NCBI GenBank assembly: GCA_019326865.1
Contig: GCA_019326865.1_4101.1
Length of the DNA: 64,000 nt
From: a phage
Direction: 5' to 3' (one strand)
In this document: piece by piece, positions 1-64,000 of the stretch
Layout: every line of letters begins with the position of its first letter
Position numbering within the stretch: the stretch's first letter is position 1
Program-made: the position numbers and the translations under genes
Notes under the pieces: generated by a model
The model's database searches: none
What the model was told of the DNA's origin: nothing
What the model saw: only the letters and a program-made list of their open reading frames with translations

Positions 1-34
1 TTAAAGTATTTTTGCAAAAAGTAATAAAAAGTAC

Positions 35-62
35 TTGCACGATTAAGAGATTAGAGTATAAT
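35..62 (+). promoter_or_regulatory. sigma70-like promoter
   Basis: TTGCAC-16nt-TATAAT upstream of ATG 108. Confidence 0.5.
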
Positions 63-107
63 TAATTACATCAAGACAAGACACCTTAACTAACTGAGGA
101 TATAAAG

Positions 108-260
108 ATGAATACTTATGAACTGGATTGTTTTACTTTACAAGTAATGTCAGTATGCAGTAAAAAAGATTGGTCATCAAAGGAATTTAAAGCAGTTATT
201 GCGTGTGCAAAACACGGCAAGACTATCAATGAAACGGCATCAATCATTGATAAACTTTAA
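108..260 (+). CDS. hypothetical small protein (50 aa)
   Basis: hand-translated MNTYELDCF...IIDKL; SD GAGGA 6 nt upstream; below ORF-track size cutoff. Confidence 0.4.
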   Translation: MNTYELDCFTLQVMSVCSKKDWSSKEFKAVIACAKHGKTINETASIIDKL

Positions 261-268
261 AAAATAGT

Positions 269-297
269 TTGACAATAGTTTTAAGTACTGCGATAAT
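269..297 (+). promoter_or_regulatory. sigma70-like promoter
   Basis: TTGACA-17nt-GATAAT; same cassette recurs at 6834. Confidence 0.55.
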
Positions 298-331
298 ACA
301 TACATCAACTACTGAATAGGAATAAAAAACA

Positions 332-559
332 ATGGCTATCGTAATCACTCGCGTAACTGGTACTACTGGCACTGCTTCAAATGTTGCTGTAATTACTAAT
401 AAGAAAGGTGCAGAATTACATTTTGCAATGGATAAATGGGCCGTTAATGAGTTTGGTCAGTGGGCAAGTGTAGCATACATTGAAACCTATCAAGTGCCAT
501 CGATTAGCTTAACTGATTTAGGTGTAGAACGTATCCTTTGCCTGGATGAATTAAATTAA
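332..559 (+). CDS. hypothetical protein (75 aa)
   Basis: ORF track; SD AGGAAT upstream; promoter 269-297. Confidence 0.6.
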   Translation: MAIVITRVTGTTGTASNVAVITNKKGAELHFAMDKWAVNEFGQWASVAYIETYQVPSISLTDLGVERILCLDELN

Positions 560-567
560 AAAAGTAC

Positions 568-595
568 TTGCAAAGTAAATCGAATAAAGTATAAT
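568..595 (+). promoter_or_regulatory. sigma70-like promoter with 5' leader hairpin
   Basis: TTGCAA-16nt-TATAAT, followed by GGGGAGAA..TTCTCCCC stem-loop 608-628 and SD AAGAGGAAA. Confidence 0.55.
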
Positions 596-645
596 ACATT
601 ACATCAAGGGGAGAAAATGGTTCTCCCCACTAAGAGGAAACTAAT

Positions 646-789
646 ATGAAAACTTGTCAATGTGGTAAAAAATCTATTACTGGTTTGAAACGGGGCGTTG
701 CACTTTGCCAGTACCATTATAATTTACAAGTATGGGGTAAAGAATGGGCCGATCAGGTGGAAGCAATAAAGAAAGCAAAAAGTAAGTAA
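646..789 (+). CDS. hypothetical Cys-rich small protein (47 aa)
   Basis: hand-translated MKTCQCGKK...CQYHY...; SD AAGAGGAAA; below ORF-track cutoff. Confidence 0.45.
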   Translation: MKTCQCGKKSITGLKRGVALCQYHYNLQVWGKEWADQVEAIKKAKSK

Positions 790-869
790 AAAATATTATC
801 ACAGTACTATTGACATAGATTGATAGTACTGGCATAATAGATTTTATTAAAACAACTGAGGAAATTAAA
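790..869. repeat. promoter cassette copy 1 (about 80 bp, near-identical copies at 1081 and 3744)
   Basis: AAAATATTATCACAGTACTATTGACATAGATTGATAGTACTGGCATAATAG...GAGGAAATTAAA; contains TTGACA(810)-17-CATAAT. Confidence 0.8.
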
Positions 870-1082
870 ATGGCTATCATTACTAAAATCAAAGTAAACA
901 AAACACTGGTTAAGCTGGAACAAGTGAAAGAAGGTTATAAAGTATCTTGGTGCGGTATGTATCGGACGTTCGCAGATGTAGACGATGCAATCAATTACTA
1001 CACTGACACGGTTAAAAACTTTGTTCGTGCTGATGTGGTTATGGCAGTGGCAACATATAAAGCATCAAAAGAAAGTAAGTAA
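870..1082 (+). CDS. hypothetical protein (70 aa)
   Basis: ORF track; cassette promoter and SD GAGGAAA. Confidence 0.6.
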   Translation: MAIITKIKVNKTLVKLEQVKEGYKVSWCGMYRTFADVDDAINYYTDTVKNFVRADVVMAVATYKASKESK

Positions 1083-1164
1083 AAATATTATCACAGTACT
1101 ATTGACATAGATTGATAGTACTGGCATAATAGATTTTATCAAGACAACTAAGAGGAAATTAAAA
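1081..1164. repeat. promoter cassette copy 2
   Basis: near-identical to 790-869; TTGACA(1101)-17-CATAAT. Confidence 0.8.
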
Positions 1165-1509
1165 ATGGCTAACATCAATACTATAGCAGCACAAAATATC
1201 AACCTGTCTTCTGTTGAAGTTGTACACATTGCCGCCCGGCGTTGGTTCCAGGCGTCTTATGGTAATACGTATTTCTCTTTAACGGTAGATGTTGAAATCA
1301 ATGGCGAATTTATTGAAGTAGTAAACGTGCCGTTCCAATATGGCTACGGGGATCATTTTGACACTGTAGCAATGGAAGAATTTAGCAAGGTTATTAATAT
1401 GGAAGGTAAAGAGTTTTTACGCGGTTCTTATCTTTCCCGTTTTTGCCGTGATAATAATATCACTGTTTATAGTTCTGTTAGTGATGTTAAACGCAAAAAA
1501 GATCTTTAA
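1165..1509 (+). CDS. hypothetical protein (114 aa), paralog of 7526..7849
   Basis: ORF track; shares GNTY, YGYG and C-terminal DVKRKKD with 7526..7849. Confidence 0.65.
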   Translation: MANINTIAAQNINLSSVEVVHIAARRWFQASYGNTYFSLTVDVEINGEFIEVVNVPFQYGYGDHFDTVAMEEFSKVINMEGKEFLRGSYLSRFCRDNNITVYSSVSDVKRKKDL

Positions 1510-1589
1510 TTAGCTTTACTTTATGCAGATACTTTGATATAGTGTCTGCATAGGGGAAAGAAATTAAATCAACTTAAGAGGATAGTAAA

Positions 1590-1859
1590 ATGAAAAATAT
1601 CAGTACTTTAATCGATGCAGGTACACATGTTCGTCGGTCTATGGTTGCAACCAGTTCTACAAAACAAGTAGCGAGCGGTTATCTTGTATTTGTGCACGAT
1701 GGAAAACTCCTGGAACGTTCAATCAATTTTGATGTTAAAAACAATTGCCGTTTTATTATCTTTCGCCGTGAACAATACAAGATCGACATTCCAGCAAAGC
1801 CCATTAGCGGGGCGTACAACGTGCAATCATTGTTTGAGCGTCAACCATACACCTATTAA
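1590..1859 (+). CDS. hypothetical protein (89 aa)
   Basis: ORF track; SD AAGAGGA upstream; overlapping 1684..1911 frame rejected. Confidence 0.6.
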   Translation: MKNISTLIDAGTHVRRSMVATSSTKQVASGYLVFVHDGKLLERSINFDVKNNCRFIIFRREQYKIDIPAKPISGAYNVQSLFERQPYTY

Positions 1860-1910
1860 TCAAAACATCGTTAGCGGTCGATTTAGGCCGCTTATACTGG
1901 GGATTATATA

Positions 1911-2183
1911 ATGAATACTAATCAAGTACTGAATGAGATTGAAAGCATCATTAAACCGATGAAGCGTACTGATGCAATGTTAACACCGGAAGAATGCCGC
2001 CTATATGAGCGTTATAGCGTCGAACAAGTCCAGGAAATGGCTATGGCTATCCCTGCCGTTCAACAGCCTGAGAATGCGTCACAGGACGTTACAGGGGATT
2101 ATAACATCAATCCAGTACTAGGGAAGATTACACCAATTACCGAAGAAGAAAAAGACTACTTAAGCCAGTACTTAAAAGGTTAA
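1911..2183 (+). CDS. hypothetical protein (90 aa)
   Basis: ORF track; tightly packed after previous gene. Confidence 0.55.
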   Translation: MNTNQVLNEIESIIKPMKRTDAMLTPEECRLYERYSVEQVQEMAMAIPAVQQPENASQDVTGDYNINPVLGKITPITEEEKDYLSQYLKG

Positions 2184-2188
2184 TTAAT

Positions 2189-2398
2189 ATGCTTACTGTA
2201 CAGGATAAGATCGACATCTTAAAGGTTAATATGTATGTGATTGATGCAGATCCTGAAAAAGTATTTGCATACGATGATTCTAATCGTAGTCCTTTTTATT
2301 GTAGTCATGTAGTTGGATATGTGCCGTTATCGTATGTTATCGAAAGAGTGGTTGATTCAGCATACAAACATTTTTTAGAAAATAGTACTTGCAATTAG
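2189..2398 (+). CDS. hypothetical protein (69 aa)
   Basis: ORF track. Confidence 0.5.
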   Translation: MLTVQDKIDILKVNMYVIDADPEKVFAYDDSNRSPFYCSHVVGYVPLSYVIERVVDSAYKHFLENSTCN

Positions 2399-2416
2399 TT
2401 TTTAGTACTGTATAAT
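2389..2416 (+). promoter_or_regulatory. sigma70-like promoter with 5' leader hairpin
   Basis: TTGCAA-16nt-TATAAT; GGGGGG..TTCTCCCC hairpin 2429-2448. Confidence 0.5.
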
Positions 2417-2466
2417 GTTTTACATGAAGGGGGGAAATGATTCTCCCCAATAACAGGAGAAACAAA

Positions 2467-2619
2467 ATGAAACAATACAACGCTCGGTTTGATGTTACTA
2501 TCGGCAACGGCAAAGGTCAATTCTCTTTCAGTGCTCGTAAGAGTTATACAGAAAACTTCTTGCGTAATTGTGCACTGACCGCCGCACAAATTAAACATTA
2601 TTTTCAGGCTAAAAAATGA
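2467..2619 (+). CDS. hypothetical small protein (50 aa)
   Basis: start moved from track ATG 2437 (inside hairpin loop) to ATG after SD AGGAGAAAC. Confidence 0.5.
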   Translation: MKQYNARFDVTIGNGKGQFSFSARKSYTENFLRNCALTAAQIKHYFQAKK

Positions 2620-2705
2620 AATCATTAGCTTATTATAGCTCGGCCCTGGTCGGTGCATTGATCGCGGCATTGTTAGTAGCTTATCTATTCTTTATGGTGA
2701 TTTAA
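2616..2705 (+). CDS. hypothetical hydrophobic peptide (29 aa)
   Basis: hand-translated MKSLAYYSSALVGALIAALLVAYLFFMVI; ATGA-coupled to upstream gene; single TM-like helix. Confidence 0.3.
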   Translation: MKSLAYYSSALVGALIAALLVAYLFFMVI

Positions 2706-2843
2706 ATGAATCCTAACGGTATAATTTACAGTACTCCTAAAACTAAAGCAGATAAAGCGGAAGCACGTAAAGCGAAAGTAAAGGAGTACATCAAGCAAGG
2801 TATGACACGAAAGGCGGCGATTCTAAAAGCTAAAAATAAATGA
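2706..2843 (+). CDS. hypothetical basic small protein (45 aa)
   Basis: hand-translated MNPNGIIYSTPKTKADKAEARKAK...; directly follows previous stop. Confidence 0.35.
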   Translation: MNPNGIIYSTPKTKADKAEARKAKVKEYIKQGMTRKAAILKAKNK

Positions 2844-2975
2844 AAAAAAGTGGTTGACTTCGGTCAGCCATTTTGCTATTATATATTCATTGAGAGATAG
2901 CTCACTAGCCCACAGGGTGCGGGAGTGTATCTATTATATAAGTATTGAGTACTGAAAACTATTTTAAAAGTACAT
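2844..2975. repeat. intergenic element R copy 1 (terminator-like hairpin + promoter + conserved core)
   Basis: hairpin TGGTTGAC-TTCG-GTCAGCCA with flanking A/T runs; TTGACT(2854)-17-TATTAT; core CTAGCCCACAGGGTGCGGGAGTGTATC. Confidence 0.75.
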
Positions 2976-2986
2976 GTATAAAGTAC

Positions 2987-3014
2987 TTGCAAACTATCTC
3001 AATTGGCGTATAAT
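2987..3014 (+). promoter_or_regulatory. sigma70-like promoter with 5' leader hairpin
   Basis: TTGCAA-16nt-TATAAT; AGGGGAAA..TTTCCCCT hairpin 3028-3046. Confidence 0.55.
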
Positions 3015-3065
3015 GTTTTACATCGAGAGGGGAAACGGTTTCCCCTAGTAATAAGGAATAAAATC

Positions 3066-3407
3066 ATGACTATTGCAATTGTACAATCTAACTTTGAAAA
3101 TGAAATCATCGCCCAAGCACTGCGTTTAAATGATGGTCGGGCCGAAATTAATTACGGTTTCAATTCAGGCGGTTGTGAAAAATATCAGTACTTTATAACT
3201 GCTGATGGCGGTGTCCTGGGTATTAATACAGTTATTGTAAACATTCAGAAAATTAATTTCAATGATCCAGACGATAGCCAGTTTTACATTGTAGGCGTAG
3301 ACGTGAACTATGAGGATGACTCACTAACTGATGATTACACTGGCGAGAAGTTAGAAAGTGCATACGGTGAAGATGATTATCAGTCAGTACCGGAAGATTT
3401 TGAATAA
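3066..3407 (+). CDS. hypothetical acidic protein (113 aa)
   Basis: start moved from track 3003 to ATG after SD AAGGAAT; acidic C-terminus. Confidence 0.6.
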   Translation: MTIAIVQSNFENEIIAQALRLNDGRAEINYGFNSGGCEKYQYFITADGGVLGINTVIVNIQKINFNDPDDSQFYIVGVDVNYEDDSLTDDYTGEKLESAYGEDDYQSVPEDFE

Positions 3408-3421
3408 TATTAAAAAATAGT

Positions 3422-3449
3422 TTGACAATAGATTATAGTACTGTATAAT
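3422..3449 (+). promoter_or_regulatory. sigma70-like promoter with double leader hairpin
   Basis: TTGACA-16nt-TATAAT; two stem-loops (GGGAAGTTTTAAAAACTTCCC and GGGAGAATAGTTCTCCCC) before SD. Confidence 0.55.
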
Positions 3450-3531
3450 AGTTTACATCAAGGGCGACGGGAAGTTTTAAAAACTTCCCTATAGGGAGAA
3501 TAGTTCTCCCCACTAACAGAGAGAAAACAAA

Positions 3532-3744
3532 ATGGCTAATATCTGCACTGTACTGAAAAATGCAAAACAAGTTTTATTTTCTGATCACGATCATTTAAAC
3601 AAGGATATTACTGGCGTTCGGAATATCAAAGATGTAAAACGTGTTATGGGTATCTATTGCAATATGAAACGTGTCGGCACGTTCGGTAATAAATTTCTAT
3701 ACCAGGCGGGGGATTACAATTTTACACTGACTATCATTAACTAA
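3532..3744 (+). CDS. hypothetical protein (70 aa)
   Basis: ORF track; SD AGAGAGAAA. Confidence 0.6.
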   Translation: MANICTVLKNAKQVLFSDHDHLNKDITGVRNIKDVKRVMGIYCNMKRVGTFGNKFLYQAGDYNFTLTIIN

Positions 3745-3823
3745 AAATATTATCACAGTACTATTGACATAGATTGATAGTACTGGCATAATAGATTTTA
3801 TTAAAACAACTGAGGAAATTAAA
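3744..3823. repeat. promoter cassette copy 3
   Basis: near-identical to 790-869; TTGACA(3764)-17-CATAAT. Confidence 0.8.
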
Positions 3824-4003
3824 ATGGCTATCATCGCAAAAACTGAAATCATCGGCCTGGATTCTATCATCATGACGTTTGAAGATCAAAAAGGTATGTA
3901 TGTAGTTTCCTATGGTGATTATGTTCGGGAGTATGAAACGGTAGACGAAGCCTTTGAAAGTTACATTCGCCAGGTGAATAAAGCATACGACGATTACCGC
4001 TAA
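3824..4003 (+). CDS. hypothetical protein (59 aa)
   Basis: hand-translated MAIIAKTEIIGLD...DDYR; same cassette and N-terminal MAII as 870..1082. Confidence 0.5.
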   Translation: MAIIAKTEIIGLDSIIMTFEDQKGMYVVSYGDYVREYETVDEAFESYIRQVNKAYDDYR

Positions 4004-4030
4004 AATATATTACCAGTACTATCAAAGCTA

Positions 4031-4058
4031 TTGACAACGTTTGATAGTACTGTATAAT
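4031..4058 (+). promoter_or_regulatory. sigma70-like promoter
   Basis: TTGACA-16nt-TATAAT. Confidence 0.55.
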
Positions 4059-4104
4059 AAGTTTTATCAACTGTAGTTAACTTAACAAAAGAGAGAGAAA
4101 CAAA

Positions 4105-4248
4105 ATGATCGCACTGGATTCATTCATCGATGCAGTTCTGGCAAAAACTGGCGAGGATCTGACCGCAGAACAATACGCGATGATCGAGCAATGCCAGCAA
4201 GACGGTAAATCGGTGAAAGATACTGTTAAGATTATCCGCAAGATGTAA
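4105..4248 (+). CDS. hypothetical small protein (47 aa)
   Basis: hand-translated MIALDSFIDAVLAKTGEDL...; SD AGAGAGAGAAA; followed by hairpin AGCCCA..TGGGCT. Confidence 0.45.
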   Translation: MIALDSFIDAVLAKTGEDLTAEQYAMIEQCQQDGKSVKDTVKIIRKM

Positions 4249-4354
4249 GATTATAAGCCCATTAGTTAACGCTGGTGGGCTTTAATCATTTACCCTATAC
4301 AATGCCAGTACTAAACCGTTTATCTCGTTAGAATGCATTACAGGACGTTTAACA

Positions 4355-4552
4355 ATGATTAGCATGAAATCAGTACAAAAACAAATAGAAACATTATCAA
4401 AAATTAAACGTAAACAGTACTCATTAGAATATAATATCAATGGTAACTATCATCTAATGAAAGAGAATAATTTTATCGTCATTGATGAATCATTGCAAAT
4501 TATTAGTATAGTACTGAAAGCATTAATTAATGATAGAAAAAGGTTAAAATAA
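4355..4552 (+). CDS. hypothetical protein (65 aa)
   Basis: ORF track; no strong promoter seen. Confidence 0.4.
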   Translation: MISMKSVQKQIETLSKIKRKQYSLEYNINGNYHLMKENNFIVIDESLQIISIVLKALINDRKRLK

Positions 4553-4809
4553 TGGCAGTAGGATTCGCGAAAGATGGAGCCGAGCAAGATGAGATTAACG
4601 CAGTTATTCAAGCCGCCGTTAACCACGCTAGAAAGCAAATTAACGCACAAATAGAATCACTGATACATTGCCTCGACTGCGGCGATAAAATCCCTGAGAA
4701 TCGCCGACAGGCTGTTAAGGGATGTAAGTACTGCATAACCTGCCAGGAAGATCATGATAGTACTTTTAAACGAGATCCGCGTAATTGTTGGCATAGATCT
4801 ATGAGATAA
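4552..4809 (+). CDS. TraR/DksA-type C4 zinc-finger protein
   Basis: CLDCGDKIPENRRQAVKGCKYCITCQ = C-x2-C-x17-C-x2-C typical of TraR/DksA fingers. Confidence 0.55.
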   Translation: MAVGFAKDGAEQDEINAVIQAAVNHARKQINAQIESLIHCLDCGDKIPENRRQAVKGCKYCITCQEDHDSTFKRDPRNCWHRSMR

Positions 4810-4816
4810 AAAGTAA

Positions 4817-4844
4817 TTGACAGTACTGAAAGATAGTGTATAAT
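4817..4844 (+). promoter_or_regulatory. sigma70-like promoter
   Basis: TTGACA-16nt-TATAAT. Confidence 0.55.
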
Positions 4845-4873
4845 GTTTTATATCTTAACTGAGGATAGAAATC

Positions 4874-5230
4874 ATGGGAATACAACATATCACGCTGACC
4901 ACTGACAATGGCGAGATCACTGGTTATCAAGTACAGGGCAAAGTAGCACAATTGCAGTACTGGTTTGTTAAACGTGGAATCATTGCACCGGATCTTGATT
5001 ATGACCGTGTAGCGTTTATTGATTCTCTTTATGTTGATCCTGAAAGTCGGGGCAATGGTGAAGGTAACGAATTAATGAATGCCTTTATTGATGCCGCCGA
5101 TGATTCAGATTGTATCATTTTAGAATGCGATACGGGAGAAGATAACGCCTTCAATCTTAAAGAATGGTATGAAGGTTTCGGATTCGAAGTACTGATCGAT
5201 AGTGAATATCCTATCATGATTTTATCATAG
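4874..5230 (+). CDS. small GNAT-family acetyltransferase-like protein
   Basis: VDPESRGNGEGNELM resembles GNAT motif A (R-G-x-G-x-G); NAFNLKEWYEGFGF resembles motif B. Confidence 0.5.
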   Translation: MGIQHITLTTDNGEITGYQVQGKVAQLQYWFVKRGIIAPDLDYDRVAFIDSLYVDPESRGNGEGNELMNAFIDAADDSDCIILECDTGEDNAFNLKEWYEGFGFEVLIDSEYPIMILS

Positions 5231-5244
5231 TACTAAAAAAGTAA

Positions 5245-5272
5245 TTGACAGTACTATCAGATAGTATATAAT
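5245..5272 (+). promoter_or_regulatory. sigma70-like promoter with 5' leader hairpin
   Basis: TTGACA-16nt-TATAAT; AGGGGAA..TTCCCCT hairpin 5283-5302. Confidence 0.55.
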
Positions 5273-5319
5273 GTTTTACATAGAGGGGAAACATCTTCCC
5301 CTACTAAGAGGAAAGAAAA

Positions 5320-5508
5320 ATGGAAAACTTATCAAGTATTTTAGTACAAGATGATTTTGGTAATCCTGGAAGTGCTATCATTGTTCGGGGTAATAAAGCA
5401 ACGTTTGTTATTGCTGGTGGACCTGTACAGCGTAGCATTAAAAACAATGCTGTTACTATTAATAATGTACGCTATCGCTTAGATAAAGAATTGATTCATA
5501 AACTGTAA
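5320..5508 (+). CDS. hypothetical protein (62 aa)
   Basis: ORF track; SD AAGAGGAAAG. Confidence 0.55.
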   Translation: MENLSSILVQDDFGNPGSAIIVRGNKATFVIAGGPVQRSIKNNAVTINNVRYRLDKELIHKL

Positions 5509-5535
5509 TATTAATTTAATAGAGGATAACAATAA

Positions 5536-5859
5536 ATGTACATTCATACTACTATCACAAAGGAAGTCCGTTGCCAGTTCGAAAGTATTCCGGGCGTATG
5601 TTTCATCACTGGTACGTTTTCCCCTGGTGATCGTGATAATCCAGTACTGTTACAGTTACGCCATCCATTATGGGATAAAGCATTTGATCTACCGTTGAAT
5701 GAATTCGCAACTACTGCTGAAAAGTACATTAAAAATATTCGCGAGAATGATCGACTATTCATTAATGCTTTTAGTGATTCCGCGTTAAGCGAGATCCACG
5801 GCGTATTGGTTGCAATCATGGAATCAATGGAGAAAACTAAATTCAAACAAGGTGAATAA
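5536..5859 (+). CDS. hypothetical protein (107 aa)
   Basis: ORF track; SD AGAGGATAA. Confidence 0.6.
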   Translation: MYIHTTITKEVRCQFESIPGVCFITGTFSPGDRDNPVLLQLRHPLWDKAFDLPLNEFATTAEKYIKNIRENDRLFINAFSDSALSEIHGVLVAIMESMEKTKFKQGE

Positions 5860-5865
5860 AAACTA

Positions 5866-5893
5866 TTGACAATGTAATCTAGTACTGTATAAT
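5866..5893 (+). promoter_or_regulatory. sigma70-like promoter with 5' leader hairpin
   Basis: TTGACA-16nt-TATAAT; GGGGAGAAATGATTCTCCC hairpin. Confidence 0.55.
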
Positions 5894-5943
5894 AAGTTAC
5901 ATGAAGGGGAGAAATGATTCTCCCTACTAAGAGGAAAGAAAAA

Positions 5944-6156
5944 ATGCAAGGTCAACTAATCGTTCGTAAATGGTCTGATACTAATGAAAAACCGTGGGAT
6001 GTACAATACATCGGACCGGATGGGGTATCACGTTATCAGCCTGGCGTAACGCATAGTACTGAGCAATATGCCGCCGCTCATCGTGAACGCCTGTTAGAAT
6101 CTATGCAACAGGGTTTAGGTGAAAAATTCATTCAAGATCATTGGCTGAAAGATTAA
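5944..6156 (+). CDS. hypothetical protein (70 aa)
   Basis: start moved from track 5914 (ATG in hairpin loop) to ATG after SD AAGAGGAAAG. Confidence 0.55.
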   Translation: MQGQLIVRKWSDTNEKPWDVQYIGPDGVSRYQPGVTHSTEQYAAAHRERLLESMQQGLGEKFIQDHWLKD

Positions 6157-6164
6157 AAAGTACT

Positions 6165-6191
6165 TGTGTAGTATAGAAAATAAAGTATAAT
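6165..6191 (+). promoter_or_regulatory. sigma70-like promoter with 5' leader hairpin
   Basis: TTGTGT-15nt-TATAAT; GGAAGGGGAATAGTTCCCCTCC hairpin. Confidence 0.45.
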
Positions 6192-6242
6192 GTTTAATAC
6201 AGGAAGGGGAATAGTTCCCCTCCTAACAAAAAGGAAAGTAAC

Positions 6243-6416
6243 ATGATTCATGTAGAATTGTCAGTACTGAGAGATTTGTTTTATCGGATGGGTACTACTG
6301 GCGAATATCCGAAGGGTGATACTGCAAAACTTTTTGTATCTCTCGACTTATGGCAACGCGAACAATTAGTAATGTCGTGGCGTAAAGGTAAAGCAGATCG
6401 CGAGGTGAAAGCATGA
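6243..6416 (+). CDS. hypothetical protein (57 aa)
   Basis: hand-translated MIHVELSVLRDLFYRMG...; SD AAAGGAAAG. Confidence 0.4.
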   Translation: MIHVELSVLRDLFYRMGTTGEYPKGDTAKLFVSLDLWQREQLVMSWRKGKADREVKA

Positions 6417-6562
6417 AAGAATTTTTATTCGAAGTAGTTTTTATTGGTGTAAGTAGTCACCAATTGATTCGCTCAAGTGGTTACAATGTTTGCCAGGCAT
6501 GGAATAACATTAAACAAATGTACCCGAACGCTATCACATATCGCAACCCAAAACAAGTTTAA
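6413..6562 (+). CDS. hypothetical protein (49 aa)
   Basis: hand-translated MKEFLFEVVFIGVSSHQ...; ATGA-coupled to upstream ORF. Confidence 0.35.
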   Translation: MKEFLFEVVFIGVSSHQLIRSSGYNVCQAWNNIKQMYPNAITYRNPKQV

Positions 6563-6570
6563 AAATAATT

Positions 6571-6705
6571 AAAAAAAGGATTGACTTCGGTCAGTCCTTT
6601 TTGCTATTATATATTCATTGAGAGATAGCTCACTAGCCCACAGGGTGCGGGAGTGTATCTATTATATGTTGGTGGGTGTATTATCTAGTACTGAAAACTA
6701 TTTGA
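6571..6705. repeat. intergenic element R copy 2
   Basis: hairpin GGATTGAC-TTCG-GTCAGTCC; TTGACT(6581)-18-TATTAT; conserved core as in copy 1. Confidence 0.75.
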
Positions 6706-6715
6706 TAAAAAGTAC

Positions 6716-6743
6716 TTGCATTGTACTTAGAATCAAGTATAAT
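6716..6743 (+). promoter_or_regulatory. sigma70-like promoter driving an ORF-less structured leader
   Basis: TTGCAT-16nt-TATAAT; followed by about 80 nt with nested inverted repeats and no ORF before the next promoter. Confidence 0.45.
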
Positions 6744-6833
6744 GTTTTACATCAGGACAGGGAACGAAATAAGTAACTTCCCGTTAAGTAGCCCAGGAGT
6801 AAGGCATACGAAAAACTCCCCTGATAAAATAGT

Positions 6834-6862
6834 TTGACAATAGTTTTAAGTACTGATAAAAT
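6834..6862 (+). promoter_or_regulatory. sigma70-like promoter
   Basis: TTGACA-17nt-TAAAAT; cassette homologous to 269-330. Confidence 0.5.
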
Positions 6863-6894
6863 AATCACATCAACTACTGATAAGGAAACATAAA

Positions 6895-7170
6895 ATGCGG
6901 GTTCTTCTGACAGCTAACGAAATCGAGCAAGTACTTACTACTAACCTGGAACAATGGAAACGTGAAGCAGATATCCAGGCGGTTCAATTGTTAAATGAGA
7001 AGTTAACGCCGGATGATTTAAGTAAGATTGTAGATCCTCAATTCTACGAAGATATTCACGACACCGCGTTAAGCGTCGAGGATGTACTAGATAAACACTA
7101 CATTGATACTAATTTACAGGGTTACGGTCGTAAAAATTTTATTACTATTCACGACATTTACAATAATTAA
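6895..7170 (+). CDS. hypothetical protein (91 aa)
   Basis: ORF track; SD AAGGAAAC. Confidence 0.6.
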   Translation: MRVLLTANEIEQVLTTNLEQWKREADIQAVQLLNEKLTPDDLSKIVDPQFYEDIHDTALSVEDVLDKHYIDTNLQGYGRKNFITIHDIYNN

Positions 7171-7173
7171 GTA

Positions 7174-7201
7174 TTGACAAAGTATCTTAGTACTGTATAA
7201 T
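7174..7201 (+). promoter_or_regulatory. sigma70-like promoter with 5' leader hairpin
   Basis: TTGACA-16nt-TATAAT; GAGGGGAATGGTTCCCCTC hairpin; cassette repeated at 7443. Confidence 0.6.
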
Positions 7202-7256
7202 AGTTTACATCAAGTGAGGGGAATGGTTCCCCTCCTAACAAAGAGAGAAATAAAAA

Positions 7257-7439
7257 ATGGCTAAGTGCACTATCTGTAAGAAAGAAATAGTATTAGTTCC
7301 AAGTGCCCGTGAGCGTGCAGCTCGGTTCGGTGGCAAAGCGTCAGACTATACAAAAATGTTTACTACTCATGCAAATTGCCAGGTAGCAAAACGTTCACAA
7401 GAAAGCGTAGAATTAATGCGTAAACTTTCCAAAAAATAA
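7257..7439 (+). CDS. hypothetical Cys-containing protein (60 aa)
   Basis: ORF track; CTIC...H..C possible zinc ligands. Confidence 0.55.
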   Translation: MAKCTICKKEIVLVPSARERAARFGGKASDYTKMFTTHANCQVAKRSQESVELMRKLSKK

Positions 7440-7442
7440 GTA

Positions 7443-7470
7443 TTGACAAAGTATCTTAGTACTGTATAAT
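7443..7470 (+). promoter_or_regulatory. sigma70-like promoter with 5' leader hairpin
   Basis: TTGACA-16nt-TATAAT; near-identical to 7174 cassette. Confidence 0.6.
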
Positions 7471-7525
7471 AGATTACATCAAGTGAGGGGAAACGGTTCC
7501 CCTCCTAACAAAGAGAGAAATAAAA

Positions 7526-7849
7526 ATGACTATGATCCTTGCCCAGAAAGTAGAACTGAAAATTGTAACTTCCTTTGACATTAAAGTTAATCGCTGGACT
7601 GATCGGAACGGTAATACTTACCACTCTTGCTACGTGTCTGCATTGATTGGTGATCGTTGGGAAGACTTGGGACACGAAACCTTTACATACGGTTACGGTA
7701 CGCAAGGCGAATACACTGGTTTGGAGATCATTAAAGAAACCGTTATAGGTTTCAACCCGAAAGAAAAAGTTATTCACCGCATCGAAAAAGAGATTAATAA
7801 AGAAATAACAGTTCGCTACTACGATGTAAAACGTAAGAAAGACATGTAA
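7526..7849 (+). CDS. hypothetical protein (107 aa), paralog of 1165..1509
   Basis: ORF track; shared YGYG and C-terminal DVKRKKD. Confidence 0.65.
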   Translation: MTMILAQKVELKIVTSFDIKVNRWTDRNGNTYHSCYVSALIGDRWEDLGHETFTYGYGTQGEYTGLEIIKETVIGFNPKEKVIHRIEKEINKEITVRYYDVKRKKDM

Positions 7850-7871
7850 TAGAATCCATTTAAAGTACTAT

Positions 7872-7900
7872 TTGACATTACACAGATAGTACTTTATAAT
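7872..7900 (+). promoter_or_regulatory. sigma70-like promoter
   Basis: TTGACA-17nt-TATAAT. Confidence 0.55.
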
Positions 7901-7935
7901 AGACTCTAACTTGTAGTATTAACTTAACTAATAGG

Positions 7936-8340
7936 ATGTATACCATGATTACTAAATTCTACGCTACCCGTGAAGCTGCCCGTATTGTTGCACGCGAGGA
8001 AGGAGCGGCATTTAAAGACATGGGCAAAGATGCACCGAAAGGCCAACGCTGGAGCGTACAGTTCAAAGAAATCTCTGATATTGTGAATTCACCTGAACCA
8101 GTACTGACAGCAGCAGAACAGAAGAAAGCTGATGAACTGGCGGCAATTCTTAACGCTCAAGATGAATTCGTCGAGGGTGCTGATATCCAGGTTGTAGTAA
8201 ATTCGAATGCATGGACTCACGCGGATCATCTGGCTAACCTGAAGCGTCCAAGCGTATTGATTCGCAACCATAAAGAGATCCGACACGACCGCAAGGGCAA
8301 CCGTGTTACTGTATACAGTAAACGCCGCCAGGTTATCTAA
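7936..8340 (+). CDS. hypothetical protein (134 aa)
   Basis: ORF track; alternative start ATG 7945; followed by terminator. Confidence 0.6.
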   Translation: MYTMITKFYATREAARIVAREEGAAFKDMGKDAPKGQRWSVQFKEISDIVNSPEPVLTAAEQKKADELAAILNAQDEFVEGADIQVVVNSNAWTHADHLANLKRPSVLIRNHKEIRHDRKGNRVTVYSKRRQVI

Positions 8341-8362
8341 TACCTAGCAGTACTAACAACAC

Positions 8363-8388
8363 GGCGGGATCTGTTCCCGCCTTTTTTA
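8363..8388 (+). terminator. rho-independent terminator
   Basis: GGCGGGA-TCTGT-TCCCGCC followed by TTTTTT. Confidence 0.7.
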
Positions 8389-8402
8389 CAGGATAAACTA
8401 AA

Positions 8403-8657
8403 ATGATTAAGGTAAAACTATCTAAAGATAATATCTTGCGGGTACACTATAAAGCCCCTCAGAGAATCATCACAAAGGCCGTACAGCTTGCGAATGAGTT
8501 TATTAATGGTAATCTATTACCTAGGAAGTTAAGCAACGGAAAACTGCGTGTAATCGATGTAGACACTAACAACAGAATAGTAATAGAGAATACCGGAAAG
8601 ATAAACCTATATGAACACCAACAATATAATAAGAAAATAAAACTAATTAGTCGTTGA
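8403..8657 (+). CDS. hypothetical protein (84 aa)
   Basis: ORF track. Confidence 0.55.
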   Translation: MIKVKLSKDNILRVHYKAPQRIITKAVQLANEFINGNLLPRKLSNGKLRVIDVDTNNRIVIENTGKINLYEHQQYNKKIKLISR

Positions 8658-8711
8658 CAGTACTCAAATGTTTTAGTACTATATATCTATACCAACACGG
8701 AGAGAAACAAA

Positions 8712-8930
8712 ATGAAATTATCTAAAATCGAAAAGAAAACTATTGACGTAGCTATCCAACATGGTTACACCTTTCGTAATGATTTACATTTTACCAATTT
8801 TCAACAAGGGTATCGTACTATTAAAAAACTAATTGACAAAGGTTTATTAGTTAAAGTAGACAACGGCAACGGCGTTGAATATCAACCAACACAGGACGCA
8901 TTTAATTTTAAGAAATATAATATTATCTAA
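8712..8930 (+). CDS. hypothetical protein (72 aa), possible winged-helix DNA binder
   Basis: ORF track; promoter TTGACA 8654; IKKLIDKGLLVKVDNGNG wing-like segment (weak). Confidence 0.5.
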   Translation: MKLSKIEKKTIDVAIQHGYTFRNDLHFTNFQQGYRTIKKLIDKGLLVKVDNGNGVEYQPTQDAFNFKKYNII

Positions 8931-8987
8931 TTGACAGTACTCAAATGTTTTAGTACTATATCTATACCAACACAGGAAAAAAACAAA

Positions 8988-9572
8988 ATGCGTAATTATA
9001 CTAAATTCATCCGTACACTGTCAGAAATGGAAACCAACAAAGAGATCTTGACAGCTTGTCGGTTAGCTGGTCTGGAGATCATCGGTGCGGGGTCTTCCCG
9101 TATTGTATTCGCTTTAAATGATCGGTTAGTGATTAAGGTCGCGAATTGTGATGCGGGTGTAGAACAAAATGAAACAGAATGTAAAGTATGGAATTTTTTA
9201 GATTATGACCGACCTCAGTTGAAACAGTTCTTTGCTAAAGTACATATGCATTTAAGCGATCCTGATAATATGTTTATTGTTATGGATCGGTTGAGTACTG
9301 CAAGTAAAGGCAGTGTAAAGCACGTTAACGCGTGCAACGAATTAAAGTACAATATTAAACGTAATGCAATCGAACGCCAGCACCGCTTTGCTGATGCACT
9401 ACAACACGTCGATGATACATTATCAACACTAACGATCAGAGATATCAGAAAACAGAATATCGGACAGGATCGAAATGGACTGATTAAAGTACTTGATTAT
9501 GGTTTAACCCGCAATATCTGGAATCAGTACTATAAAAAGCGTGATGTAAAAGCCGTAACTATAACACGATAA
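8988..9572 (+). CDS. compact protein-kinase-like protein (194 aa)
   Basis: start moved from track TTG 8931; Gly-loop IGAGSSRIVF, VIKV lysine, catalytic-loop-like RDIRKQN, DFG-like LDYG. Confidence 0.5.
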   Translation: MRNYTKFIRTLSEMETNKEILTACRLAGLEIIGAGSSRIVFALNDRLVIKVANCDAGVEQNETECKVWNFLDYDRPQLKQFFAKVHMHLSDPDNMFIVMDRLSTASKGSVKHVNACNELKYNIKRNAIERQHRFADALQHVDDTLSTLTIRDIRKQNIGQDRNGLIKVLDYGLTRNIWNQYYKKRDVKAVTITR

Positions 9573-9580
9573 AAAAGATT

Positions 9581-9705
9581 AAAAAAGGGATTGACTCCGG
9601 TCAGTCCCTTTGCTATTATATATTCATTGAGAGATAGCTCACTAGCCCACAGGGTGCGGGAGTGTATCTATTATATAAGTATTGAGTACTGAAAACTATT
9701 TTTAA
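9581..9705. repeat. intergenic element R copy 3
   Basis: hairpin GGGATTGAC-TCCG-GTCAGTCCC; TTGACT(9591)-17-TATTAT; conserved core. Confidence 0.75.
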
Positions 9706-9713
9706 AAAGTACT

Positions 9714-9740
9714 TGCATTGTACTTAGATTCAAGTATAAT
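9714..9740 (+). promoter_or_regulatory. sigma70-like promoter with 5' leader hairpin
   Basis: TTGCAT-15nt-TATAAT; imperfect GGGGGAACGTCCC hairpin; SD AAGGAAT. Confidence 0.55.
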
Positions 9741-9787
9741 GTTTTATATCGAGAGGGGGAACGTCCCTGATAATAAGGAATAAAATC

Positions 9788-10009
9788 ATGACTACAATGA
9801 CTTGCATTTACGCTTCCAATCTTCTGAATGATGCTGTTTTTAATGTTGATTCAGAATATCAATGTTATCGGGATGAAAATAAAAAAGTTTTTGTAGTTGA
9901 TAATAATGGTTTCCATATTGAATTACAATCCGGCTTCACTGGTGTTGATGGTAAATCAGTATGGGGCGTACAGGATGATAAAGGCACATATCATTTTAAA
10001 CGTAATTAA
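9788..10009 (+). CDS. hypothetical protein (73 aa)
   Basis: ORF track; SD AAGGAAT. Confidence 0.6.
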   Translation: MTTMTCIYASNLLNDAVFNVDSEYQCYRDENKKVFVVDNNGFHIELQSGFTGVDGKSVWGVQDDKGTYHFKRN

Positions 10010-10012
10010 GTA

Positions 10013-10040
10013 TTGACAAAGTATCTTAGTACTGTATAAT
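10013..10040 (+). promoter_or_regulatory. sigma70-like promoter with double leader hairpin
   Basis: TTGACA-16nt-TATAAT; same double hairpin as at 3460-3510. Confidence 0.6.
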
Positions 10041-10124
10041 AGTTTACATCAAGGGCAACGGGAAGTTTTAAAAACTTCCCTATAGGGAGAACAGTTCTCC
10101 CCGATACTAAAAGGAAACAAAAAT

Positions 10125-10397
10125 ATGTCTAGCTACTCCGCTACTATGATCATTAAAGATATGAACGGTAATCCTACTGCTGCTGGTGGATCATTTGGAA
10201 ACATTAACTTAGATGGTCGGTTAACCATGCAATCAGCCATCAATGCAGCGAAAGAAGTTTTTAAGAATGAATGCACTGTAAGTAAGCTGGATTATATGGG
10301 ATTCGCTATCGAGAAAACTAATCGTTTTGTGAACTACAAAAATCCACTGATGATTGATACTAACCTGAAAGCTAACGAAGTGGAATACTTATTATGA
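10125..10397 (+). CDS. hypothetical protein (90 aa)
   Basis: ORF track; SD AAAGGAAAC. Confidence 0.6.
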   Translation: MSSYSATMIIKDMNGNPTAAGGSFGNINLDGRLTMQSAINAAKEVFKNECTVSKLDYMGFAIEKTNRFVNYKNPLMIDTNLKANEVEYLL

Positions 10398-10585
10398 CAG
10401 TTGAAGAAGTTAAAAAAGTACTGGCAGTTCTACGCTATCATAACCATTGCAAGGTGAAGAATGATTCTGATTATCTTGATTCATCCCTTGAGGAAGACAC
10501 ATTAAACGCAATAAGCTATATGCAAACATTATTAAAACGTATGACCGAAAAGAATAGACCGGACTATATCGGAAATAAAATTTAA
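10394..10585 (+). CDS. hypothetical protein (63 aa)
   Basis: ORF track; ATGA-coupled. Confidence 0.5.
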   Translation: MTVEEVKKVLAVLRYHNHCKVKNDSDYLDSSLEEDTLNAISYMQTLLKRMTEKNRPDYIGNKI

Positions 10586-10593
10586 AAAGTACT

Positions 10594-10620
10594 TGCATTG
10601 TAGTTAGATTAACGTATAAT
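10594..10620 (+). promoter_or_regulatory. sigma70-like promoter with 5' leader hairpin
   Basis: TTGCAT-15nt-TATAAT; GAGGGGAAATGGTTTCCCCTC hairpin. Confidence 0.55.
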
Positions 10621-10671
10621 GTTTTATATCGAGAGGGGAAATGGTTTCCCCTCAAGTCCAGGAGATACACA

Positions 10672-10935
10672 ATGAACACTATCGAAATCACTATCAATGC
10701 TCACGTATACGACAACGTAGTACTGCAAACTACTATGACCGCTAATGATACCAGTACTTTGCGGAATACTGTTATTAGTGCTGTATGTGCCGCTATCGGT
10801 GATGTCGCCCTGGAAAATGCAAAACACGTAAACGATGGTTTCACTATGTGCAAGCGTGATAACGCAAAACATATCATCGTAGAAGGTTACGGCGGTGTAG
10901 AATATAATGTTTATATGAAAAAAGTACTTGCATAA
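10672..10935 (+). CDS. hypothetical protein (87 aa)
   Basis: ORF track; SD CAGGAGA; 3' end overlaps next promoter. Confidence 0.6.
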   Translation: MNTIEITINAHVYDNVVLQTTMTANDTSTLRNTVISAVCAAIGDVALENAKHVNDGFTMCKRDNAKHIIVEGYGGVEYNVYMKKVLA

Positions 10936-10955
10936 TAACTAAAACAAAGTATAAT
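10928..10955 (+). promoter_or_regulatory. sigma70-like promoter with 5' leader hairpin
   Basis: TTGCAT-16nt-TATAAT; GGGGGAGATATCCTCCCCC hairpin. Confidence 0.55.
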
Positions 10956-11002
10956 GTTTTGCATAGGGGGAGATATCCTCCCCCACTAAAAGGAGTAATA
11001 AA

Positions 11003-11227
11003 ATGGCTAACTTTGATGAACTGATGCGGGAAGTAGCTAACCTGGCAGAAGAGAAGAAATCATTCGATTCTATCTATAACACCTCTTACCGTGATTCAGT
11101 ACTGGCATGTAACCAGGATCAAAAAGATGAACTAATCGCCACCTATTATGAAGCATGGAAGTACTACCGACAATGGGAGAAAGAAGAAAGTGAGTCTACC
11201 ATTGACGGCCTCAATAATCTAATCTAA
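11003..11227 (+). CDS. hypothetical protein (74 aa)
   Basis: ORF track; SD AAAGGAG. Confidence 0.6.
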   Translation: MANFDELMREVANLAEEKKSFDSIYNTSYRDSVLACNQDQKDELIATYYEAWKYYRQWEKEESESTIDGLNNLI

Positions 11228-11245
11228 AGTTTTATTTCAGTACTA

Positions 11246-11274
11246 TTGACATAGATTGATAGTACTGATATGAT
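11246..11274 (+). promoter_or_regulatory. sigma70-like promoter
   Basis: TTGACA-17nt-TATGAT; partial copy of the 790 cassette. Confidence 0.45.
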
Positions 11275-11302
11275 AACTTTACTATCTACAAGGGGAAACA
11301 TC

Positions 11303-11560
11303 ATGGAACAATTCACACAATATCGGGTAAATCCTCAAGCTATGGCATACGTAGAAGACCATAAAACGTTACCAGTACAAACACCAATTAAAGGCCATAT
11401 CTATCGTGCAATGTCATGGAATCCGGCCCAGTATGGCTATAACACCGTAGCCGTGGGCATGTACTGCGGCAATGGTGAATGGTTTGATCCTAACAATCCG
11501 ATTGCACTTGATAGTACTGAAAAAATGAAATGGGCCGACTACATCGAAGATATTTCATAA
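11303..11560 (+). CDS. hypothetical protein (85 aa)
   Basis: start moved from track 11270 (ATG inside -10 region) to ATG after SD AAGGGGAAA. Confidence 0.55.
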   Translation: MEQFTQYRVNPQAMAYVEDHKTLPVQTPIKGHIYRAMSWNPAQYGYNTVAVGMYCGNGEWFDPNNPIALDSTEKMKWADYIEDIS

Positions 11561-11567
11561 AAATTAT

Positions 11568-11595
11568 TTGACAGTACTAACCAGTAATGTATAAT
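11568..11595 (+). promoter_or_regulatory. sigma70-like promoter with 5' leader hairpin
   Basis: TTGACA-16nt-TATAAT; GCGGGGGAATAGTTCTCCCGC hairpin. Confidence 0.55.
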
Positions 11596-11650
11596 GTTTT
11601 ACATAGAGCGGGGGAATAGTTCTCCCGCCAATAGTTTGGAGTAAAACATT

Positions 11651-11851
11651 ATGTCTATCGCTATCGCCCTGGTCGAAGTACTGAAAGAAGCTAAAGCCAA
11701 CCTTATCGATGTACAGATTAAGGAATTGCAAAATGGCTTAATCGGCTGTACTTGTACCGCTGGTGGCCCGTCAGACTATCGGGAATTCGAATCACTTGAA
11801 TCGATGGTCCGTTATCTTACAATCATCGTAGAAGATTGGAGAATCATCTAA
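11651..11851 (+). CDS. hypothetical protein (66 aa)
   Basis: ORF track; SD TTTGGAG. Confidence 0.55.
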   Translation: MSIAIALVEVLKEAKANLIDVQIKELQNGLIGCTCTAGGPSDYREFESLESMVRYLTIIVEDWRII

Positions 11852-11865
11852 CAAAAAAAAAGAAT

Positions 11866-12005
11866 AAAAAGGGATTGACTCCGGTCAGTCCCTTTGCTAT
11901 TATATACGCATAGACAAAAACTAGCCCACAGGGTGCATAGGTGTATCTTAAATATATAGTTAATAACGGTGAGTAACTATCTGCTGGTGGGGTGAAAACT
12001 ATTAA
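11866..12005. repeat. intergenic element R copy 4 (diverged)
   Basis: same hairpin and TTGACT(11875)-17-TATTAT; central part diverged, keeps CTAGCCCACAGGGTGC. Confidence 0.7.
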
Positions 12006-12014
12006 TAAAAAGTA

Positions 12015-12043
12015 TTGACAAAGTATATCAGTACTGCAATAAT
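12015..12043 (+). promoter_or_regulatory. sigma70-like promoter
   Basis: TTGACA-17nt-AATAAT. Confidence 0.45.
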
Positions 12044-12097
12044 GTATCTCGTAGGGCGGCAATGGTGCGACGGTCCACAAAGTTAGGAGATTCACAA

Positions 12098-12430
12098 ATG
12101 AGTACTTCAATCGCTATCGTTAAAGCTTTCATCCGTACCAACGTTTCATCTGTATTCATTGACGGACTGGATCGGGAAGTAGAATACTCAATCATTATCG
12201 CACAAACTGCAAACGGTGCTCGGTACATCCTTAATAATAGTGAAGCAAATCACTACTACTTCACTAAAGCCACTGGCTTTAAACGCATCGATGCTGATGT
12301 AGTATACGCTAAGATGAATAAGCTGGTAGACAAGATTAACGCGAAAGGTACTATCGATTTACAGTACTGGACCGAAACCGATCCAGAATATGGATCTCAC
12401 CGCTACCTGAATCCAGGTATTAAAATGTAA
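12098..12430 (+). CDS. hypothetical protein (110 aa)
   Basis: start moved from track 12062 to ATG after SD AGGAGA. Confidence 0.6.
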   Translation: MSTSIAIVKAFIRTNVSSVFIDGLDREVEYSIIIAQTANGARYILNNSEANHYYFTKATGFKRIDADVVYAKMNKLVDKINAKGTIDLQYWTETDPEYGSHRYLNPGIKM

Positions 12431-12437
12431 AAAGTAC

Positions 12438-12465
12438 TTGCATAGTACTTAGATTTAAGTATAAT
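12438..12465 (+). promoter_or_regulatory. sigma70-like promoter with 5' leader hairpin
   Basis: TTGCAT-16nt-TATAAT; GAGGGGGAAATGGTTCTCCCTCC hairpin. Confidence 0.55.
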
Positions 12466-12519
12466 GTTTTTCATAGAGAGGGGGAAATGGTTCTCCCTCC
12501 TAAATTAAGGAGTTTTATC

Positions 12520-12921
12520 ATGACCTTCTCAATCACTTCCTTCGCTGACGTTTTAGTACTGGCTCGGACTTTCGGCAAAGCTGGCCTTGAGCACGCTGTA
12601 AGTAATGGTTATATGCACCCGGAATATTGCCGCATTATCGGTAGCTGTAAACGTTGGGCCGTGTCCCGTAATATTGAGATTGAAAACTTCAATGATGGTA
12701 ACAACGAATATACAGTTGATGCAGTATTCGAATCCGTTGATCTCGGCGGTATCTATAACACTAACCTGAATGATGTGCGTATTGTTCGCACGGGGTTCGG
12801 TGCTTATGATGTATCTATCCGTGAAGCGATGGACAAGGGATACATTAGCAAGGATCAGTTAGCTTACATTATGCAGCAGACTAAAGAGCGTAATGAAGCA
12901 CGCACTATCTTAGGTCTGTAA
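12520..12921 (+). CDS. hypothetical protein (133 aa)
   Basis: start moved from track 12487 (ATG in hairpin loop) to ATG after SD AAGGAG. Confidence 0.6.
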   Translation: MTFSITSFADVLVLARTFGKAGLEHAVSNGYMHPEYCRIIGSCKRWAVSRNIEIENFNDGNNEYTVDAVFESVDLGGIYNTNLNDVRIVRTGFGAYDVSIREAMDKGYISKDQLAYIMQQTKERNEARTILGL

Positions 12922-12989
12922 GCATTACACATCACTAAACATCATAGGCCGCTCTCTAGCGGCCTTAACTATATCAGGAGTACATACAC

Positions 12990-13199
12990 ATGATCTATAC
13001 AGTATACAGTGTTCTAGGCACTATTGCAGGTGTACACGATAATGTCGATGATACTATGATTACAGTACTGCAACAGGTTCCACTAAAGCCTAAGACAGTT
13101 AAGAAGATGACCGCACGACTAACCAGGGCGACGGCTGGCGTGGAAGTATGGCAGGACTACGGGGATACACAGGTAATCGTAAGCGTAACGAGGGATTAA
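12990..13199 (+). CDS. hypothetical protein (69 aa)
   Basis: ORF track; SD CAGGAG; preceded by hairpin AGGCCGCT-CTCT-AGCGGCCT. Confidence 0.55.
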   Translation: MIYTVYSVLGTIAGVHDNVDDTMITVLQQVPLKPKTVKKMTARLTRATAGVEVWQDYGDTQVIVSVTRD

Positions 13200-13418
13200 T
13201 ACGTAAAATGATTTAGTACTGATTCAGAAAAAAGTCAAGGCGTTTTTAAAATTATGCGTTAAAAAAATGCATAGGTAATCCCTTGACTTTTTTGAAATAA
13301 AAGGGATTGGACTATGGCAAAATGCGTAGGGGGGCTAAAGTGCGGGTAACTTAGCGGCTTCGATAAAGGGGTATTACGAATAAAATGTTATTGACTTTTT
13401 ATATAAATCGTATAAAAT

Positions 13419-13646
13419 ATGATTGATAATAATTTTAAGGGAGTCCCTGTGCGTATTTTAACTCAAGCAGAACACCACGAAAGACTTATCAATAACATGG
13501 CTATGATAATGTATAAGTCCCATGACCGTGGTATTGCCTATAAGCGTGAATTAGTACTGGAACTATTCATTGGAACTAACTTTCAGGAAAGGTATGTCAA
13601 CGATTGGATTTGGTATTTAATTGAAGATATAACGAGTAAACTATGA
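13419..13646 (+). CDS. family A paralog (LGTNYQ motif), hypothetical
   Basis: famA motif IGTNFQERYV; start may be GTG 13446 after SD AGGGAG. Confidence 0.6.
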   Translation: MIDNNFKGVPVRILTQAEHHERLINNMAMIMYKSHDRGIAYKRELVLELFIGTNFQERYVNDWIWYLIEDITSKL

Positions 13647-13837
13647 TCATTTTAAATAAAGAAGAATATCAAGAACTGTTACGTAAAAACTTTGTAAAGA
13701 TTTATAATACAGACACACACGTAGAACGAATGGAGTTATACCTTTTGATTACATTGGGAACTAACTATCAGGAAAGATGGGTGATTCAATATATGGATAC
13801 ATTGAAAAATAAAATATTGTCCACGAGGAAACAATGA
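13643..13837 (+). CDS. family A paralog, hypothetical
   Basis: famA LGTNYQERWV; ATGA-coupled. Confidence 0.6.
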   Translation: MIILNKEEYQELLRKNFVKIYNTDTHVERMELYLLITLGTNYQERWVIQYMDTLKNKILSTRKQ

Positions 13838-14043
13838 AAACTATAACACGAACCCAATCATTCGGACTTATCTTGAAATACATGGACTTAATGGTGGATA
13901 TCAGCAAAGACCTGCCTAAAACTGCAATTGAAGTTGCAAGAGCAGAGATCCGCATGTTGGCTGTACTGAACACAAACCATCAGGAAGAGTATGTTGACGA
14001 TTGGATTCGATTTTTAATAGAAGATATTAAGAGTAAACTATGA
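13834..14043 (+). CDS. family A paralog, hypothetical
   Basis: famA LNTNHQEEYV; ATGA-coupled. Confidence 0.6.
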   Translation: MKTITRTQSFGLILKYMDLMVDISKDLPKTAIEVARAEIRMLAVLNTNHQEEYVDDWIRFLIEDIKSKL

Positions 14044-14252
14044 TTATATTAACACCTGAAGAATATAAGAAACGTTTTAATTCTGTCCAGACTGAAATAT
14101 TACTTATATACCTTTCAAATGCAGATCTTAACTTATCAAGGGTAATGGAGAAGGATTTACTTATGGGTGCATTTTTGGATACAGACTTTCAGGAGTATTA
14201 TGTAGGGGAATACTTTATTGCACTTCAGAACCACATTAAGAGTAAACTATGA
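14040..14252 (+). CDS. family A paralog, hypothetical
   Basis: famA LDTDFQEYYV; ATGA-coupled. Confidence 0.6.
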   Translation: MIILTPEEYKKRFNSVQTEILLIYLSNADLNLSRVMEKDLLMGAFLDTDFQEYYVGEYFIALQNHIKSKL

Positions 14253-14464
14253 TTATTCTAGAAAAATCATATCAATATACTGAACGCATCGCTGCCAGAC
14301 AACTTGAAATCCTCATAATATACGAAGAGACTTCTGATTTAAACTTAGCCGAGGTATTGGAAAATGAAATACTTTTGGGTGCATTCTTGGGAACAGACTA
14401 TCAGGAGTATTATGAGGAAAAGTATTTGTCATCTCTTGAGAAATACGTCAGGAGCAAACTATGA
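14249..14464 (+). CDS. family A paralog, hypothetical
   Basis: famA LGTDYQEYYE; ATGA-coupled. Confidence 0.6.
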   Translation: MIILEKSYQYTERIAARQLEILIIYEETSDLNLAEVLENEILLGAFLGTDYQEYYEEKYLSSLEKYVRSKL

Positions 14465-14688
14465 AACATTTAAGTAATATAGAGAAGAATAAAATTATCA
14501 TTGCTGTAATAAACAAATATTTTACACTTCCACAAAAAGAATGTTTATCTATAAGGGAACACAGGATAAACACCACCGAGATTCGCATGTTGGCTGTACT
14601 GGGGACTAACTTCCAAGAAGGCTATGTTCATGAGCACATCGTTGCACTCACTAATTACATAATGGACAAATGCAATGAACATCATTAA
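14461..14688 (+). CDS. family A paralog, hypothetical
   Basis: famA LGTNFQEGYV. Confidence 0.6.
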   Translation: MKHLSNIEKNKIIIAVINKYFTLPQKECLSIREHRINTTEIRMLAVLGTNFQEGYVHEHIVALTNYIMDKCNEHH

Positions 14689-14899
14689 TAACTTTGAATA
14701 CGAGGCCCGTGTTAAGAGTGCCAGAAAAAAAGAGAACACCATTTACTTCACTATGATGTACTTACAATGGACTGAAATTGAAGAAAAGGTTGCTGAAGTA
14801 TGGATGTTGGAATTCATGGGGACGCAGTATCAGAATAGGTTTGCGGGTGAGTATATCAATGTTCTTATGAAACAAATAGAAAGGAAGGAAAAGAACTAA
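14675..14899 (+). CDS. family A paralog, hypothetical
   Basis: famA MGTQYQNRFA. Confidence 0.55.
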   Translation: MNIINNFEYEARVKSARKKENTIYFTMMYLQWTEIEEKVAEVWMLEFMGTQYQNRFAGEYINVLMKQIERKEKN

Positions 14900-14988
14900 T
14901 GGAGGGATGCTGTACTTTATTGGAACTTTTATATATTCATGAACACATAGTTGCCCTCACAAATCTAATAAAGGATAAATGTAAATGA
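14899..14988 (+). pseudogene. truncated family A remnant (29 codons)
   Basis: encodes MEGCCTLLELLYIHEHIVALTNLIKDKCK, matching only the C-terminal end of 14461..14688. Confidence 0.45.
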
Positions 14989-15242
14989 AACACTTGACTG
15001 ATGATGAACATGAAACTATAATTCGTAAACTAACCCCCATCACAAGGATAGTCTACGGTGATCCCAGCCTCACATGGAACCAAATGCGAGCTAAAGTTAA
15101 TGAGCTATGGTTGCTGTACTTTATGGGGACTCAATATCAAGATAAGTTTTGCACAGAATATATCGAACAATTAACGAATGTTATACAGGATAAACTAAAT
15201 GAACGAATTGTGGAAAAATATGAAAACTTTATCAAGCATTGA
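14985..15242 (+). CDS. family A paralog, hypothetical
   Basis: famA MGTQYQDKFC; N-terminus MKHLTDDEH shared with 17780. Confidence 0.6.
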   Translation: MKHLTDDEHETIIRKLTPITRIVYGDPSLTWNQMRAKVNELWLLYFMGTQYQDKFCTEYIEQLTNVIQDKLNERIVEKYENFIKH

Positions 15243-15471
15243 GTATCAGACTGCCCTCTTCTCTCTTCTAAACACCCTCCGCACGAACAATAAACTTTAT
15301 AATTCACGTGAAGCTGATATTGTCAACGCTGATGTATATCTTAATAAATTTATAGGGACTAACTATCAAGAACTGTTTGTTTTACGATATATCTCTGCAC
15401 TAAGAAACGAAATATCAGATAAAACCCGCCAAGCCAGAAGAGAATGGAAGAGACAATGCAACAAAGACTAA
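15199..15471 (+). CDS. family A paralog, hypothetical
   Basis: famA IGTNYQELFV; start may be ATG 15220. Confidence 0.55.
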   Translation: MNELWKNMKTLSSIEYQTALFSLLNTLRTNNKLYNSREADIVNADVYLNKFIGTNYQELFVLRYISALRNEISDKTRQARREWKRQCNKD

Positions 15472-15707
15472 ATCACAAAATGTATTGTAAACTATTACAG
15501 AATCTAGGACAAAAACACTATGATACAGTATCTGAAATATTACCCTATGATATCATGCGTTTAATTCATAGTGAGGCAGAGATGCTTGTACTGATGACCG
15601 GTACTGATAAAACAGCAATCACCAGATCGATAGAGCAATATATTGATGCACACTGTCAATGTATTAGAACTGAGATATGGAGGCGAGTAAATGAAAGTAC
15701 TGAATGA
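15444..15707 (+). CDS. family A-like divergent paralog, hypothetical
   Basis: position in array; degenerate motif MTGTDKTAI. Confidence 0.5.
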   Translation: MEETMQQRLNHKMYCKLLQNLGQKHYDTVSEILPYDIMRLIHSEAEMLVLMTGTDKTAITRSIEQYIDAHCQCIRTEIWRRVNESTE

Positions 15708-15906
15708 GTATCAGTATCATTGGAGGTTACAAACTATAAGAGGGAAAGTTGTTAGTATTTCTTTAGACAAGTCTATTGCACAAGAGGACAAATGTGTTAT
15801 AATAGCTGAAATGAAGTTGGGTGTATTTGTAGGAACAAACTATCAAAACATCTACACTGACGTATTATTAAGTGCCTTACGCAACAAGGTGTTATCCAGA
15901 GAATGA
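15691..15906 (+). CDS. family A paralog, hypothetical
   Basis: famA VGTNYQNIYT. Confidence 0.6.
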   Translation: MKVLNEYQYHWRLQTIRGKVVSISLDKSIAQEDKCVIIAEMKLGVFVGTNYQNIYTDVLLSALRNKVLSRE

Positions 15907-16121
15907 GAAAATTAATAGGTTACGAATATGTTAAGCTTCTGAAAACCTGTAGTATTAGCAGGGTAAAGATTCAATCTGATAAGAGTATTCCTGTTGAACT
16001 AAAGTACGCAATGATGGCTGAACTTTATGTAGGTGCACTATTGGGGACAAACTATCAACAAATGTATGTAGACCTATGGGTTGACGCTCTACTGAAAGAG
16101 GTCCAAAGTAAATGCAAATGA
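15903..16121 (+). CDS. family A paralog, hypothetical
   Basis: famA LGTNYQQMYV; ATGA-coupled. Confidence 0.6.
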   Translation: MRKLIGYEYVKLLKTCSISRVKIQSDKSIPVELKYAMMAELYVGALLGTNYQQMYVDLWVDALLKEVQSKCK

Positions 16122-16333
16122 TTCATTTATCTTACTATGAATATCAAAAACGTTTAAATGCATCAAGGGATATAAGGATTAAAATCTACAATAACAAAAG
16201 ATTGAAATCTGAAGCCAAAAAAATCAAAATGATAGAAGCTGAATTATGCAACTTCCTTGGGACGAACTATCAGGATGATAAGGTAACAAACTATCTTAGA
16301 GAACTAATGATTAGTATCAAGAGTAAATGTTAG
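16112..16333 (+). CDS. family A paralog, hypothetical
   Basis: famA LGTNYQDDKV. Confidence 0.6.
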   Translation: MQMIHLSYYEYQKRLNASRDIRIKIYNNKRLKSEAKKIKMIEAELCNFLGTNYQDDKVTNYLRELMISIKSKC

Positions 16334-16337
16334 GCAG

Positions 16338-16595
16338 ATGTACATGAAAATGATTAAATTATCTCAAGCAAAATATAAAGAACGCCTGGAAAAAATTACA
16401 CCTAGACTTAATGAAATCCATCACGGAGAAGTCATTAAACACGGAAATAAGATGATTATGAAACTTGAGTTAAAGGTGGGTGCATTCATAGGAACAAACT
16501 ATCAGGAGTATTATGTAGATGAATACATAATCGCACTTAAGAGATACATTGGAAGAAAACTATATCTACAAACTAAAGAATTGTATTGCAAATAA
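16338..16595 (+). CDS. family A paralog, hypothetical
   Basis: famA IGTNYQEYYV. Confidence 0.6.
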   Translation: MYMKMIKLSQAKYKERLEKITPRLNEIHHGEVIKHGNKMIMKLELKVGAFIGTNYQEYYVDEYIIALKRYIGRKLYLQTKELYCK

Positions 16596-16876
16596 ATGCA
16601 AGGATAATGAATATGAAAATGATCAATTTAAGTAAAGATGAATATACCGAGCGTATGACAAAAATTACGCACAAACGTAATACAATCTATCACAACCCAG
16701 AAATTCAACACAGTAAGAAAATGATTATGATGCGTGAGTTAAAGATGGGTGTATTCTTGGGAACAAACTATCAAGATACAGAAGTAAATCGCTTAATCGC
16801 GGAGTTACTACTGGAAATCAGAGGTAAGCTGTACTTTCATCAAATGACCCAACCACTGAGGTGTACTAAGAAATGA
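16586..16876 (+). CDS. family A paralog, hypothetical
   Basis: famA LGTNYQDTEV. Confidence 0.6.
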   Translation: MQINARIMNMKMINLSKDEYTERMTKITHKRNTIYHNPEIQHSKKMIMMRELKMGVFLGTNYQDTEVNRLIAELLLEIRGKLYFHQMTQPLRCTKK

Positions 16877-17088
16877 TCAACATCACATTGCAAGAAAGAT
16901 TCATCCGAATCAACTATGCAATTACCAAATTAGATGCTACTATAGGATTCCAAAGTCTACCGTTCCAAACAAGAATGATATTAGAGTGCGAAGCTAAATT
17001 GGGTGTACTGTTAGGAACGCAACACCAACAACGATATGTGGAAATCTGGATTGATCTTTTAACCCAAAATGTACATGAGAAAATGTAA
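16873..17088 (+). CDS. family A paralog, hypothetical
   Basis: famA LGTQHQQRYV; ATGA-coupled. Confidence 0.6.
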   Translation: MINITLQERFIRINYAITKLDATIGFQSLPFQTRMILECEAKLGVLLGTQHQQRYVEIWIDLLTQNVHEKM

Positions 17089-17325
17089 ATGAAAAATGAA
17101 ATGATATACTTAACGAATGAAGAGTTTCAAGAGAAGATGTTAAAAATCTATGATAATACTCTTGAGTACGTTCCAAATCAATCAATATATGAAGTGTCTG
17201 CGAATGTATTATTTCAGAAGCTACCATACGTTCTTGGAACGGATAAACAAGAATTTATGGTCAAAAATATGATTGAACATCTTATGATGAGTATTAAGGA
17301 AAAAGTGAATGCAAAAGAAAAATGA
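17089..17325 (+). CDS. family A paralog, hypothetical
   Basis: famA LGTDKQEFMV. Confidence 0.6.
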   Translation: MKNEMIYLTNEEFQEKMLKIYDNTLEYVPNQSIYEVSANVLFQKLPYVLGTDKQEFMVKNMIEHLMMSIKEKVNAKEK

Positions 17326-17572
17326 AATGATATACTTAACACCTGCTGAGTTAACAGAAAGACTAGTTAAATCCAGAAGATATACAAATCAACTTCCTCA
17401 CAACCCAAATCAAACCCCAGCGGAAAGGAGTGCAGAAGTTTTATTCCAATCACTACCATACCTTCTTGGAACTAATAGACAAGAGTATCATATCGAACGT
17501 ATAATTAAATATCTTAAAATTACTATTAAGGAAAAAGTAAATGCTCAAGAATTTAAAAATCCTAACAGTTAA
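17309..17572 (+). CDS. family A paralog, hypothetical
   Basis: famA LGTNRQEYHI; N-terminus near-identical to 17089. Confidence 0.6.
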   Translation: MQKKNEMIYLTPAELTERLVKSRRYTNQLPHNPNQTPAERSAEVLFQSLPYLLGTNRQEYHIERIIKYLKITIKEKVNAQEFKNPNS

Positions 17573-17783
17573 TGAATATCATAAGATTGTAATGAAAACT
17601 AATAGTGCAATTTCTAAAAAATCAAACCCAAAGTACATACTGGAACACACATTTGAAGAACGTCAATTAGCTTTAGTTGAAGCAAAACTTCTTGCACTCT
17701 TAGGAACAAACTATCAGGAAGAATACATCAGAAAACTAATATACCTTTTAACTAAACACATCAGGAAAAGAAAAAAAGCATGA
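17541..17783 (+). CDS. family A paralog, hypothetical
   Basis: famA LGTNYQEEYI. Confidence 0.6.
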   Translation: MLKNLKILTVNEYHKIVMKTNSAISKKSNPKYILEHTFEERQLALVEAKLLALLGTNYQEEYIRKLIYLLTKHIRKRKKA

Positions 17784-18010
17784 AGCACTTGACAGATGAT
17801 GAACATGGGCTTATAGTAATGGATGTAATCAACATCGAATACAAAAAGTTGATACGCTATCGTTGTTATGAAGATAAGCAACTAGTTCTAGCAGAACAGA
17901 AGTTGTTTCGACTCTTAAACACAAACTTCCAAGCACAATACGAAGAATCGTATATGTACCTTTTGGCGAGGAAAGCAAAAAGAGATTATGAAAATTTTAA
18001 GCAAAGGTGA
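17780..18010 (+). CDS. family A paralog, hypothetical
   Basis: famA LNTNFQAQYE; ATGA-coupled. Confidence 0.6.
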   Translation: MKHLTDDEHGLIVMDVINIEYKKLIRYRCYEDKQLVLAEQKLFRLLNTNFQAQYEESYMYLLARKAKRDYENFKQR

Positions 18011-18209
18011 TTCAGTAATATTACTTATAGAGAGTTCAAATAAATTCTTAAACATAACACTGTCTGATATAGATGAAGATGATAAAGAAGTACTGAGAGC
18101 AGATTTAAGAGTACTGTTACATCTCGGAACAAACCTACAAGAAGAATATGTAGAGTACTACATTGATGAACTTAAAGAATCAGTACTGAGAAGATGCAAA
18201 TGCGAATGA
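17988..18209 (+). CDS. family A paralog, hypothetical
   Basis: famA LGTNLQEEYV. Confidence 0.6.
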   Translation: MKILSKGDSVILLIESSNKFLNITLSDIDEDDKEVLRADLRVLLHLGTNLQEEYVEYYIDELKESVLRRCKCE

Positions 18210-18421
18210 TTACCGACGAAGAATACCTAACAATTATAAATGGATTGTTTTTGAAGTTGTTTGTTATTAACACATCAGATATACCAGATATGGATAAAAT
18301 TATTAAGAGAAATGAAATCTATGTTCTAGCTACCCTGGGAACTAACTATCAAGAATGCAATATTAATGATTATATTAATACACTTAAAGGAGCGATTGAA
18401 CTAAAATGCCAAAACCACTAG
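18194..18421 (+). CDS. family A paralog, hypothetical
   Basis: famA LGTNYQECNI. Confidence 0.6.
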   Translation: MQMRMITDEEYLTIINGLFLKLFVINTSDIPDMDKIIKRNEIYVLATLGTNYQECNINDYINTLKGAIELKCQNH

Positions 18422-18621
18422 GAACAGCAGAATACATTGAACTCATGGGATTACACTTCTCATCCTTTCAGAAACTTATGCGAGAATCAAAGAATGATTT
18501 AGAATATACCATCAGAGGTTCAGATTTAAGAATGCTTCTCACCCTAGACACAGATTCCCAAGAGAGATTTGTCAATGAGCATATTAGAGCACTTTTAATG
18601 GAAATTAAAAGTAAACTATGA
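18406..18621 (+). CDS. family A paralog, hypothetical
   Basis: famA LDTDSQERFV. Confidence 0.6.
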   Translation: MPKPLGTAEYIELMGLHFSSFQKLMRESKNDLEYTIRGSDLRMLLTLDTDSQERFVNEHIRALLMEIKSKL

Positions 18622-18833
18622 AGGTAATATCAAACCAAGAGTACTTGGCACTATTCAGGAAGAATAATCACAAATATATGGCACTTGATTCAAGAACTGA
18701 TATAGGGGAACTTGAAAAAAATCTTTTGCGTTCAGAGATGATAGTACTGACACTCTTAGGAACACAACATCAAGAGAGAACTGTTGATTCATATATTGAG
18801 ATTCTTAAGAAGCTTATACAGGAAAAACTATGA
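18618..18833 (+). CDS. family A paralog, hypothetical
   Basis: famA LGTQHQERTV; ATGA-coupled. Confidence 0.6.
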   Translation: MKVISNQEYLALFRKNNHKYMALDSRTDIGELEKNLLRSEMIVLTLLGTQHQERTVDSYIEILKKLIQEKL

Positions 18834-19060
18834 GAATCATAACACAAACAGACATATTTAAGTTAGCAAGGGAACATACATCTGAAATTGATGCTATAGT
18901 ATCAAAAAGTTACAATGACCCTTATACACAAGATGTGCACTACAATGAATTATGGGTGTATATACTTTTAGGTACAAATTATCAAGAGCAAGCAGTACAG
19001 AAGTATTTGGCAGCTTTAAGTACTGCTACTGCTAATAGTATAGGTATTAAAAAATGCTAG
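18830..19060 (+). CDS. family A paralog, hypothetical
   Basis: famA LGTNYQEQAV; ATGA-coupled. Confidence 0.6.
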   Translation: MRIITQTDIFKLAREHTSEIDAIVSKSYNDPYTQDVHYNELWVYILLGTNYQEQAVQKYLAALSTATANSIGIKKC

Positions 19061-19290
19061 TACTGACAGAACTAGAAATGTATCATAGATTTAATAAGTA
19101 CTATCATTTACTTAAGCCTATACAGAGGATTAAATGTCCATTTGAAGAGAAACAGGTATTAATTTATGAGCATAAGTTATTTGTATCATTAGGTACGAAT
19201 GAACAAGAGTATTATTTGAAGTTGTACTTAATTACTTTAATTGAATTGATTAATCACAAAACACAGAAAGCTAAGAAATCTAAAAAATGA
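19054..19290 (+). CDS. family A paralog, hypothetical
   Basis: famA LGTNEQEYYL. Confidence 0.6.
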   Translation: MLVLTELEMYHRFNKYYHLLKPIQRIKCPFEEKQVLIYEHKLFVSLGTNEQEYYLKLYLITLIELINHKTQKAKKSKK

Positions 19291-19625
19291 AAACTAATAT
19301 TCAACTCAAGGTATACATATCTTATGAATCTATATACATCAAATGCAGTCTATGTAAAGATGTAATGGATTATAAAGGTAAGCCATTCACAATTACTTAC
19401 AGTCTAACAGGAGGCTTTTATATATCTTTTGTTGATTACGAAAATAAAATATACAAGCACATTGATATTAAAGATTTAAGTACCTTGTCAGATGAGGAAT
19501 ACTTTCAAGAATCATTAGTATGGGATTTAGAGTTTCCTATGACATTAGTACACAAAATGATAGTACTAATGAAAGAAACTAAACCTGAGCCGAGTGGTTA
19601 TGAAGAATTCATTATTGAGTATTAA
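19287..19625 (+). CDS. family B paralog (acidic-FQxS motif), hypothetical
   Basis: famB SDEEYFQESLVWD; sits inside family A array. Confidence 0.6.
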   Translation: MKTNIQLKVYISYESIYIKCSLCKDVMDYKGKPFTITYSLTGGFYISFVDYENKIYKHIDIKDLSTLSDEEYFQESLVWDLEFPMTLVHKMIVLMKETKPEPSGYEEFIIEY

Positions 19626-19637
19626 GAGTACTGATAT

Positions 19638-19853
19638 ATGAAAAGATTATCATACAAAGATTACAGTAAACTTATCAGTACTTTACAACCAGAAATTAGA
19701 AGAATTAATTATCTTCCTATATCTAACGAAGAACGTGTAGTACTGAAAAATGAGTTAATATTAAAACGCACAGTAGGTACTAACTATCAAGATAATAGTG
19801 TTTGCGATTTAATTAGAGGGTTAATGATCACAATAAAGGCCAAGTGCTATTGA
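19638..19853 (+). CDS. family A paralog, hypothetical
   Basis: famA VGTNYQDNSV. Confidence 0.6.
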   Translation: MKRLSYKDYSKLISTLQPEIRRINYLPISNEERVVLKNELILKRTVGTNYQDNSVCDLIRGLMITIKAKCY

Positions 19854-19859
19854 CAGTAC

Positions 19860-19888
19860 TTGACGGAGCTTTTCATTACTGATATAGT
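19860..19888 (+). promoter_or_regulatory. sigma70-like promoter
   Basis: TTGACG-17nt-TATAGT upstream of 19918. Confidence 0.45.
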
Positions 19889-19917
19889 ATACTAACGTTA
19901 ATCATAGGGTAGAAATT

Positions 19918-20163
19918 ATGTTAAAATTTTTAAATTTCCTTATCGTCTTGTGTATTGTTCTTGGGATTGCACCGTTTGTACTGGTGTATATGGATTCAGA
20001 TGAAATGCAAAAGATGAATTGCACAAAGACGGGACAGAGTAGAGAAGAGACGATTCTTATGCCTGTTACTGTTATTGTTAATAATATGCCCATTACAAAC
20101 ATGGTCCCTACCCTAACGACAACGTACCAGTACTCTTGTACAGACGGGGAGAGGTGGAGATGA
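19918..20163 (+). CDS. hypothetical membrane protein (81 aa)
   Basis: ORF track; N-terminal hydrophobic helix FLNFLIVLCIVLGIAPFVLVY. Confidence 0.55.
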   Translation: MLKFLNFLIVLCIVLGIAPFVLVYMDSDEMQKMNCTKTGQSREETILMPVTVIVNNMPITNMVPTLTTTYQYSCTDGERWR

Positions 20164-20480
20164 AATTTAATATAGCAAAAACATCGAATGTATGTATATT
20201 TGGTTATGCAGAAGAGTTAGGTGATATTGACATTCTTTTGTACAAAAAGGATGGTGTTATGCATTTCAAGTACCAGGATGAAGAGGCAGACAATTATCTT
20301 TTGCCTAATTTAGTACAAATGCAGGAAGAGGAATTATTCCAGTACAGCTTAGTATATGACATTGATATTTGCACGATGCCAGTACTAATTAATATTCAAA
20401 AAGTGATGCTCGATGTGTTTGATAGGCTAATACAAGGCACACAAGGAAGAACCATATATGTCAATGTACAAGACAATTAA
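20136..20480 (+). CDS. family B paralog, hypothetical
   Basis: famB QEEELFQYSLVYD. Confidence 0.6.
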   Translation: MYRRGEVEMKFNIAKTSNVCIFGYAEELGDIDILLYKKDGVMHFKYQDEEADNYLLPNLVQMQEEELFQYSLVYDIDICTMPVLINIQKVMLDVFDRLIQGTQGRTIYVNVQDN

Positions 20481-20673
20481 TCAAGAATGGAAGAATCAAA
20501 AGTACAGAGAATTCAATAGGAATTTTACAAAAGACGAATTGAATATAAAAACAACAGAATTTGATATGTTTATTTTTCTCGGAACACGTTCTCAGGAGCA
20601 ATTTGTTCATTATTATATAAATTCGTTGCGAGCGGAGATAGTATGCAAAACAAAGGGTATTATAAAAAGGTAA
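20458..20673 (+). CDS. family A paralog, hypothetical
   Basis: famA LGTRSQEQFV. Confidence 0.55.
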   Translation: MSMYKTINQEWKNQKYREFNRNFTKDELNIKTTEFDMFIFLGTRSQEQFVHYYINSLRAEIVCKTKGIIKR

Positions 20674-20909
20674 ACCAACATTTGTACGCTACAAAGTACA
20701 GGGATTTTTGTTTAAAGGGTGGTGATGAAGATTTTTCTTTGCGATTATCAGAATTTAATCTGTTATTTTATCTTGGTACATCGGAACAAGAAGAAATGGC
20801 ACAGAAATTTCTCAATCACCTTGTACAAAAAATTAATATGCAAATTTTGATGCTTAAGTTACAGGATGAGATAAATGAATATGAACCCAACAATAGTACA
20901 GGATCTTAA
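20643..20909 (+). CDS. family A paralog, hypothetical
   Basis: famA LGTSEQEEMA. Confidence 0.55.
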   Translation: MQNKGYYKKVNQHLYATKYRDFCLKGGDEDFSLRLSEFNLLFYLGTSEQEEMAQKFLNHLVQKINMQILMLKLQDEINEYEPNNSTGS

Positions 20910-21270
20910 ACAAGTAATATTCCTTTTGAATACAAGAAGTGAATTGTATACAGAGTTTAAAGAGATTAATGCATTTTATCAGAATTTTGTAATTCAAGAG
21001 TTCAGTGATTTAATTACAGATGCATTATTTGAATTATCGGAAAAATACAAAGGAACAGAGTTCAGTGTTAAAAATGTATTACGTTCTTTATCAACGCGTA
21101 TAATAAAATTAGATCATTTCAAATTTGAAAATAAAGATTTATTCAGTCACAATCCAAGTACAGCTTTATATTTTATTCCTGATTCAGACAAAAATCATCC
21201 TATTCATTACGGATGGATTTTGTCGTACATAGTACAAGGAAAGGAGTATCCTATTAAATGGAACGATTAG
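20875..21270 (+). CDS. hypothetical protein (131 aa)
   Basis: ORF track; no family motif. Confidence 0.5.
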   Translation: MNMNPTIVQDLKQVIFLLNTRSELYTEFKEINAFYQNFVIQEFSDLITDALFELSEKYKGTEFSVKNVLRSLSTRIIKLDHFKFENKDLFSHNPSTALYFIPDSDKNHPIHYGWILSYIVQGKEYPIKWND

Positions 21271-21418
21271 GGCGATTAGATTATTACACAATTAATACAA
21301 ATTATTTGTTGCGTAATATAAAATCCGATTACAAAATATGGATAAAGAACAGAGATAGCATGTGTTATGAATTTTATTTAGATTATGCTATCAAACGATT
21401 TTTAAGAGAAGAACATTA

Positions 21419-21622
21419 GTGCAAAATAGTAATACGATAACATTAAATGCATTACAGGATTCATTATTAGATAGTATTAAGATGTATTACAATATACATT
21501 TGAGGGGTGGCATTGATGATTATAATTATTATTTGAGTTTAATTGTAATTGAGCACCTTTCAGTACAGGACAGGATTTTACATCCTACAAATCCTAGGTA
21601 TCCATCGATAGGTAAATTATGA
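21419..21622 (+). CDS. hypothetical protein (67 aa)
   Basis: ORF track; start is GTG per track. Confidence 0.4.
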   Translation: MQNSNTITLNALQDSLLDSIKMYYNIHLRGGIDDYNYYLSLIVIEHLSVQDRILHPTNPRYPSIGKL

Positions 21623-22176
21623 ATGAGATAGAGTTATTAGCACACAAGATAAGTACAATAATGCTTATCCTCAATAACAACCATCCTATATCGCAGATAG
21701 ATGGAATCCTGAGTCAGAGGACAGGTGGTAGTTTATATTTGTCCCTAAACGCAAATATCGCAAGGAAATACATTGACATTGGTGATGTTGATGCTGAAAT
21801 CGAATGTGATACAACTGGAATTGTTGATGTAGGTGCATTAATCAGTTCAAATCCTGTATCAGTATCCCCGTTGACCAAAGGTGTTAGTACAGGATTCGAA
21901 GGATATTTGTGGTATAATGCTAATGATAATTATTTTATATATCAGCATTCTAATACAAATTATGATGAAGATAAATTTGAGTTCATTGACCCTTATGATG
22001 AAGCTGGAGTATTTCAACAATCATTAATCACAAAACCACATCAAATGATGTATCTAATGTTATTCAGTACAATGAATTTGAATCCATTAATTAATGGTTT
22101 AAAGTTTTATATTCAATTGAATTTGGTTCATGTAGTTTATGATTTATTAATGCAAGGATATAGTTATGAAGTATAA
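21619..22176 (+). CDS. family B paralog, hypothetical
   Basis: famB DEAGVFQQSLITKP; ATGA-coupled. Confidence 0.6.
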   Translation: MNEIELLAHKISTIMLILNNNHPISQIDGILSQRTGGSLYLSLNANIARKYIDIGDVDAEIECDTTGIVDVGALISSNPVSVSPLTKGVSTGFEGYLWYNANDNYFIYQHSNTNYDEDKFEFIDPYDEAGVFQQSLITKPHQMMYLMLFSTMNLNPLINGLKFYIQLNLVHVVYDLLMQGYSYEV

Positions 22177-22468
22177 AATGATGTATACTCCAGATATGAT
22201 TTATGTTGAATTAGAAGACGATGACGACGGCTGGAATTTGATTTATTCAATTAGTTCAGGTTGGTACATGGCACATTTAAATGATAACAAAGTTACAGAT
22301 TATTTTGTAGATTTCAACACCTTATCCGATGAAGAATTGTTTCAACAACAATTAGTGATTGATACAGGTGGTTATGATGTGTTATTATTAAAAAAGATAC
22401 AGAAAGCTGTTATTGATTTTAAGCCCAATATGTTGCAAAGGAAATATTATGACATCGAAGTACAATAA
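22166..22468 (+). CDS. family B paralog, hypothetical
   Basis: famB SDEELFQQQLVID. Confidence 0.6.
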   Translation: MKYKMMYTPDMIYVELEDDDDGWNLIYSISSGWYMAHLNDNKVTDYFVDFNTLSDEELFQQQLVIDTGGYDVLLLKKIQKAVIDFKPNMLQRKYYDIEVQ

Positions 22469-22802
22469 TGTATTTGATATTAAGAAATTAAAAGAATGGG
22501 TTTATAGTATTGAAATTGAAGCAATTCCTTATCATAGATACAAACAATATGATTTATGTAATATAGATATTCGTGAGTTGTACGCATATTATCAGAGTGC
22601 ATTAGAGATGCATAAGATATTTTTGAGTTCAAATTACATGACACGTTGTAATGATGCTTTTAAAGAATTTAATAATTATAATTTAGTACAAAAATATGTA
22701 GTATCAAAGTACATGTACAATCAAGGAATTAAAGGTTGTATTGAATTCAATTCGGTCTTTGCTTTAGTTGAGATAATTTTATGCAGTACATGTCTGATTT
22801 AG
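22449..22802 (+). CDS. hypothetical protein (117 aa)
   Basis: track ORF 22413..22802; start moved to ATG 22449 (MTSKYNNV) to reduce overlap. Confidence 0.5.
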   Translation: MTSKYNNVFDIKKLKEWVYSIEIEAIPYHRYKQYDLCNIDIRELYAYYQSALEMHKIFLSSNYMTRCNDAFKEFNNYNLVQKYVVSKYMYNQGIKGCIEFNSVFALVEIILCSTCLI

Positions 22803-23278
22803 AGTTTAGTTTAGATGCTGCTTTTAAATTTGTACACAAGATAGAAACAATATATCGTACATTATGTGCAATACGATTAGTAACATCTGAACTTGATGTT
22901 GGTAAAAGGTATCAGGTATGGAATAACACATTTCTAGACAAAGAGCGTTGTTCAACTGGGTTTAATATTTTATCATTTAATCCAAGTAATTGTTACCCAG
23001 AGAAGCATGAGCGTTATCCGAATGATGACATGTGGTTTGAGTACAAAGAAGATGGTGATATGTCGTTCATTGAAGTTCCTGATGATTTTAATGCACAAGA
23101 TTTAACAGAAGAATGGTGGTTCCAGCAGAATTTAGTCCACGATGATATTGATTTATTTTTTTATGTAGTATTTAAAATGCTTTATCACAACAAGATAGTA
23201 CAAGATAGTGTATTTTTTTCATGTCTATATATTGATGATTTGTACAATGAAATTCAAATCAACATGCCTGTATCGTAA
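22781..23278 (+). CDS. family B paralog, hypothetical
   Basis: famB TEEWWFQQNLVHDD. Confidence 0.6.
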   Translation: MQYMSDLEFSLDAAFKFVHKIETIYRTLCAIRLVTSELDVGKRYQVWNNTFLDKERCSTGFNILSFNPSNCYPEKHERYPNDDMWFEYKEDGDMSFIEVPDDFNAQDLTEEWWFQQNLVHDDIDLFFYVVFKMLYHNKIVQDSVFFSCLYIDDLYNEIQINMPVS

Positions 23279-23303
23279 GATATGGGCTTTTTTTGTTTTG
23301 GTA

Positions 23304-23332
23304 TTGACATAGAAGTACAAAACTGTTATCAT
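23304..23332 (+). promoter_or_regulatory. sigma70-like promoter
   Basis: TTGACA-17nt-TATCAT; SD AAAGGAGG before ATG 23359. Confidence 0.5.
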
Positions 23333-23358
23333 GGGTAATCATTTTAAAGGAGGAATTT

Positions 23359-23880
23359 ATGGCGAGTTTTATGGTTCCAAGTACATACGAAGATGCATCA
23401 AGTGCAGTGCATAAGGTTCATCATATTTTTAATTTAATTATTAATGCATCAAAAAATAAAATGTATGCACCTCTAGTGAAATTTAATAAAAATGAGGAAA
23501 TTTTTGTTAGTACAGAACAAACGATTTTTCCATATTTCAATAAAGATAGATTATGGTTCATGCATTCAGTTGCATTACAAAGATATAATATAACAAGATC
23601 CAACGAAAATCATAATCCAGGATATTTGCATATATCGTTATACCATCCCGATATTGGAGAGGATGTATATTTTCAGTACAGCACAGTACACTGCCATGAA
23701 GATATCTTTGCTGCTATGCTTATTGCTAAACTGAACACCGTTGATTTGGAGTACCACAAATACAATAATAAATCATTTAAGATCATAATCCCTGCATTCA
23801 TAGCTCTTTATGATTATGTGGTGCATAACAAAAAAGATGATACATATGCTTTCAATGAAGAGTATTTGGATTTTTTTTAA
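23359..23880 (+). CDS. family B paralog, hypothetical
   Basis: famB GEDVYFQYSTVHCHED. Confidence 0.6.
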   Translation: MASFMVPSTYEDASSAVHKVHHIFNLIINASKNKMYAPLVKFNKNEEIFVSTEQTIFPYFNKDRLWFMHSVALQRYNITRSNENHNPGYLHISLYHPDIGEDVYFQYSTVHCHEDIFAAMLIAKLNTVDLEYHKYNNKSFKIIIPAFIALYDYVVHNKKDDTYAFNEEYLDFF

Positions 23881-23889
23881 GGAGAACAT

Positions 23890-24435
23890 ATGAGCAGTAC
23901 AACAGTACAGAAAGCAATGACATTCAATGAAATTGGTGCATTTAAAGATAAGATTATTGATAGTATTGAATATTTGATTTGTTGTAACATCAATAAGATA
24001 GATGTATATAACAAGGTAAATGGTTCATGTCACACAATGTACATGACAAACAACAATGGAACTATTCCATTTATTTCGGATAGTACAATATGGTACGCAT
24101 GTGATACAACAAAATACACAGCAGGTTCGTATGTGTTAGGGACACATAAGGAATTAATTATTCCTGAGCATTGTATACAAGAAGAAGAATATTTTCAAAT
24201 GCAGTTAGTACACGCACCATTAGAGATGGTTGCTTTATATATGATACCTTATATCTCTAAATGTGTTCATGAGAATAAAGCTCCATGGAATCATGAATTT
24301 GGTTCGTTGAAGTTATTGTATAATGTTTTAGCACAATATTATGATTACAGACACGAGGGTACAATCAGCGATGTATGGGATTTTGAATCACTAAGGGTGA
24401 AAACATACACAGGTGAATTATATGTCCAGAATTAA
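23890..24435 (+). CDS. family B paralog, hypothetical
   Basis: famB QEEEYFQMQLVHAP; SD AAGGAGAA. Confidence 0.6.
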   Translation: MSSTTVQKAMTFNEIGAFKDKIIDSIEYLICCNINKIDVYNKVNGSCHTMYMTNNNGTIPFISDSTIWYACDTTKYTAGSYVLGTHKELIIPEHCIQEEEYFQMQLVHAPLEMVALYMIPYISKCVHENKAPWNHEFGSLKLLYNVLAQYYDYRHEGTISDVWDFESLRVKTYTGELYVQN

Positions 24436-25036
24436 AATGTGTGATTTGATGCAGTACAGTAAAATTGCAATTCCAGTACTTAATAAAGTTCTTGATGCAT
24501 TCATTGCAAAATACCCTGAGAATTCAGAATTACGTATTCCGTTTCGTGTACCAGACATAGATGATACATTCTATGTAAATGTCAGTACACGTGGTATTAC
24601 ATTGCAGCAGAAATACAGGGATACAGAATACTATGGAATAAAGTTGGATTCGGGGCAGGGTTCTAAATCATCCTATGATTTTTTTGTTCCTAATAATATA
24701 GAGTCATGGGAAACAAACATTTCAAAGAAAGATGAAAATGATGTTCCTATTAGTGGTGAATTAAGCAATAAAGTTTTTTATTATTACGAAACTGATAAAT
24801 TCCCTGAAGAGTTATATTACAATTCAGAAATGAGTGAAGATGTAGATGCATTCATGTTTCAATTATCTTTAGTACAGGATATAATTAATGTTCAAGAGTT
24901 AAGAGCAGAAATCAATTTAGCTAAAGAGTTGTCGGACATGTTGCCACCGTTTAGTATGATTTTTTGTGAAGGAGGTTATTTTACAAAAGAAGTGTTTGAA
25001 CATTTCGTAGATGTTGTAAAAGGGTTGGATATATAG
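24413..25036 (+). CDS. family B paralog, hypothetical
   Basis: famB DVDAFMFQLSLVQD. Confidence 0.6.
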   Translation: MNYMSRIKMCDLMQYSKIAIPVLNKVLDAFIAKYPENSELRIPFRVPDIDDTFYVNVSTRGITLQQKYRDTEYYGIKLDSGQGSKSSYDFFVPNNIESWETNISKKDENDVPISGELSNKVFYYYETDKFPEELYYNSEMSEDVDAFMFQLSLVQDIINVQELRAEINLAKELSDMLPPFSMIFCEGGYFTKEVFEHFVDVVKGLDI

Positions 25037-25037
25037 T

Positions 25038-25268
25038 ATGCTTACTGATGATATTAAACAAAAATACCGTAAGTTTGATTGGTTCACCGACAGTTTCCAG
25101 CTTGAATTACTGCATTTGAATATAAGTGAGACATTATGTGCAGAAACACAAGATGAATTTGATGACAGAGTTCTTAACATAGTAATGCTTTCTTGCTTTA
25201 AACACTTTGGTTATTTTTCGAACAGGATTAAGGTACAAAATGCATCAACACAAGCATCATTCATATGA
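25038..25268 (+). CDS. hypothetical protein (76 aa)
   Basis: ORF track; no family motif. Confidence 0.45.
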   Translation: MLTDDIKQKYRKFDWFTDSFQLELLHLNISETLCAETQDEFDDRVLNIVMLSCFKHFGYFSNRIKVQNASTQASFI

Positions 25269-25755
25269 TTTTGCAATTAACATTATGAAGTTCATTCGAG
25301 CGTTGGAGGATGGGAAGCTTAGTCATAAGTACAGGAAAGAGGGTAACAATTGGTTCAGAAATGATTCCGAGTTCAGGAGTCATAACATCGTGTATAGCAA
25401 TCAGTACAGTGCTAATTACCTACAAGATGTAGTGATGTGTTTTGAATATGTATTGCAGTTCAGGGGTACAATCCAGAATGAATTAATGGATCACATGTAC
25501 ATCCGATACCTTCCAATGCATAAAGATGAAAATGCATTATTAGGTTCAATATACCAACGAGTAAGGGAAATTGAGTGCAGGGATATATTAGATACAGAAG
25601 AATCGTATTTCCAGCAATCTCTTATTACTGCACCTGATTCATTACAGGCACATAATTTGTTTAATACATTACGTCAGAACATCAGTACAGACATATTTTT
25701 GTCATTATTGGATTATGATACATTTGTCAAAGATTTAGAGGAAATAGGTTTATGA
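25240..25755 (+). CDS. family B paralog, hypothetical
   Basis: famB TEESYFQQSLITAPD; start moved from track 25207 to ATG 25240. Confidence 0.55.
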   Translation: MHQHKHHSYDFAINIMKFIRALEDGKLSHKYRKEGNNWFRNDSEFRSHNIVYSNQYSANYLQDVVMCFEYVLQFRGTIQNELMDHMYIRYLPMHKDENALLGSIYQRVREIECRDILDTEESYFQQSLITAPDSLQAHNLFNTLRQNISTDIFLSLLDYDTFVKDLEEIGL

Positions 25756-26108
25756 GTATATTTTCGGTTTATATAGTAAACGTCCACAACGATGGTAGTT
25801 TAATTGAATTTGATCTAGTTGATAACGATGATAATGCATATGGTATTAAAGTGCAGGGAGATGAAGTGCAGTTCACTACAAGAACAAATTTTGAAAATCC
25901 AGTCCAAGTTCCTAATTTCATAGAAGATGAAGCTGCACGATTCCAATACGAAACGATATACGAGAATGTACATATGCATACTGTTATGCAACAAAGTTTA
26001 GTTCAATTAGTTCCTTTGTTTAAACAAAATATATATGTACATGAATTGTCGATTAATGACGTTCGCAGTTCCGTTTTGTTCGGTTCCAGTGATACCGATG
26101 ATATGTAA
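25752..26108 (+). CDS. family B paralog, hypothetical
   Basis: famB DEAARFQYETIYEN; ATGA-coupled. Confidence 0.55.
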   Translation: MSIFSVYIVNVHNDGSLIEFDLVDNDDNAYGIKVQGDEVQFTTRTNFENPVQVPNFIEDEAARFQYETIYENVHMHTVMQQSLVQLVPLFKQNIYVHELSINDVRSSVLFGSSDTDDM

Positions 26109-26117
26109 GGAAGTGTT

Positions 26118-26666
26118 ATGAGTTTATTAGATACATTAGAAAAAGACCGAAGTGCAATTAAACGATTAAAAAAGCAAATTCAAAAGATTGTATACAACGT
26201 TGATAAGTTTGAGGTTCCTGGGAGAGTAGGTGATATTTCCCATACTGAGATCAAATCCCTTAAGTCAGATTTGTTGTTAAAAAATAAAAATGAGTTGATT
26301 TTAGTTTTGAGTTCAGATATGATGGGGGTAAGATATGGTTTTAATTCAGTATCAGTGCATCCTAAGAGTGAAGGGATATATCTATCACAGGGTTTCAATA
26401 GCAACGAGCAGAAGTGTTTTTACGATGCTGTACATGAACCTTTGAAGTTTACGAGAAGTGAAGCTCAAGCGTTATTAGAGCTATCAGACGAGAGTTTGTT
26501 TCAGTACAGTACAATGTACGACAATGACAAGCTTCGTTGTATGTACGCAGTGAAGCATTATGCACATGAGTTCTCTGGATTTGAATACCTTTTAGTTAGA
26601 ACCAATACAATGTATCTTGATATGTTAGAAGAATACATCGATAAAGTTGTTAATGAGTATCACTAA
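26118..26666 (+). CDS. family B paralog, hypothetical
   Basis: famB SDESLFQYSTMYDND. Confidence 0.6.
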   Translation: MSLLDTLEKDRSAIKRLKKQIQKIVYNVDKFEVPGRVGDISHTEIKSLKSDLLLKNKNELILVLSSDMMGVRYGFNSVSVHPKSEGIYLSQGFNSNEQKCFYDAVHEPLKFTRSEAQALLELSDESLFQYSTMYDNDKLRCMYAVKHYAHEFSGFEYLLVRTNTMYLDMLEEYIDKVVNEYH

Positions 26667-26819
26667 TGAAAGAGTTATTTGAAGATCAGTTCAATACCTA
26701 TGTGGATAATATTCTTTATTCCAATCGTGCCAGTCAACGAGGAAATCGTGCTTACAATATTGATTACCTATTAGTGGTACTGAGTTCACAGTACACACAC
26801 GCTGTACAGAGGATGTATT

Positions 26820-27023
26820 ATGAATAGTTATCACGATATTGCAAAGGAGAAGTTGGAGTGTAGTTTAGATTACGGTTTAAATAATTTTCTTACATGCACA
26901 ATGTACAGGGATGAAGATTATGAACAATCCGTAATTTCGTTGCATAGATATTTCGAAATAATTTACGCAAGATATCTTAGAAGGTTAGACGGGATAGGGG
27001 ATTGGAATTATGATTACGTTTGA
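26820..27023 (+). CDS. hypothetical protein (67 aa)
   Basis: ORF track. Confidence 0.45.
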   Translation: MNSYHDIAKEKLECSLDYGLNNFLTCTMYRDEDYEQSVISLHRYFEIIYARYLRRLDGIGDWNYDYV

Positions 27024-27264
27024 AGAACCTGAAACAATGAGTCCATATACGATGAAAGGTTTTGAATTCATGATGGATTCGATTTTGAAGAGTTCGTGTT
27101 TAGTACACAATCCTGGATGTGCTACAGTGAGGGAATATCAGGACAATGCATTGCATCGTGTAATGAATATGTACAGGAATACGAGCCGTAAGCTTTGTGC
27201 GATTAAAAGGATTAAAGAAATCAAGGCTTCTAAGATGAATAAAATCAATCCGTGTGATTTTTGA
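27010..27264 (+). CDS. hypothetical protein (84 aa)
   Basis: ORF track. Confidence 0.45.
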   Translation: MITFEEPETMSPYTMKGFEFMMDSILKSSCLVHNPGCATVREYQDNALHRVMNMYRNTSRKLCAIKRIKEIKASKMNKINPCDF

Positions 27265-27300
27265 AATCTTCGTATTCATATATCATAAGGTTTAATAAAA

Positions 27301-28029
27301 ATGAAATATAAAGAATTTTGTATAAAAACATGGATGTACACTGGTGAATTGCTTACGTGCTGTAATTTGTACAAGCGTGATGTAAACTTCACAAAGGACA
27401 AAGTTATCAAGTATGAAAATTCTCAATTTTATTTGATGGATTTTAGTACTGGGTTTCATGGTAAATCAACCGAGATGCTGGATTATACATTAATGGATGA
27501 GGCGGCACTATTTCAAGAATCATTAGTATTTGATAAGAAGTACATCTGTACATTAGAAGAGATGATTGAAATTCAGAATAAAATTAAATGTGTTCACAGG
27601 GAATGTATTGATAAATGGTGTAAAACTGGTGAAACTGATTTTAGTAATCATTTTAATTTAGGAGAAAGAGTGATGGAATTTGATTTTTTAATATCAGTGC
27701 ATACATTCAAGAATACACATCAGTACTTTTGTAATTTAAACAAAGGTGATTTAATGCACAGTGCGAATGAGTATATTCATTTTATGGATGGTAAATTCAC
27801 ATTCATTGATTACAGTTCATTACAATATCCACATCAAGATATGCCGGACTATACAATAATGAATGAGGCTGAACTATTTCAAGCTTCATTAGTATTTGAC
27901 AAGAAGTACATCTGTACATTTGAAGAAGTAATTACTATACAAAATGAAATGAAGGAGTATGCATCTTTGAATAAACCCAATGAAGGTATTAATCAAGAAT
28001 ACAAATTCAATATAGAGATTCCAAAATGA
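27301..28029 (+). CDS. family B paralog with internal tandem duplication
   Basis: two motif copies: DEAALFQESLVFDKKYICTLEEM and NEAELFQASLVFDKKYICTFEEV. Confidence 0.6.
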   Translation: MKYKEFCIKTWMYTGELLTCCNLYKRDVNFTKDKVIKYENSQFYLMDFSTGFHGKSTEMLDYTLMDEAALFQESLVFDKKYICTLEEMIEIQNKIKCVHRECIDKWCKTGETDFSNHFNLGERVMEFDFLISVHTFKNTHQYFCNLNKGDLMHSANEYIHFMDGKFTFIDYSSLQYPHQDMPDYTIMNEAELFQASLVFDKKYICTFEEVITIQNEMKEYASLNKPNEGINQEYKFNIEIPK

Positions 28030-28385
28030 CATATGATTATTCTATGTACTATTATAAGTTACCTAAAGGATGGGACTTGTGCTGTAATCTTATTAAGGGA
28101 GACTCGGAACATGAGTTGAATTTATATATGCACTACAAAGATTCTTGTTTTAAATTTATTCATGTATCACATGATGACTATGACTATGAATCTGAGAGTC
28201 TTATAGATTATACAGTACTGGACGATGGCGAACTATTTCAGGAAGCATTAGTGTTTGATAAGAATAAGTACTCCTGTACATTTGAAGAAATGGTTTCTTT
28301 GCAAACTGAAATGAAGAGATTTGAAAAAGAAAACGTATTTAATCCATCCCCATCAAGAACGAATAATTATTATTTCAATATATGA
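28026..28385 (+). CDS. family B paralog, hypothetical
   Basis: famB DDGELFQEALVFDKNKYSCTFEEM; ATGA-coupled; third copy of the unit in 27301..28029. Confidence 0.6.
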   Translation: MTYDYSMYYYKLPKGWDLCCNLIKGDSEHELNLYMHYKDSCFKFIHVSHDDYDYESESLIDYTVLDDGELFQEALVFDKNKYSCTFEEMVSLQTEMKRFEKENVFNPSPSRTNNYYFNI

Positions 28386-28394
28386 GATTATAAA

Positions 28395-28877
28395 ATGACA
28401 TTACAGAGTTCATTGGAAAAAGCAAAGAAGATTCATGAGTACATGAATATGGCAAAAGAAGGTTCAGTTTACGGTGTTTTCAAAGACACAAGTACTCAAT
28501 ATTATGTGCCGGATAACCTCCTTTATAATGACTACTCAGATACAGAAACGTGCGTACTGGATACCGACCCTAAAGATTATGAATGTTTCATTGATATGCA
28601 TTATGAGTACATGGTCTATATTAATGATGCAGATATTACCATATACAGTACTGACTGCGATTCTGATGACATTATAATTCCTAGTGAAGTTCTGAATGGC
28701 CCGTGGGATAGTGAAGAGTATTACTTCCAACAAAGTACTGTATACAATGAAGAAGTACTTGATGTTATTATAATTATGTGGTACTTTAAAAATATTGGTT
28801 CTGATAACTTCTATTTCGATTACAGATACGTAAAGAAAGCTATAGATAACGATATTAATAAACCACACGGGGGTTGA
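28395..28877 (+). CDS. family B paralog (WYFK subgroup)
   Basis: famB DSEEYYFQQSTVYNEE...WYFKN; N-terminus MTLQSSLEKAKK. Confidence 0.65.
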   Translation: MTLQSSLEKAKKIHEYMNMAKEGSVYGVFKDTSTQYYVPDNLLYNDYSDTETCVLDTDPKDYECFIDMHYEYMVYINDADITIYSTDCDSDDIIIPSEVLNGPWDSEEYYFQQSTVYNEEVLDVIIIMWYFKNIGSDNFYFDYRYVKKAIDNDINKPHGG

Positions 28878-28878
28878 A

Positions 28879-29349
28879 ATGAGTTTAGAAAGAGCATTAG
28901 AGATTGCGAAGTTAATTGATTTATGCAGCAAAGAAATTGTATCAAATTGTCTCAATGGATATCTATTCAAGGAAGGTAAATCATATTGTCGAATGAGATA
29001 CGATGACAGTAGTGAGTATATTCACATGTATGAAGAAGACCTTGATGATTCCGAAATAACACTGAATGGGTGTGATGTTAATCTGGAAGATAATTACATT
29101 TACTTCAGTCGTGGTGCTGATATTTTAATACAAGAAACATCAATTCAACATGTGAATCCAGATGTATATCTTCCATATTCAGTACTGGATAATGACTGGG
29201 GAAGTGAAGAGGTTTACTTTCAGCATAATACTATCTACGATGAAGATGTGCTTGACAAGCTTGTCATTCTGTGGTACTTTAAGAACACTGATACTCCCAA
29301 CTTCTATATGGATTTGGATCTACTACGAGTTATAAAAGAGGATATATGA
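28879..29349 (+). CDS. family B paralog (WYFK subgroup)
   Basis: famB GSEEVYFQHNTIYDED...WYFKN. Confidence 0.65.
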   Translation: MSLERALEIAKLIDLCSKEIVSNCLNGYLFKEGKSYCRMRYDDSSEYIHMYEEDLDDSEITLNGCDVNLEDNYIYFSRGADILIQETSIQHVNPDVYLPYSVLDNDWGSEEVYFQHNTIYDEDVLDKLVILWYFKNTDTPNFYMDLDLLRVIKEDI

Positions 29350-29789
29350 GTTTAGCAAGTGCACTTAAACTGGCACACAAAATACATCACTTCCACGATA
29401 ACATAAAAAGTGGGTTCAATGGTGATAAAGTAAGTGCATTGGGTAATGAGTATTATCTATCAGGTATAAAGACATACTCTGATGATATTTTACTTATGGG
29501 ACATGATAAAGACAATACTATACAGTACTCTTCATGTAGTCAATATACTAGTTTTATGGTATATATTCCAGGTACTAAGATTACGTTTGACACATCAAAT
29601 TCACCTGTTGACTTCGGGGTACTTGATGGCCCGTGGGGTACTGAAGAGTATTACTTCCAACAGAGTCTTATTTTCAACCAAGAAATTCTTGATTCCTTGG
29701 TTGTTTTGTGGTACTTTAAGGAATTGAATTTTGAACCATTCTTTCTTGACTGGGGAGCATGTGAGTATTTAAGTACAGGGGATTTGTAA
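29346..29789 (+). CDS. family B paralog (WYFK subgroup)
   Basis: famB GTEEYYFQQSLIFNQE...WYFKE; ATGA-coupled. Confidence 0.65.
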   Translation: MSLASALKLAHKIHHFHDNIKSGFNGDKVSALGNEYYLSGIKTYSDDILLMGHDKDNTIQYSSCSQYTSFMVYIPGTKITFDTSNSPVDFGVLDGPWGTEEYYFQQSLIFNQEILDSLVVLWYFKELNFEPFFLDWGACEYLSTGDL

Positions 29790-30277
29790 TGTCGTTACAA
29801 AGTGCATTAAAAGAAGCAAAGAAAATCCATGAGTACATGATTATGGTACAAGAAGGTTCAGTCCCAGGTGTGTATAAAACATCTGATACTGAATTTTTTG
29901 TAAAAGACCGTGACGATTATGATGAGTCAGAGATATGTGCAGAAACGTTAGTACTGCACACTGATACTGGTGATAGTGATAACTGTGAATATCATATGTA
30001 CAATCAATACATTAGTTATTGCCGTAATGAAGATATTACCATCTACAACACAGATATTGATGCTGATGACACTATCATTCCGTATTCAGTACTGGAAGGT
30101 CCGTGGGATAGTGAAGAGTATTACTTTCAGAATAGTACTATCTACAATGAAGAAGAACTGGATGTTATTGTGATTATGTGGTACTTTAAAAGTATTGACT
30201 CCAGTAGTTTCTATTTTGATTATGAATATGTAGAGAATACAGTAGGAGAAGGTAATGTCATTACAAAGTGCTCTTGA
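29789..30277 (+). CDS. family B paralog (WYFK subgroup)
   Basis: famB DSEEYYFQNSTIYNEE...WYFKS. Confidence 0.65.
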   Translation: MSLQSALKEAKKIHEYMIMVQEGSVPGVYKTSDTEFFVKDRDDYDESEICAETLVLHTDTGDSDNCEYHMYNQYISYCRNEDITIYNTDIDADDTIIPYSVLEGPWDSEEYYFQNSTIYNEEELDVIVIMWYFKSIDSSSFYFDYEYVENTVGEGNVITKCS

Positions 30278-30701
30278 AAAAGCAAAAGAACTACATGGAT
30301 ACTTTGAAGATATAAAGGCAGGAAAGTTCAAAGAAGTATACAAAGCCGAGAACGGTAACTACTACAAAGATGAAATATATAATAATTCCGTTGGTGTAAG
30401 GGTTATTCTTGGGTTGAATTCCAATAGTCCTGTGTCGTTTTCTGAATACAATAGAGATGCAGAATTCATTAGTTATGTTGAAAATGGTAGCATTCGTTTT
30501 ATTAATAGACAAAAACCATTAATTTTGAATTATGAAGTTCTGGATGGTCAATGGGATAATGAAGAGTATTACTTCCAAAACAGTACTGTATACGACGATG
30601 AAGTACTTGAAGCATTAGTTATTATGTGGTACTTCAAGAGTATTAACTGTCCTCGATTTTATTTGGATTTCGAAGAACTTGGTAAAGATCCAGAGGTATA
30701 G
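30255..30701 (+). CDS. family B paralog (WYFK subgroup)
   Basis: famB DNEEYYFQNSTVYDDE...WYFKS; SD AGGAGAAGG. Confidence 0.65.
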   Translation: MSLQSALEKAKELHGYFEDIKAGKFKEVYKAENGNYYKDEIYNNSVGVRVILGLNSNSPVSFSEYNRDAEFISYVENGSIRFINRQKPLILNYEVLDGQWDNEEYYFQNSTVYDDEVLEALVIMWYFKSINCPRFYLDFEELGKDPEV

Positions 30702-31017
30702 AATGAAAAACTTATTCAGTGTTCAGTACGTTCCAGGTGAAATTAGTTTATTGTATCTCTTTGACCATGATAATTCATTATTACTAGTAGTAAAGAAATG
30801 TCAAGCTAGTTCGTTTGTTGAATACATTCACGATAATGAATATATACCTGATTTTTTAGAGTGCGATTATTACGATGATCATGAATCATTTATTTTTCAG
30901 GAATCGCTAGTATGGGACAAATCGATTAACTTCTTTACGTTAATTGAATTACAAAAGCAAGTGAAGTATCATTGGGATTATTTAATTACACAGGATTACA
31001 TTGAGATAGAAATATAA
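30679..31017 (+). CDS. family B paralog, hypothetical
   Basis: famB DHESFIFQESLVWDKS. Confidence 0.55.
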   Translation: MVKIQRYRMKNLFSVQYVPGEISLLYLFDHDNSLLLVVKKCQASSFVEYIHDNEYIPDFLECDYYDDHESFIFQESLVWDKSINFFTLIELQKQVKYHWDYLITQDYIEIEI

Positions 31018-31325
31018 TGACTAAAAATGAATTTGATTCACTTTGTACTGTTTATAATTCATTAACAGAAATACCTAACTTTATTAGTTATATTTCAGCT
31101 TTAAATCACATTATGCATAGTTTTGAACAATCGTTTGAGGAGAAATATGCTGGAAGAAAAGTTCTATGTCATATGCCAATGTACTTAGGAGATGGTGAGC
31201 CTTACACTACAAGTACTACATGTGAAATAAAAAAATATAATATATTATTGGGTACTATAGAATTCACAGTATCCAATGGCGGTAGTTATATGTACTTTAG
31301 AGATGGAGTGGTTGAATTATTATGA
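31017..31325 (+). CDS. hypothetical protein (102 aa)
   Basis: ORF track; no family motif. Confidence 0.5.
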   Translation: MTKNEFDSLCTVYNSLTEIPNFISYISALNHIMHSFEQSFEEKYAGRKVLCHMPMYLGDGEPYTTSTTCEIKKYNILLGTIEFTVSNGGSYMYFRDGVVELL

Positions 31326-31771
31326 GTTACGAAAGTGCAATCAAGAAAGCAAATGATATTCTACGCGTCGTTCAATTCTTCAAAGAAAATCCTGAATACG
31401 TAGATGATAAAAACCAAGAGCACGATGAGAGATTGAGACGAAAAATTATCTCTTTATTTGACACTAATAAAGATAATTGGAGTCTAATTGAGTTAGCATA
31501 CGATTATATTTCATTGAACCGAAATGATGATGTAGTTAAGATAGAAAGGCATGAATCAGAAGAATCTTTTAAAATTTCAGATATTTTATCCCTGAGTACT
31601 GAAGAAGGGTACTTCCAGGGTAGCACTCTTTATAATGAAGAAACACTTGACAATCTATGCACATTCAGTGTAATATATCAGAAATCTGTACTAGATATAT
31701 TTTATCTTGACACTGCTGAACTGCATACCCTAACCAATTTTGTTACTACCGAAGAGGCTACATTCGAGTGA
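31322..31771 (+). CDS. family B paralog, hypothetical
   Basis: famB STEEGYFQGSTLYNEE; ATGA-coupled. Confidence 0.6.
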   Translation: MSYESAIKKANDILRVVQFFKENPEYVDDKNQEHDERLRRKIISLFDTNKDNWSLIELAYDYISLNRNDDVVKIERHESEESFKISDILSLSTEEGYFQGSTLYNEETLDNLCTFSVIYQKSVLDIFYLDTAELHTLTNFVTTEEATFE

Positions 31772-32304
31772 TGAAAGTTAACATTAATGACTTTGATGCA
31801 TTACAAGATTTATCAAAAAAGATTCGCACCATCGTACCAGTACTTAAAAAATGCAGTACTGGTTTAATCGATCCTAGTTCTGTTGTCAATGAGAAGTACA
31901 ATTTTCATCGTGTATTACAGGGGACAGGTGCATTTCAGAAGTGTGAGGTACGTGAGAAACATGTAATTGATACATCGTTGTTTTCTATTGGTGCACCTGT
32001 GTCAAACAATACTATTTTCCTGGATGCATCTGGAAATATTCAACAATTAACATTTAAGAAAAGGAAAAAGAATAATAACATTGGTGTGTACGCGATGAAG
32101 TGGGGACAGCCAGCGTTGATGCGTGACATTCACATTCCTAAGTACAATTTCAATGCATTTGAAGAACAGTGTTTTCAACTTTCTTGTACTGACCCTGACT
32201 ATGCTATCATTCAATTCTATATGGAATTGCAGATTGCATTTAATAGTAATTTGTATATTAACTTATTGGCAATGAACATAGATGAAGTATTCAAAAACAT
32301 TTAA
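31768..32304 (+). CDS. family B paralog, hypothetical
   Basis: famB AFEEQCFQLSCTDPD; ATGA-coupled. Confidence 0.55.
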   Translation: MMKVNINDFDALQDLSKKIRTIVPVLKKCSTGLIDPSSVVNEKYNFHRVLQGTGAFQKCEVREKHVIDTSLFSIGAPVSNNTIFLDASGNIQQLTFKKRKKNNNIGVYAMKWGQPALMRDIHIPKYNFNAFEEQCFQLSCTDPDYAIIQFYMELQIAFNSNLYINLLAMNIDEVFKNI

Positions 32305-32500
32305 TCGAATTGAATACATGAGAACTGTGAGAGCGGTGTGGAATATATGGTACACTACTAAACCAAAAATGGATTACCATGATTTTAAGCTCTTGTTCTT
32401 TGTTGGCTCTAACAAACAGGATGTTGCAATGAAGGGTTATATTCAGCACTTACAGGAACTAATCCAGAAGAGAATATATGAAAATAATAGACCAAAATGA
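32282..32500 (+). CDS. family A paralog, hypothetical
   Basis: famA-like VGSNKQDVAM; stray copy inside family B array. Confidence 0.5.
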   Translation: MKYSKTFNRIEYMRTVRAVWNIWYTTKPKMDYHDFKLLFFVGSNKQDVAMKGYIQHLQELIQKRIYENNRPK

Positions 32501-32669
32501 CATTGCTAAACTATTCAATATATATTCTACTAGAATGATGCAAACAGATTCATATAGTACTAAATTCAAAGAGTTGAAAGTACTGATGTACTTGGGAACA
32601 CAATATCAGGAACAAGTTATTTTAGAATATATTAATTCATTAAAGAAGGATATCCGTGATGTACGATGA
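32478..32669 (+). CDS. family A paralog, hypothetical
   Basis: famA LGTQYQEQVI. Confidence 0.55.
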   Translation: MKIIDQNDIAKLFNIYSTRMMQTDSYSTKFKELKVLMYLGTQYQEQVILEYINSLKKDIRDVR

Positions 32670-33219
32670 TTTAGATCTTGCGTTTGAACGCATGAAAATT
32701 TTAATGCAATGCAATGAAATGCATGAGACAATCCGTCGCACCAAAGGGATTGAATATACAAGTAAACTATTCTCATACGAAAGTCGTCGAGGGATGGATC
32801 ATTTTTACTGCACTGATTGTTCAAAGTTTTCAGTACTGAAATATTATCATCCTACTGTTTCCAATAATAGTTTAATATCCACATATGACGGTGATCTGTT
32901 TAGTGTAATGTATGACACATTACATCCATCAATTTCAATATATAAAGATTGCGATAGTAGTCTATCGTATATAATTGAAGATTACTTATCTCCTAATACT
33001 GAAGAGAATATATTTCAAAACAGTGTATTGCATGATGAATTAAGTATAAAATGCATCTATATGTTCAATAAGTTAAAAGAATACGTTGATAATAATTACT
33101 TAATTGATGAGTTAGCTGTGTTTTCGGTTTCAGTTTTCAATACAAATGATGTTGATATGAAATACTATAATGAAATTTGTAAAGTACATAACATGTATAA
33201 GGAACTCTTATGCTACTAA
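32656..33219 (+). CDS. family B paralog, hypothetical
   Basis: famB TEENIFQNSVLHDE. Confidence 0.55.
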   Translation: MMYDDLDLAFERMKILMQCNEMHETIRRTKGIEYTSKLFSYESRRGMDHFYCTDCSKFSVLKYYHPTVSNNSLISTYDGDLFSVMYDTLHPSISIYKDCDSSLSYIIEDYLSPNTEENIFQNSVLHDELSIKCIYMFNKLKEYVDNNYLIDELAVFSVSVFNTNDVDMKYYNEICKVHNMYKELLCY

Positions 33220-33812
33220 ATGCCAATAAATGTTGTAGTGCAGATGTGCATTTGTTTTTTAAGAAATTGGCAAATGATATTATATATATGCAGGAAATGA
33301 TTTACCACAAACGAACAGATTTAGAAAAAGCATTAGTACAGTTCTCCTTTATGCTTGATGGTGATATATTTCTACATGGTGATACATTGCGAACAGTACT
33401 GGACGGAAATTCAAATAGAAGTTTCATTTGTACAAATAATAAATTTTCTTCCACGATGTGCCGTACTTTTTATAATCCTGATTCGGACTTATATCAAGTG
33501 TCGTATTCTAAAGGTGCAGTTGAATCATCATATTGTGATAGTTCAGCTTTAGGTAAAAGTCGTCCATATATGCAATCATTTGAAATTGAACTCATCAGTA
33601 CTGATGAAGATGCAATGTTCACAAATGATATAACGATGGATCGTGAATCTGCAATGATATATATTACAAATTCTATGCATACATTCTTTCAACGATTAGA
33701 ATTTGATAATGTATATATATCAAATGTAAATATTTTCAATGATCTGTGTCAGTACTTGAAAAGTGTTTGTGATTTTGATGAAAGCTATTGTAAGCTTTAT
33801 ACTGAGGTATAA
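33210..33812 (+). CDS. hypothetical protein (200 aa), possible degenerate family B
   Basis: ORF track; weak motif TDEDAMFTNDITMD. Confidence 0.5.
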   Translation: MLLNANKCCSADVHLFFKKLANDIIYMQEMIYHKRTDLEKALVQFSFMLDGDIFLHGDTLRTVLDGNSNRSFICTNNKFSSTMCRTFYNPDSDLYQVSYSKGAVESSYCDSSALGKSRPYMQSFEIELISTDEDAMFTNDITMDRESAMIYITNSMHTFFQRLEFDNVYISNVNIFNDLCQYLKSVCDFDESYCKLYTEV

Positions 33813-33817
33813 AACAA

Positions 33818-34180
33818 ATGAACACATTAAGTATTACATACTATACAACTAAAAAATTAGTTACTTGTTTAATATCATTGAAGTCAAAAAATGATGATAT
33901 GTTTGATATGGCTGCATATGAATTAGAATTATCAGAAGATGGTTTCAAGATCTATGAAGTATATAGCTATGTTCGTGAAGATGTAATTGACACTACACTA
34001 ATGCAAGAGGATGAGTTATTCCAAGAAAGTTTAGTATGGGATAATAAGTACGATTGTAACTTTGATTTCTTATGTTTAATCCAAAAAGAAATGAAAAGAA
34101 TCTTTGATAATTATCCAATCAAACGTTTCAGTACTGCACCTGAGCAATATAAAAGGATTATATTCACCTATGAAGATTGA
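33818..34180 (+). CDS. family B paralog, hypothetical
   Basis: famB QEDELFQESLVWDNKYDCNFD. Confidence 0.6.
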   Translation: MNTLSITYYTTKKLVTCLISLKSKNDDMFDMAAYELELSEDGFKIYEVYSYVREDVIDTTLMQEDELFQESLVWDNKYDCNFDFLCLIQKEMKRIFDNYPIKRFSTAPEQYKRIIFTYED

Positions 34181-34547
34181 ATTTGAAGTTATTACATATA
34201 GTATAGGTGATGGTATCCGTTGCTACGTACAAGCAAGGCATATTGTTCCTGATGATAAACTGTCACCCAAAAGTTTCCTTATTACACAAGAACTCTTAGA
34301 TATTAACAGAGAGAACAAGTATACATATTATCTCACTAAGGGTTATTGTGGTTCGCGTGGTTTTAATATTGTAGCTGTTTCTAGAGATGAAATTGATGAT
34401 TTAACTGAGTACGGTGAAGAAGAGATGTTCCAGTACAGTACTGTTTTTAATGATCTGGATGTGTTTCTGTTACGAAAAATACAACACATTATGCAAGAAT
34501 GTTTGCATCATAAGAGAGGTATTGTATGCGACGTGAAATTGAATTAG
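34170..34547 (+). CDS. family B paralog, hypothetical
   Basis: famB GEEEMFQYSTVFND; start moved from track 34104 to ATG 34170. Confidence 0.55.
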   Translation: MKIEFEVITYSIGDGIRCYVQARHIVPDDKLSPKSFLITQELLDINRENKYTYYLTKGYCGSRGFNIVAVSRDEIDDLTEYGEEEMFQYSTVFNDLDVFLLRKIQHIMQECLHHKRGIVCDVKLN

Positions 34548-34867
34548 TTAAAGTAATGTACGCTACTCATATTAAACTACTACTTGTGAAATTTGATTAT
34601 AATAAAAAACATAATGATTTCTATACGTTGATTCGTGATGAAAATTCATTCTCCTTGCGATGCAACAATATACAGTGGACGATAAATGATTTTTCTTCAC
34701 TTGACGAAGGTGAATTATTTCAAGAATCATTAGTTCTTAATAGTAATATAAAAATTGATATAGAAGCTATTAAAAAATACCAGATTTTATTAAACAAAAT
34801 TATGAATTGTTATCCATGTGAAATAGGCGGTAATATGCAGTTCAAATCAAAAATGTATGAATTATGA
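34526..34867 (+). CDS. family B paralog, hypothetical
   Basis: famB LDEGELFQESLVLNS. Confidence 0.55.
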   Translation: MRREIELVKVMYATHIKLLLVKFDYNKKHNDFYTLIRDENSFSLRCNNIQWTINDFSSLDEGELFQESLVLNSNIKIDIEAIKKYQILLNKIMNCYPCEIGGNMQFKSKMYEL

Positions 34868-35411
34868 GGTTTATATGTTAGATGAAAAAATGAACGCTGG
34901 AACTCAATATAATCATCTTAAGTTGGATACATTTGAATCAGCTATCAGTACTGCACAAGATATTATCGATATTATTAAGTACATTAAAGAAAATAAGTTA
35001 AAATGTGTGAAAACACCCGAACGTACAATGTATAAAGATGACTGTATTCACGTATCTGTTGTTAATCCAAAAGATAAGGATGGTAATAGAGATTTCTATA
35101 ATAACAGTGAGCAGTTCGAATGTGAATATGATCCAGAATTCAGAGGCGGTTTCATGTGTTACAGTATGAAGGATACCTCACACATTGAGATACGTTCATC
35201 TAAAGGTGGCATACGTACATTAGAGTTCATTGATATAGTTTTAAATCAGGAATACTACTTTCAACTATCATTATTGTTTCCTGCATACGATTTAGGAGTT
35301 CTATTCATGTATAAGTACTTTTATGAGCACTTGAATGAAGACTTCTATCTGGACTTAGAAGATTACCAATTAGTTTGGGAAGAAATGGTAGAACTTCGCA
35401 ACCACCCTTGA
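34857..35411 (+). CDS. family B paralog, hypothetical
   Basis: famB NQEYYFQLSLLFPA. Confidence 0.55.
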   Translation: MNYEVYMLDEKMNAGTQYNHLKLDTFESAISTAQDIIDIIKYIKENKLKCVKTPERTMYKDDCIHVSVVNPKDKDGNRDFYNNSEQFECEYDPEFRGGFMCYSMKDTSHIEIRSSKGGIRTLEFIDIVLNQEYYFQLSLLFPAYDLGVLFMYKYFYEHLNEDFYLDLEDYQLVWEEMVELRNHP

Positions 35412-35470
35412 CACCCACCGATTCTTTGTGATATAATCCCTTTATATTAATTTTAAAGGGTTATAACACA

Positions 35471-35947
35471 ATGTCAAACGAACTCACATTCACCAATGCA
35501 CAAAAGATAGCAAAAGACATTATCAGGGTTTATAAATTCCTTGCGAATGTTACTGAAGATTTTTTAATTGATAAAAATAAAGTTATTAAGCGAAATGGAT
35601 ACCTTTCCTTTATGGATGGGTTGCTCTATAGTTCAGATGAGTCAGCTTGTAGTATTAGAGTACTTGATACTGTACCAAGTGGTGATTTTATTTCATACCA
35701 TTTTCCAAGTTCAGATAAGTTCAAATACTACAATAGTATTCTCATAGCAGAAGACTTTGATACGATTGTAATTAACACTGAAGAAGAGTTCTTCCAGTAC
35801 AGTACTGTGTACCCAGAGAGGATTGTTTTCAGTTCAGTGATTTACACTACCCTTAAAAATGAACTAAATTCCGATAGTGATCATTTCTACTTGGACCTGA
35901 ATAATATCGATTGTATTATTGAGTACATGGAGAAAAATGGTTTATGA
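35471..35947 (+). CDS. family B paralog, hypothetical
   Basis: famB TEEEFFQYSTVYPE. Confidence 0.6.
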   Translation: MSNELTFTNAQKIAKDIIRVYKFLANVTEDFLIDKNKVIKRNGYLSFMDGLLYSSDESACSIRVLDTVPSGDFISYHFPSSDKFKYYNSILIAEDFDTIVINTEEEFFQYSTVYPERIVFSSVIYTTLKNELNSDSDHFYLDLNNIDCIIEYMEKNGL

Positions 35948-36447
35948 TTACTACAGAATATGATTACAATAGTGTCCTTGAATTTGCAGAAAATATATAT
36001 CGTATTGCAAAGGAGTTCAGAAGTCCTGAGCCGTTTGGTGGTATGTTCGAATACGATGAGTTTAGTTCATCAAAAGGAAGACTTGCATTTACTAATGGTA
36101 GAGGTAATCAAATCTACACAGAGTACTTTGATGACAATGACTTTCATCACAAAGCCGAATACATTTCATATTGCCCTGGGTCTGATTTGAAGATTCATAT
36201 TGAAAGAGATATAGAAAATGTATTTGTTCCATATACTGATTTAGTCTTCATGTCAGAGGAAATGTACTTTCAGGAATCATTGATTCATGATACAAAAGTA
36301 CTTAATACTATATTATTATATGGTACACTACTTAATCATTACAAATACAATCAAAGATTCTTTTTAGATTTAGTAGTATACCATCAATGTGTGGATTATT
36401 TGAATGCAAAATCAGACAACAATTCAGTACATGACCGATGGTTCTGA
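35944..36447 (+). CDS. family B paralog, hypothetical
   Basis: famB SEEMYFQESLIHDT; ATGA-coupled. Confidence 0.6.
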   Translation: MITTEYDYNSVLEFAENIYRIAKEFRSPEPFGGMFEYDEFSSSKGRLAFTNGRGNQIYTEYFDDNDFHHKAEYISYCPGSDLKIHIERDIENVFVPYTDLVFMSEEMYFQESLIHDTKVLNTILLYGTLLNHYKYNQRFFLDLVVYHQCVDYLNAKSDNNSVHDRWF

Positions 36448-36766
36448 ATACTTTGTTTCAAGATATGTAATAAATCACAACCATTATGTAACCTATATTC
36501 CAGAGTACAATCAATTTTATATCCAGATTTATCAACATAATGGAAAGAGAAATGATATATATTCAGAAATAAAAATCCCTGATTATAGTTCTTTATCAGA
36601 AGAGGAATTGTTTCAGGAGAGCACTATCAGTACTGAAGATGTGTACGAAATAATGGAGTACCAGAAGGTACTTAAACATTTTCATGAAACAAATGATATA
36701 CAAATAGATATTGTTAAACCGTGGTGTTACAATACATATGAGGTAAATTATGTTAGAAATGATTAA
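36431..36766 (+). CDS. family B paralog, hypothetical
   Basis: famB SEEELFQESTISTED; start moved from track 36404 to ATG 36431. Confidence 0.55.
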   Translation: MTDGSEYFVSRYVINHNHYVTYIPEYNQFYIQIYQHNGKRNDIYSEIKIPDYSSLSEEELFQESTISTEDVYEIMEYQKVLKHFHETNDIQIDIVKPWCYNTYEVNYVRND

Positions 36767-37163
36767 AATTATGCAACGCTGTCTTATTGACAAATACGGG
36801 ATATATGGATATCGTTTAAGTGCTCCTATTGACAAAAATAAAACAACCTATGTAAGTTATAATGCTGTACAAGGGTTTGATATATTCATTAGTACTAATT
36901 ATCAAATCAAACAAGCTAAAGATGTGTCTATAATGACCCCTGATGAGTTATTTCAGTACAGCTTAGTTCTTCCTACATGTATCGATTTACAACGTCTAGG
37001 AGCGATACAGAAGGTTTTACGCGAACATAAAGTACAACCCAATAAAGTCACGCACATTCCAGAAACAATCTTCAAAACTATAGAAGTAGAAACCCCTGAT
37101 TATATGTTAAGTGATGATGAATTCTACGAGAAGCACTTCCCTGGTAAAGTTTGGAGAGACTAA
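36750..37163 (+). CDS. family B paralog, hypothetical
   Basis: famB TPDELFQYSLVLPT. Confidence 0.55.
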   Translation: MLEMIKIMQRCLIDKYGIYGYRLSAPIDKNKTTYVSYNAVQGFDIFISTNYQIKQAKDVSIMTPDELFQYSLVLPTCIDLQRLGAIQKVLREHKVQPNKVTHIPETIFKTIEVETPDYMLSDDEFYEKHFPGKVWRD

Positions 37164-37645
37164 TGAACCGAAAGTACAGAGAAACTATGAAGTTCGCTAA
37201 GGAGTGTTTAGAGACATTTGATTTCATTTTCGATAACAAAGACTCACTTGGTCATTACTTCGTAATTACAAAAAAAGAAGATGAGAGATACAAGTGTCAA
37301 AGATTAGGATACAGTATTGAGTTATCCTTAATGAGTGATGGTATGATAAACTCCATATATGAATCTGGTAAGACAGATTACATTTCATTTAGATCATGGA
37401 GTGATAATATAATGTTCTTGAGTCCTAATGGAAGTAAATATCCATTCATTAATGATTTATCAGAAGAAAGTTACTTTCAAAACAGTTTAATTTATACAGA
37501 AAAAGAACTCAAAATGTTATTCATAATGTCGTACTTTAAAAAGTACTGTAAATTTAAATCATTATCTTTTGAGATTTCTGCGATGAAAGTATTCATTAAA
37601 AATGTAAAAGAATTAAAGAGGGCTTTTAATGTACATAGAAAATGA
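37151..37645 (+). CDS. family B paralog, hypothetical
   Basis: famB SEESYFQNSLIYTEKE...SYFKK. Confidence 0.6.
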   Translation: MERLMNRKYRETMKFAKECLETFDFIFDNKDSLGHYFVITKKEDERYKCQRLGYSIELSLMSDGMINSIYESGKTDYISFRSWSDNIMFLSPNGSKYPFINDLSEESYFQNSLIYTEKELKMLFIMSYFKKYCKFKSLSFEISAMKVFIKNVKELKRAFNVHRK

Positions 37646-38171
37646 GAATGTAAAATGCATCACTGACATTTGTATAAAATTAATGAAAATTTTCATTAAC
37701 CCAAAATACAAGACTCGTTCTTTACGTCATAATATTGATGAGCATTGTACCATTAATATCCTAGGTAGTATTCTTGATGTAAAATATGATGGTAAACTGT
37801 TATTCGGTATAAGAGAAGAGAAAATGGATGATGCATTCTTTTCTTGTAAAGATAAATTTGAACCTTCTGATTATAAAGTAATTATTCGTGATGATAGCAT
37901 CTATATTAGTAGTGATTATTCAAATTACTTCGATAAAATATACACTGAAAACGTTGATTACCATTATGAAATGCTAGATTTACCAGTAACAGACATTGAT
38001 ATGGAGAGAATCAAATTTTCATTATCAGATAATGAGTACTTAGGTATACAAACATATTATTCACTACAAGGAAAGATTCCACCTGCTATGTATATAAGGA
38101 TTGAGATTGGTAATGTATTCAATGATAAGGTTATATCAATTGCTGATAAAATATTGAGGGTTGAATTATGA
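37629..38171 (+). CDS. hypothetical protein (180 aa)
   Basis: ORF track; no clear family motif. Confidence 0.5.
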   Translation: MYIENENVKCITDICIKLMKIFINPKYKTRSLRHNIDEHCTINILGSILDVKYDGKLLFGIREEKMDDAFFSCKDKFEPSDYKVIIRDDSIYISSDYSNYFDKIYTENVDYHYEMLDLPVTDIDMERIKFSLSDNEYLGIQTYYSLQGKIPPAMYIRIEIGNVFNDKVISIADKILRVEL

Positions 38172-38731
38172 ATGGCCATGATTACCAATTCCATAGACTA
38201 GAATTTAGACACTGTGTTGCATATGCAAAAACATTAATGTGCATCATTGACACTCTTTCATCCGAACAATTTCGTAAGGATAATGATTTATTGCTGAAAA
38301 AAGGTCGTATAACATCATCCGATATCGGTATTGAACTATTTGTTGAAATCAGTGTTGATACCGGAGACAGTACAAGGGCTGGTTGTATAGGTCATATTGG
38401 CACACATTGTTTCACATGGAATCCAAATACAAGTCAAGTTAGAATTGATTATAGAAATTCACGTTGGGTTGATCTTAGTACTGAATCAGATTTAGAATCA
38501 GTTATGTTCCAGCTAAGTTTAATTCACGATCCTAATGAACTTCTTTATATTATTACTTTCAGTTATCTGTTACAAAACTACGATAGTCCATCAGGGTTTT
38601 TCATAGAATCAGATATAGATGAAATTATGGAAGAGATTCCTAGTTTAAAGAATATTCTGGAAGAAAAAGATTTCTATAAGGACTTCAGAGATTTATACGA
38701 CATGCACTTGGAGTTATTTAAGAATGGATAA
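38168..38731 (+). CDS. family B paralog, hypothetical
   Basis: famB LESVMFQLSLIHDPNE; ATGA-coupled. Confidence 0.55.
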   Translation: MNGHDYQFHRLEFRHCVAYAKTLMCIIDTLSSEQFRKDNDLLLKKGRITSSDIGIELFVEISVDTGDSTRAGCIGHIGTHCFTWNPNTSQVRIDYRNSRWVDLSTESDLESVMFQLSLIHDPNELLYIITFSYLLQNYDSPSGFFIESDIDEIMEEIPSLKNILEEKDFYKDFRDLYDMHLELFKNG

Positions 38732-39242
38732 AGATGATATTCTAATTAGACTAGTTCAGAGTTTGATAAAGTTCGCAAATAATGATATCAATACATACAA
38801 AGTAGGTGATATTGAATTCAAATCATTTGGTATGTACGGTGATGACGAAACATATTATGCTTCAATGAAATTTCAAGAATTTCACGAGATGTTAATATCG
38901 TTATCATACGAAGATGTTGACCCAAGATGGAGTTCCAGTATTTCACTATCGAGAATGGTAATTCGTAGTAAGCATCGTTACATTTCGTCAAAGAATACTC
39001 CTAACTTGATTAATATTGTGTTGAATGAAAATACAAACCCCCTATCTAAATATGATATCGTACCTTTAACCGATGAAGCAATTTTTCAATTGAGTACCAT
39101 TTGTGATGAAGATGTGATATCATGTATGAAAATTTATGAGAAAGTTGGGGGTGATATTCCCATGAACTATTACCTAACTATAGATGAAACGTATCTCCAA
39201 GATGATGTTCTGGCGTACATTGACAGTGTTTTACCAAAATAA
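38724..39242 (+). CDS. family B paralog, hypothetical
   Basis: famB TDEAIFQLSTICDED; followed by terminator. Confidence 0.55.
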   Translation: MDKDDILIRLVQSLIKFANNDINTYKVGDIEFKSFGMYGDDETYYASMKFQEFHEMLISLSYEDVDPRWSSSISLSRMVIRSKHRYISSKNTPNLINIVLNENTNPLSKYDIVPLTDEAIFQLSTICDEDVISCMKIYEKVGGDIPMNYYLTIDETYLQDDVLAYIDSVLPK

Positions 39243-39266
39243 AGACCCGTTATGGGTCTTTTTGTG
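39243..39266 (+). terminator. rho-independent terminator
   Basis: GACCC-GTTAT-GGGTC followed by TTTTTG. Confidence 0.6.
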
Positions 39267-39274
39267 TTTATGGC

Positions 39275-39303
39275 TTTACAAGAGCATTCAGGTGTGTTAT
39301 ACT
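39275..39303 (+). promoter_or_regulatory. sigma70-like promoter
   Basis: TTTACA-17nt-TATACT; SD GGAGGAAT before ATG 39319. Confidence 0.5.
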
Positions 39304-39318
39304 TGATTTCAAATAGAG

Positions 39319-39894
39319 TTGGAGGAATCTATGAGTACTGAATTAATTAAAGAAGTTACCTTACTTCTGAAGCATTGTTTTAAGTTCATTCCTGATACTG
39401 GTTCACGCCAGTACATTAAAGTTAATGAGAAATATAACATCAATATCCTTGTATCTGAAACTGCGAGCAGCTATGCTAACATTGAGTTGGATTCTGAAGA
39501 AAAATATACAGTATTACAAATCATAGCAGATGTACAACGTAAACAAGATTATCGTTCTTCATTTGACAACGATTATCTGTGTGTTTGCTCAAACTTCAGT
39601 GAGAATAAAATTGTGTATAAGAATTTATACACACATGAAGTGATTGATACATATAATTATAAAATTTCATCTGATGAATACAATGTGCTAATGTTCAACG
39701 CAAACCTTTTGTATGATGCCAGTACTGTACGCTGTTTAGAGTTAGCATATAAAATTCCAAAGATCATGGAAAGAAAAGATTTGATTCACTTTAAAACTAT
39801 TTTAAAATACAGTACAAAAGAATTAGAAGATTTAGTACAGGCTCTTAAGAATTTCATTAATGAACATGTACCTGTTAAATTAGAGGACTTATAA
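39319..39894 (+). CDS. hypothetical protein (191 aa), possible degenerate family B
   Basis: ORF track; degenerate SDEYNVLMFNANLLYD. Confidence 0.5.
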   Translation: MEESMSTELIKEVTLLLKHCFKFIPDTGSRQYIKVNEKYNINILVSETASSYANIELDSEEKYTVLQIIADVQRKQDYRSSFDNDYLCVCSNFSENKIVYKNLYTHEVIDTYNYKISSDEYNVLMFNANLLYDASTVRCLELAYKIPKIMERKDLIHFKTILKYSTKELEDLVQALKNFINEHVPVKLEDL

Positions 39895-40478
39895 TGCAAG
39901 TTGAACACATTCAAATTATGAAATTGATGCATGACATTGCGGAACTATCTGATAAGTACGATATTACTGTTCATGAGCCTATTGGAAATTATCGACTTAA
40001 AATTGAAAACAAATCACCACATCGTTTTGGTTCTGTAACTCTTGAATATTATAAAGTTTACGGTTATGAAACGGCAAAAAAAGGTTTCTGGGATACTATG
40101 GCAATGTATATCCGTACATCAAGACGTAGAGAACAAATCGGTTCAATCACGCCACATATGATATTTGTCAATGCTGTACACAGTGATATTAATCGAATTG
40201 TTGAATCTAATTTTGGTGACGTTGAGAACGATACATATTTAGAAATTCCACCAGAACTAGATCAATGTGAAGACATTCGTGAAGCATACATTTTCCAGAG
40301 ATCATTACTTGACAACTTCAATGAGTTTGAGTACTTGATGCTTTGCTATGAAACTGCAAAAGCTATTAAGACTGGTGAATTGGTAATGTATAATAATTTC
40401 ATTAACTGCAAATCCGATACACTTAAAGAGTTACACACTGCCATAAAAAACATCAAGGATACATATGAACGCTTATAG
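39894..40478 (+). CDS. family B paralog, hypothetical
   Basis: famB IREAYIFQRSLLDN. Confidence 0.55.
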   Translation: MQVEHIQIMKLMHDIAELSDKYDITVHEPIGNYRLKIENKSPHRFGSVTLEYYKVYGYETAKKGFWDTMAMYIRTSRRREQIGSITPHMIFVNAVHSDINRIVESNFGDVENDTYLEIPPELDQCEDIREAYIFQRSLLDNFNEFEYLMLCYETAKAIKTGELVMYNNFINCKSDTLKELHTAIKNIKDTYERL

Positions 40479-41043
40479 TTACATGACAGAACGTCATCAG
40501 ATATTATATGATATCAGTACTAAAATGTTATCAATTGTTAGTAGTGCGAAAGAAATTGAAAAACAATACCTCATCCGTGATGTAGCAATTTCATCTAAAT
40601 GTTGGTCCAATGAATATTACGATCATGGTATTCTTACTATTTCTGGGGCTAGAAATATTTGTATTGTAAAAAATAAGAAAAAATGCAATGAAGAGTGTGA
40701 GATTAGAACCGATATACAAATTAAGGATGATGGAAGTTTTTCACACCACCCATTCCATATTAGTACTGTTGGTGTTTTATATAATATTAAAGTACTATTC
40801 GGTGATGAAGAGTATGTGTTAAAAGCTATCAATCCAGAATCAAGTACAGTTGAAGAAGAACTGTTCCAGATGAGCACGGTTATACCTGAAGAGGTTCTTA
40901 GTACTGTTATTTTTTGTAGTTTAATTTATCATGAATACAAAAAGAACCAGTTCGATTTCCACATGTTAGGAACGTACATCTTCAATAATTTGAGCGTAGA
41001 TCGTTTAAAAGCATTAAATTCAGCGATGGATAAGGTTCTATAA
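40465..41043 (+). CDS. family B paralog, hypothetical
   Basis: famB VEEELFQMSTVIPEE. Confidence 0.6.
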   Translation: MNAYSYMTERHQILYDISTKMLSIVSSAKEIEKQYLIRDVAISSKCWSNEYYDHGILTISGARNICIVKNKKKCNEECEIRTDIQIKDDGSFSHHPFHISTVGVLYNIKVLFGDEEYVLKAINPESSTVEEELFQMSTVIPEEVLSTVIFCSLIYHEYKKNQFDFHMLGTYIFNNLSVDRLKALNSAMDKVL

Positions 41044-41471
41044 TGACAAGAGATGATTGTTTGTACATATGGGATGTAGTTGAAAATACACTTTCAAATC
41101 CAGAAAATTATAAAACACAAAAAAGACAGCGACACAAAACATGGATAGATTTGTTCGTTGAGGACATACATGCAGTGACTATTTGGGATTCACCGAGGGC
41201 ATCAGCATCTACTCTATTGGACAATGAATGCATTGATTGCATTAATTCCACTTTTCATCTACACGGTTCTACAATTTTTGGTACATTTCTGGATATTGAA
41301 AATAAAGATGATATTGATTCACTTGCGTTACAATATCAAGTACTGTATAATACTAAATTAATTTACGATTTAGTACTAGCTTCTTATGTGTATAAATTAA
41401 TGATGAAATATAATCACATTTCAGTATCAGTTTATACCAAGGATATTCTTTCATTAAGAGACAAAACATGA
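41043..41471 (+). CDS. hypothetical protein (142 aa)
   Basis: ORF track; motif degenerate. Confidence 0.5.
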   Translation: MTRDDCLYIWDVVENTLSNPENYKTQKRQRHKTWIDLFVEDIHAVTIWDSPRASASTLLDNECIDCINSTFHLHGSTIFGTFLDIENKDDIDSLALQYQVLYNTKLIYDLVLASYVYKLMMKYNHISVSVYTKDILSLRDKT

Positions 41472-41977
41472 GTTTATTAAATGCACGAGAATTAGTTGAG
41501 ATGTATGAGATCTTATCTTCATATAAAAATTCCCCAAAAGATGTAATTCTCAACAAAAAGTTCCATGTCAATGTTGATCATATGAAAAATATAGATATGA
41601 TTTCTTTAGTGGAAAGTAGTAAATCGGGTCTTGAGCGTGATATCATGCGTTTGATTTATATTACCAAACCATCATATACTAATGATAGTTCAATTAGTAA
41701 TGAGACATTTTTGTACACTCCTTATACTGATTGTACTTTAGTTTCAGTGTCTAATCAGAAACAAGATACTATCCAATTCATCAATACCAGTACTGATAAC
41801 ATTGAAGAAAATGAATTCCAAAACAATACATTAAGTTCATGTAGTAGTGTTATAACCTTTATGTCATATCTGTGGTCAATAAAATCAAATGCAATTGTAT
41901 ATAGTTCTAATTACACACAAGATAGTATTGTTGAATCATATAAAGCTCTGAAGGAATACTATGAAAATAACAAATGA
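41468..41977 (+). CDS. family B paralog, hypothetical
   Basis: famB IEENEFQNNTLSS; ATGA-coupled. Confidence 0.5.
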   Translation: MSLLNARELVEMYEILSSYKNSPKDVILNKKFHVNVDHMKNIDMISLVESSKSGLERDIMRLIYITKPSYTNDSSISNETFLYTPYTDCTLVSVSNQKQDTIQFINTSTDNIEENEFQNNTLSSCSSVITFMSYLWSIKSNAIVYSSNYTQDSIVESYKALKEYYENNK

Positions 41978-42542
41978 TTTTTTTAAATGTTTAGTACACC
42001 CTATGCTGAGTGTTATGAAAAAATTACAGAATCTACCGGAAGACAACGATTACAAGTTTAATCGTTTTGATTCAGATGTATTTTGTATTGAAATTGAAAT
42101 GAATAATAATCGTAATTTGCATTTAAAATTCAAAGAATCGTCAAGTCCGTATTACAACTTTGATATGAATTTTAAAATAGATACTGACATTGAAGAAAAC
42201 GTAATATCAAATCATACTAGCAAAAATGGTTTTAAGCATAGAACTACTATGTACAATAATAAAAATAGTATTATATCTAAATGGTTTCACCAATTCACCA
42301 AAATTGGTGAAATTGAATATAGTGATTTTGGTGAAGAGCAATACTTTCAGTTGAGTACAATTCATGAACTTCCACCATATGATTATGTTAAAACATGGTT
42401 TGATATTCATAATATAATTGATGATGCAATCAAACTTCCATTTGGGGTATCAATATCATATACTGCTCCTAAAACATTTGTTTTTACGGAAGATATGATT
42501 ATGAAAAAGATATGGGCAATTATCCCACTTATGATGGATTAA
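41961..42542 (+). CDS. family B paralog, hypothetical
   Basis: famB GEEQYFQLSTIHE. Confidence 0.6.
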   Translation: MKITNDFFKCLVHPMLSVMKKLQNLPEDNDYKFNRFDSDVFCIEIEMNNNRNLHLKFKESSSPYYNFDMNFKIDTDIEENVISNHTSKNGFKHRTTMYNNKNSIISKWFHQFTKIGEIEYSDFGEEQYFQLSTIHELPPYDYVKTWFDIHNIIDDAIKLPFGVSISYTAPKTFVFTEDMIMKKIWAIIPLMMD

Positions 42543-42546
42543 ATTT

Positions 42547-42575
42547 ATACCAGGGGTTGACTCTGGTATTTTTGT
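42547..42575 (+). terminator. rho-independent terminator (weak)
   Basis: ATACCAG-loop-CTGGTAT followed by TTTTT. Confidence 0.45.
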
Positions 42576-42603
42576 ATGATACATTATCCTAAAGGAGAAT
42601 TTT

Positions 42604-43155
42604 ATGAACTACAATCATGATCTTTTTACATTATGTGCATCAAAATGTGTTGATGGTTGGGCAGATAAAATCAATACCATAATTCATCGATATCTCGTCT
42701 TTAGTTCCCGTGCACGAAGTGAGGGGGCTATGGATTTCAAATATACACTATCTATTGATGGTGTAACTATCCATGCAGACGAAGAACGTCTGAGCATTAA
42801 TTTGTATGATTCCTGTGTATTTGCTATTCACCAAAAGATGGGGAAAGGATGGGGTTGTAATAACATTAACTCCAAAGCTATCTTTTGGGTTGGTCACCAT
42901 CAGACAGTACTTGATCCTTCAATTAAATCTAATCTTTTATCCGATAATATGGTTTATGATTTATTGTACTCCGAAGAACAACATTTTCAATTAAGTACAT
43001 TGCATGATCTGGCACAGTACGAGGATTGTTACAAAACATTAGAACTATGCCATTCCCTTGAACTCAAAGATAAATTGATACAAGTTTACCCTTCATTCTT
43101 TCATGAAGAAGTACAATGCACACTAGAACATATTTTATATGGGTACGACAAATGA
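42604..43155 (+). CDS. family B paralog, hypothetical
   Basis: famB SEEQHFQLSTLHD; SD AAGGAGAA. Confidence 0.6.
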   Translation: MNYNHDLFTLCASKCVDGWADKINTIIHRYLVFSSRARSEGAMDFKYTLSIDGVTIHADEERLSINLYDSCVFAIHQKMGKGWGCNNINSKAIFWVGHHQTVLDPSIKSNLLSDNMVYDLLYSEEQHFQLSTLHDLAQYEDCYKTLELCHSLELKDKLIQVYPSFFHEEVQCTLEHILYGYDK

Positions 43156-43754
43156 GAAAAAGTTATCAAAAAACTATTGACCTAATTAGAGAAGTTATTA
43201 AAGTGGCTCCTGGTGCGATAGCATTCAAGAAGTCCCTATATAAAAAGTATGGCTCCATGTCAAATATGTGTTGTCAAAAGAAACGTAGTAAATTCACTAC
43301 GCAGTACTGGCATGATTCTATTATTCTTAGTAATGAACATCATCGTATTTTAACAATCGAATCAGTAGATAATCAATATGGTGAAGGAATGATTTGTGTA
43401 CCTGATTATGATGAAATTAACTTCAACTGCGGTGATTTTGAAACAACATTATTACTTCACGAGGGTTATCCAGAAGGTGATGTATTAGCTGAGTACAATC
43501 CAAAAACTAAAATTCTCAAAAGAGGAATCCAGTTCACTATTAATAACAAAGATGATGTTGAAGCAGCACTAATGCAACTGAGTACAAGTGAACCTATTAC
43601 TATTAGTGTAGAAGAGTTATGGGGAATTATTTCAGTACTTAATGAGTGCTACAAAGTAAAATCATTACGTAATCACACCCTTATATTGCATACTAATATA
43701 GCACATATAAAATGTAAGCACATTCAAGAAATGGCGGTTCCAGATGGACTTTAA
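43152..43754 (+). CDS. family B-like paralog, hypothetical
   Basis: variant motif VEAALMQLSTSEP; start moved from track 43116 to ATGA-coupled ATG 43152. Confidence 0.5.
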   Translation: MRKSYQKTIDLIREVIKVAPGAIAFKKSLYKKYGSMSNMCCQKKRSKFTTQYWHDSIILSNEHHRILTIESVDNQYGEGMICVPDYDEINFNCGDFETTLLLHEGYPEGDVLAEYNPKTKILKRGIQFTINNKDDVEAALMQLSTSEPITISVEELWGIISVLNECYKVKSLRNHTLILHTNIAHIKCKHIQEMAVPDGL

Positions 43755-44337
43755 AGAAATTGAAAGTAAATTAAAGTACTTCAAAGATATCAAACTTCTT
43801 TGGGAAAAGTATAAAATTGATTACAAATTCAGTGATGATGAGACAATAAAATCCATTGATATTAATATCAAAATCAAGTTCAAGAATAATAATTATGGTG
43901 AAGTAAGCTTAAATCATACTGGTGTATCACTCAGGGACTATGATGGTTCAACACTCGCATATTTCGACTTCATTCCAGAACCAGGTGAAACACTACTTAG
44001 TGAGATAAATTCCTATGATATGGAAATATTCGGCGGGAATCCGTTACTGTTCCGACTGTCCGAAGAGTGGAGTGAAGAATACTACACTTACAAAGATGGT
44101 GTAGTACTTGACATTCATGGAGAAGTTGTGAATGACTTGGAAGAACGTTTGTTCCAAGAATTGTGTGTTTCAAATACTTCATATGCATACAATCATATCC
44201 TTGACATGTTTGATTTATATAGTAAAATAGATGCTGAAATGAATGCACATGGTATTCATTACCTTACAATTAACGACTATGCACAACTCGAAACCGCTGT
44301 GACAGCATTGTCTAAAGTACTGAAAATAGGAACGTAA
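43744..44337 (+). CDS. family B paralog, hypothetical
   Basis: famB LEERLFQELCVSN. Confidence 0.55.
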   Translation: MDFKEIESKLKYFKDIKLLWEKYKIDYKFSDDETIKSIDINIKIKFKNNNYGEVSLNHTGVSLRDYDGSTLAYFDFIPEPGETLLSEINSYDMEIFGGNPLLFRLSEEWSEEYYTYKDGVVLDIHGEVVNDLEERLFQELCVSNTSYAYNHILDMFDLYSKIDAEMNAHGIHYLTINDYAQLETAVTALSKVLKIGT

Positions 44338-44338
44338 T

Positions 44339-44752
44339 ATGAAACTGTACCATGCGAGTACTGTAAAAATTGATAACTTTTATATCCCGTATGGTGGTCT
44401 ACATATGGGAGGCAAACACAGTGCTTTGGAAGCTGCATTACGCAAGCTGAGAAGCCCACTGAACGTCGTAGACGCATGTACAGTATACTTGCATACCTTA
44501 GAAGTTGATGTTGATAACGTGCTTCTGTGTGAAGATTTAGGCAGTGATGATGAGTGGCGTTCACTTATTGAGAATTGCACTGTTCAAGGATATGATGCTG
44601 TTCAGTACAAAAATGATTACGAGCCAGACAATGTTCCTAGTTATATGATTTGGGATGCATCTAAAGTTCGTATAGTTGAAGTTGATGCTATGCATATGGA
44701 TGATGCTGAAATGATTATCGAAGATTTTCTTGATGAATATGAAGGTGTATAA
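44339..44752 (+). CDS. hypothetical protein (137 aa), unrelated to families A/B
   Basis: ORF track; no family motif; looks slightly GC-richer than neighbours by eye. Confidence 0.55.
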   Translation: MKLYHASTVKIDNFYIPYGGLHMGGKHSALEAALRKLRSPLNVVDACTVYLHTLEVDVDNVLLCEDLGSDDEWRSLIENCTVQGYDAVQYKNDYEPDNVPSYMIWDASKVRIVEVDAMHMDDAEMIIEDFLDEYEGV

Positions 44753-45288
44753 TGTCTGACCCGATGGTAGCACTGGCACGTACTAAATTACTATTAAAGA
44801 TTGGTGAGATATTCACAGATCTTCTGTGCAATAAAATTGATATTACCGATCTAGATATTAAGCAACCGTGGGAAGTGACTATGTTCTCGGCGTTCCACCG
44901 ATTGTCATATAAAGGTGAAAGTGTTCTTGATTTTAACCCCAAAGCAAAATTCATAGATTATGCCGCGTTGTACCGAGCGTTGCACAAAAATAGTTATTCA
45001 GGTTGTATAACCAATAACTTTGAACGAATTCAAGTTCAAACAGCATCACATGAGTTCAATGATTTACTCTATCCAGAATTTAATCTAACTGAAGAATTAC
45101 TATTTCAGTACTCGTTAATTCTTACAAATCTCGAAACGCTAGAGTACTACAAAGAGTTAGTAGATATTTTTATGAATACACGACTTTCAAAAGATATTGT
45201 GATATTCTGGTATACAGAGCATATTACAGAGGAATTGCTTAATGAATTTCTTCTAAATATGACAGCTATAAAGGAGAAGTTATGTTAG
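44752..45288 (+). CDS. family B paralog, hypothetical
   Basis: famB TEELLFQYSLILTN. Confidence 0.6.
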   Translation: MSDPMVALARTKLLLKIGEIFTDLLCNKIDITDLDIKQPWEVTMFSAFHRLSYKGESVLDFNPKAKFIDYAALYRALHKNSYSGCITNNFERIQVQTASHEFNDLLYPEFNLTEELLFQYSLILTNLETLEYYKELVDIFMNTRLSKDIVIFWYTEHITEELLNEFLLNMTAIKEKLC

Positions 45289-45755
45289 ATATTTTAGGAA
45301 ACATCGATACTGCAAATTATTTTATCCAAGACGCACTATTTAATACACTACAAAAAGGTTTAGAAGTTCGTTACAACGTATATCAAGGTGATGGATATTT
45401 TGTTGATATTCTAGAAACACGTAAAAATACATTTAATGTTAACATTACGACGTTTGGAAGACAGAACATTGCACGAATTTTAGTAAGTAAAGATGAAATA
45501 GTACTGAGATACAGTGCTAAGTTTATGTTGACGTACAAGAAAAAAACAGACATGTTCAGTACTAATTTATTTGATGAACCATTTGACCTTGTAGATATTG
45601 AAGCTACTTTCTTTACTCAAAGTACTATGGTAAAATACACTGATGTTCAATTTTCATCAGACGTTATGTCTGAAACATTACAAATGATCAAGGTATTATT
45701 TTATGCATTTGAGCAATTCAGAGAAGAAAGAAACAAGGTTAACAACCACAGATGA
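45282..45755 (+). CDS. hypothetical protein (157 aa), possible degenerate family B
   Basis: ORF track; degenerate IEATFFTQSTMVKY. Confidence 0.5.
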   Translation: MLDILGNIDTANYFIQDALFNTLQKGLEVRYNVYQGDGYFVDILETRKNTFNVNITTFGRQNIARILVSKDEIVLRYSAKFMLTYKKKTDMFSTNLFDEPFDLVDIEATFFTQSTMVKYTDVQFSSDVMSETLQMIKVLFYAFEQFREERNKVNNHR

Positions 45756-46116
45756 ACTAATAGAGGCGATCACTAAGGAGTCAAAATACCACAAAGGGAT
45801 TCGTCTATATTTTATAGATCTTGGTTCAATGGACGGCATATACATTTATGGTTCACAATCTTTATCTTATGATGTAATGCCAAAAAAATATGTAAAAATC
45901 TTTTTAGGGTCAAATAAGAAAACTTTCTTGACAATTAATGATAAAAACGTTATTATGAATTCTTTGGGTCATGATAAAGTGAAAATTGATCTAAACACGC
46001 TGGATGATATTGATTTTTTTCAATACGAATGTTTAGGTGTTGACTTACATGGAATCAGTAGTGATATGATAAAATCATTAATCAAATATTTCGAAGGCGT
46101 TCATAAATGTATCTAA
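45703..46116 (+). CDS. family B paralog, hypothetical
   Basis: famB DDIDFFQYECLGVD; 53-nt overlap with upstream ORF, start uncertain. Confidence 0.45.
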   Translation: MHLSNSEKKETRLTTTDELIEAITKESKYHKGIRLYFIDLGSMDGIYIYGSQSLSYDVMPKKYVKIFLGSNKKTFLTINDKNVIMNSLGHDKVKIDLNTLDDIDFFQYECLGVDLHGISSDMIKSLIKYFEGVHKCI

Positions 46117-46613
46117 CTAAATCGATGAAAAATTCATTTGATAAAATCAAGAGTTGTCTTGATGGAGAGAATATTACAAGTGTTACACAATCTGCTGACC
46201 AAATTCAATGCAGTTCAAGTGATTGTACTGTTATTTTGGGTTTACATAGTCTGCGTTTGTCAATAGTAAATAATATTGACAACACTGCTATTGTAATCAC
46301 ACCGTGCAATATTCAAAATGAGAATGGTGTATATCTTCATCACATGGGAACCGCATTTTATATTTTCAATACAAACAATACACTCGAAACAATCGTTAAG
46401 GAATATAATACACTTAACATTGATCCTGGTGAGTTATTTCAGATGAGTACGTTGTATTCATGTGATTTTACTGATACCTCACGTATTTTACCATTTTTCT
46501 TGGAAATTTTAAAGAAAATGGATAATTTAAATCGTCAATACAATAAAAAAATGGTTCCAGAAGCTATATTAAATATTACTGATGCTATGGAAAAATATAA
46601 AGCAGTGCCTTAA
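46107..46613 (+). CDS. family B paralog, hypothetical
   Basis: famB PGELFQMSTLYSCD. Confidence 0.55.
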   Translation: MYLTKSMKNSFDKIKSCLDGENITSVTQSADQIQCSSSDCTVILGLHSLRLSIVNNIDNTAIVITPCNIQNENGVYLHHMGTAFYIFNTNNTLETIVKEYNTLNIDPGELFQMSTLYSCDFTDTSRILPFFLEILKKMDNLNRQYNKKMVPEAILNITDAMEKYKAVP

Positions 46614-46656
46614 TAAAAAACGCACATGGAGTGCATATGAAGATCAAGGATAGATC

Positions 46657-47130
46657 ATGGAGATTAAAACTGTTGAAAATGGGAAAATTGATGACATTTT
46701 AGACTTGGACGCATTCAAAGTTCATGATATAATGTTTAATGTGAAGGACATTATTCAATGTCTGTTTTTATGCAGCAAGACTATGCATGATTTTTTTCAC
46801 AACCCGAATACTAATGTTTTTATACTTACAATCAGTACTGAAAACTCGTTTATCATGGGTATGCCCATGAGTACAAATGAACAGTATATTGATTGTGTTA
46901 TTCGCAATAATGATTGTATTACCCCACAATCTGAAGTTCGCAAAAAGAAAAACACTTACACAATCAAAGATGATAAAATCATGATGTGTTGCAGTAAAGG
47001 ATTTATATTGGACAATTTCATCGTCAAAGATAGTTATCATGACTTTAAAATTTCCGAAAATCAATCCAATGTAGTTCTTTATGCTAGTGATATCGAAAGT
47101 TTAACAGTCAAAGATCCTAGTTTGGAGTAA
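46657..47130 (+). CDS. hypothetical protein (157 aa)
   Basis: ORF track; no family motif. Confidence 0.5.
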   Translation: MEIKTVENGKIDDILDLDAFKVHDIMFNVKDIIQCLFLCSKTMHDFFHNPNTNVFILTISTENSFIMGMPMSTNEQYIDCVIRNNDCITPQSEVRKKKNTYTIKDDKIMMCCSKGFILDNFIVKDSYHDFKISENQSNVVLYASDIESLTVKDPSLE

Positions 47131-47132
47131 GT

Positions 47133-47264
47133 ATGGCTAAGAAAGTAAACAATTTCGTACAGAAACACATGAATGAGTTTAACAAGCCTCAGACACATGT
47201 GGATCGTAAAAAAGAAATGAAAAATGGTAAAGTAAAACACAAGTCGAGATTTATTCTCGACTAA
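47133..47264 (+). CDS. hypothetical basic small protein (43 aa)
   Basis: hand-translated MAKKVNNFVQKHMNEF...KHKSRFILD; 3' end lies in terminator stem. Confidence 0.35.
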   Translation: MAKKVNNFVQKHMNEFNKPQTHVDRKKEMKNGKVKHKSRFILD

Positions 47265-47270
47265 TTTTTT
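47243..47270 (+). terminator. rho-independent terminator
   Basis: GTCGAGA-TTTAT-TCTCGAC followed by TAATTTTTT. Confidence 0.6.
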
Positions 47271-47287
47271 GTCTAAATTTTTGAGGA

Positions 47288-48142
47288 TTGTATATGTTGG
47301 ACATTTCAGATTTTCTTAATTTTAAAAAGTATTCAGTACTTGAACATATCAACGAATTTCTGAATTCCCCAACACCATTTGGTATCAGTACATCAGATTC
47401 ATACGATGGATATAGAATCTTCCCATGCAATGACTTTCAAATTTCTGTCAAAAAAGGTTTTACAAAAGAAGTTGCAATTCGTGATGTAGTAATGTATAGC
47501 GATTCTTCTATTTCTTACTGTCATGATGTGAACAATTTTGAATCTCTTTCAACACCTAATTGTTCATACTACAAATCCCATGACACGATGATGTATAAAG
47601 AACAACATATCAATGGTGTTTCGTTCTACAAAACTAGCAGTGATAAATCATATACATCTAGAGATGATTTTGGAAAATACACATGTACTATGCACACGGA
47701 TAATGAAAAAACAAATTACACTCATTCATTCGAGTCCAAATTCCAAGAGAGTGAAGTTTCAAATATCACTATACAAGAACAGGTTTCAGAAGGCATTGTA
47801 TATCGTAGTACTGCATTCTTTCGCATGAAAGATGTTGCCACAGGCAGACCAATGATGTACAATATTGACATATACATGAAAGGTGATATATCAGAAGTAG
47901 TGATTAGTACTGGTTATCGTGAAAAATATACAGTTACAATGGAATCACCAGATGCATCGTTAGTTCACCTCTTTAACAATTTATATACATTCCAATTCGA
48001 ACTTAGTTTAGACTACAATGAATATCAAATATTCGATATATTAAAAAGTAATATTATTAATAAGTTAGAATATTACTACAAGTTAGGTGGTAAGATGTGC
48101 ATAGTTAATACTATGTTACATAACATAAAAGAAACATTATAA
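47288..48142 (+). CDS. hypothetical protein (284 aa), possible family B relative
   Basis: ORF track; C-terminal LYTFQFELSLDYNE. Confidence 0.55.
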   Translation: MYMLDISDFLNFKKYSVLEHINEFLNSPTPFGISTSDSYDGYRIFPCNDFQISVKKGFTKEVAIRDVVMYSDSSISYCHDVNNFESLSTPNCSYYKSHDTMMYKEQHINGVSFYKTSSDKSYTSRDDFGKYTCTMHTDNEKTNYTHSFESKFQESEVSNITIQEQVSEGIVYRSTAFFRMKDVATGRPMMYNIDIYMKGDISEVVISTGYREKYTVTMESPDASLVHLFNNLYTFQFELSLDYNEYQIFDILKSNIINKLEYYYKLGGKMCIVNTMLHNIKETL

Positions 48143-48158
48143 ATCTGGAGGATTTGGT

Positions 48159-48452
48159 ATGGATACTAAATTCAAAATTATTTTTAAAACTAAGCCGTAT
48201 ATTCCACATACAGCAGAACGTTTTATACCACATGATGCAGAGGAAATTATTCATCAAGATGGTACAAAGTTATATCTAGTGCCATGTTCATATGAACGTG
48301 CAGTAGAAATGTTACTCATGAATTCTAAATTATGTACAAACAAGTACATTAGTTACTTATATAATGAACATATTTTAGATTTTAATGATGAAAATATGTT
48401 TATTCTGGCAATTGAAGATTTTAATAATTGGTACAACATTATTAAAATCTGA
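48159..48452 (+). CDS. hypothetical protein (97 aa)
   Basis: ORF track; SD GGAGGA. Confidence 0.55.
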   Translation: MDTKFKIIFKTKPYIPHTAERFIPHDAEEIIHQDGTKLYLVPCSYERAVEMLLMNSKLCTNKYISYLYNEHILDFNDENMFILAIEDFNNWYNIIKI

Positions 48453-48522
48453 TAAAATATTGTGAACATATTAAATCTTTATGATATAATGTTCACATAT
48501 TTTTTTGATAATGGAGATATAG

Positions 48523-48909
48523 ATGAATACAAGTTCAATCCTAAAAGCAATTGGTGGTGTTTTACTTATTGAAGTGAAAGGTGAACCAAAACTGTGCTGT
48601 TTGGAAGATATGAAGAATACAAAACACTTCAGTACTGGTCAGATTTTTAATGCCATTCGTGTTCTAAATGATAAATCAATCGCTGATTATGGTAAAGTTT
48701 GGCCTGTATATCAAAACGCAGATGGTGATATCAGTTCTGACTGGAAAACCATTGAAGCAGTCCGACAAAGTTGTGATAGCGACTGGGACTTCATTGTAGA
48801 AGTATGTGACCAACTTCAAGAAGATGTACCAGAAATTGTGGAACGAAAGGAAGTTCTGGCAAATCTAGAAAAGTTCCGTCATGGAACACTACCATATGAT
48901 ACAATCTAA
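48523..48909 (+). CDS. hypothetical protein (128 aa)
   Basis: ORF track; SD TGGAGA; palindrome TGTGAACAT..ATGTTCACA upstream. Confidence 0.55.
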   Translation: MNTSSILKAIGGVLLIEVKGEPKLCCLEDMKNTKHFSTGQIFNAIRVLNDKSIADYGKVWPVYQNADGDISSDWKTIEAVRQSCDSDWDFIVEVCDQLQEDVPEIVERKEVLANLEKFRHGTLPYDTI

Positions 48910-48959
48910 TCTACTTATTAAAAAATAGCTAGTTAACATTATATAAAAAGGAATTTAAA

Positions 48960-49265
48960 ATGGAAGATAATGGAATGAAATTTGATATGTTTGAGGGTGT
49001 ACCTGAGTTTGATTTTAACAAACTAGAAAATGGTGAAGAGTCAGAACTCGTTAGTGTTACACTTAAAGCAGATTCTAAGAAGAAATATTCATCAGCAGTA
49101 CGTTCACGTTCACAAGAAGAATACGAAACATTTATTGAAAGTATTCATTATGAAACATTCCATCATGCAGATGGAACTCCATATGAAGTACGTGTAACAG
49201 TACTGAAGCCTGAAGTAAATCCAATGGAAAATCTACGTCCTGTTTACTGCTGGGCAAGTCACTAA
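48960..49265 (+). CDS. hypothetical protein (101 aa)
   Basis: ORF track; SD AAAGGAAT; followed by terminator. Confidence 0.55.
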   Translation: MEDNGMKFDMFEGVPEFDFNKLENGEESELVSVTLKADSKKKYSSAVRSRSQEEYETFIESIHYETFHHADGTPYEVRVTVLKPEVNPMENLRPVYCWASH

Positions 49266-49273
49266 TAAACCAA

Positions 49274-49306
49274 AGGACGGGATTTGTTATTTCGTCCTTT
49301 TTTTTG
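49274..49306 (+). terminator. rho-independent terminator
   Basis: AGGACG-14nt loop-CGTCCT followed by TTTTTTTT. Confidence 0.6.
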
Positions 49307-49317
49307 TCTGGAGATGT

Positions 49318-50172
49318 ATGAAACTTTATCTAATCGTTGACTACAATAAGGATTATGCTGGTAACTTCACCGAAGATTCGGATGGATATTGCACATCGAC
49401 TAATGTCAATGTACGTAGCAGTAGTGCTCATGAACATGAATCTTGTAAAAATCTAAAAGATTTTATCACATACCGAGCATTTGAAAAGAACTTCTGCCGC
49501 AGTAGATATTCTAAGTTTGAGTACCCATTAATTGATGTTCCTGATGAATTGATGTTCCAGCTAATGTTAACTGGAGTTCAAGATTATGATTATATTGCTT
49601 ATAATCACATAACAAAGAAGATTTACATTGGAACATCAGTACACGATACTTCCATGTATGCATCATGCCCAGATGATCGAATGAAGCATAGAAATTCATA
49701 CTATAGTGGATCAGTTGGTTCAAATAATTCATCAAATAAAAATTCATTCTTTGAGTACGTGTATGATTACCATCACGAGAAAAAAGAACGTGAAGATTAC
49801 TGTATAGAGATTGATAGTACTAATGGATATGAAGACGTAAAAGAAGCTCTTATGCCATACATTATAGAAAAATACTACAAAGATTTTCAGTACTGTAGTA
49901 ATTTTCTAATCAGAAATTCTATTCAAATCGGTCGTCAATCCACTGCATACGCTATGTACTACAGTGATTCTCCAGTTGTAGCAGGAAATGAAAGGGGTGA
50001 TATCCTACCAATTCCACGTGAAGATATGACATTCATTTTTACATCTTTTATTGAGGATGATGAATTGTACGTTAAAAATAAGCATCGTTTCATGCCAAGT
50101 AAAATTGAGATTATTAGAAGCATCAGTGTTGATATATTAACCAATTTTACTGAAAAAACTGAATATAACTGA
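49318..50172 (+). CDS. hypothetical protein (284 aa), possible family B relative
   Basis: ORF track; N-proximal VPDELMFQLMLTGVQD. Confidence 0.55.
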   Translation: MKLYLIVDYNKDYAGNFTEDSDGYCTSTNVNVRSSSAHEHESCKNLKDFITYRAFEKNFCRSRYSKFEYPLIDVPDELMFQLMLTGVQDYDYIAYNHITKKIYIGTSVHDTSMYASCPDDRMKHRNSYYSGSVGSNNSSNKNSFFEYVYDYHHEKKEREDYCIEIDSTNGYEDVKEALMPYIIEKYYKDFQYCSNFLIRNSIQIGRQSTAYAMYYSDSPVVAGNERGDILPIPREDMTFIFTSFIEDDELYVKNKHRFMPSKIEIIRSISVDILTNFTEKTEYN

Positions 50173-50202
50173 GACAAAATAGAAGTTAATGATATAATGT
50201 GA

Positions 50203-50231
50203 GGTGACAGTATATACTGTCACCTTTTTTT
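50203..50231 (+). terminator. rho-independent terminator
   Basis: GGTGACAGTATATACTGTCACC palindrome followed by TTTTTTT. Confidence 0.75.
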
Positions 50232-50849
50232 AATCCTGAAAGGTTCCTATAAGGAAATGATTAAAAGCCTAATCCACTCGAAAATGTAGAGGGTAGATGA
50301 GTAGTCCTTTCAGTACGAACAGCAGATGAAACCCGTTAGATGATGGCATAGTTTGAACCACTCACGGCAATGCGGCTGTATAAAGAACTCCAATAGGATA
50401 AAGAGAGTTCCTAGATAGACATATAAGGATCGCACCTTACCAATTATCTAAGGGAGATTTCATAAGAAATATGCGGTCGGAATTATACAATATAGTTGCG
50501 TCCAAATTTTGTGAAATCAAATACAAGTACTGGTCATATGGTATTTGTATTATGTGTCGGGATGTTTAAGACCGACGACCGTTGCTACAAGAACCGCGAT
50601 AGAGAGAAACAGAGCAACCCGCTTTCGTCTCGTAAGAGAATTCGTGATATGAACTATGTGAAGGCCACCAGCGTCAAACTTTTTTGTTCTTTCCCCTGCG
50701 GGGGGATGAAATATGCTCAAGCAAACCTCGTCAATATTAATTAAAAGACTTTATAATACTTGTAGAATTGTACATGCACCGCATGGAGAATTCTACTGAT
50801 GTTGATGTAATCAACATCACGTATATTCATTGATGTTTCCATAGGAATA

Positions 50850-51395
50850 ATGATGGCATTTATTAAAAAAGAAAAAACTATTACTTATAAAACTTTGAAT
50901 TTTGATGATTGTATTAATCAATCACAGGACGAAAATATTTTTACTGGATATGTGGTTATTAAAGAAAAAGGATGCATTTCTTATATAAAGGAATTGCAAA
51001 ATGGCATTGAAGTCACTTCAGTTAAATTACTTCCTACACAAAAACCAACAATATCAAAAGCCCAGTACGGTAATTATTTCGAGGAAAGATACAGTAATAA
51101 TTTAATAAGTGTTAAAGCTCATATTGTAAAAGGAGAACTAGAAGGAGAATATAGAAAATTCAACCCACAAGGAAAATGTGTTTGGGTTAAATACTACAAT
51201 TCAGGTGTTGATATAACATCTGAAATTATAGAGTTCTTAGGGTTGTCATGTACACCTGAAACTCTTCATGACTACAAATTTAATACTGAAGAAGAGTTTA
51301 ATCTGATGATGCGTTATGGATCACATTTTAAATTTTTATATGAATATAACGTTGACAGTAGTATTTTTGATAAAATAGTACATAACTGTCTATAA
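50850..51395 (+). CDS. hypothetical protein (181 aa), possible MORN/YwqK-like repeats
   Basis: ORF track; repeat-like GEYRKFNPQGKCVWVKYYNSG (weak). Confidence 0.5.
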   Translation: MMAFIKKEKTITYKTLNFDDCINQSQDENIFTGYVVIKEKGCISYIKELQNGIEVTSVKLLPTQKPTISKAQYGNYFEERYSNNLISVKAHIVKGELEGEYRKFNPQGKCVWVKYYNSGVDITSEIIEFLGLSCTPETLHDYKFNTEEEFNLMMRYGSHFKFLYEYNVDSSIFDKIVHNCL

Positions 51396-51411
51396 CAAAA
51401 GGATTTATATA

Positions 51412-51933
51412 ATGTCGAAGAAGGATACTTCGAATAAGCACTCAGTTCATTTCAGTACTGGAAAAGATAACTGGACAACCCCAAAAGATTTTTTTGAAGA
51501 TTTAGATGAGTTATGGGGATTTACACTTGATGCTGCTTGTGTAGATGAGACTGCATTGTGTGATAATTTTTTCACTCCAGAAGATGATTCACTGTCACAG
51601 GATTGGGGAAATAATATAGTTTGGTTGAATCCACCATATAGTGACTTAAAAACATGGTTATCTAAAGCTGTAGATGCATATAATAACGGAGCAACTGTAG
51701 TTATTCTTGTACCCTCAAGAACCGATACAATTGCTTTTCAGGATTATGCTGCTAAAATATGTGATTGTATTTGTTTTATTAAGGGAAGATTGCGATTTGG
51801 TATACCAGAAGAACCCGATAAGAAAACTGATTCAGCACCATTTCCTTCGTGTCTGATAGTTCTGGATAAGTACTTAACCACTGCTAAAATCAATTGTCTT
51901 AAATCTCTCGGATTGGTGATGAAGAATTTATGA
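51412..51933 (+). CDS. phage Dam-type DNA N6-adenine methyltransferase
   Basis: catalytic NPPY in WLNPPYSD; size and N-terminal DNWTTPKDFFEDL layout as in small phage Dam MTases (recalled, not searched). Confidence 0.65.
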   Translation: MSKKDTSNKHSVHFSTGKDNWTTPKDFFEDLDELWGFTLDAACVDETALCDNFFTPEDDSLSQDWGNNIVWLNPPYSDLKTWLSKAVDAYNNGATVVILVPSRTDTIAFQDYAAKICDCICFIKGRLRFGIPEEPDKKTDSAPFPSCLIVLDKYLTTAKINCLKSLGLVMKNL

Positions 51934-52463
51934 AAGAAACATGTATATTATCATTTATGAGATGTAACCCAGTCCACAATGGACATGGTTTAGTTTTTGA
52001 AAAGGCCAAAACATTACAAGAACAGTACAATGCTGATTTAAAAATTTATCTAAGCACTAGTACTGACAATATAAAAAACCCACTACCACCTGAACTAAAA
52101 ATGTATTATACAGAGGGATTCTATCCTTCAGTGCAAGAGAACATCTACACAGAGGACAATCTATTTGATATAATGAGAGAACTGGATGGAAAGTACTTAG
52201 ATGTTCTCTTCATATGTGGTTCTGACCGTATTGATTCTTTTCAGAAAACCCTTGACACTTACAATGGGAAGTTGTATAATTTTTGTAATATAAAAGTAAT
52301 TCAAGCAGGTATTGACCGCCAATCAAGTCGATATAGCTCAACACAAATGCGTAAGTTTGCCAAAAATGAAGATTTTGATAGTTTTCGTGAGTTTTTGCCT
52401 GGAAATGACGAGAACTTAAAAATTCAATTATTTGAAGATGTTATAAAATACATGAGGAAATAA
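51930..52463 (+). CDS. HxGH nucleotidyltransferase, NMN adenylyltransferase-like
   Basis: N-terminal RCNPVHNGH (H-x-G-H) and SSTQMRKF (S-x-T-x-x-R) as in short NMNAT/cytidylyltransferases; ATGA-coupled to methyltransferase. Confidence 0.55.
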   Translation: MKETCILSFMRCNPVHNGHGLVFEKAKTLQEQYNADLKIYLSTSTDNIKNPLPPELKMYYTEGFYPSVQENIYTEDNLFDIMRELDGKYLDVLFICGSDRIDSFQKTLDTYNGKLYNFCNIKVIQAGIDRQSSRYSSTQMRKFAKNEDFDSFREFLPGNDENLKIQLFEDVIKYMRK

Positions 52464-52465
52464 TT

Positions 52466-52759
52466 ATGTCAGTACTGTTCAAAACTAATCCAGTACTTTG
52501 GGAACAAAATGAACAATCAGGATTTCGTTCCATCCATGTTGAATACAAAGGTAATACAGTAGTTGCAATTATTGCTAACAAAACTCTAGGAAAATGGACC
52601 GCACAGGTTGTTCCTATGGGCTATTCTTATACATCTGATGAGGTTCAATTTTTAGCTGAACTTTATCGTCAAGTTCCTTTTATTATTAATGTGTTAGAAG
52701 GCAATGATACATTATCACATGAAGATGTGATTGATTTTCTTGGAAACTTACATGTGTGA
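52466..52759 (+). CDS. hypothetical protein (97 aa)
   Basis: ORF track. Confidence 0.5.
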   Translation: MSVLFKTNPVLWEQNEQSGFRSIHVEYKGNTVVAIIANKTLGKWTAQVVPMGYSYTSDEVQFLAELYRQVPFIINVLEGNDTLSHEDVIDFLGNLHV

Positions 52760-53039
52760 TGAAATAAATCTTACAGGATATTTTTTACAAGAATCTATGA
52801 TCAAATTTAGTGAACATTTCCCAGTACTGGATGGTATCGAAATGTGGCATGTCAAACCACTGTTTCACACTTTCAGTAAAGAGCACAAAATGTTATTGAC
52901 TGAAGCGAGTAAATCAAATAACATATGTGAAATCAAAATTGGTGTAAATGTCTATAAAGGGATGGTTATCTTTTTTGACAATAACAGCAACTACTTTTAT
53001 ATTGTTAAGGAGCAATACGTTGACAAATACAAATACTAA
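52752..53039 (+). CDS. hypothetical protein (95 aa)
   Basis: track ORF 52731..53039; start moved to ATG 52752 overlapping upstream stop. Confidence 0.45.
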   Translation: MCDEINLTGYFLQESMIKFSEHFPVLDGIEMWHVKPLFHTFSKEHKMLLTEASKSNNICEIKIGVNVYKGMVIFFDNNSNYFYIVKEQYVDKYKY

Positions 53040-53628
53040 TACATACTTCCGTTATCTTCGTTTAGGTCTTTCCCTTCGACCAATCCGTGGAAAGTGTGAT
53101 TCACTCGCAGACCTTGACTATGCATATGCATTACATCATGAGGGTGTACAGTATGTATTGGGTGATTATGGTGAATTTGAAGAAACAAATGACAGTACTG
53201 GAATTAATGCTGGTGTAGAAAATCTCAACAACATTGCAAACAGTTCGCGTCATGATATTGTGTTACAGATTCAAAACTTTATTGAGCAACACACTGGTAA
53301 ACGTGTTTGGTGTTATGTCGGAACTGATGCACAAATGTCTATTTCATTCGGTAATGATGACGGATATGTCGCACAGCTAATTATGGATTTTGAATCTGAA
53401 GAGAAGTTTTTAGAATTTAAAGATAAAATCATCAAATCACTCGTTGATATGGGTATCCCAGAAGATAAAATGCCAGAAGTTCAAAACATTGATGAATTTG
53501 TTTTGATTCCATCTGATGAGAAATACGATGCTATGTTTTCTGCTCTTAATATTCCAGGAGTCATTGTGGAGTACTTTGATGATGGTGATGATAGCATCTA
53601 TATCGATTTAGATGACGATGATGAATAA
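52948..53628 (+). CDS. hypothetical acidic protein, start unresolved
   Basis: track ORF with no in-frame ATG for about 130 codons; C-terminus DDGDDSIYIDLDDDDE; possible frameshift with 52752..53039. Confidence 0.4.
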   Translation: MSIKGWLSFLTITATTFILLRSNTLTNTNTNTYFRYLRLGLSLRPIRGKCDSLADLDYAYALHHEGVQYVLGDYGEFEETNDSTGINAGVENLNNIANSSRHDIVLQIQNFIEQHTGKRVWCYVGTDAQMSISFGNDDGYVAQLIMDFESEEKFLEFKDKIIKSLVDMGIPEDKMPEVQNIDEFVLIPSDEKYDAMFSALNIPGVIVEYFDDGDDSIYIDLDDDDE

Positions 53629-53633
53629 TATAT

Positions 53634-53661
53634 AGCCCGACATAAGTTCGGGCTATTTTTG
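53634..53661 (+). terminator. rho-independent terminator
   Basis: AGCCCGA-CATAAGT-TCGGGCT followed by ATTTTTG. Confidence 0.7.
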
Positions 53662-53672
53662 TAAGGGGAAAT

Positions 53673-53948
53673 ATGAATTATAAATTTCTACAATATACAT
53701 ACACAATATTATTTGATTTACATCACAATGGACGATATATCAACACAATACGAGAAAACACATTTACTCATATGTTATGGATTGATTACTTAGAAACGAT
53801 TCGTGCATATTTTGTTAATACTGAGATAATCATTCGTGGTAAAAAACAGAAGATTCAACATGTTAATAGTTATGGTGGTAAATTAACTCTAACATTTACC
53901 GATAATAATACTAATGAAATGTGTTGTATCGAGTTGGTGAACATATGA
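53673..53948 (+). CDS. family C paralog (about 90 aa), hypothetical
   Basis: N-terminus MNYKFLQYTYTILFDL; first of 5 tandem copies. Confidence 0.6.
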   Translation: MNYKFLQYTYTILFDLHHNGRYINTIRENTFTHMLWIDYLETIRAYFVNTEIIIRGKKQKIQHVNSYGGKLTLTFTDNNTNEMCCIELVNI

Positions 53949-54211
53949 ATTATAAAGATTTCCAATTAACATATAAGATTATTCGCAATCTAGCACACAG
54001 CAATAATAGCCCTAGTCTAGAAGACACATGCACAGAAATGATCCATACGATTCGTGCAAAGATTGAAGAAAATTTCAGTACTGTTATTATTAATGATGAC
54101 CATGCAGAATTTTCTGATATAATCATTAGACGTGATGGTAAAGTTGAGGTTCAGTACTACACTGATTTTGGATTTACAAGTGTACCGTTGGAGATATTCC
54201 CTTGGGATTAA
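53945..54211 (+). CDS. family C paralog, hypothetical
   Basis: MNYKDFQLTYKIIRNL; start moved from track 53921 to ATGA-coupled ATG. Confidence 0.55.
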   Translation: MNYKDFQLTYKIIRNLAHSNNSPSLEDTCTEMIHTIRAKIEENFSTVIINDDHAEFSDIIIRRDGKVEVQYYTDFGFTSVPLEIFPWD

Positions 54212-54513
54212 ATTTAAATGATATACAATTCACTTATAAGGTACTATATGATTTGTATGATGCATACCTTGTTAGTAACAAAATAGGTTCACATAACCCA
54301 ACCAAAGAACAATCATTTATTGATTTATATATTGAGTACTTAGATTCTATTGAAAACTATCTCAAAAAGAATTACAGTACTTTTATCGATGGAAATGATA
54401 CATTCGATTTCTATGGTGTGCAATCATATGATGGTATAATCCATGTTCAATTTCAGGAAAGAACCGATAGGGAATTTATCGAAATTAAAGTTGTGAAGTT
54501 GGTGAATTTATAA
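54202..54513 (+). CDS. family C paralog, hypothetical
   Basis: LNDIQFTYKVLYDL; track start is TTG, no in-frame ATG nearby. Confidence 0.5.
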   Translation: MGLNLNDIQFTYKVLYDLYDAYLVSNKIGSHNPTKEQSFIDLYIEYLDSIENYLKKNYSTFIDGNDTFDFYGVQSYDGIIHVQFQERTDREFIEIKVVKLVNL

Positions 54514-54523
54514 GAGGTTACAT

Positions 54524-54835
54524 ATGTTATTAAATGATATACAATTTACATACAAATTTTTGTATATCCAATTCGCAACGGTTGATGCTGGTGAATATAT
54601 CTACAGTGAAGTTTATCGTTCGATATGGATAAAGTTTTTAGATGAATTACATGAATATTACCATGATTTGCGTATAGTTCGTAATAATAAAATATACAAA
54701 TTCCGCGATATTGTTAGTCATAGCGGTAAGCTACGATTGGAATTAAGTACTGATAGTGATGTTGATTGGATTGGTGTAAATTTACTGGAGTTGGAGAATG
54801 AAAAGCAACTTAAAGGAAATACAAGTATTTTATAA
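54524..54835 (+). CDS. family C paralog, hypothetical
   Basis: MLLNDIQFTYKFLYIQF. Confidence 0.6.
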   Translation: MLLNDIQFTYKFLYIQFATVDAGEYIYSEVYRSIWIKFLDELHEYYHDLRIVRNNKIYKFRDIVSHSGKLRLELSTDSDVDWIGVNLLELENEKQLKGNTSIL

Positions 54836-55082
54836 ATTCTTATACTTGTCATATGTTAAAGATGAGTACTATGAAAGTGTGTATTATTTTTTATGGCAAC
54901 ATTACCGTACTATAGTAAGAGATTTATATCTAGGAAAATCTATCATATACAATGGTGAAAAATGTACATGTACGGATGTAGTTAGTTTTAATGGTTCTTT
55001 AACACTGTGTTTCAGATGCGATAATAATAGTGGGTCATTTTCATTAAACGTATATCAGTTAGAAGGAATAAATTTTGAATAA
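54798..55082 (+). CDS. family C paralog, hypothetical
   Basis: LKEIQVFYKFLYLSY. Confidence 0.55.
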   Translation: MKSNLKEIQVFYKFLYLSYVKDEYYESVYYFLWQHYRTIVRDLYLGKSIIYNGEKCTCTDVVSFNGSLTLCFRCDNNSGSFSLNVYQLEGINFE

Positions 55083-55275
55083 GTGTCCATATTGTAACAG
55101 TACTCAATTAGCTCGTTTCCGTTTAGATTCAGACTGGGCAACTGGTGCTGGGGATTTCTTCCCTATTAATGATGATGCGGAATACACCGAAGAACAACAC
55201 AAAGATTTTGATAAATCATGGCGACCGGACATTGAGTGCATTTATTGCCTTAATTGTGAGCGTGTCCATGACTAA
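55075..55275 (+). CDS. zinc-ribbon protein (66 aa)
   Basis: CPYC near N-terminus and CIYCLNC near C-terminus (paired CxxC). Confidence 0.55.
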   Translation: MNKCPYCNSTQLARFRLDSDWATGAGDFFPINDDAEYTEEQHKDFDKSWRPDIECIYCLNCERVHD

Positions 55276-55531
55276 AGCTGAACTAATAGTTCATACATAT
55301 AAAATGATATCAAGTACTGAGTTATCATATAGTGAAGATAATCCGGTACTGGATTATTTTGTGGAATTATTGAAAGACCATTATATTGGTAAATCACTGA
55401 ATCTTAATAATATTAATTTCACTGTAAAGGATGTAGCACCAGGTAAAAACGTACTAATAGTATGTGTTACTTCATCTGATAACCCAGTATACCCAATATC
55501 AATAACTTTTGAGATATTAGGGGATGTATGA
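55268..55531 (+). CDS. hypothetical protein (87 aa)
   Basis: track ORF 55145..55531; start moved to ATG 55268 (MTKAEL) just before upstream stop. Confidence 0.5.
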   Translation: MTKAELIVHTYKMISSTELSYSEDNPVLDYFVELLKDHYIGKSLNLNNINFTVKDVAPGKNVLIVCVTSSDNPVYPISITFEILGDV

Positions 55532-55818
55532 ATATCATTTTAATACAAAAAACATATACTCTACTAATGAAAGAATATGCTAATACTTATGATGAAAGGT
55601 GTAGTGCAATTCATAATATGTATGAATTTATTACTCAAGAGTACAGGGATTATATATATGCTGCGTTAGTGGGTAGATATTTCAGTACTAGAAAATACCC
55701 AAAACTTCAAATAGTTGATGTTTCTTTTTATTTCAATGGTCATATTACTATTCATAGTTTAGACCAAGATTCAACAACGTACTTAAACTTTTCATTTGAT
55801 GAGGTAACATTTTTATGA
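55528..55818 (+). CDS. hypothetical protein (96 aa), family C-like
   Basis: MNIILIQKTYTLLMKEY resembles family C N-termini; ATGA-coupled. Confidence 0.5.
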   Translation: MNIILIQKTYTLLMKEYANTYDERCSAIHNMYEFITQEYRDYIYAALVGRYFSTRKYPKLQIVDVSFYFNGHITIHSLDQDSTTYLNFSFDEVTFL

Positions 55819-55997
55819 GAACAGTATTTTTTATCTGGAGTCTTTTTTCATTGGCAGTACTGACAGTTTCAGGTGCTTATTCATTTTTAACAATGAACAC
55901 ATGGTATGTTAATTTACTATTCCCAATTGTTGGTGTTGGTTTAGGATTTAGTTTACATAGTGTATGTAAGGATTACAATGACAAATACAACAAATGA
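55815..55997 (+). CDS. small membrane protein (60 aa)
   Basis: two hydrophobic helices FFIWSLFSLAVLTVSGA and LLFPIVGVGLGFSL. Confidence 0.5.
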   Translation: MRTVFFIWSLFSLAVLTVSGAYSFLTMNTWYVNLLFPIVGVGLGFSLHSVCKDYNDKYNK

Positions 55998-56262
55998 AGT
56001 TCTTATTGCTGAAACAATGAAGATGATTTACTTTATTACTACGGCACAGGATTTGTCTTATCCAGTGAAATCGTTACTTAGGTCAATGTATCTTGATATT
56101 GTAAAAGAATATTATAAATCTAAACACAGAAGCATTATTAGTGTTTATCGTGATTATGAAAGGATTCGTATTTTATTCTGGAACAAGAATCGAGTACGTT
56201 CTGAATGTGATCTAGTAGATTTTAAATTAGAGAATCTTTATTCTTACAAAGCGGGACAATAG
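55978..56262 (+). CDS. hypothetical protein (94 aa)
   Basis: track ORF 55960..56262; start moved to ATG 55978. Confidence 0.45.
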   Translation: MTNTTNEVLIAETMKMIYFITTAQDLSYPVKSLLRSMYLDIVKEYYKSKHRSIISVYRDYERIRILFWNKNRVRSECDLVDFKLENLYSYKAGQ

Positions 56263-56320
56263 TTTAAATCATGATATAATAATGGATAAGGAACAATAAC
56301 TAACACAAGGAGTGTGTAAA

Positions 56321-57049
56321 GTGCTTGACCGTATCCGTTTCGCTACAGAGATGGCGAATGAATTAAACATGGCAAATTTCCAAATGTTAACATCAGTAAT
56401 GGCTGAACATGCATGTGCTTATTCTGTAAGCGGGGTGCAGTGTGGTCAGGAAAATATGTTAGCAGATGTTTATAGTGAAGTTCAAAGTAAACAATATAGT
56501 GTAAAGACTTACAAGGACAAGTTTGTCAGTCTTTACATGAATGAAGATATTAAAGAAGATCGTAAATTCACTGATTTTATTATTGAACGTCGAGTATCGG
56601 GTGTATCTAATCCTAATGCATCAAGTGATGAAGTATTTGTGGAAGTACTTCAAGATATATATGAAAATGAATTGAAAAGTAAGAATCATTACAATGTACG
56701 TGAAACTAGCACAGTGCTCTTGGGATATGATGAAGACGAACAATATTATTATTTCCGTATGACTGAAGTTCCATTTGAATATAAATCACCAAACACCACA
56801 TCAGTTAAAGAATTTACTGAAAAAAGTAAAAATTACATGAAACATGAAGGTAATCGCTGTAGTGTGAATGGTTATGATGAAAATGGTGTTCATGTTTACG
56901 AGTGGATTCATCCTAACTGTCAGACATACACCCGTTGCTTGAAAAAACGTTATAATTTAGAAGAGCATGACTCATTCTATTTTAAGGTAAAGAAACAAGA
57001 TTACCGTCGCCCTGATGATTCTGAATTAATGGGGATGGTCTATTTCTAA
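56321..57049 (+). CDS. hypothetical protein (about 242 aa)
   Basis: track ORF starts GTG 56312 only 1 nt after SD AAGGAG; GTG 56321 has better spacing. Confidence 0.5.
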   Translation: MLDRIRFATEMANELNMANFQMLTSVMAEHACAYSVSGVQCGQENMLADVYSEVQSKQYSVKTYKDKFVSLYMNEDIKEDRKFTDFIIERRVSGVSNPNASSDEVFVEVLQDIYENELKSKNHYNVRETSTVLLGYDEDEQYYYFRMTEVPFEYKSPNTTSVKEFTEKSKNYMKHEGNRCSVNGYDENGVHVYEWIHPNCQTYTRCLKKRYNLEEHDSFYFKVKKQDYRRPDDSELMGMVYF

Positions 57050-57059
57050 AGGAATCGTC

Positions 57060-57344
57060 ATGGATTTATACTCACATGCTTGGACATTCGAACAGTATAT
57101 TTCATTATATAATGAAATTTACAATACTGATATGTCATACTGCAATTATTTTCGCAATATGATCGATGAATATTCAAAGGAATTTAATAGTTTATACCTT
57201 TATGTTAATAAAGAAGTTACACATAAGACTATGAATAAAACAGGTACAATTGATGAAATTTCATTTGATTCCTATGGTGTGTATTTCTATATTACATTTT
57301 CTGATGATACTTTAGGTATACACACTTATAGTGAGTTAAAATAA
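57060..57344 (+). CDS. hypothetical protein (94 aa)
   Basis: ORF track; followed by terminator. Confidence 0.55.
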   Translation: MDLYSHAWTFEQYISLYNEIYNTDMSYCNYFRNMIDEYSKEFNSLYLYVNKEVTHKTMNKTGTIDEISFDSYGVYFYITFSDDTLGIHTYSELK

Positions 57345-57351
57345 AAATATA

Positions 57352-57376
57352 GGCCAGCGTTTGCTGGTCTTTTTTC
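57352..57376 (+). terminator. rho-independent terminator
   Basis: GGCCAGC-GTTT-GCTGGTC followed by TTTTTT. Confidence 0.65.
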
Positions 57377-57388
57377 GCAGGTACAAAG

Positions 57389-57691
57389 ATGATCAGTATA
57401 GATTTAATTGATAGTACTATAAAAATGTTGGCTGATTTAGTGAGACAATCCAATGAAACTTTATACCAATCAATGTATAAAATGTTTGACCGATACATCA
57501 AGGATTGTAACATATCATTATATGGACTTGCTGTTGATATAGACGATTACTATGGTATTAATACTTCATATGAAACAGGAATTTTAATTGGTATTAATAT
57601 AAAGATGGGATATTATCCTTATTACTGTATAGGATTACCAGATAATACGTTGGTAGAATATCCAGCCAGTACTATTAAATTAAGAGGATAA
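57389..57691 (+). CDS. hypothetical protein (100 aa)
   Basis: ORF track. Confidence 0.5.
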   Translation: MISIDLIDSTIKMLADLVRQSNETLYQSMYKMFDRYIKDCNISLYGLAVDIDDYYGINTSYETGILIGINIKMGYYPYYCIGLPDNTLVEYPASTIKLRG

Positions 57692-57698
57692 AACTAAA

Positions 57699-58277
57699 AT
57701 GAATGTATTAGAATTAAGTACGAAGCTGATTAGTATGCGTAACGAGTGGTACGATTGGTTTTATAATGGTACTGATATGGATTTTTCAAAATATCCATTT
57801 ATGGAATCAGGATGTGATTCAAGATACCGCTGGTTGAGCAAAAGTGGTTCTGGTTTATTCATTCGTGTTGATGATAGTGGTCGAGGAATTATAAAAGATT
57901 TCATTCAAGTTGAAGAACTCGTCTATGATAATTGGGGTGATAACGATCCATACCTTGGAAATATGATTTATGTAAGTGAAAATGATTGCATATTCGTTAT
58001 CCAGCGTCATGGTGATTCTATGTTTTATGTAGCGGACAACAATACACCTGACGGTGCAGCAGCCGATGGACTTATGCCTAAGATTGATATATTGGAATTT
58101 GGATTACCTGAGCATTTTCAGATTAGTACTTTATACGATATCCCACCACTTGAGTTCTTTGAAGAATTTAAATTATACTACAATGAACTTCAAAAATTGA
58201 GTACTGAACATCGAATTGAAATAACAGTCAAGTACATAGATGGGACAAAATTAACCGATACGGGGATAGAATTTTGA
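57699..58277 (+). CDS. family B paralog (distal stray), hypothetical
   Basis: famB GLPEHFQISTLYDIPP. Confidence 0.55.
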   Translation: MNVLELSTKLISMRNEWYDWFYNGTDMDFSKYPFMESGCDSRYRWLSKSGSGLFIRVDDSGRGIIKDFIQVEELVYDNWGDNDPYLGNMIYVSENDCIFVIQRHGDSMFYVADNNTPDGAAADGLMPKIDILEFGLPEHFQISTLYDIPPLEFFEEFKLYYNELQKLSTEHRIEITVKYIDGTKLTDTGIEF

Positions 58278-58963
58278 TTAAAGATTTAGATAGAATTTTA
58301 TATGTACTAAGGGGTGTAATTACATTACATCCACACATCAATCGAATTGAAAGTACATTTCAGTTGGAGTCAAGAGAAACTCAATATTCACATATATCAA
58401 ATGTAGTTGGCTCACTTAGTACTGAAGACTCGCCTTACGATATTTGTGTATGTGAAGTACAACCAAGTTCGGATCTTGGATTTGCTATTTTTGATAAAAA
58501 TCAAAATCTCATTAGTATGTTTCAGTGCAATAATCCTTTTTGGAAAACATGCCTGTATCCAGAGTGGGCTATGCTTGATCCAACCAAGAGCACCATTAAA
58601 GTTTATGACTCTAAAAATGATGAAGTCGTTATTGATTTGGATGAGTCAATGTCCGAGGAAGAACACTTTCAGCTAATGATGATGCGTGCTATGCCTGAAT
58701 ACAATGCAATGATTAACACTGTGCAATACATTAAGGATACCATGCCATCATTGCGTACACATGAGTTTTGTCATCCGGTATTGTATGAACATTTAGATTT
58801 AGATTTCAGTACTATTAAATTTAAAGATAGTGTCATTGAGTATATCCAAGAGGTTACTAAATTCGATTTCATTAGTACAATGAATAATAACCCTGAAACA
58901 AATTTCAGACGACAATACAATGAATCTTTGTCTAATGGACGTGATACAAGTTGGTGGAAATAA
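58274..58963 (+). CDS. family B paralog (distal stray), hypothetical
   Basis: famB SEEEHFQLMMMRAMPE; ATGA-coupled. Confidence 0.55.
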   Translation: MIKDLDRILYVLRGVITLHPHINRIESTFQLESRETQYSHISNVVGSLSTEDSPYDICVCEVQPSSDLGFAIFDKNQNLISMFQCNNPFWKTCLYPEWAMLDPTKSTIKVYDSKNDEVVIDLDESMSEEEHFQLMMMRAMPEYNAMINTVQYIKDTMPSLRTHEFCHPVLYEHLDLDFSTIKFKDSVIEYIQEVTKFDFISTMNNNPETNFRRQYNESLSNGRDTSWWK

Positions 58964-58964
58964 T

Positions 58965-59228
58965 ATGAATATTCAAGATAGATTACAATTACTATACACT
59001 ATTGAACAGGCTGCTTTTGAACTTGTTAATAAAATCTCCGAAGAACTTCCCAAAGGAACTATAGTTCGTGTACGTGAGAGGGATTATGAATCTGGAGAAA
59101 TTGAAGAACTAGTACTGACCGTGAATAAAGTAACATACTATGAATCTGAGTTGGCTATCCAATGTAGATCGGAAGATGGTAAAATATACTATTATGACAC
59201 TGGTGTAGATATAGAGGTAATAAAATGA
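58965..59228 (+). CDS. hypothetical protein (87 aa)
   Basis: track ORF 58920..59228; start moved to ATG 58965 after upstream stop. Confidence 0.5.
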   Translation: MNIQDRLQLLYTIEQAAFELVNKISEELPKGTIVRVRERDYESGEIEELVLTVNKVTYYESELAIQCRSEDGKIYYYDTGVDIEVIK

Positions 59229-60367
59229 CCCTTTTGCAAATATATGAAGATTTAATGCACTTGTGCAATACAAACGATGCGTTCTTTTATGTGGATCATA
59301 AAAGTCCTGCTGGTGGAACGTATCGTGTATTCAGTTATCGTCTAGCATCATATACTGATTTCATGCAACCCAATGCATTAGAAACCCGTGGATCTATGTG
59401 GGAAATTGATGAAGAAGGTAATATGATTCGTTGTGCTGCTCGTACTATGAAAAAGTTCTTTAATGCTTACGAGAATCCTGCTACAATGTTCCCTGCTAAC
59501 ACCACATGCGATGACATTGCAGTAGTGATGCCTAAATTGGATGGTTCAGTGATCAGTACTTACCGTGACAATGATGGTGAGATTCGTTGTAAATCACATA
59601 CTGCATTGTATTCTGACCATGCGATTAACAGTACTCGACTTATTAACGAGAACCAGAATCTATATCAGTACATCGATGAAGCTGAACGTTTAGGTTACAC
59701 AGTTAATATGGAGTATACAAGCCCAGAGTACCGAATTGTATTACCGTATCAGGTAGAACAATTGTTTGTGCTGAACGTTCGTCATCGTGTAAGTGGTGAG
59801 TTGCTATGTGGTAAAGCATTACGTGATAAGTTTCCATGTCTTTCACAGTACAGCACTAATATGACAGGAAAAGATATTCATCACACTTTTCCTGTGCGAA
59901 ATTCATTCCGTGAAAGCGTTGATGAAGTTCATAAAATGCTTGACATTGAGGGTTTTGTTTGCATTTTAAAAGATGGGACAATGTGTAAAATAAAGACTGA
60001 CTGGTACAGTTCATTACATCTTACAAAAGATAGTATTATTATTGATTCTCATTTATATGAAGCTGTATTAAATGGTTCAAGTGATGATTTAAAACAATTG
60101 TTCAGTTCTGACGAATATGCTATGCAAAAGATATTAAGAATGGAACAGTTGGTTTTTTCGTGCTATAATGCATTACAAGATGAAGTAGAAAGCTTCGTCA
60201 ATGAACACAAGCACTTAGAGCGAAAGGAATTCGCATTGAAGGTTCAGACGTGCTTATCTAGTGAACTGAATCGTCAGGGCTTGGCATTTGCAATGTATAA
60301 TAATAAGAAAGTTGATTACAAAGATACACTTATCAAATACATGAAAATTATACTAAAAGATTTTTAG
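59225..60367 (+). CDS. rnlA: RNA ligase 1 (T4 RnlA-like)
   Basis: FFYVDHKSPAGGTYRVFSYRLASYTDFMQPNALETRGSMWEID aligns with the T4 Rnl1 N-terminus as recalled; nucleotidyl-lysine motif KLDGS; CILKDGTMCKIKTDWY as in T4. Confidence 0.85.
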   Translation: MTLLQIYEDLMHLCNTNDAFFYVDHKSPAGGTYRVFSYRLASYTDFMQPNALETRGSMWEIDEEGNMIRCAARTMKKFFNAYENPATMFPANTTCDDIAVVMPKLDGSVISTYRDNDGEIRCKSHTALYSDHAINSTRLINENQNLYQYIDEAERLGYTVNMEYTSPEYRIVLPYQVEQLFVLNVRHRVSGELLCGKALRDKFPCLSQYSTNMTGKDIHHTFPVRNSFRESVDEVHKMLDIEGFVCILKDGTMCKIKTDWYSSLHLTKDSIIIDSHLYEAVLNGSSDDLKQLFSSDEYAMQKILRMEQLVFSCYNALQDEVESFVNEHKHLERKEFALKVQTCLSSELNRQGLAFAMYNNKKVDYKDTLIKYMKIILKDF

Positions 60368-60397
60368 TACTAACTAGCCTAAGCACAAGGAGAAGTG

Positions 60398-60652
60398 ATG
60401 GCTAAACCTAAGTATAAAAATGACGGTTCCCTTTCTCCAACTGAGTTCAGGAAAATACAACAAGAAATCGATGAATTACAGCACAAACGCTCAATGAAAG
60501 GTGTGAAGATAAGTAAGAAGAGAATCGAGAATACTTTCGGATGTAGTAGTACTGAATATAAGAAGAAAAGGAAACCGAAGGGTGTTAAGCCGAGAATACA
60601 TGATGTAACTCGCTATACATCAAAACGTGAAAATAAATTTGATCCACTATAA
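60398..60652 (+). CDS. hypothetical basic protein (84 aa)
   Basis: track starts GTG 60395; ATG 60398 follows SD AAGGAGAA. Confidence 0.5.
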   Translation: MAKPKYKNDGSLSPTEFRKIQQEIDELQHKRSMKGVKISKKRIENTFGCSSTEYKKKRKPKGVKPRIHDVTRYTSKRENKFDPL

Positions 60653-60661
60653 GGAGTTCAT

Positions 60662-60892
60662 ATGAAAGTTGAAGTTCAGCATAGTATTGTTCAAGATATG
60701 TCTGTAGTTAAATTTCTTTCATTAAAAGATTACTTTAGATGTATCAAGTTCCTAGAAGAATCTCATTTAAAATGGACTCCATTAAAGTACAGTTCATCCA
60801 AAGACACTGCTAGTATTCGTTGTGATGAAGCTGTACTCGTAAAAATCTCTAAAAGATTTGGGATAGGTAAAGTGAATGAGCACAGTAAATGA
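60662..60892 (+). CDS. hypothetical protein (76 aa)
   Basis: ORF track; SD AAGGAG. Confidence 0.55.
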   Translation: MKVEVQHSIVQDMSVVKFLSLKDYFRCIKFLEESHLKWTPLKYSSSKDTASIRCDEAVLVKISKRFGIGKVNEHSK

Positions 60893-61130
60893 ACTAAAAT
60901 ACTACAACAAAATTGCGGATACGTTTATTACTCATTTATATGAAGAATTCAGTAGTATCCGCAAGGAATATACAGGTAAATGTATTTTATATAGTTCTTA
61001 TCTTAGTGGAAGAATTGAACGTGCTTACATTACTAAAGTGAAGTTTTCTGATGATTATCAATTACTATTTGAATTGGATGATTGTTTAGTCATTGAAGCT
61101 GATTTAATAGTAGATGTGCTGAACAATTGA
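60876..61130 (+). CDS. hypothetical protein (84 aa)
   Basis: ORF track. Confidence 0.5.
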   Translation: MSTVNELKYYNKIADTFITHLYEEFSSIRKEYTGKCILYSSYLSGRIERAYITKVKFSDDYQLLFELDDCLVIEADLIVDVLNN

Positions 61131-61136
61131 GGACAT

Positions 61137-61451
61137 ATGAATAAAGAACTTGCATATAAGGGTATCGAAAAGCTAAAGTTCGTTGAAAAGGAACTAATAG
61201 AATCAGTTGAAACAATGGTTGAAGATTACGTTTTTGATTTTAAGAAAACATTAATTGGATGTAAAGTCAAATGCTGGGATCATACCATTAGAGAATGGTT
61301 CAGTGCTATAATTCTTGATGTTAAAGTATCTCGAACTGGTATTGGTAACTTAGTAAATGGTGAATGCTTTGTATACACTGAATACAATAACGGTACAAGA
61401 CACCTTTCAAAAGGATGGCACAATCTCGAAGATGTAGAATTCATTGAGTAA
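61137..61451 (+). CDS. hypothetical protein (104 aa)
   Basis: ORF track; SD TGAGGA. Confidence 0.55.
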   Translation: MNKELAYKGIEKLKFVEKELIESVETMVEDYVFDFKKTLIGCKVKCWDHTIREWFSAIILDVKVSRTGIGNLVNGECFVYTEYNNGTRHLSKGWHNLEDVEFIE

Positions 61452-61463
61452 CAAGGAGTAATA

Positions 61464-62396
61464 ATGCCAACTATCACCTTAACAATTGGGTTGCCTGGGT
61501 GTGGTAAAACTACATGGGCAGTGCAAGAGATTAAAAACGCCAAATCTAAGACTATCAACATCAACCGTGATGATATTCGTGAATCTATGGCGGGGTCACA
61601 TGATGCTTACAAATTCAACGATGCTAATGAGCAGTACGTAACTACTTTACAGTTCAGTGCAGCAAATTTAGCAGCAGAGAATGGTTGGAACATCATCATA
61701 TCCGATACGAACCTTAAACAACATTTCCGTGATCTCTGGAAAGTATGGGCTAAAGATAATGATTATGATTACAAAGAAAAGAACTTCTATGATGATTTTG
61801 TACCTAATGAAGACCGTGGTGCAGATGTTCATGAATTCTTTAAGATTAAAGAGTTCGTAAAACTTTGTAAGAAATATAACCGCCAGCGTGAGCGTTCAGT
61901 ACAAGATAATATCATTGACACTATGGCAGATACTTACTATTATAGTAAAGCAATGCACATTGGTTACTATGGTAATTCAAGAGAAGCCGCTGTTATCGTT
62001 GATATTGACGGAACTCTTGCTCATAAATGGGGTCGTAATCCTTACGATGAAAGTACTGTACTACAAGATACACCAGATGAAGAAGTTATTTTGTCTATTA
62101 TCGCTGAAGCAGTTTTCCATAAACGTAAGATTATTGTAATGAGTGGGCGTACTGAAGGGTGTCGTGCAGACACAGAACAGTGGCTTAAGAATTGGGGTGT
62201 TCCTTACGATGCATTGTTTATGCGAGGCATCGATGATAAACGACCCGATGATGTGGTAAAATATGAGTTGTATATGAATAACGTCGTGCATCATTACGAT
62301 GTTAAAAAAGTATACGATGACAGATCACAAGTCGTATTCATGTGGCGTAAACTACTTGGATTAAAAGTGATGCAAGTTGCAGAAGGAAATTTCTGA
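61464..62396 (+). CDS. pnk: polynucleotide 5'-kinase/3'-phosphatase (T4 Pnk-like)
   Basis: P-loop GLPGCGKTT; NINRDDIRES; HAD phosphatase motif IVDIDGTLA; C-terminus WRKLLGLKVMQVAEGNF aligns with T4 Pnk as recalled. Confidence 0.85.
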   Translation: MPTITLTIGLPGCGKTTWAVQEIKNAKSKTININRDDIRESMAGSHDAYKFNDANEQYVTTLQFSAANLAAENGWNIIISDTNLKQHFRDLWKVWAKDNDYDYKEKNFYDDFVPNEDRGADVHEFFKIKEFVKLCKKYNRQRERSVQDNIIDTMADTYYYSKAMHIGYYGNSREAAVIVDIDGTLAHKWGRNPYDESTVLQDTPDEEVILSIIAEAVFHKRKIIVMSGRTEGCRADTEQWLKNWGVPYDALFMRGIDDKRPDDVVKYELYMNNVVHHYDVKKVYDDRSQVVFMWRKLLGLKVMQVAEGNF

Positions 62397-62403
62397 CACA
62401 AAA

Positions 62404-62430
62404 GGGATCAATGTATGATCCCTTTTTCTT
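62404..62430 (+). terminator. rho-independent terminator
   Basis: GGGATCA-ATGTA-TGATCCC followed by TTTTTC. Confidence 0.7.
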
Positions 62431-62621
62431 TTAAGGTATATTATAATGAATGTAAAAACACAGATGTTATTACAAAAAGAATACTTAGAAAATATAGAAA
62501 TGTTCTATAGATTGTCTTTATACGAAAATAAACATAAAAAATATAACTTTTCTAAACAACTAACCACAAGTACTAATGATTATCTATTTTCATCAATGTT
62601 TTATGTGAGAGGTTTATTATA

Positions 62622-62879
62622 ATGGATAAATTTCACACAGATATAACACAGATAGGTAATCTTATCAATAGTCTAATTACTGATTTAGAAGAAAAGTACT
62701 TAGGTCGAAATGTATACGTTGAAATGTATGAAACATATGGTGTTATTGATATGATTTATTACAGTGCATTGAAGTGTGAAATACGTTTAACAGTATGTTT
62801 GTTTGAAAAAGATACATTCAACAGAAGTACTGCAATTCGTCAGGTTGGTGTAGATGACATTGAATTATATGAGGAATAA
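62622..62879 (+). CDS. hypothetical protein (85 aa)
   Basis: ORF track. Confidence 0.5.
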   Translation: MDKFHTDITQIGNLINSLITDLEEKYLGRNVYVEMYETYGVIDMIYYSALKCEIRLTVCLFEKDTFNRSTAIRQVGVDDIELYEE

Positions 62880-63133
62880 TGATGTTTGAACAGGACGTAG
62901 AGCTATTCAAAAGACATATTGAATATTTGACTGTTTTAGAGAATGATTTAACCACAAAATACAAAGGAATTAGAGTCCAGTGTTGGTATGATGACTGGGA
63001 TTATAAAAGGGAACTTACTATTGACCGAATTTATTTCAGTGATGGTGTACTGAATGTACATGGTGTAAATGATTTTGGTCATTCATATACATATTCTAAT
63101 AATGCTAAATTTAAAAGGATCTGCAATGAATGA
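62879..63133 (+). CDS. hypothetical protein (84 aa)
   Basis: ORF track; stop/start overlap with upstream. Confidence 0.5.
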   Translation: MMFEQDVELFKRHIEYLTVLENDLTTKYKGIRVQCWYDDWDYKRELTIDRIYFSDGVLNVHGVNDFGHSYTYSNNAKFKRICNE

Positions 63134-63428
63134 ATATTATCATAATTTATTCGATTACATAAAACTAATAGATGATCTTTCTTTTGAATTTCTCAGTACT
63201 GAAAAAGTTGATGAACCTCTCTATTATGATTGTATTAGTTCACTGTGTTTAGATGAAAAAGAGATATTAGCAAATAACTTACCATCCACGGTCTGTGTAA
63301 TCAATGGTTCCAAGGCTGTGGTGTCTGAGGTTAATTTTCATAAATCACTTAATACAATTGTTTACAAGTTCGATAACACTTGGTTTAATCACGTAACTAG
63401 TAATATTAAATCTGTGAGATTTTTATGA
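63126..63428 (+). CDS. hypothetical protein (100 aa)
   Basis: track ORF 63069..63428; start moved to ATG 63126 (MNEYYHNL) overlapping upstream stop. Confidence 0.5.
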   Translation: MNEYYHNLFDYIKLIDDLSFEFLSTEKVDEPLYYDCISSLCLDEKEILANNLPSTVCVINGSKAVVSEVNFHKSLNTIVYKFDNTWFNHVTSNIKSVRFL

Positions 63429-63721
63429 ATATAAAAAAATTATTTGAACAAGTAAATTTATTGTACTGGTGTTCAGACGGCTCAGATAAGGAATATAGTG
63501 AAGTTTATTTAGAACTATTTAGAACTGAAATACATCTAATTCGAAGATACCTAATTGATAACAAAACTGAAGTAAAAGTTAGATACCATAATGGTACTTT
63601 AAAGAATGGTATAATTATTGGATTGATAGTTACACGAATGTCCAGTAATATTAAAGTTGCAGTAAGATTAATGACTGATGATGGTGTCTACACAATAGAA
63701 GCTAATGAGATTATATATTAA
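63425..63721 (+). CDS. hypothetical protein (98 aa)
   Basis: ORF track; ATGA-coupled. Confidence 0.5.
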   Translation: MNIKKLFEQVNLLYWCSDGSDKEYSEVYLELFRTEIHLIRRYLIDNKTEVKVRYHNGTLKNGIIIGLIVTRMSSNIKVAVRLMTDDGVYTIEANEIIY

Positions 63722-64000
63722 ATGGATATACAAACATTCAATAAACTAAAGTACTATGATAATGGTTTTGTATTAATAATTAACGAACTTGATAGTATAC
63801 CATACGAATATCATAATCAAGTAATGAATATAGTAAAAAATATATGTGAAGAACTAAAAAGTATATTTAAAAATGAATATGTTTATGATTTAGGTAATAA
63901 TAGAACAAAACTATACATAAAGAAATTCTGGGGAACACATTGTGGTTTGATGGTCGATTTGGGTTTAAGTTTAGACAATAATTTCGAATCATGTTCATTA
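63722..64000 (+). CDS. hypothetical protein, 3'-truncated by window edge
   Basis: ATG 63722 right after upstream stop; open frame MDIQTFNKLKYYDNGF... runs to window end. Confidence 0.4.
   Translation, partial: MDIQTFNKLKYYDNGFVLIINELDSIPYEYHNQVMNIVKNICEELKSIFKNEYVYDLGNNRTKLYIKKFWGTHCGLMVDLGLSLDNNFESCSL

Follow-up and report, generated by a model that had tools for sequence, protein, structure and literature searches.

The genome of a 121Q/PBECO4-type (Rak2-like) jumbo coliphage is purged of almost all restriction-type palindromes, and yet one palindromic hexamer, AGTACT, stands about ten-fold above chance. The window, i.e., the entire 64,000-nucleotide stretch of this phage analyzed here, holds 202 copies where 17–21 are expected, and the complete genome of 121Q, a relative, holds 903 where about 100 are expected. 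Our comparisons provide evidence for selection on these sites at the DNA level. The reading that we somewhat favor is that AGTACT is a density-type recognition site of a symmetric reader of double-stranded DNA acting in Enterobacterales cells. A literature search for the motif found no publication.

Abundance of AGTACT and its distribution

Over-representation of AGTACT had been claimed in the first-pass annotation on the basis of counts by eye, and the exact k-mer counts proposed there bear it out. Dinucleotide-preserving shuffles of the window gave 16.9 copies (sd 3.9, maximum 29), with 0 of 100 shuffles reaching 202, and Markov models of zero, second and third order predicted 21, 38 and 78 copies, respectively. 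The ratio of observed to expected counts came near 1 only with the maximal-order model (168.5 expected, ratio 1.2), a figure that is circular because the hexamer itself holds 202 of the 322 AGTAC and 202 of the 269 GTACT occurrences. With AGTACT masked from the background, the ratio in the 121Q genome was 10.7 at order 1 and 7.6 at order 2. Synonymous-codon shuffles of the window coding DNA, with proteins and per-gene codon usage fixed, yielded 44.7±6.0 copies (maximum 63) as compared to 149 observed, and the 202 sites have 196 distinct 30-mer contexts. An origin of the excess in composition, codon usage or repeats is excluded. AGTACT is the sole enriched palindromic hexamer in the window (runner-up ATGCAT, 1.6-fold), from which 23 palindromic hexamers are absent, and 121Q contains neither GGTACC nor CGTACG (about 29 and 17 expected).

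The excess was not found throughout the window, as had been supposed, since two blocks are at chance level. Density is 5.75 per kb at positions 1–13558, the window maximum except for one short stretch. Positions 1–13340 (plus strand, as for all features below) comprise the inner ~13.3 kb of a ~20-kb direct terminal repeat with about 45 small, clustered early genes and a separate sigma70-type promoter for each of them. This boundary is based on the E9.1 record, whose ends form an exact 20,107-bp repeat with its inner edge at window position ~13,330–13,345; AGTACT occurs 10–18 times per 2 kb within the E9.1 repeat and 0 times immediately outside. For Sharanji, a terminal repeat of 20,668 bp was determined by PhageTerm (PMC11895373). 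The first poor block (13559–18088; one copy, 0.22 per kb) lies in a tandem array (13419–19853) of about 30 paralogous ~70-aa genes and has nine TGTACT, mostly at one paralogous Val-Leu position. It is followed by the short AGTACT-rich stretch (18089–20386; 16 sites, 6.96 per kb) and by the second poor block, island B (20387–27444; one copy, 0.14 per kb). The remainder (27445–64000) is in the ordinary genome-wide regime, with 106 copies (2.90 per kb) nearly all in small ORFan genes. Both poor blocks are conserved and do without AGTACT, an observation that speaks against a reader of this hexamer.

Island B is instead rich in AGTACA, with 34 co-oriented copies in the window (3.5 expected), 15 TGTACA and not one reverse complement TGTACT; the corresponding counts of AGTACA versus TGTACT in 121Q, TH47 and ECO103 are 42/42/45 versus 0/1/0. 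At these sites, as at AGTACT, C(-1) and G(+6) are preferred, and at 80% identity 61% of them are intact as compared to a background of 36%. Such asymmetry is not predicted by a simple symmetric-dimer model. It recalls phage T7, whose 36 co-oriented type III sites (EcoP15I, CAGCAG) are read as an escape from type III cleavage; however, the EcoP15I site is unenriched in T7, whereas AGTACA is about 10-fold enriched and confined to one block of 7–8 kb.

Among phages, the AGTACT excess is present in those of Escherichia, Salmonella, Cronobacter, Klebsiella and Yersinia hosts and absent from a Vibrio relative (8 copies versus 11.9 expected). The hexamer is avoided by coliphage alia (0 versus 8.1 expected) and by PA5oct (0 versus 14.3), and a host genome sample showed no bias either way (3 versus 4.8). 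A second lineage, lambda-like Leclercia prophages unrelated to the jumbo phages, has converged on the same extended motif, with 97 copies versus 6.5 expected in 20 kb; 86 of these are coding, as compared to 19.7±4.2 after synonymous shuffling. The sole gene common to both lineages encodes an endolysin, and none for DNA recognition is shared.

Selection on the sites and symmetry of the motif

About 148 of the window sites are coding (63, 33 and 52 in the three frames) and 54 are intergenic, i.e., ~73% lie inside genes, with densities of 2.6 per kb in coding versus 7.3 per kb in intergenic DNA and near-equal densities in the two gene orientations (2.39 and 2.17 per kb). Most of the 903 sites in 121Q are likewise intragenic, on both strands and including late structural genes, where they are 9-fold enriched and conserved. 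The choice among synonymous codons is bent towards making AGTACT: Ser-Thr is encoded as AGT-ACT 366 times (105 expected), and the TAC share climbs from 27% to 79% where the context is AG-TAC-T. Even the dipeptides are affected, with an excess of about 40% for Ser-Thr and for Val-Leu. In comparison with 121Q, 90% of AGTACT sites are intact versus 64% of background hexamers. Non-coding sites, as well as those in each of the three frames, are better conserved than background, and per-base divergence is 0.5–4.7% within the site as compared to about 8% in flanking DNA. Where identity has fallen to about 74%, as in Munch, GAP32 and RaK2, only 31–38% of site positions are held in common with 121Q, and despite this turnover the AGTACT totals of these phages match those of 121Q (50/51, 49/48 and 61/55). 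The earlier proposal that enrichment reflects a functional DNA-level site is thus supported by conservation, by codon and dipeptide use and by the symmetric flanks described below. A packaging signal, which had also been suggested, is unlikely because the sites are scattered almost at random over the whole genome with near-Poisson spacing (CV 0.90).

A selfish or mutational process from which the phage gains nothing could likewise lead to conservation. Examples would be biased repair, or biased gene conversion following cleavage of near-cognate sites in co-infecting genomes by a site-specific nuclease. Such a drive could imitate purifying selection, and homing-type nucleases are numerous in both lineages (HNH and GIY-YIG in 121Q, a SegE-like GIY-YIG in the prophage). 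At polymorphic sites AGTTCT is the dominant alternative (13 cases, versus 0 for AGAACT). Constraint on the proteins, however, accounts for this asymmetry, A4->T being a conservative change in whichever frame the site lies, and no one-mismatch neighbor of AGTACT is depleted, as would be expected of the source sequence. Known repair biases such as Vsr have effects below 2-fold, too small for the excess, and a plain artefact of composition, codon use or repeats was excluded above. We consider a selfish or mutational origin improbable.

The extended consensus of the site is tt.C-AGTACT-G.aa, realized as CAGTACTG in 38 of the 202 window copies, with flanks that are mirror-symmetric out to about ±9 bp. 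At position -1, C is preferred and G most depleted (10% in 121Q, 6–8% in the Leclercia prophage lineage). Enrichment is restricted to the exact palindrome (10.7-fold), while one-mismatch variants, including those retaining AGTAC, reach 1.2–2.5-fold. This pattern bears on the possibility, which we regard as unlikely, that AGTAC or CAGTAC is what functions, as a strand-specific signal in single-stranded DNA or RNA (a primase start, a Chi-like helicase-nuclease signal or an RNA-level site), the palindrome being its cheapest two-strand placement. CAGTACV and BGTACTG are indeed still enriched 2–5-fold, CAGTACTG carries on both strands the trinucleotide CTG that is recognized by E. coli DnaG, and the 34–45 AGTACA of island B are confined to one strand, their flanks and their conservation above background being as noted earlier. 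Outside island B, however, variants with an intact pentamer (AGTACA/C/G, T/G/CGTACT) are no more enriched than those in which it is broken. The mirror symmetry of the flanks, the equal density in both gene orientations and the presence of sites upstream of transcription starts also argue against a single-strand signal.

AGTACT in early promoters

Strict sigma70 matches in window 1–12.1 kb carry AGTACT in the promoter core in 17 of 21 cases, the remaining four being terminator hairpins, and the three promoter strings quoted in the first-pass annotation are all present (AAAGTACTTGCA eight, GATAGTACTGGCATAAT three and TTAGTACTGTATAAT four times). In the promoter at 563–595, of the AAAGTACTTGCA class, AGTACT (563–568) precedes TATAAT (-10, 590–595) and its last T (position 568) is the first base of the -35 element TTGCAA (568–573). 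Elsewhere the site overlaps the 3' end of the -35 element, as in the promoter at 4817–4844 (TTGACAGTACT-N11-TATAAT) and again at 5245 and 11568, with three instances in GAP32. In 14 early promoters it lies 1–2 nt upstream of the -10 element. The gap is 1 nt at 7174–7201 (TTGACA-N9-AGTACT-G-TATAAT); with a gap of 2 nt, the TG of AGTACTG falls at -15/-14, as seen in the CATAAT, GATAAT and TAAAAT class. A two-site promoter at 803–838 comprises AGTACT (803–808), TTGACA (-35, 810–815), a second AGTACT (825–830) and CATAAT (-10, 833–838), with T830/G831 at -15/-14 as an extended -10; its type is found again at 1095 and 3757. The registers recur in GAP32. Late-type promoters showed no association with AGTACT, and the published promoter list of CBB does not show it as a regular element.

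These fixed registers, the TG at -15/-14 and the higher intergenic density could suggest that AGTACT is merely early promoter architecture, an extended -10 or -35-proximal element with incidental intragenic copies. The earlier extended-promoter idea holds for this early-promoter subclass, with a true extended -10 where the gap is 2 nt, but a promoter role cannot explain the whole excess because about 148 of the 202 sites are intragenic. The enrichment and conservation of intragenic sites in 121Q, the lack of association with late-type promoters and the 86 of 97 coding sites in the prophage lineage point in the same direction, and make promoter architecture a very unlikely origin of the motif; as a global explanation it is refuted. 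The organization resembles the terminal-repeat early clusters of SPO1 and T5, here with a ~20-kb repeat of small genes that each have a strong sigma70-type promoter. To our knowledge, no common 6-bp palindrome that sits in promoter cores at three registers and is shared genome-wide has been described in those systems.

Candidate readers and related systems

The first-pass annotation had named a Dam-like enzyme encoded at 51412–51933 as a candidate to target AGTACT. It is a PF05869 'Dam' N6-adenine methyltransferase (Pfam E=7e-32) with 43–45% identity to annotated methylase genes of lactococcal 936-type and staphylococcal phages. The closest experimentally characterized type found in this group, M.Phi93DAM, methylates GATC (PMC4190342). 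Judged by this kinship the window enzyme is probably GATC-specific, and it is probably not part of the AGTACT system; its proposed role is further weakened by the equally enriched Leclercia prophage lineage, where the 25 Pfam families listed, of 29 matched, include no methyltransferase domain.

More broadly, AGTACT could be the target of this or another phage-encoded methyltransferase, its density serving an epigenetic function such as shielding from restriction of the ScaI/Eco255I type and/or switching of early promoters coupled to replication, as with Dam-sensitive promoters. A contiguous 6-bp palindrome is of typical size for type II restriction-modification, and AGTACT overlaps -35 and -10 elements as methylation sites do in Dam-regulated promoters. 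Avoidance of AGTACT by alia and PA5oct suggests the existence of enzymes that cut it, against which a phage carrying 900 copies should have to be protected. Methylation of RaK2 DNA, and its resistance to methylation-sensitive enzymes, have been reported (PMC3622015). However, protection accounts for tolerating AGTACT and not for a ten-fold excess, and flank preferences extending symmetrically to ±9 bp are atypical of methyltransferase targets. The C5 methyltransferase of the clade, for which CpG methylation was reported in RaK2 (PMC3622015), has a homologue (51% identical) in the AGTACT-avoiding phage alia. Together with the findings on the Dam-like enzyme and the prophage lineage, this leaves modification an unlikely explanation.

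A host reader could be SlmA, the nucleoid-occlusion protein, whose binding site GTGAGTACTCAC has an AGTACT core identical to that of the phage motif; phage sites would then recruit or titrate SlmA and block host cell division. The outer GT/AC positions are, however, unenriched (37 and 43 of 903 sites versus about 52 expected), 121Q holds only two GTnAGTACTnAC and no full sites, and the -1 base of the SlmA site, G, is the one most depleted in both phage lineages. Moreover, Vibrio also has SlmA and the Vibrio relative shows no excess, so that a role of SlmA appears extremely unlikely. We know of no E. coli protein that binds CAGTACTG, and the absence of AGTACT bias from the host genome would be odd if a core host protein were the reader. 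On the phage side, Pfam scans of 70 small window ORFs, 10 more mid-sized window/121Q ORFs and 10 large 121Q proteins revealed no HTH, RHH or restriction-modification-type domain, nor did the scan of the Leclercia prophage gene set in the 25 families listed, out of 29 matched.

Several known systems resemble AGTACT in part. HIP1 (GCGATCGC), a highly iterated palindrome of cyanobacterial genomes, is likewise short, far above expectation, present between genes and within them in all frames, lineage-specific and maintained while positions turn over. It is, however, an octamer of cellular genomes that contains targets of resident methyltransferases (GATC, CGATCG), whereas AGTACT is a hexamer of viral genomes whose hosts lack it, has no cognate methyltransferase found, sits in an otherwise palindrome-purged genome and is wired into early promoter cores. 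Chi (RecBCD), the uptake sequences DUS/USS and GATC (Dam/SeqA/MutH) also consist of many dispersed copies of small effect, in which number counts over position and a dedicated protein reads a word that sets one class of DNA apart. Yet Chi and the uptake sequences are asymmetric, oriented and mark the cell's own DNA, while AGTACT is a perfect palindrome marking phage and not host, and in E. coli GATC shows no global enrichment. Restriction-site avoidance is evident for other palindromes in the same genomes, and for AGTACT itself in other phages, but its sign is reversed here to a ten-fold excess.

The same excess in an unrelated phage group of related hosts points to a protein that reads AGTACT. 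Such a reader, sequence-specific and two-fold symmetric, would be an enzyme of the restriction-modification type or a protein that binds DNA as a dimer. The signal would depend on density, with a small benefit per site and turnover of individual sites, the number per genome being held at about one per 385 bp, a density roughly 40-fold that of the host. Marking or occupancy could thereby extend from one end of the phage DNA to the other. Almost all early sigma70 promoters of the terminal repeat carry this site in their core, in three fixed registers, its TG doubling as an extended -10 where it abuts the -10 element, and therefore occupancy or modification by the reader would also gate early transcription.

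The size of the AGTACT excess and its seat in the DNA

The palindromic hexamer AGTACT occurs 202 times in the window, where dinucleotide-preserving shuffles yield 16.9 ± 3.9 copies (maximum 29). Markov expectations rise with order, from 21 (zero order) to 38 (order 2) and 78 (order 3), and the maximal-order model (order 4) predicts 168.5, a ratio of 1.2. We discarded this last ratio as a test, since the underlying pentamer counts are dominated by the hexamer itself (202 of 322 AGTAC and 202 of 269 GTACT), which renders the figure circular, and replaced it by an AGTACT-masked background and by codon shuffles. The genome of the ~350-kb relative 121Q was assembled whole and AGTACT was masked from the background before expectations were computed. 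This genome contains 903 AGTACT (99.8 expected), which on the masked background corresponds to an enrichment of 10.7-fold (order 1) or 7.6-fold (order 2), while all one-mismatch variants, including those that keep AGTAC, reach only 1.2-2.5-fold. The octamer CAGTACTG, i.e., AGTACT with C at -1 and G at +6, is present in 190 copies (3.6 expected). AGTACT is the sole enriched palindromic hexamer, and its excess extends over all 5-kb bins of 121Q (5-39 copies versus 1-3 expected). These k-mer statistics bear out the over-representation that the first-pass annotation had estimated by eye. Repeats do not account for the excess, because the 903 sites in 121Q have 903 distinct 30-mers; with less than 0.4 bit per position outside the hexamer and 755 context families, the sites likewise do not conform to a dispersed repeat element (REP/MITE-like).

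Short palindromes are expected to be lost from phage genomes, as the first-pass annotation had noted. The present genome follows this rule and purges nearly all of them except AGTACT. Of the other GC-containing palindromic hexamers, most are missing from the window, in which 23 palindromic hexamers have no copy; in 121Q, GGTACC and CGTACG are absent (~29 and ~17 expected, respectively), GATC is reduced to 0.57-fold (620 versus 1091), and GGCC to 0.36-fold. The loss of almost all GC-containing palindromic hexamers resembles classical restriction avoidance and suggests that the phage DNA is not globally hypermodified. AGTACT itself, at 10-12 times its expectation, departs from the restriction-avoided pattern usual in phages. 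Separately, the E. coli Chi octamer GCTGGTGG was found in 121Q (L001-L007) 18 times on the plus and 11 times on the minus strand (~2.3 expected at zero order), and CACCAG, CTGGTG, and GCTGGT are enriched 3-fold; this Chi-type excess may partly be an effect of GCT/GGT codon usage.

About 148 of the window sites lie in coding DNA, in all three frames (63/33/52), and 54 are intergenic. Within-gene synonymous codon shuffling of the window coding DNA leaves 44.7 ± 6.0 copies (maximum 63) versus 149 observed. Ser-Thr in 121Q is written AGT-ACT 366 times (105 expected by codon usage), the AGT share of Ser codons increases from 30% overall to 77% before ACT, and the TAC share of Tyr codons from 27% to 79% in the context AG-TAC-T; the dipeptides Ser-Thr and Val-Leu are themselves ~40% over-represented. 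The shuffle and the codon-context counts rule out a codon or dipeptide origin of the excess; the signal works on DNA rather than protein. 121Q also has an annotated tRNA-Ser with anticodon ACT (121Q 75464-75555; L002 25464-25555), which would directly read AGT, the Ser codon inflated by AGTACT.

The strand and positional analysis proposed in the first-pass annotation revealed a symmetric signal. Site density is similar for genes of either strand (2.39 versus 2.17 per kb) and even along genes. The preferences at -1 (C, 44%) and +6 (G, 47%) are mirror images of each other, and those at -2 to -4 (T) and -7 to -9 (A) likewise recur as their complements across the hexamer, giving the extended consensus tt.CAGTACTG.aa. 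Such mirror-symmetric flanks fit a two-fold symmetric reader, i.e., a putative protein recognizing AGTACT on double-stranded DNA. A single-strand signal would be a competing explanation; an oriented word of the Chi or KOPS type does not agree with a self-complementary hexamer in symmetric flanks, and the only oriented array is formed by AGTACA in an island described below (34-45 copies versus 0-1 of its reverse complement). Outside the early gene cluster, spacing of AGTACT is near-Poisson (CV 0.90). No regular spacing or helical phasing was detected genome-wide, the sole pair peak (20-24 bp) being located in promoters.

Selection for density, and a second, unrelated phage lineage

When the window is aligned with 121Q (91% identity), 172 of 191 AGTACT sites prove intact (90%), compared with 64% of all hexamers, and per-base divergence is 0.5-4.7% inside AGTACT versus ~8% in the flanks. 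This above-background conservation is seen in each reading frame and in non-coding DNA and, together with the synonymous shuffle (45 ± 6 versus 149), supports the earlier proposal that the enrichment marks a functional site. At polymorphic sites the alternative was AGTTCT 13 times and never AGAACT. Whatever the reading frame, the exchange of A4 for T alters the protein conservatively (Thr/Ser, Tyr/Phe) or not at all (Val=Val), which indicates that gain and loss are channelled by protein constraint; the dominance of AGTTCT also agrees with a general excess of AGTTC and GTTC. An excess could alternatively be generated by gene-conversion drive; no Vsr-like source/sink signature was found among the AGTACT variants. 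In orthologous capsid-region blocks (~74% identity), the more distant Rak2-like phages Munch, GAP32, and RaK2 nearly match 121Q in their number of sites (50/51, 49/48, and 61/55, respectively), of which only 31-38% are in the same position (19-21% for background hexamers). Equal totals, few common positions, and near-Poisson spacing imply that density, and not position, is under selection. AGTACT has three properties of HIP1-type words: it is a perfect palindrome far above Markov expectation, occurs in all reading frames and in non-coding DNA without being repeat-borne, and is maintained by selection with its density kept through turnover. These data establish AGTACT as a selected, symmetric, density-type DNA word.

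The window, whose plausible genes are all on the plus strand and mostly small ORFans, shares 97% identity with Escherichia phage UE-S1 and ~91-93% with 121Q, PBECO4, phAPEC6, and Sharanji, which are Rak2-like jumbo myoviruses of ~350 kb in the genus Asteriusvirus. Observed/expected ratios are 5.9 for the 121Q capsid region, 5.2 for Munch (Salmonella), 6.8 for GAP32 (Cronobacter), and 8.0 for RaK2 (Klebsiella); an IMG/VR contig has 37 sites (5.6 expected). Vibrio phage 2.275.O, with a 79% identical capsid protein, has 8 (11.9 expected), and environmental relatives with capsid identities of at most 69% show no AGTACT enrichment. The hexamer is absent from the analyzed regions of Pseudomonas phage PA5oct (L090, 65850-107025; 14.3 expected, P about 6e-7) and coliphage alia (L094, 91478-116452; 8.1 expected), which suggests that other phages are under real selective pressure from AGTACT-cutting enzymes.

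Scanning IMG/VR for paired CAGTACTG octamers returned, besides Rak2-like contigs, ~30 loci of a lambda-like siphovirus group (31-35 kb, GC 0.36-0.45) with 1,081 AGTACT in 267 kb (4.0 per kb). The group includes prophages in Leclercia chromosomes (L220 1-20000 and L221 1-20000; GC ~0.43 in host flanks of ~0.54) and ~28 IMG/VR loci (L111, L153, L218, etc.). In 20 kb of this lineage, 97 AGTACT (6.5 expected) and 39 CAGTACTG were counted, synonymous shuffling yields 19.7 ± 4.2 versus 86 observed, and palindromes other than AGTACT are purged. The flanks are again mirror-symmetric: C occupies -1 in 54-63% of sites, and the preferred bases at +6, -3/-4, and -7 are G, T, and A, respectively. Its genes encode a tape measure protein, a J-like fibre, a lambda-type portal, a gpA terminase, a serine recombinase, and a SegE-like nuclease; the 25 of 29 matched families listed include no methyltransferase, and the sole gene in common with 121Q/GAP32 encodes a T4-lysozyme-type endolysin. 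As the same fine structure recurs in this unrelated group, two unrelated lineages of Enterobacterales phages have converged on one extended motif.

Early promoters, the terminal repeat, and island B

The record of the relative E9.1 (PP886230) begins and ends with the same 20,107 bp, and the inner edge of this exact repeat (position 20107; L098/L099) maps to window ~13330-13345. Window 1-13.3 kb therefore represents the inner part of a ~20-kb direct terminal repeat. A terminal repeat of 20.7 kb was determined for Sharanji by PhageTerm (PMC11895373). The start of the Sharanji record as a physical terminus beside island B is unsupported, as E9.1 places the repeat edge at ~13.3 kb. AGTACT density in E9.1 is 10-18 per 2 kb within the repeat and zero just past its edge, so that the AGTACT-dense early-promoter cluster stops at this boundary.

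Small early genes are clustered in window 1-13.3 kb, each with a sigma70-type promoter, and 17 of the 21 strict promoter matches in this part of the repeat have AGTACT in their core. The other four, aaaaaGGGATTGACTCCGGTCAGTCCCttt...TATTAT at 2854, 6581, 9591, and 11875, score as sigma70 promoters and are the only matches without AGTACT; a GC-rich hairpin with a T run behind it marks each of them as a probable intrinsic terminator within the early cluster. AGTACT precedes the -10 element by 1-2 nt (14 promoters), overlaps the -35 element at its 3' end (TTGACAGTACT), or precedes the -35 element by 1 nt (AGTACTaTTGACA); a further early-promoter class, AAAGTACTTGCA, has eight copies. GAP32 has these registers in 6 of its 22 strict promoters; they are not evident in the published promoter table of phage CBB. 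The suggestion that AGTACT contributes to an extended -10 element holds for promoters with a 2-nt gap, the only ones in which the TG of AGTACTG falls at -15/-14, and does not extend to the ~148 intragenic sites. These sites also weigh against a promoter-only role, for which the core positions would speak; beyond the early promoters, neither late-type promoters nor the starts and ends of genes showed a fixed register. Among 70 small ORFs (window 1-20.5 kb and 48-64 kb), Pfam matches include a DksA/TraR zinc finger and a GNAT acetyltransferase, both annotated by relatives within the terminal-repeat early cluster, and a ParE-like toxin domain. T4-type RNA ligase 1 and polynucleotide kinase-phosphatase were also matched, and 121Q annotates both opposite window ~59-62 kb.

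Contrary to the first-pass annotation, the excess does not run throughout the window; the DNA is rich outside two blocks (13559-18088 and 20387-27444) in which AGTACT is at chance level. A tandem array of ~30 paralogous ~70-aa genes (13419-19853; motif ...LGTNYQE.YV...) forms the start of the unique region, adjoining the terminal repeat. Its first ~4.5 kb make up the left block, and a 2.3-kb AGTACT-rich stretch (18089-20386) follows. The right block, island B (20387-27444; 121Q 161685-169374; L095 8001-15744; L096 8001-16258), spans 7-8 kb and contains in the window one AGTACT, 34 AGTACA (3.5 expected), no TGTACT, and 15 TGTACA. Counts of AGTACA versus TGTACT in 121Q, TH47, and ECO103 are 42/42/45 versus 0/1/0, and TGTACA numbers 8-15 across the window and relatives. 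Island B sites have the same C(-1)/G(+6) flank preference as AGTACT and are conserved above background (61% versus 36%), and the pattern is kept across Asteriusvirus sub-clades. The island genes are ORFans, distant kin of a downstream paralog family (...FQxSLV...); comparison of F-Q-Y-S codons between island B and these paralogs was uninformative. A divergent polar motif around a centre comprising both blocks was rejected, as the TGTACT copies of the left block mostly fall at one paralogous Val-Leu codon pair.

Candidate readers and biological meaning

Dedicated methylation of AGTACT is a less probable alternative explanation. The Dam-like enzyme (51412-51933), proposed earlier to target AGTACT, belongs to PF05869 'Dam' (E=7e-32), and its nearest homologues outside the clade (43-45% identity) are from staphylococcal and lactococcal 936-type phages. 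M.Phi93DAM of that phage group methylates GATC, as determined by SMRT sequencing and DpnI/DpnII digestion (PMC4190342), and homology thus indicates GATC for the window enzyme. A C5 methyltransferase is also conserved in the clade, has been linked to CpG methylation in bisulfite data of RaK2 (PMC3622015), and has a homologue in the AGTACT-avoiding alia. HIP1-type words also harbour the target of a resident DNA methyltransferase; for both enzymes of the present clade, homology and published bisulfite data indicate other targets (GATC and CpG), and they are probably not modifiers of AGTACT.

In the 70 small window ORFs, ten mid-sized window/121Q ORFs, ten large 121Q proteins, two 284-aa ORFs, and the genes of island B, searches against Pfam, PHROG, NCBIfam, and PDB sequences revealed no DNA-recognition domain. 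Neither HTH, RHH, and restriction-modification domains nor a suitable nuclease domain turned up among these window ORFs and large 121Q unknowns. An XRE-type HTH protein beside the phage sigma factor in GAP32/CBB is without homologue in 121Q and was dismissed as reader. The binding site of host SlmA, GTGAGTACTCAC, has an AGTACT core with GT and AC at the outer positions. These outer positions are not reproduced in 121Q (348 kb), which has two GTnAGTACTnAC and no full SlmA site; GT and AC flank AGTACT 37 and 43 times (~52 by chance), G at -1 is depleted, and SlmA was rejected. Convergence without a common gene and restriction to one host order suggest that the cell or one of the partners provides the reader. 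Against a core host protein in this role, a 50-kb sample of E. coli K-12 shows no AGTACT bias (3 observed, 4.8 expected), and we know of no core host protein that reads AGTACT. We found no publication describing the motif.

Recognition by a putative two-fold symmetric reader of double-stranded DNA is the most economical mechanism. Reader occupancy or modification would mark phage DNA along its full length and, as AGTACT sits in early promoter cores, the reader would also act on early transcription. It is tempting, though rather doubtful as a whole, to propose a density code by which Enterobacterales Rak2-like jumbo phages separate their own from host DNA: a putative reader of tt.CAGTACTG.aa, ~40 times denser on the phage, would by its occupancy protect or organize the genome and time the terminal-repeat early promoters, Leclercia-type prophages would have converged on the same code, and the AGTACA block would be a directional variant. 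Under such a density code, the reader could be a host component used by both lineages, or the prophage could copy the self-mark of the jumbo phages to survive superinfection.

A ten-fold, selection-maintained excess of one palindrome opposes the phage-wide loss of palindromes and, with ~900 copies per genome, goes so far as to shift amino-acid content. The excess arose independently in two lineages with a common host order and no common DNA-recognition gene, which implies a previously undescribed sequence-specific DNA transaction in Enterobacterales phage infection. If the reader exists, it could represent a new route of self/non-self discrimination, a new switch of early genes for phages that lack a nucleus-like compartment, or a new host factor, and synonymous changes made in engineering or recoding therapeutic jumbo phages would unknowingly erase its sites.

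Follow-up and report, generated by a model that had tools for sequence, protein, structure and literature searches.

Repeated sigma70-type promoter cassettes and gene mosaicism in an Asteriusvirus jumbo coliphage

A co-oriented gene cluster with repeated promoter cassettes

The window (i.e., the whole stretch of 64,000 nucleotides of phage DNA that was analysed) opens with ~40 small, mostly orphan genes that share one orientation (positions 1 to ~13,320), most of them preceded by a composite promoter cassette. Functional matches among these genes were limited to a DksA/TraR zinc finger, a GNAT domain and a weak kinase match. Asteriusvirus phages match the region piecewise at 90–93% identity, and the direct terminal repeats annotated at 1–21,525 in vB_Ec-M-J stop at a point that corresponds to ~13,320 in the window. 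The region is accordingly the inner ~13 kb of a direct terminal repeat ~21 kb long, and the phage is an Asteriusvirus (121Q/PBECO4-like) jumbo coliphage. This repeat is enriched in Chi sites, and two conserved non-coding motifs are present in the region.

The promoter-cassette region is already under way at window position 1 and extends to ~13.3 kb, with 33 sigma70-type cassettes in the window, all on the + strand (Table 1). Each runs from an A-tract (UP-like element) through a –35 box (TTGACA or TTGCA), a 16–17 nt spacer and a –10 box (TATAAT) into a conserved start region, (G/A)TTTACATCRAG, and on to the Shine-Dalgarno site and ATG, in many cases with a G-run/C-run hairpin in between; in the four R cassettes, the –35 box lies within a terminator-like hairpin. 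Ten perfect (12/12) sigma70 matches, all on the + strand, were found in 13.4 kb, versus none, and no promoters of cassette quality, in the next 20 kb of the window. That the cassettes are active as promoters, that they act early and where transcription starts are predictions from consensus. The hexamer AGTACT is enriched and conserved throughout the 64 kb window and is part of every ordinary cassette.

Table 1. Promoter cassettes and R elements in the first 13.3 kb of the window
Positions	Strand	Feature	Gene downstream
20–107	+	Type D (AAAAAGTACTTGCA; –35 at 35, –10 at 57)	g1 (108–260)
252–331	+	Type B (AAAATAGTTTGACAATAG; –35 at 269, –10 at 292), no hairpin	g2
546–645	+	Type D, 5′UTR hairpin GGGGAGAA..TTCTCCCC	g3
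789–869	+	Type A (CAGTACTATTGACATAGATTGATAGTACTGGCATAAT); direct repeat with 1081–1164; ph0011 lacks g4	g4
1081–1164	+	Type A	g5
2367–2466	+	D-like, hairpin	g9
2834–2969	+	R element 1: terminator-like hairpin holding –35 TTGACT; –10 TATTAT; conserved core GCCCAYNGGGTGC-N5-TGTATC	
2965–3065	+	Type D, hairpin	g12
3404–3531	+	Chimeric: type B upstream half + double-hairpin leader	g13
3743–3823	+	Type A; 80/80 identity with 790–869	g14
4010–4104	+	A-like, perfect TTGACA-16-TATAAT	g15
4799–4873	+	Type E (AAAAAGTAATTGACAGTACT); left partner in g18 indel	g18 (GNAT acetyltransferase)
5227–5319	+	Type E, hairpin; right partner in g18 indel	g19
5848–5943	+	C-like, hairpin	g21
6142–6242	+	D-like (–35 TTGTGT), hairpin	g22
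6561–6697	+	R element 2	
6694–6833	+	Type D, then conserved non-coding leader of ~85 nt (6744–6830) in place of gene	
6817–6894	+	Type B	g24
7157–7256	+	Type C (AAGTATTGACAAAGTATCTTAGTACTGTATAAT), hairpin	g25
7426–7525	+	Type C, hairpin	g26
7850–7935	+	A-like, perfect hexamers, 17-nt spacer	g27
8640–8711	+	Type F (TTGACAGTACTCAAATGTTTTAGTACTAT)	g29
8917–8987	+	Type F	g30
9571–9706	+	R element 3	
9691–9787	+	Type D, weaker hairpin	g31
9996–10124	+	Type C upstream half + double-hairpin leader	g32
10571–10671	+	Type D, hairpin	g34
10906–11002	+	Type D, hairpin	g35
11225–11302	+	Type A core (30/30), differing leader	g36
11546–11650	+	Type E, hairpin	g37
11855–11958	+	R element 4, R′ variant of core	
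11993–12097	+	C-like (–10 AATAAT)	g38
12416–12519	+	Type D, hairpin; last before terminal-repeat end (~13,320)	g39

The cassettes sort into at least seven sequence types, some being chimeras, rather than into the few (four) types of an earlier sequence-only reading, although all four groups of repeats which that reading had pointed out were recovered. For its first type, 790–869 and 3744–3823 agree at 80/80 nt, 1081–1164 matches both at 78 positions, and 11237–11266 is a partial copy (30/30); for the second, 262–330 and 6826–6894 match at 59/69 positions; and for the third, the 31-mer GTATTGACAAAGTATCTTAGTACTGTATAAT occurs exactly at 7171, 7440 and 10010. The 24-mer of its fourth type was exact at 6708 and 9705 but carried one mismatch at 10585 and 12430, its reported coordinates being 1–2 nt off. 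In addition, the double-hairpin leader of the g13 cassette is shared with 10013–10124 (86% over 112 nt).

In 65-nt cassette windows, 20/528 real pairs reached an identity of at least 0.80, versus a 99th percentile of 0.63 in shuffled sequences, so that cassette similarity goes beyond chance. Identity covers the A-tract, spacer, transcribed leader, G/C hairpin and Shine-Dalgarno site (up to 80/80 nt), and ungapped similarity extends 26–45 nt upstream and 13–65 nt downstream of the –10 start, well outside the hexamers, whereas identity limited to these would have spoken against the earlier reading. Selection toward one optimal sigma70/UP/leader design could make cassettes alike, with indels ending there since every gene has a cassette and with no special role for recombination. 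The single ground plan common to all types fits such a shared optimum, but the 80-nt stretches of 95–100% identity also take in spacer and flank positions without known promoter function.

A 5′UTR hairpin with a dG of –10 kcal/mol or lower is present in 14/29 ordinary cassettes, beginning 12–14 nt past the –10 box where a leader hairpin occurs. Its 63 variants across nine genomes keep a fixed offset and show compensatory changes in the arms, and their mismatches are more often G·T (32) than A·C (12), therefore favouring an RNA-level structure on the + strand. Because the U-tract is absent, the hairpin does not appear to be an intrinsic terminator; it probably acts at the RNA level, as a structure in the 5′ leader by which the mRNA is stabilised or insulated. 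With transcription assumed to start ~7 nt past the –10 box, it would lie 5–8 nt from the start, beyond the ideal for a classical 5′ stabiliser.

Gene gain, loss and cassette conversion among relatives

Gene content was compared all-against-all, without a phylogeny, between the window genome and eight relatives (ph0011, vB_Ec-M-J, G17, BF17, JNE01, CMSTMSU, 121Q and SD-6_S16), i.e., nine genomes. Direct repeats of 45–124 nt, every one a complete cassette, flank 11 of the ~26 terminal-repeat gene indels, independence of the events being approximate. Another five have 12–31 nt of flanking homology at other punctuation (e.g., RBS or A-tract), and since ~10/26 have only 0–9 nt, cassette recombination would be one route among several.

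At the g9 cassette site, six of the eight relatives (ph0011, vB_Ec-M-J, G17, BF17, JNE01 and CMSTMSU; not 121Q and SD-6_S16) carry an extra gene flanked by two copies of the g9 cassette (72-nt repeat), and at the g32 site (9996–10124) five relatives have an additional 405-nt gene between two type C cassettes (48–99-nt repeat). Phage 121Q has additional genes with cassette repeats on both sides at the 6817–6894 (55 nt) and 11993–12097 (67–69 nt) sites. It lacks g25, flanked in the window by 7157–7256 and 7426–7525 (97–103-nt repeat), and g34, flanked by 10571–10671 and 10906–11002, where its own cassette is chimeric with the crossover in the spacer. Likewise, Salmonella phage SD-6_S16 lacks g29, flanked by 8640–8711 and 8917–8987 (85-nt repeat). 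Five junctions were aligned by hand (g4, g18, g34, and the extra genes at 2376–2447 and 10008–10055), and in all five the shorter genome has a single cassette that matches one window copy on one flank and the other copy on the other flank, this cassette being visibly chimeric at two (g18 and g34).

Block boundaries versus six relatives also recur at cassettes, with overlapping alignments. However, a whole-gene indel can survive only if it ends in intergenic DNA, and this alone biases breakpoints toward cassettes, so that only the flanking-repeat and chimera evidence is free of this bias. Within the window, just three pairs of neighbouring cassettes are at least 80% identical, and all three flank a gene variably present among relatives (Fisher p = 0.007), whereas over the whole window adjacent pairs are no more similar than random pairs (permutation p = 0.17). 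The latter result, and the ~10/26 indels without cassette homology, would suit selection toward a shared optimum, which nevertheless seems very unlikely given that full-cassette repeats flank 11 indels, that deletion junctions coincide exactly with chimeric cassettes, and that cassettes were converted within one lineage while their orthologs differ.

This conversion is seen against a mosaic background in which identity to relatives varies gene by gene (e.g., g8, 77% to four relatives vs. 97% to 121Q; g13, 72% vs. 98% among relatives). The g14 cassette is 94% identical to the window's own g4 cassette vs. 72–92% to orthologous cassettes, and the g19 cassette, at 66–82% to its orthologs next to a gene at 95–98%, appears to have been replaced. 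The R2 core of the window genome is identical to those of R1 and R3 but only 70–77% to the orthologous copy in six relatives, therefore indicating gene conversion. By these comparisons, the R2 and R3 cores and the g14, g19 and g32 cassettes were converted or replaced in the window lineage, so that several cassettes were homogenised or replaced independently of their genes, which stayed orthologous.

Alternatively, promoter-plus-gene units may have been duplicated in tandem and their coding parts have diverged later, giving paralogy instead of shuffling. Two paralog pairs had been proposed from the sequence: g5/g26 (1165/7526) is clear (30% identity, E = 5e-11), while g4/g14 (870/3824) gave no BLASTP match and is weakly, though significantly, similar by Smith-Waterman alignment (score 52 vs. 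25±5 in shuffles, p about 0.0005); these two also have a type A cassette and their first codons in common. Paralog families have also been reported in Rak2-like phages (PMC5259590). Yet g5 and g26 have differing cassettes (types A and C), most genes behind same-type cassettes differ in sequence and length, as had been noted earlier, and the indels between relatives involve unrelated genes; moreover, the closeness of the g14 cassette to that of g4 fits recent conversion and not old duplication, making this origin highly improbable.

Exchange also seems to reach other families, as unrelated coliphages of the rV5-like and phi92-like groups have single early genes in common with the window, bounded by cassette parts and 67–91% identical in nucleotide sequence. 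Window 7218–7516 (hairpin, g25 and the next cassette through its Shine-Dalgarno site) is 88.8% identical to Justusliebigvirus PHB05 and window 261–785 is 83% identical to Vequintavirinae A73, both phages having the same cassette plan as the window.

Homologous cassettes of these rV5-like and phi92-like phages lack AGTACT, which in every non-R cassette here lies at –26/–29, –16 or –6/–7 relative to the –10 box. The motif might be an operator for a phage-specific factor beside the –35 or –10 box that keeps cassettes alike, with recombination as a by-product. Its enrichment in the window is 9.5-fold, coding sequence contains 144 copies vs. 42±5.6 after synonymous shuffling, and the sites are 86–99% conserved vs. 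58–75% for hexamers of the same composition. However, the R cassettes lack it, and since most sites lie within genes, far from promoters, it is not specific to promoters; neither a binding protein nor a DNA modification was identified for this putative operator, which leaves the 80-nt identities and chimeric junctions unaccounted for. Although compatible with recombination between cassettes, such an operator role is rather unlikely.

Known parallels and a proposed route of gene exchange

Early "host-takeover" gene clusters lie in long terminal repeats in T5 (pre-early region) and SPO1. As here, they combine many small co-oriented genes and strong host-RNA-polymerase promoters, and the repeat that holds them is long, direct and placed at the end of the genome, but they have no sequence relationship to this region, and the likeness is one of gene layout alone that does not extend to stepwise DNA injection or gene functions. 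For vB_PcaM_CBB, a related jumbo phage, a MEME search gave 18 predicted promoters, RpoD-like and with UP elements (Buttimer et al. 2017, PMC5259590), which are likewise concentrated before short hypothetical genes, some in the terminal repeat, although that paper describes no cassette families, hairpins or recombination role.

By analogy, the gene shuffling proposed here would match that of the promoter-early stem-loop (PeSL) cassettes already described for the T4-type phages RB49/phi1, T4/PST and KVP40/nt-1 (Arbiol et al. 2010, PMC2839356; Comeau et al. 2014, PMC4122927). These too combine a consensus sigma70 promoter, AT-rich in its upstream region, with an adjoining stem-loop rich in G-runs and C-runs, end in the Shine-Dalgarno site and ATG of a small orphan gene, form dense clusters in a hyperplastic region, coincide with indels and replacements between close relatives, and fall into several sub-classes by stem-loop position, one overlapping the –35 box like the R elements. 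In contrast, the present cassettes occur in an Asteriusvirus jumbo phage (by homology also in rV5-like and phi92-like phages), sit within a long direct terminal repeat and all, when ordinary, hold AGTACT; their hairpin is mostly transcribed, 12–14 nt past the –10 box, without a U-tract and tolerant of G·U, whereas most PeSL hairpins lie between or over the hexamers and act as terminator. Promoter activity, terminator activity and mini-circles were demonstrated for PeSLs (PMC2839356; PMC4122927), the cassettes here being known from sequence alone. The PeSL authors drew an analogy to integron gene cassettes, which share single promoter-associated genes that can be inserted or excised as units at a standard junction; here, however, there is no integrase or attC site, each unit carries its own promoter, and exchange appears to use general homologous recombination.

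With a probability of roughly 0.8, we propose that recombination between repeated cassettes adds, removes and exchanges early genes, the cassettes serving both as per-gene early promoters and as portable homology. This agrees with the earlier suggestion that homologous recombination acts on repeated promoters and could thereby shuffle early genes, which the cassette-flanked indels, chimeric junctions, conversion and gene-order comparison with relatives support. Host sigma70 RNA polymerase would read the cassettes, making each gene its own early transcription unit, and because they form direct repeats of 45–125 nt scattered every 0.3–1 kb, the cassettes could provide such homology. Recombining two of them would remove the gene in between, in the simplest case as a circle with one cassette and one gene, and by the reverse reaction such a unit would be inserted at any cassette already present. 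Alleles would be swapped where the recombination partner is a co-infecting phage, and non-reciprocal exchange would homogenise cassettes within the genome.

Predicted early promoter cassettes in the terminal-repeat region

The first 12.5 kb of the window matched 113 phage records at 80–95% identity, almost all of them from Asteriusvirus jumbo phages of Escherichia and Salmonella (with 121Q, PBECO4, G17, and ph0011 among the named ones), and the taxonomy of the best matches was likewise Asteriusvirus. All matches were fragmented, and no single record covered more than 64% of the region (30–64% for relatives). Eight relatives were compared with the window in more detail (ph0011, vB_Ec-M-J, G17, BF17, JNE01, CMSTMSU, 121Q, and SD-6_S16). 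Positions 7,607–21,525 of vB_Ec-M-J correspond to window 318–13,320 and fall within its annotated 'Direct Terminal Repeats' (1–21,525), and the offset of 8,204 between this genome and window 10008–14000 puts the repeat end near window 13,320. The G17 record opens at the counterpart of window 13,350, and PhageTerm together with restriction digests established a terminal repeat of 20,993 bp in fEgEco12 (PMC13070987). The region is equivalent to the terminal repeat of close relatives and, because of the vB_Ec-M-J annotation, the G17 record start, and the fEgEco12 repeat, was assigned by sequence comparison to the inner ~13 kb of a long direct terminal repeat, which continues leftwards beyond the window; part of one copy is visible in the window. 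It carries about 40 small genes (numbered g1 onwards from the left end), every one on the + strand. Pfam searches with ten early-region proteins yielded a DksA/TraR zinc finger (g17), a GNAT acetyltransferase (g18), a DUF7247, and a weak kinase match (g30), and no Pfam family in the other six tested.

Systematic listing returned 33 sigma70-type promoters, spanning 35 to 12,460; all of them lie on the + strand and have A-tracts upstream. They belong to at least seven families and form part of composite units (referred to as cassettes), i.e., 29 ordinary cassettes and four R elements, in which the –35 lies in a terminator-like hairpin. An independent consensus scan revealed ten perfect 12/12 and eight 11/12 matches on the + strand of the early region, and no 12/12 match in the next 20 kb.

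Families of predicted early promoter cassettes in the window, by position of the –10 element
Type	–10 positions	Strand	Hallmark
A	833, 1125, 3787; more distant 4053, 7895, 11269	+	CAGTACTATTGACATAG...
B	292, 6857, plus upstream half of 3444	+	AAAATAGTTTGACAATAG
C	7196, 7465, 10035; 5888, 12038	+	AAGTATTGACAAAGTATCTTAGTACTG
D	57, 590, 2411, 3009, 6186, 6738, 9735, 10615, 10950, 12460	+	AAAAAGTACTTGCA
E	4839, 5267, 11590	+	TTGACAGTACT
F	8677, 8954	+	TTGACAGTACTCAAATG...
R	2877, 6605, 9614, 11898	+	–35 within terminator-like hairpin

The four cassette groups that a sequence-only reading had proposed as a promoter mosaic at 262–12470 were all recovered, with coordinates that were exact or at most 2 nt off. 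In the first group, said to be near-identical, 790–869 and 3744–3823 agree at 80 of 80 positions, and 1081–1164 agrees with both at 78. The second (262–330 and 6826–6894) has 59 of 69 positions matching, the third is an exact 31-mer at 7171, 7440, and 10010, and the fourth is a 24-mer, exact at 6708 and 9705 and with one mismatch at 10585 and 12430. Identity is not limited to the promoter hexamers, as similarity extends 26–45 nt upstream and 13–65 nt downstream of the –10; twenty cassette pairs reach an identity of at least 0.80, against a peak of 0.66 in shuffled controls. Cassette 3404–3531 is chimeric, with a type B upstream half and a 112-nt double-hairpin leader as in the type C cassette 9996–10124 (86% identity). 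As for the two paralog pairs claimed among the downstream genes, g5/g26 was clear (30% identity, E=5e-11), whereas g4/g14 gave no BLASTP alignment and retained only a weak significant similarity (p about 0.0005 in a Smith–Waterman permutation test).

Cassette anatomy and neighbouring motifs

From 5′ to 3′, the cassettes consist of an A-tract, a –35, a 16–17 nt spacer, a –10, a conserved (G/A)TTTACATCRAG, an optional hairpin, and a Shine–Dalgarno sequence (SD) resembling ACTAAGAGGAAA, after which the ATG follows; on the gene map, the intergenic spacers measure 54–130 nt. A G-run/C-run hairpin with a dG of –10 or lower (e.g., GGGGAGAA-loop-TTCTCCCC; range –11 to –21 kcal/mol) is situated just downstream of the –10 in 14 of the 29 ordinary cassettes. 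A strong hairpin is missing from 13 cassettes (types A, B, F, and others), making the feature common, not universal.

Across the nine genomes (window and relatives), 63 distinct hairpins were found, starting 12–14 nt past the –10, with compensatory arm changes such as GCGGGAA/TTCCCGC and GTGGGGAA/TTCCCCAC. With hairpins defined by Watson-Crick pairs alone, G.T mismatches outnumbered A.C mismatches by 32 to 12, an asymmetry that selection on the structure in the + strand RNA would be expected to produce. A role as intrinsic terminators was rejected for these 5′UTR hairpins, which have no U-tract and are not flagged by a terminator scan; the scan did flag the four R hairpins, whose stem holds the –35 TTGACT, and only these and three other sites fit the terminator pattern. 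The 5′UTR hairpin would rather be a structural element of the leader, serving to stabilise the mRNA or to insulate it.

Downstream of each R promoter, an invariant core (GCCCAYNGGGTGC-N5-TGTATC) was observed at 2905–2940, 6633–6668, 9642–9677, and 11921–11956. All relatives retain it at these four orthologous loci, as well as at a fifth one located farther upstream within the repeat. A hairpin RNA was considered and discarded for this element: variants have entirely different left arms but an unaltered GCCCAYNGGGTGC-N5-TGTATC, so that it is the sequence, and not a structure, that is conserved.

A non-coding segment of ~85 nt (6744–6830), flanked by a type D and a type B promoter, has two copies per Asteriusvirus genome (95–99% identical), and recurs at 87–92% in several rV5-like and phi92-like coliphages, upstream of differing genes. 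It did not behave as a structured small RNA, with a single-sequence fold z-score of –1.5 and no covariation according to RNAalifold (no pair changed on both sides); by eye, one C:G to U:A pair could be discerned, offset by a broken neighbouring pair. The segment may represent an early small RNA or leader, or else a site acting at the DNA level. Rfam at gathering thresholds returned nothing for the whole window, R core included, and neither did Rfam at E<=1 for window 6560–6900 or a tRNA scan. Separately, an unlisted 29-codon ORF (2616–2705; MKSLAYYSSALVGALIAALLVAYLFFMVI) overlaps the g9 stop and abuts g11, and its product looks like a small membrane peptide.

Cassettes as junctions of gene gain, loss, and conversion

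The suggestion that repeated promoters are substrates for homologous recombination that could shuffle early genes was followed up by aligning window 1–14,000 with the homologous regions of six relatives. The alignments resolved into collinear blocks with ends at recurrent window positions, and neighbouring blocks often overlap, in that one window cassette aligns twice in the relative. The cassette pattern was directly visible in all five of the junctions that were aligned manually. Where g4 is missing in ph0011, two type A cassettes are reduced to one. Where g18 (GNAT) is missing in G17 and BF17, the junction matches cassette 4799 on its left flank and the leader of 5227 on its right. The absence of g34 from 121Q coincides with a chimeric type D cassette, of the left type through TTGCATTGTA and of the right type from AAAACAAAG on, and the extra genes of ph0011 at window 2376–2447 and 10008–10055 each sit between two copies of the local cassette.

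All-against-all comparison of the nine genomes revealed 34 indel clusters, about 26 of them within the repeat. Of these ~26, 11 are flanked by direct repeats of 45–124 nt, each of which is a complete promoter cassette. Since only 16% of random pairings of window cassettes attain 70% identity or more, this is a clear excess. Five indels have flanking repeats of 12–31 nt (e.g., the 13-nt stop/RBS/start junction AGGTTAAAATAAT), and about ten have less than 10 nt of flanking homology, among them the start-codon swap at 8987 described below. Taken over all adjacent pairs in the window, neighbouring cassettes are no more alike than random pairs (p=0.17). Only three adjacent pairs (around g4, g25, and g29) reach at least 80% identity, and all three enclose a variably present gene (Fisher p=0.007).

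At window 8931–8990, a 243-nt gene present between g29 and g30 in all seven covering Asteriusvirus relatives is missing from the window. The junction (8987) falls exactly at the start codon, fusing the type F cassette to the g30 ATG with ~4 nt of homology (AATG), and is a precise ORF swap under a resident promoter.

Gene by gene, identity to the relatives is patchy. For most of g1–g20 the window is 97–100% identical to ph0011; exceptions are g8 (77%, vs. 97% to 121Q) and, further on, g21–g24 (88–90%). Gene g13 is 72% identical to G17 and vB_Ec-M-J and 93–98% to the others. Cassettes, too, have changed, and independently of the genes behind them. In the window, R elements 1, 2, and 3 have identical cores; in all six relatives, the core at R locus 2 is a different one (70–77% identity), and several substitutions separate locus 3 from locus 1. 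The g14 cassette is closer to the g4 cassette of the window (94%) than to orthologous g14 cassettes (72–92%), and the g19 and g32 cassettes are 66–82% identical to their orthologs, vs. 92–98% for the genes themselves. The R-core, g14, g19, and g32 patterns bear the signature of ectopic gene conversion and cassette replacement.

The cassettes do not resemble transposable elements of the MITE type in their sequence, as they are without terminal inverted repeats or target duplications and always keep the start-codon register. Just outside the terminal repeat, 13419–18010 holds a tandem array of more than 20 overlapping genes of ~70 aa, which look like paralogs (example motif ..NFQERYVNDWIWYLIEDI...). 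AGTACT, a hexamer common in the cassettes, is almost absent from it, and the repeats that flank its indels among relatives consist of coding sequence, a pattern in keeping with unequal crossing-over between paralogs and not with recombination of cassettes.

Resemblance to PeSL cassettes and exchange beyond the genus

The PeSL (promoter-early stem-loop) cassettes of T4-type phages combine strong sigma70-like promoters and AT-rich upstream sequence with a polyG/polyC stem-loop at variable positions, and run up to the SD and ATG of an orphan gene. They populate hyperplastic regions, are the sites to which indels and replacements between RB49 and phi1 and between other phage pairs map, and give rise to mini-circles (PMC2839356; PMC4122927). 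Reporter assays have shown that the stem-loop terminates or attenuates transcription and that the cassette drives strong expression (PMC2839356). Of five defining features that were compared, four recur in the window: sigma70-type promoters with upstream A-tracts (here predicted, at 33 sites), an adjacent stem-loop (14 of 29 ordinary cassettes, and over the –35 in the four R cassettes), an intergenic position from stop codon to SD/ATG among small orphan genes of a hyperplastic region, and indel or replacement junctions within cassettes (11 of ~26 indels, the chimeric junctions, and the Fisher p=0.007). The fifth, occurrence in a T4-type (Straboviridae-like) lineage, is absent and concerns host range, not mechanism. 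Besides phage lineage, the present cassettes differ in their terminal-repeat location, the mostly transcribed hairpin, and an AGTACT signature. Because four of the five features compared agree and the remaining one is a matter of lineage, the sequence evidence gives good support for regarding them as a further PeSL-type system, outside T4-type phages. The vB_PcaM_CBB paper mentions RpoD-like promoters with UP elements (PMC5259590) and that on fEgEco12 does not discuss promoters (PMC13070987); a description of the cassette families or their recombination role was not found in the literature searched on Asteriusvirus or Rak2-like phages.

The weak matches of the first search were single genes in ~145–150 kb coliphages of other lineages. 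Justusliebigvirus PHB05 is 88.8% identical to window 7218–7516 (starting in the hairpin of one cassette, spanning g25, and ending with the SD of the cassette that follows), and Vequintavirinae A73 is 83% identical to window 261–785 (a type B cassette, g2, a type D cassette, and g3), with seven further segments at 72–92%. Both have the cassette plan seen in the window (A-tract, TTGACA-16-TATAAT, TTACATC, G/C hairpin, SD). A blastn search with a type C cassette matched 123 records, with 7–20 places per Asteriusvirus genome, and extended to further Rak2-like phages as well as to many of the rV5-like and phi92-like kinds; no T4-type phage was among the matches listed. Homologous cassettes occur in Vequintavirinae and Stephanstirmvirinae too. 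As a side observation, records labelled as Campylobacter phages A150, A110a, and B15 and Acinetobacter phage ABPW7 (~146–151 kb) match coliphage early genes and cassettes at 83–85%, including g13 (window 3518–3738), and the stretch is labelled 'phosphoribosylpyrophosphate synthetase' in two of them. They appear to be rV5-like coliphage genomes whose host labels or annotation are doubtful.

The palindromic AGTACT hexamer occurs 202 times in the window vs. 21 expected (~9.5-fold excess), and 144 times in coding sequence, in all three frames, vs. 42+-5.6 after synonymous-codon shuffling. Its preferred context is CAGTACTG. It is present in all ordinary cassettes at one of three fixed positions (cassette sites within 24–12496), and its sites are conserved among relatives at 86–99%, vs. 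58–75% for hexamers of the same composition. The distribution is patchy, with 14–18 kb and 20–28 kb nearly void and sites elsewhere at, e.g., 18089, 18110, 18154, and 18182, and AGTACT is near-absent from the homologous rV5-like and phi92-like regions. No link of AGTACT or its enrichment to jumbo, Asteriusvirus, or Rak2-like phages was found in the literature searched. The motif might serve as a target for binding or modification, or mark DNA as self.

The E. coli Chi sequence (GCTGGTGG) was seen seven times in the window vs. 0.37 expected: five copies lie on the + strand of the terminal-repeat part (4271, 5413, 10182, 11759, and 11983), the remaining ones at 59309 (+) and 50665 (–). The repeat regions of relatives hold 8–13 each, mainly on the + strand, and vB_Ec-M-J has a – strand Chi 0.6 kb from its left genome end. 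Purely as an idea, Chi might protect the ends of the linear genome against RecBCD while promoting recombination in this very region.

A wider and tentative reading, to which we would give about three chances in ten, is that the cassette constitutes a standard junction format common to three or more unrelated large-coliphage groups (Asteriusvirus, rV5-like Vequintavirinae, and phi92-like Stephanstirmvirinae), and that AGTACT, which Asteriusvirus may have built into every cassette and across the sampled 64 kb, is under purifying selection and serves a lineage-specific factor in binding, modification, or discrimination between self and host DNA. If such a format is indeed shared, single early genes could move between families by ordinary homologous recombination, and the shared junction sequence suggests a common early-gene pool for unrelated coliphage families.

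Several Asteriusvirus isolates are under characterisation for phage therapy and biocontrol. The cassettes would offer a testable reason why otherwise 90–95% identical isolates differ so widely in early or host-takeover genes, provide a map of likely early transcription units for annotating 40 genes of unknown function, and represent natural insertion and deletion points for phage engineering. The modular gene shuffling described for PeSL cassettes would hereby be extended from T4-type phages to jumbo phages of ~350 kb and their terminal repeats.
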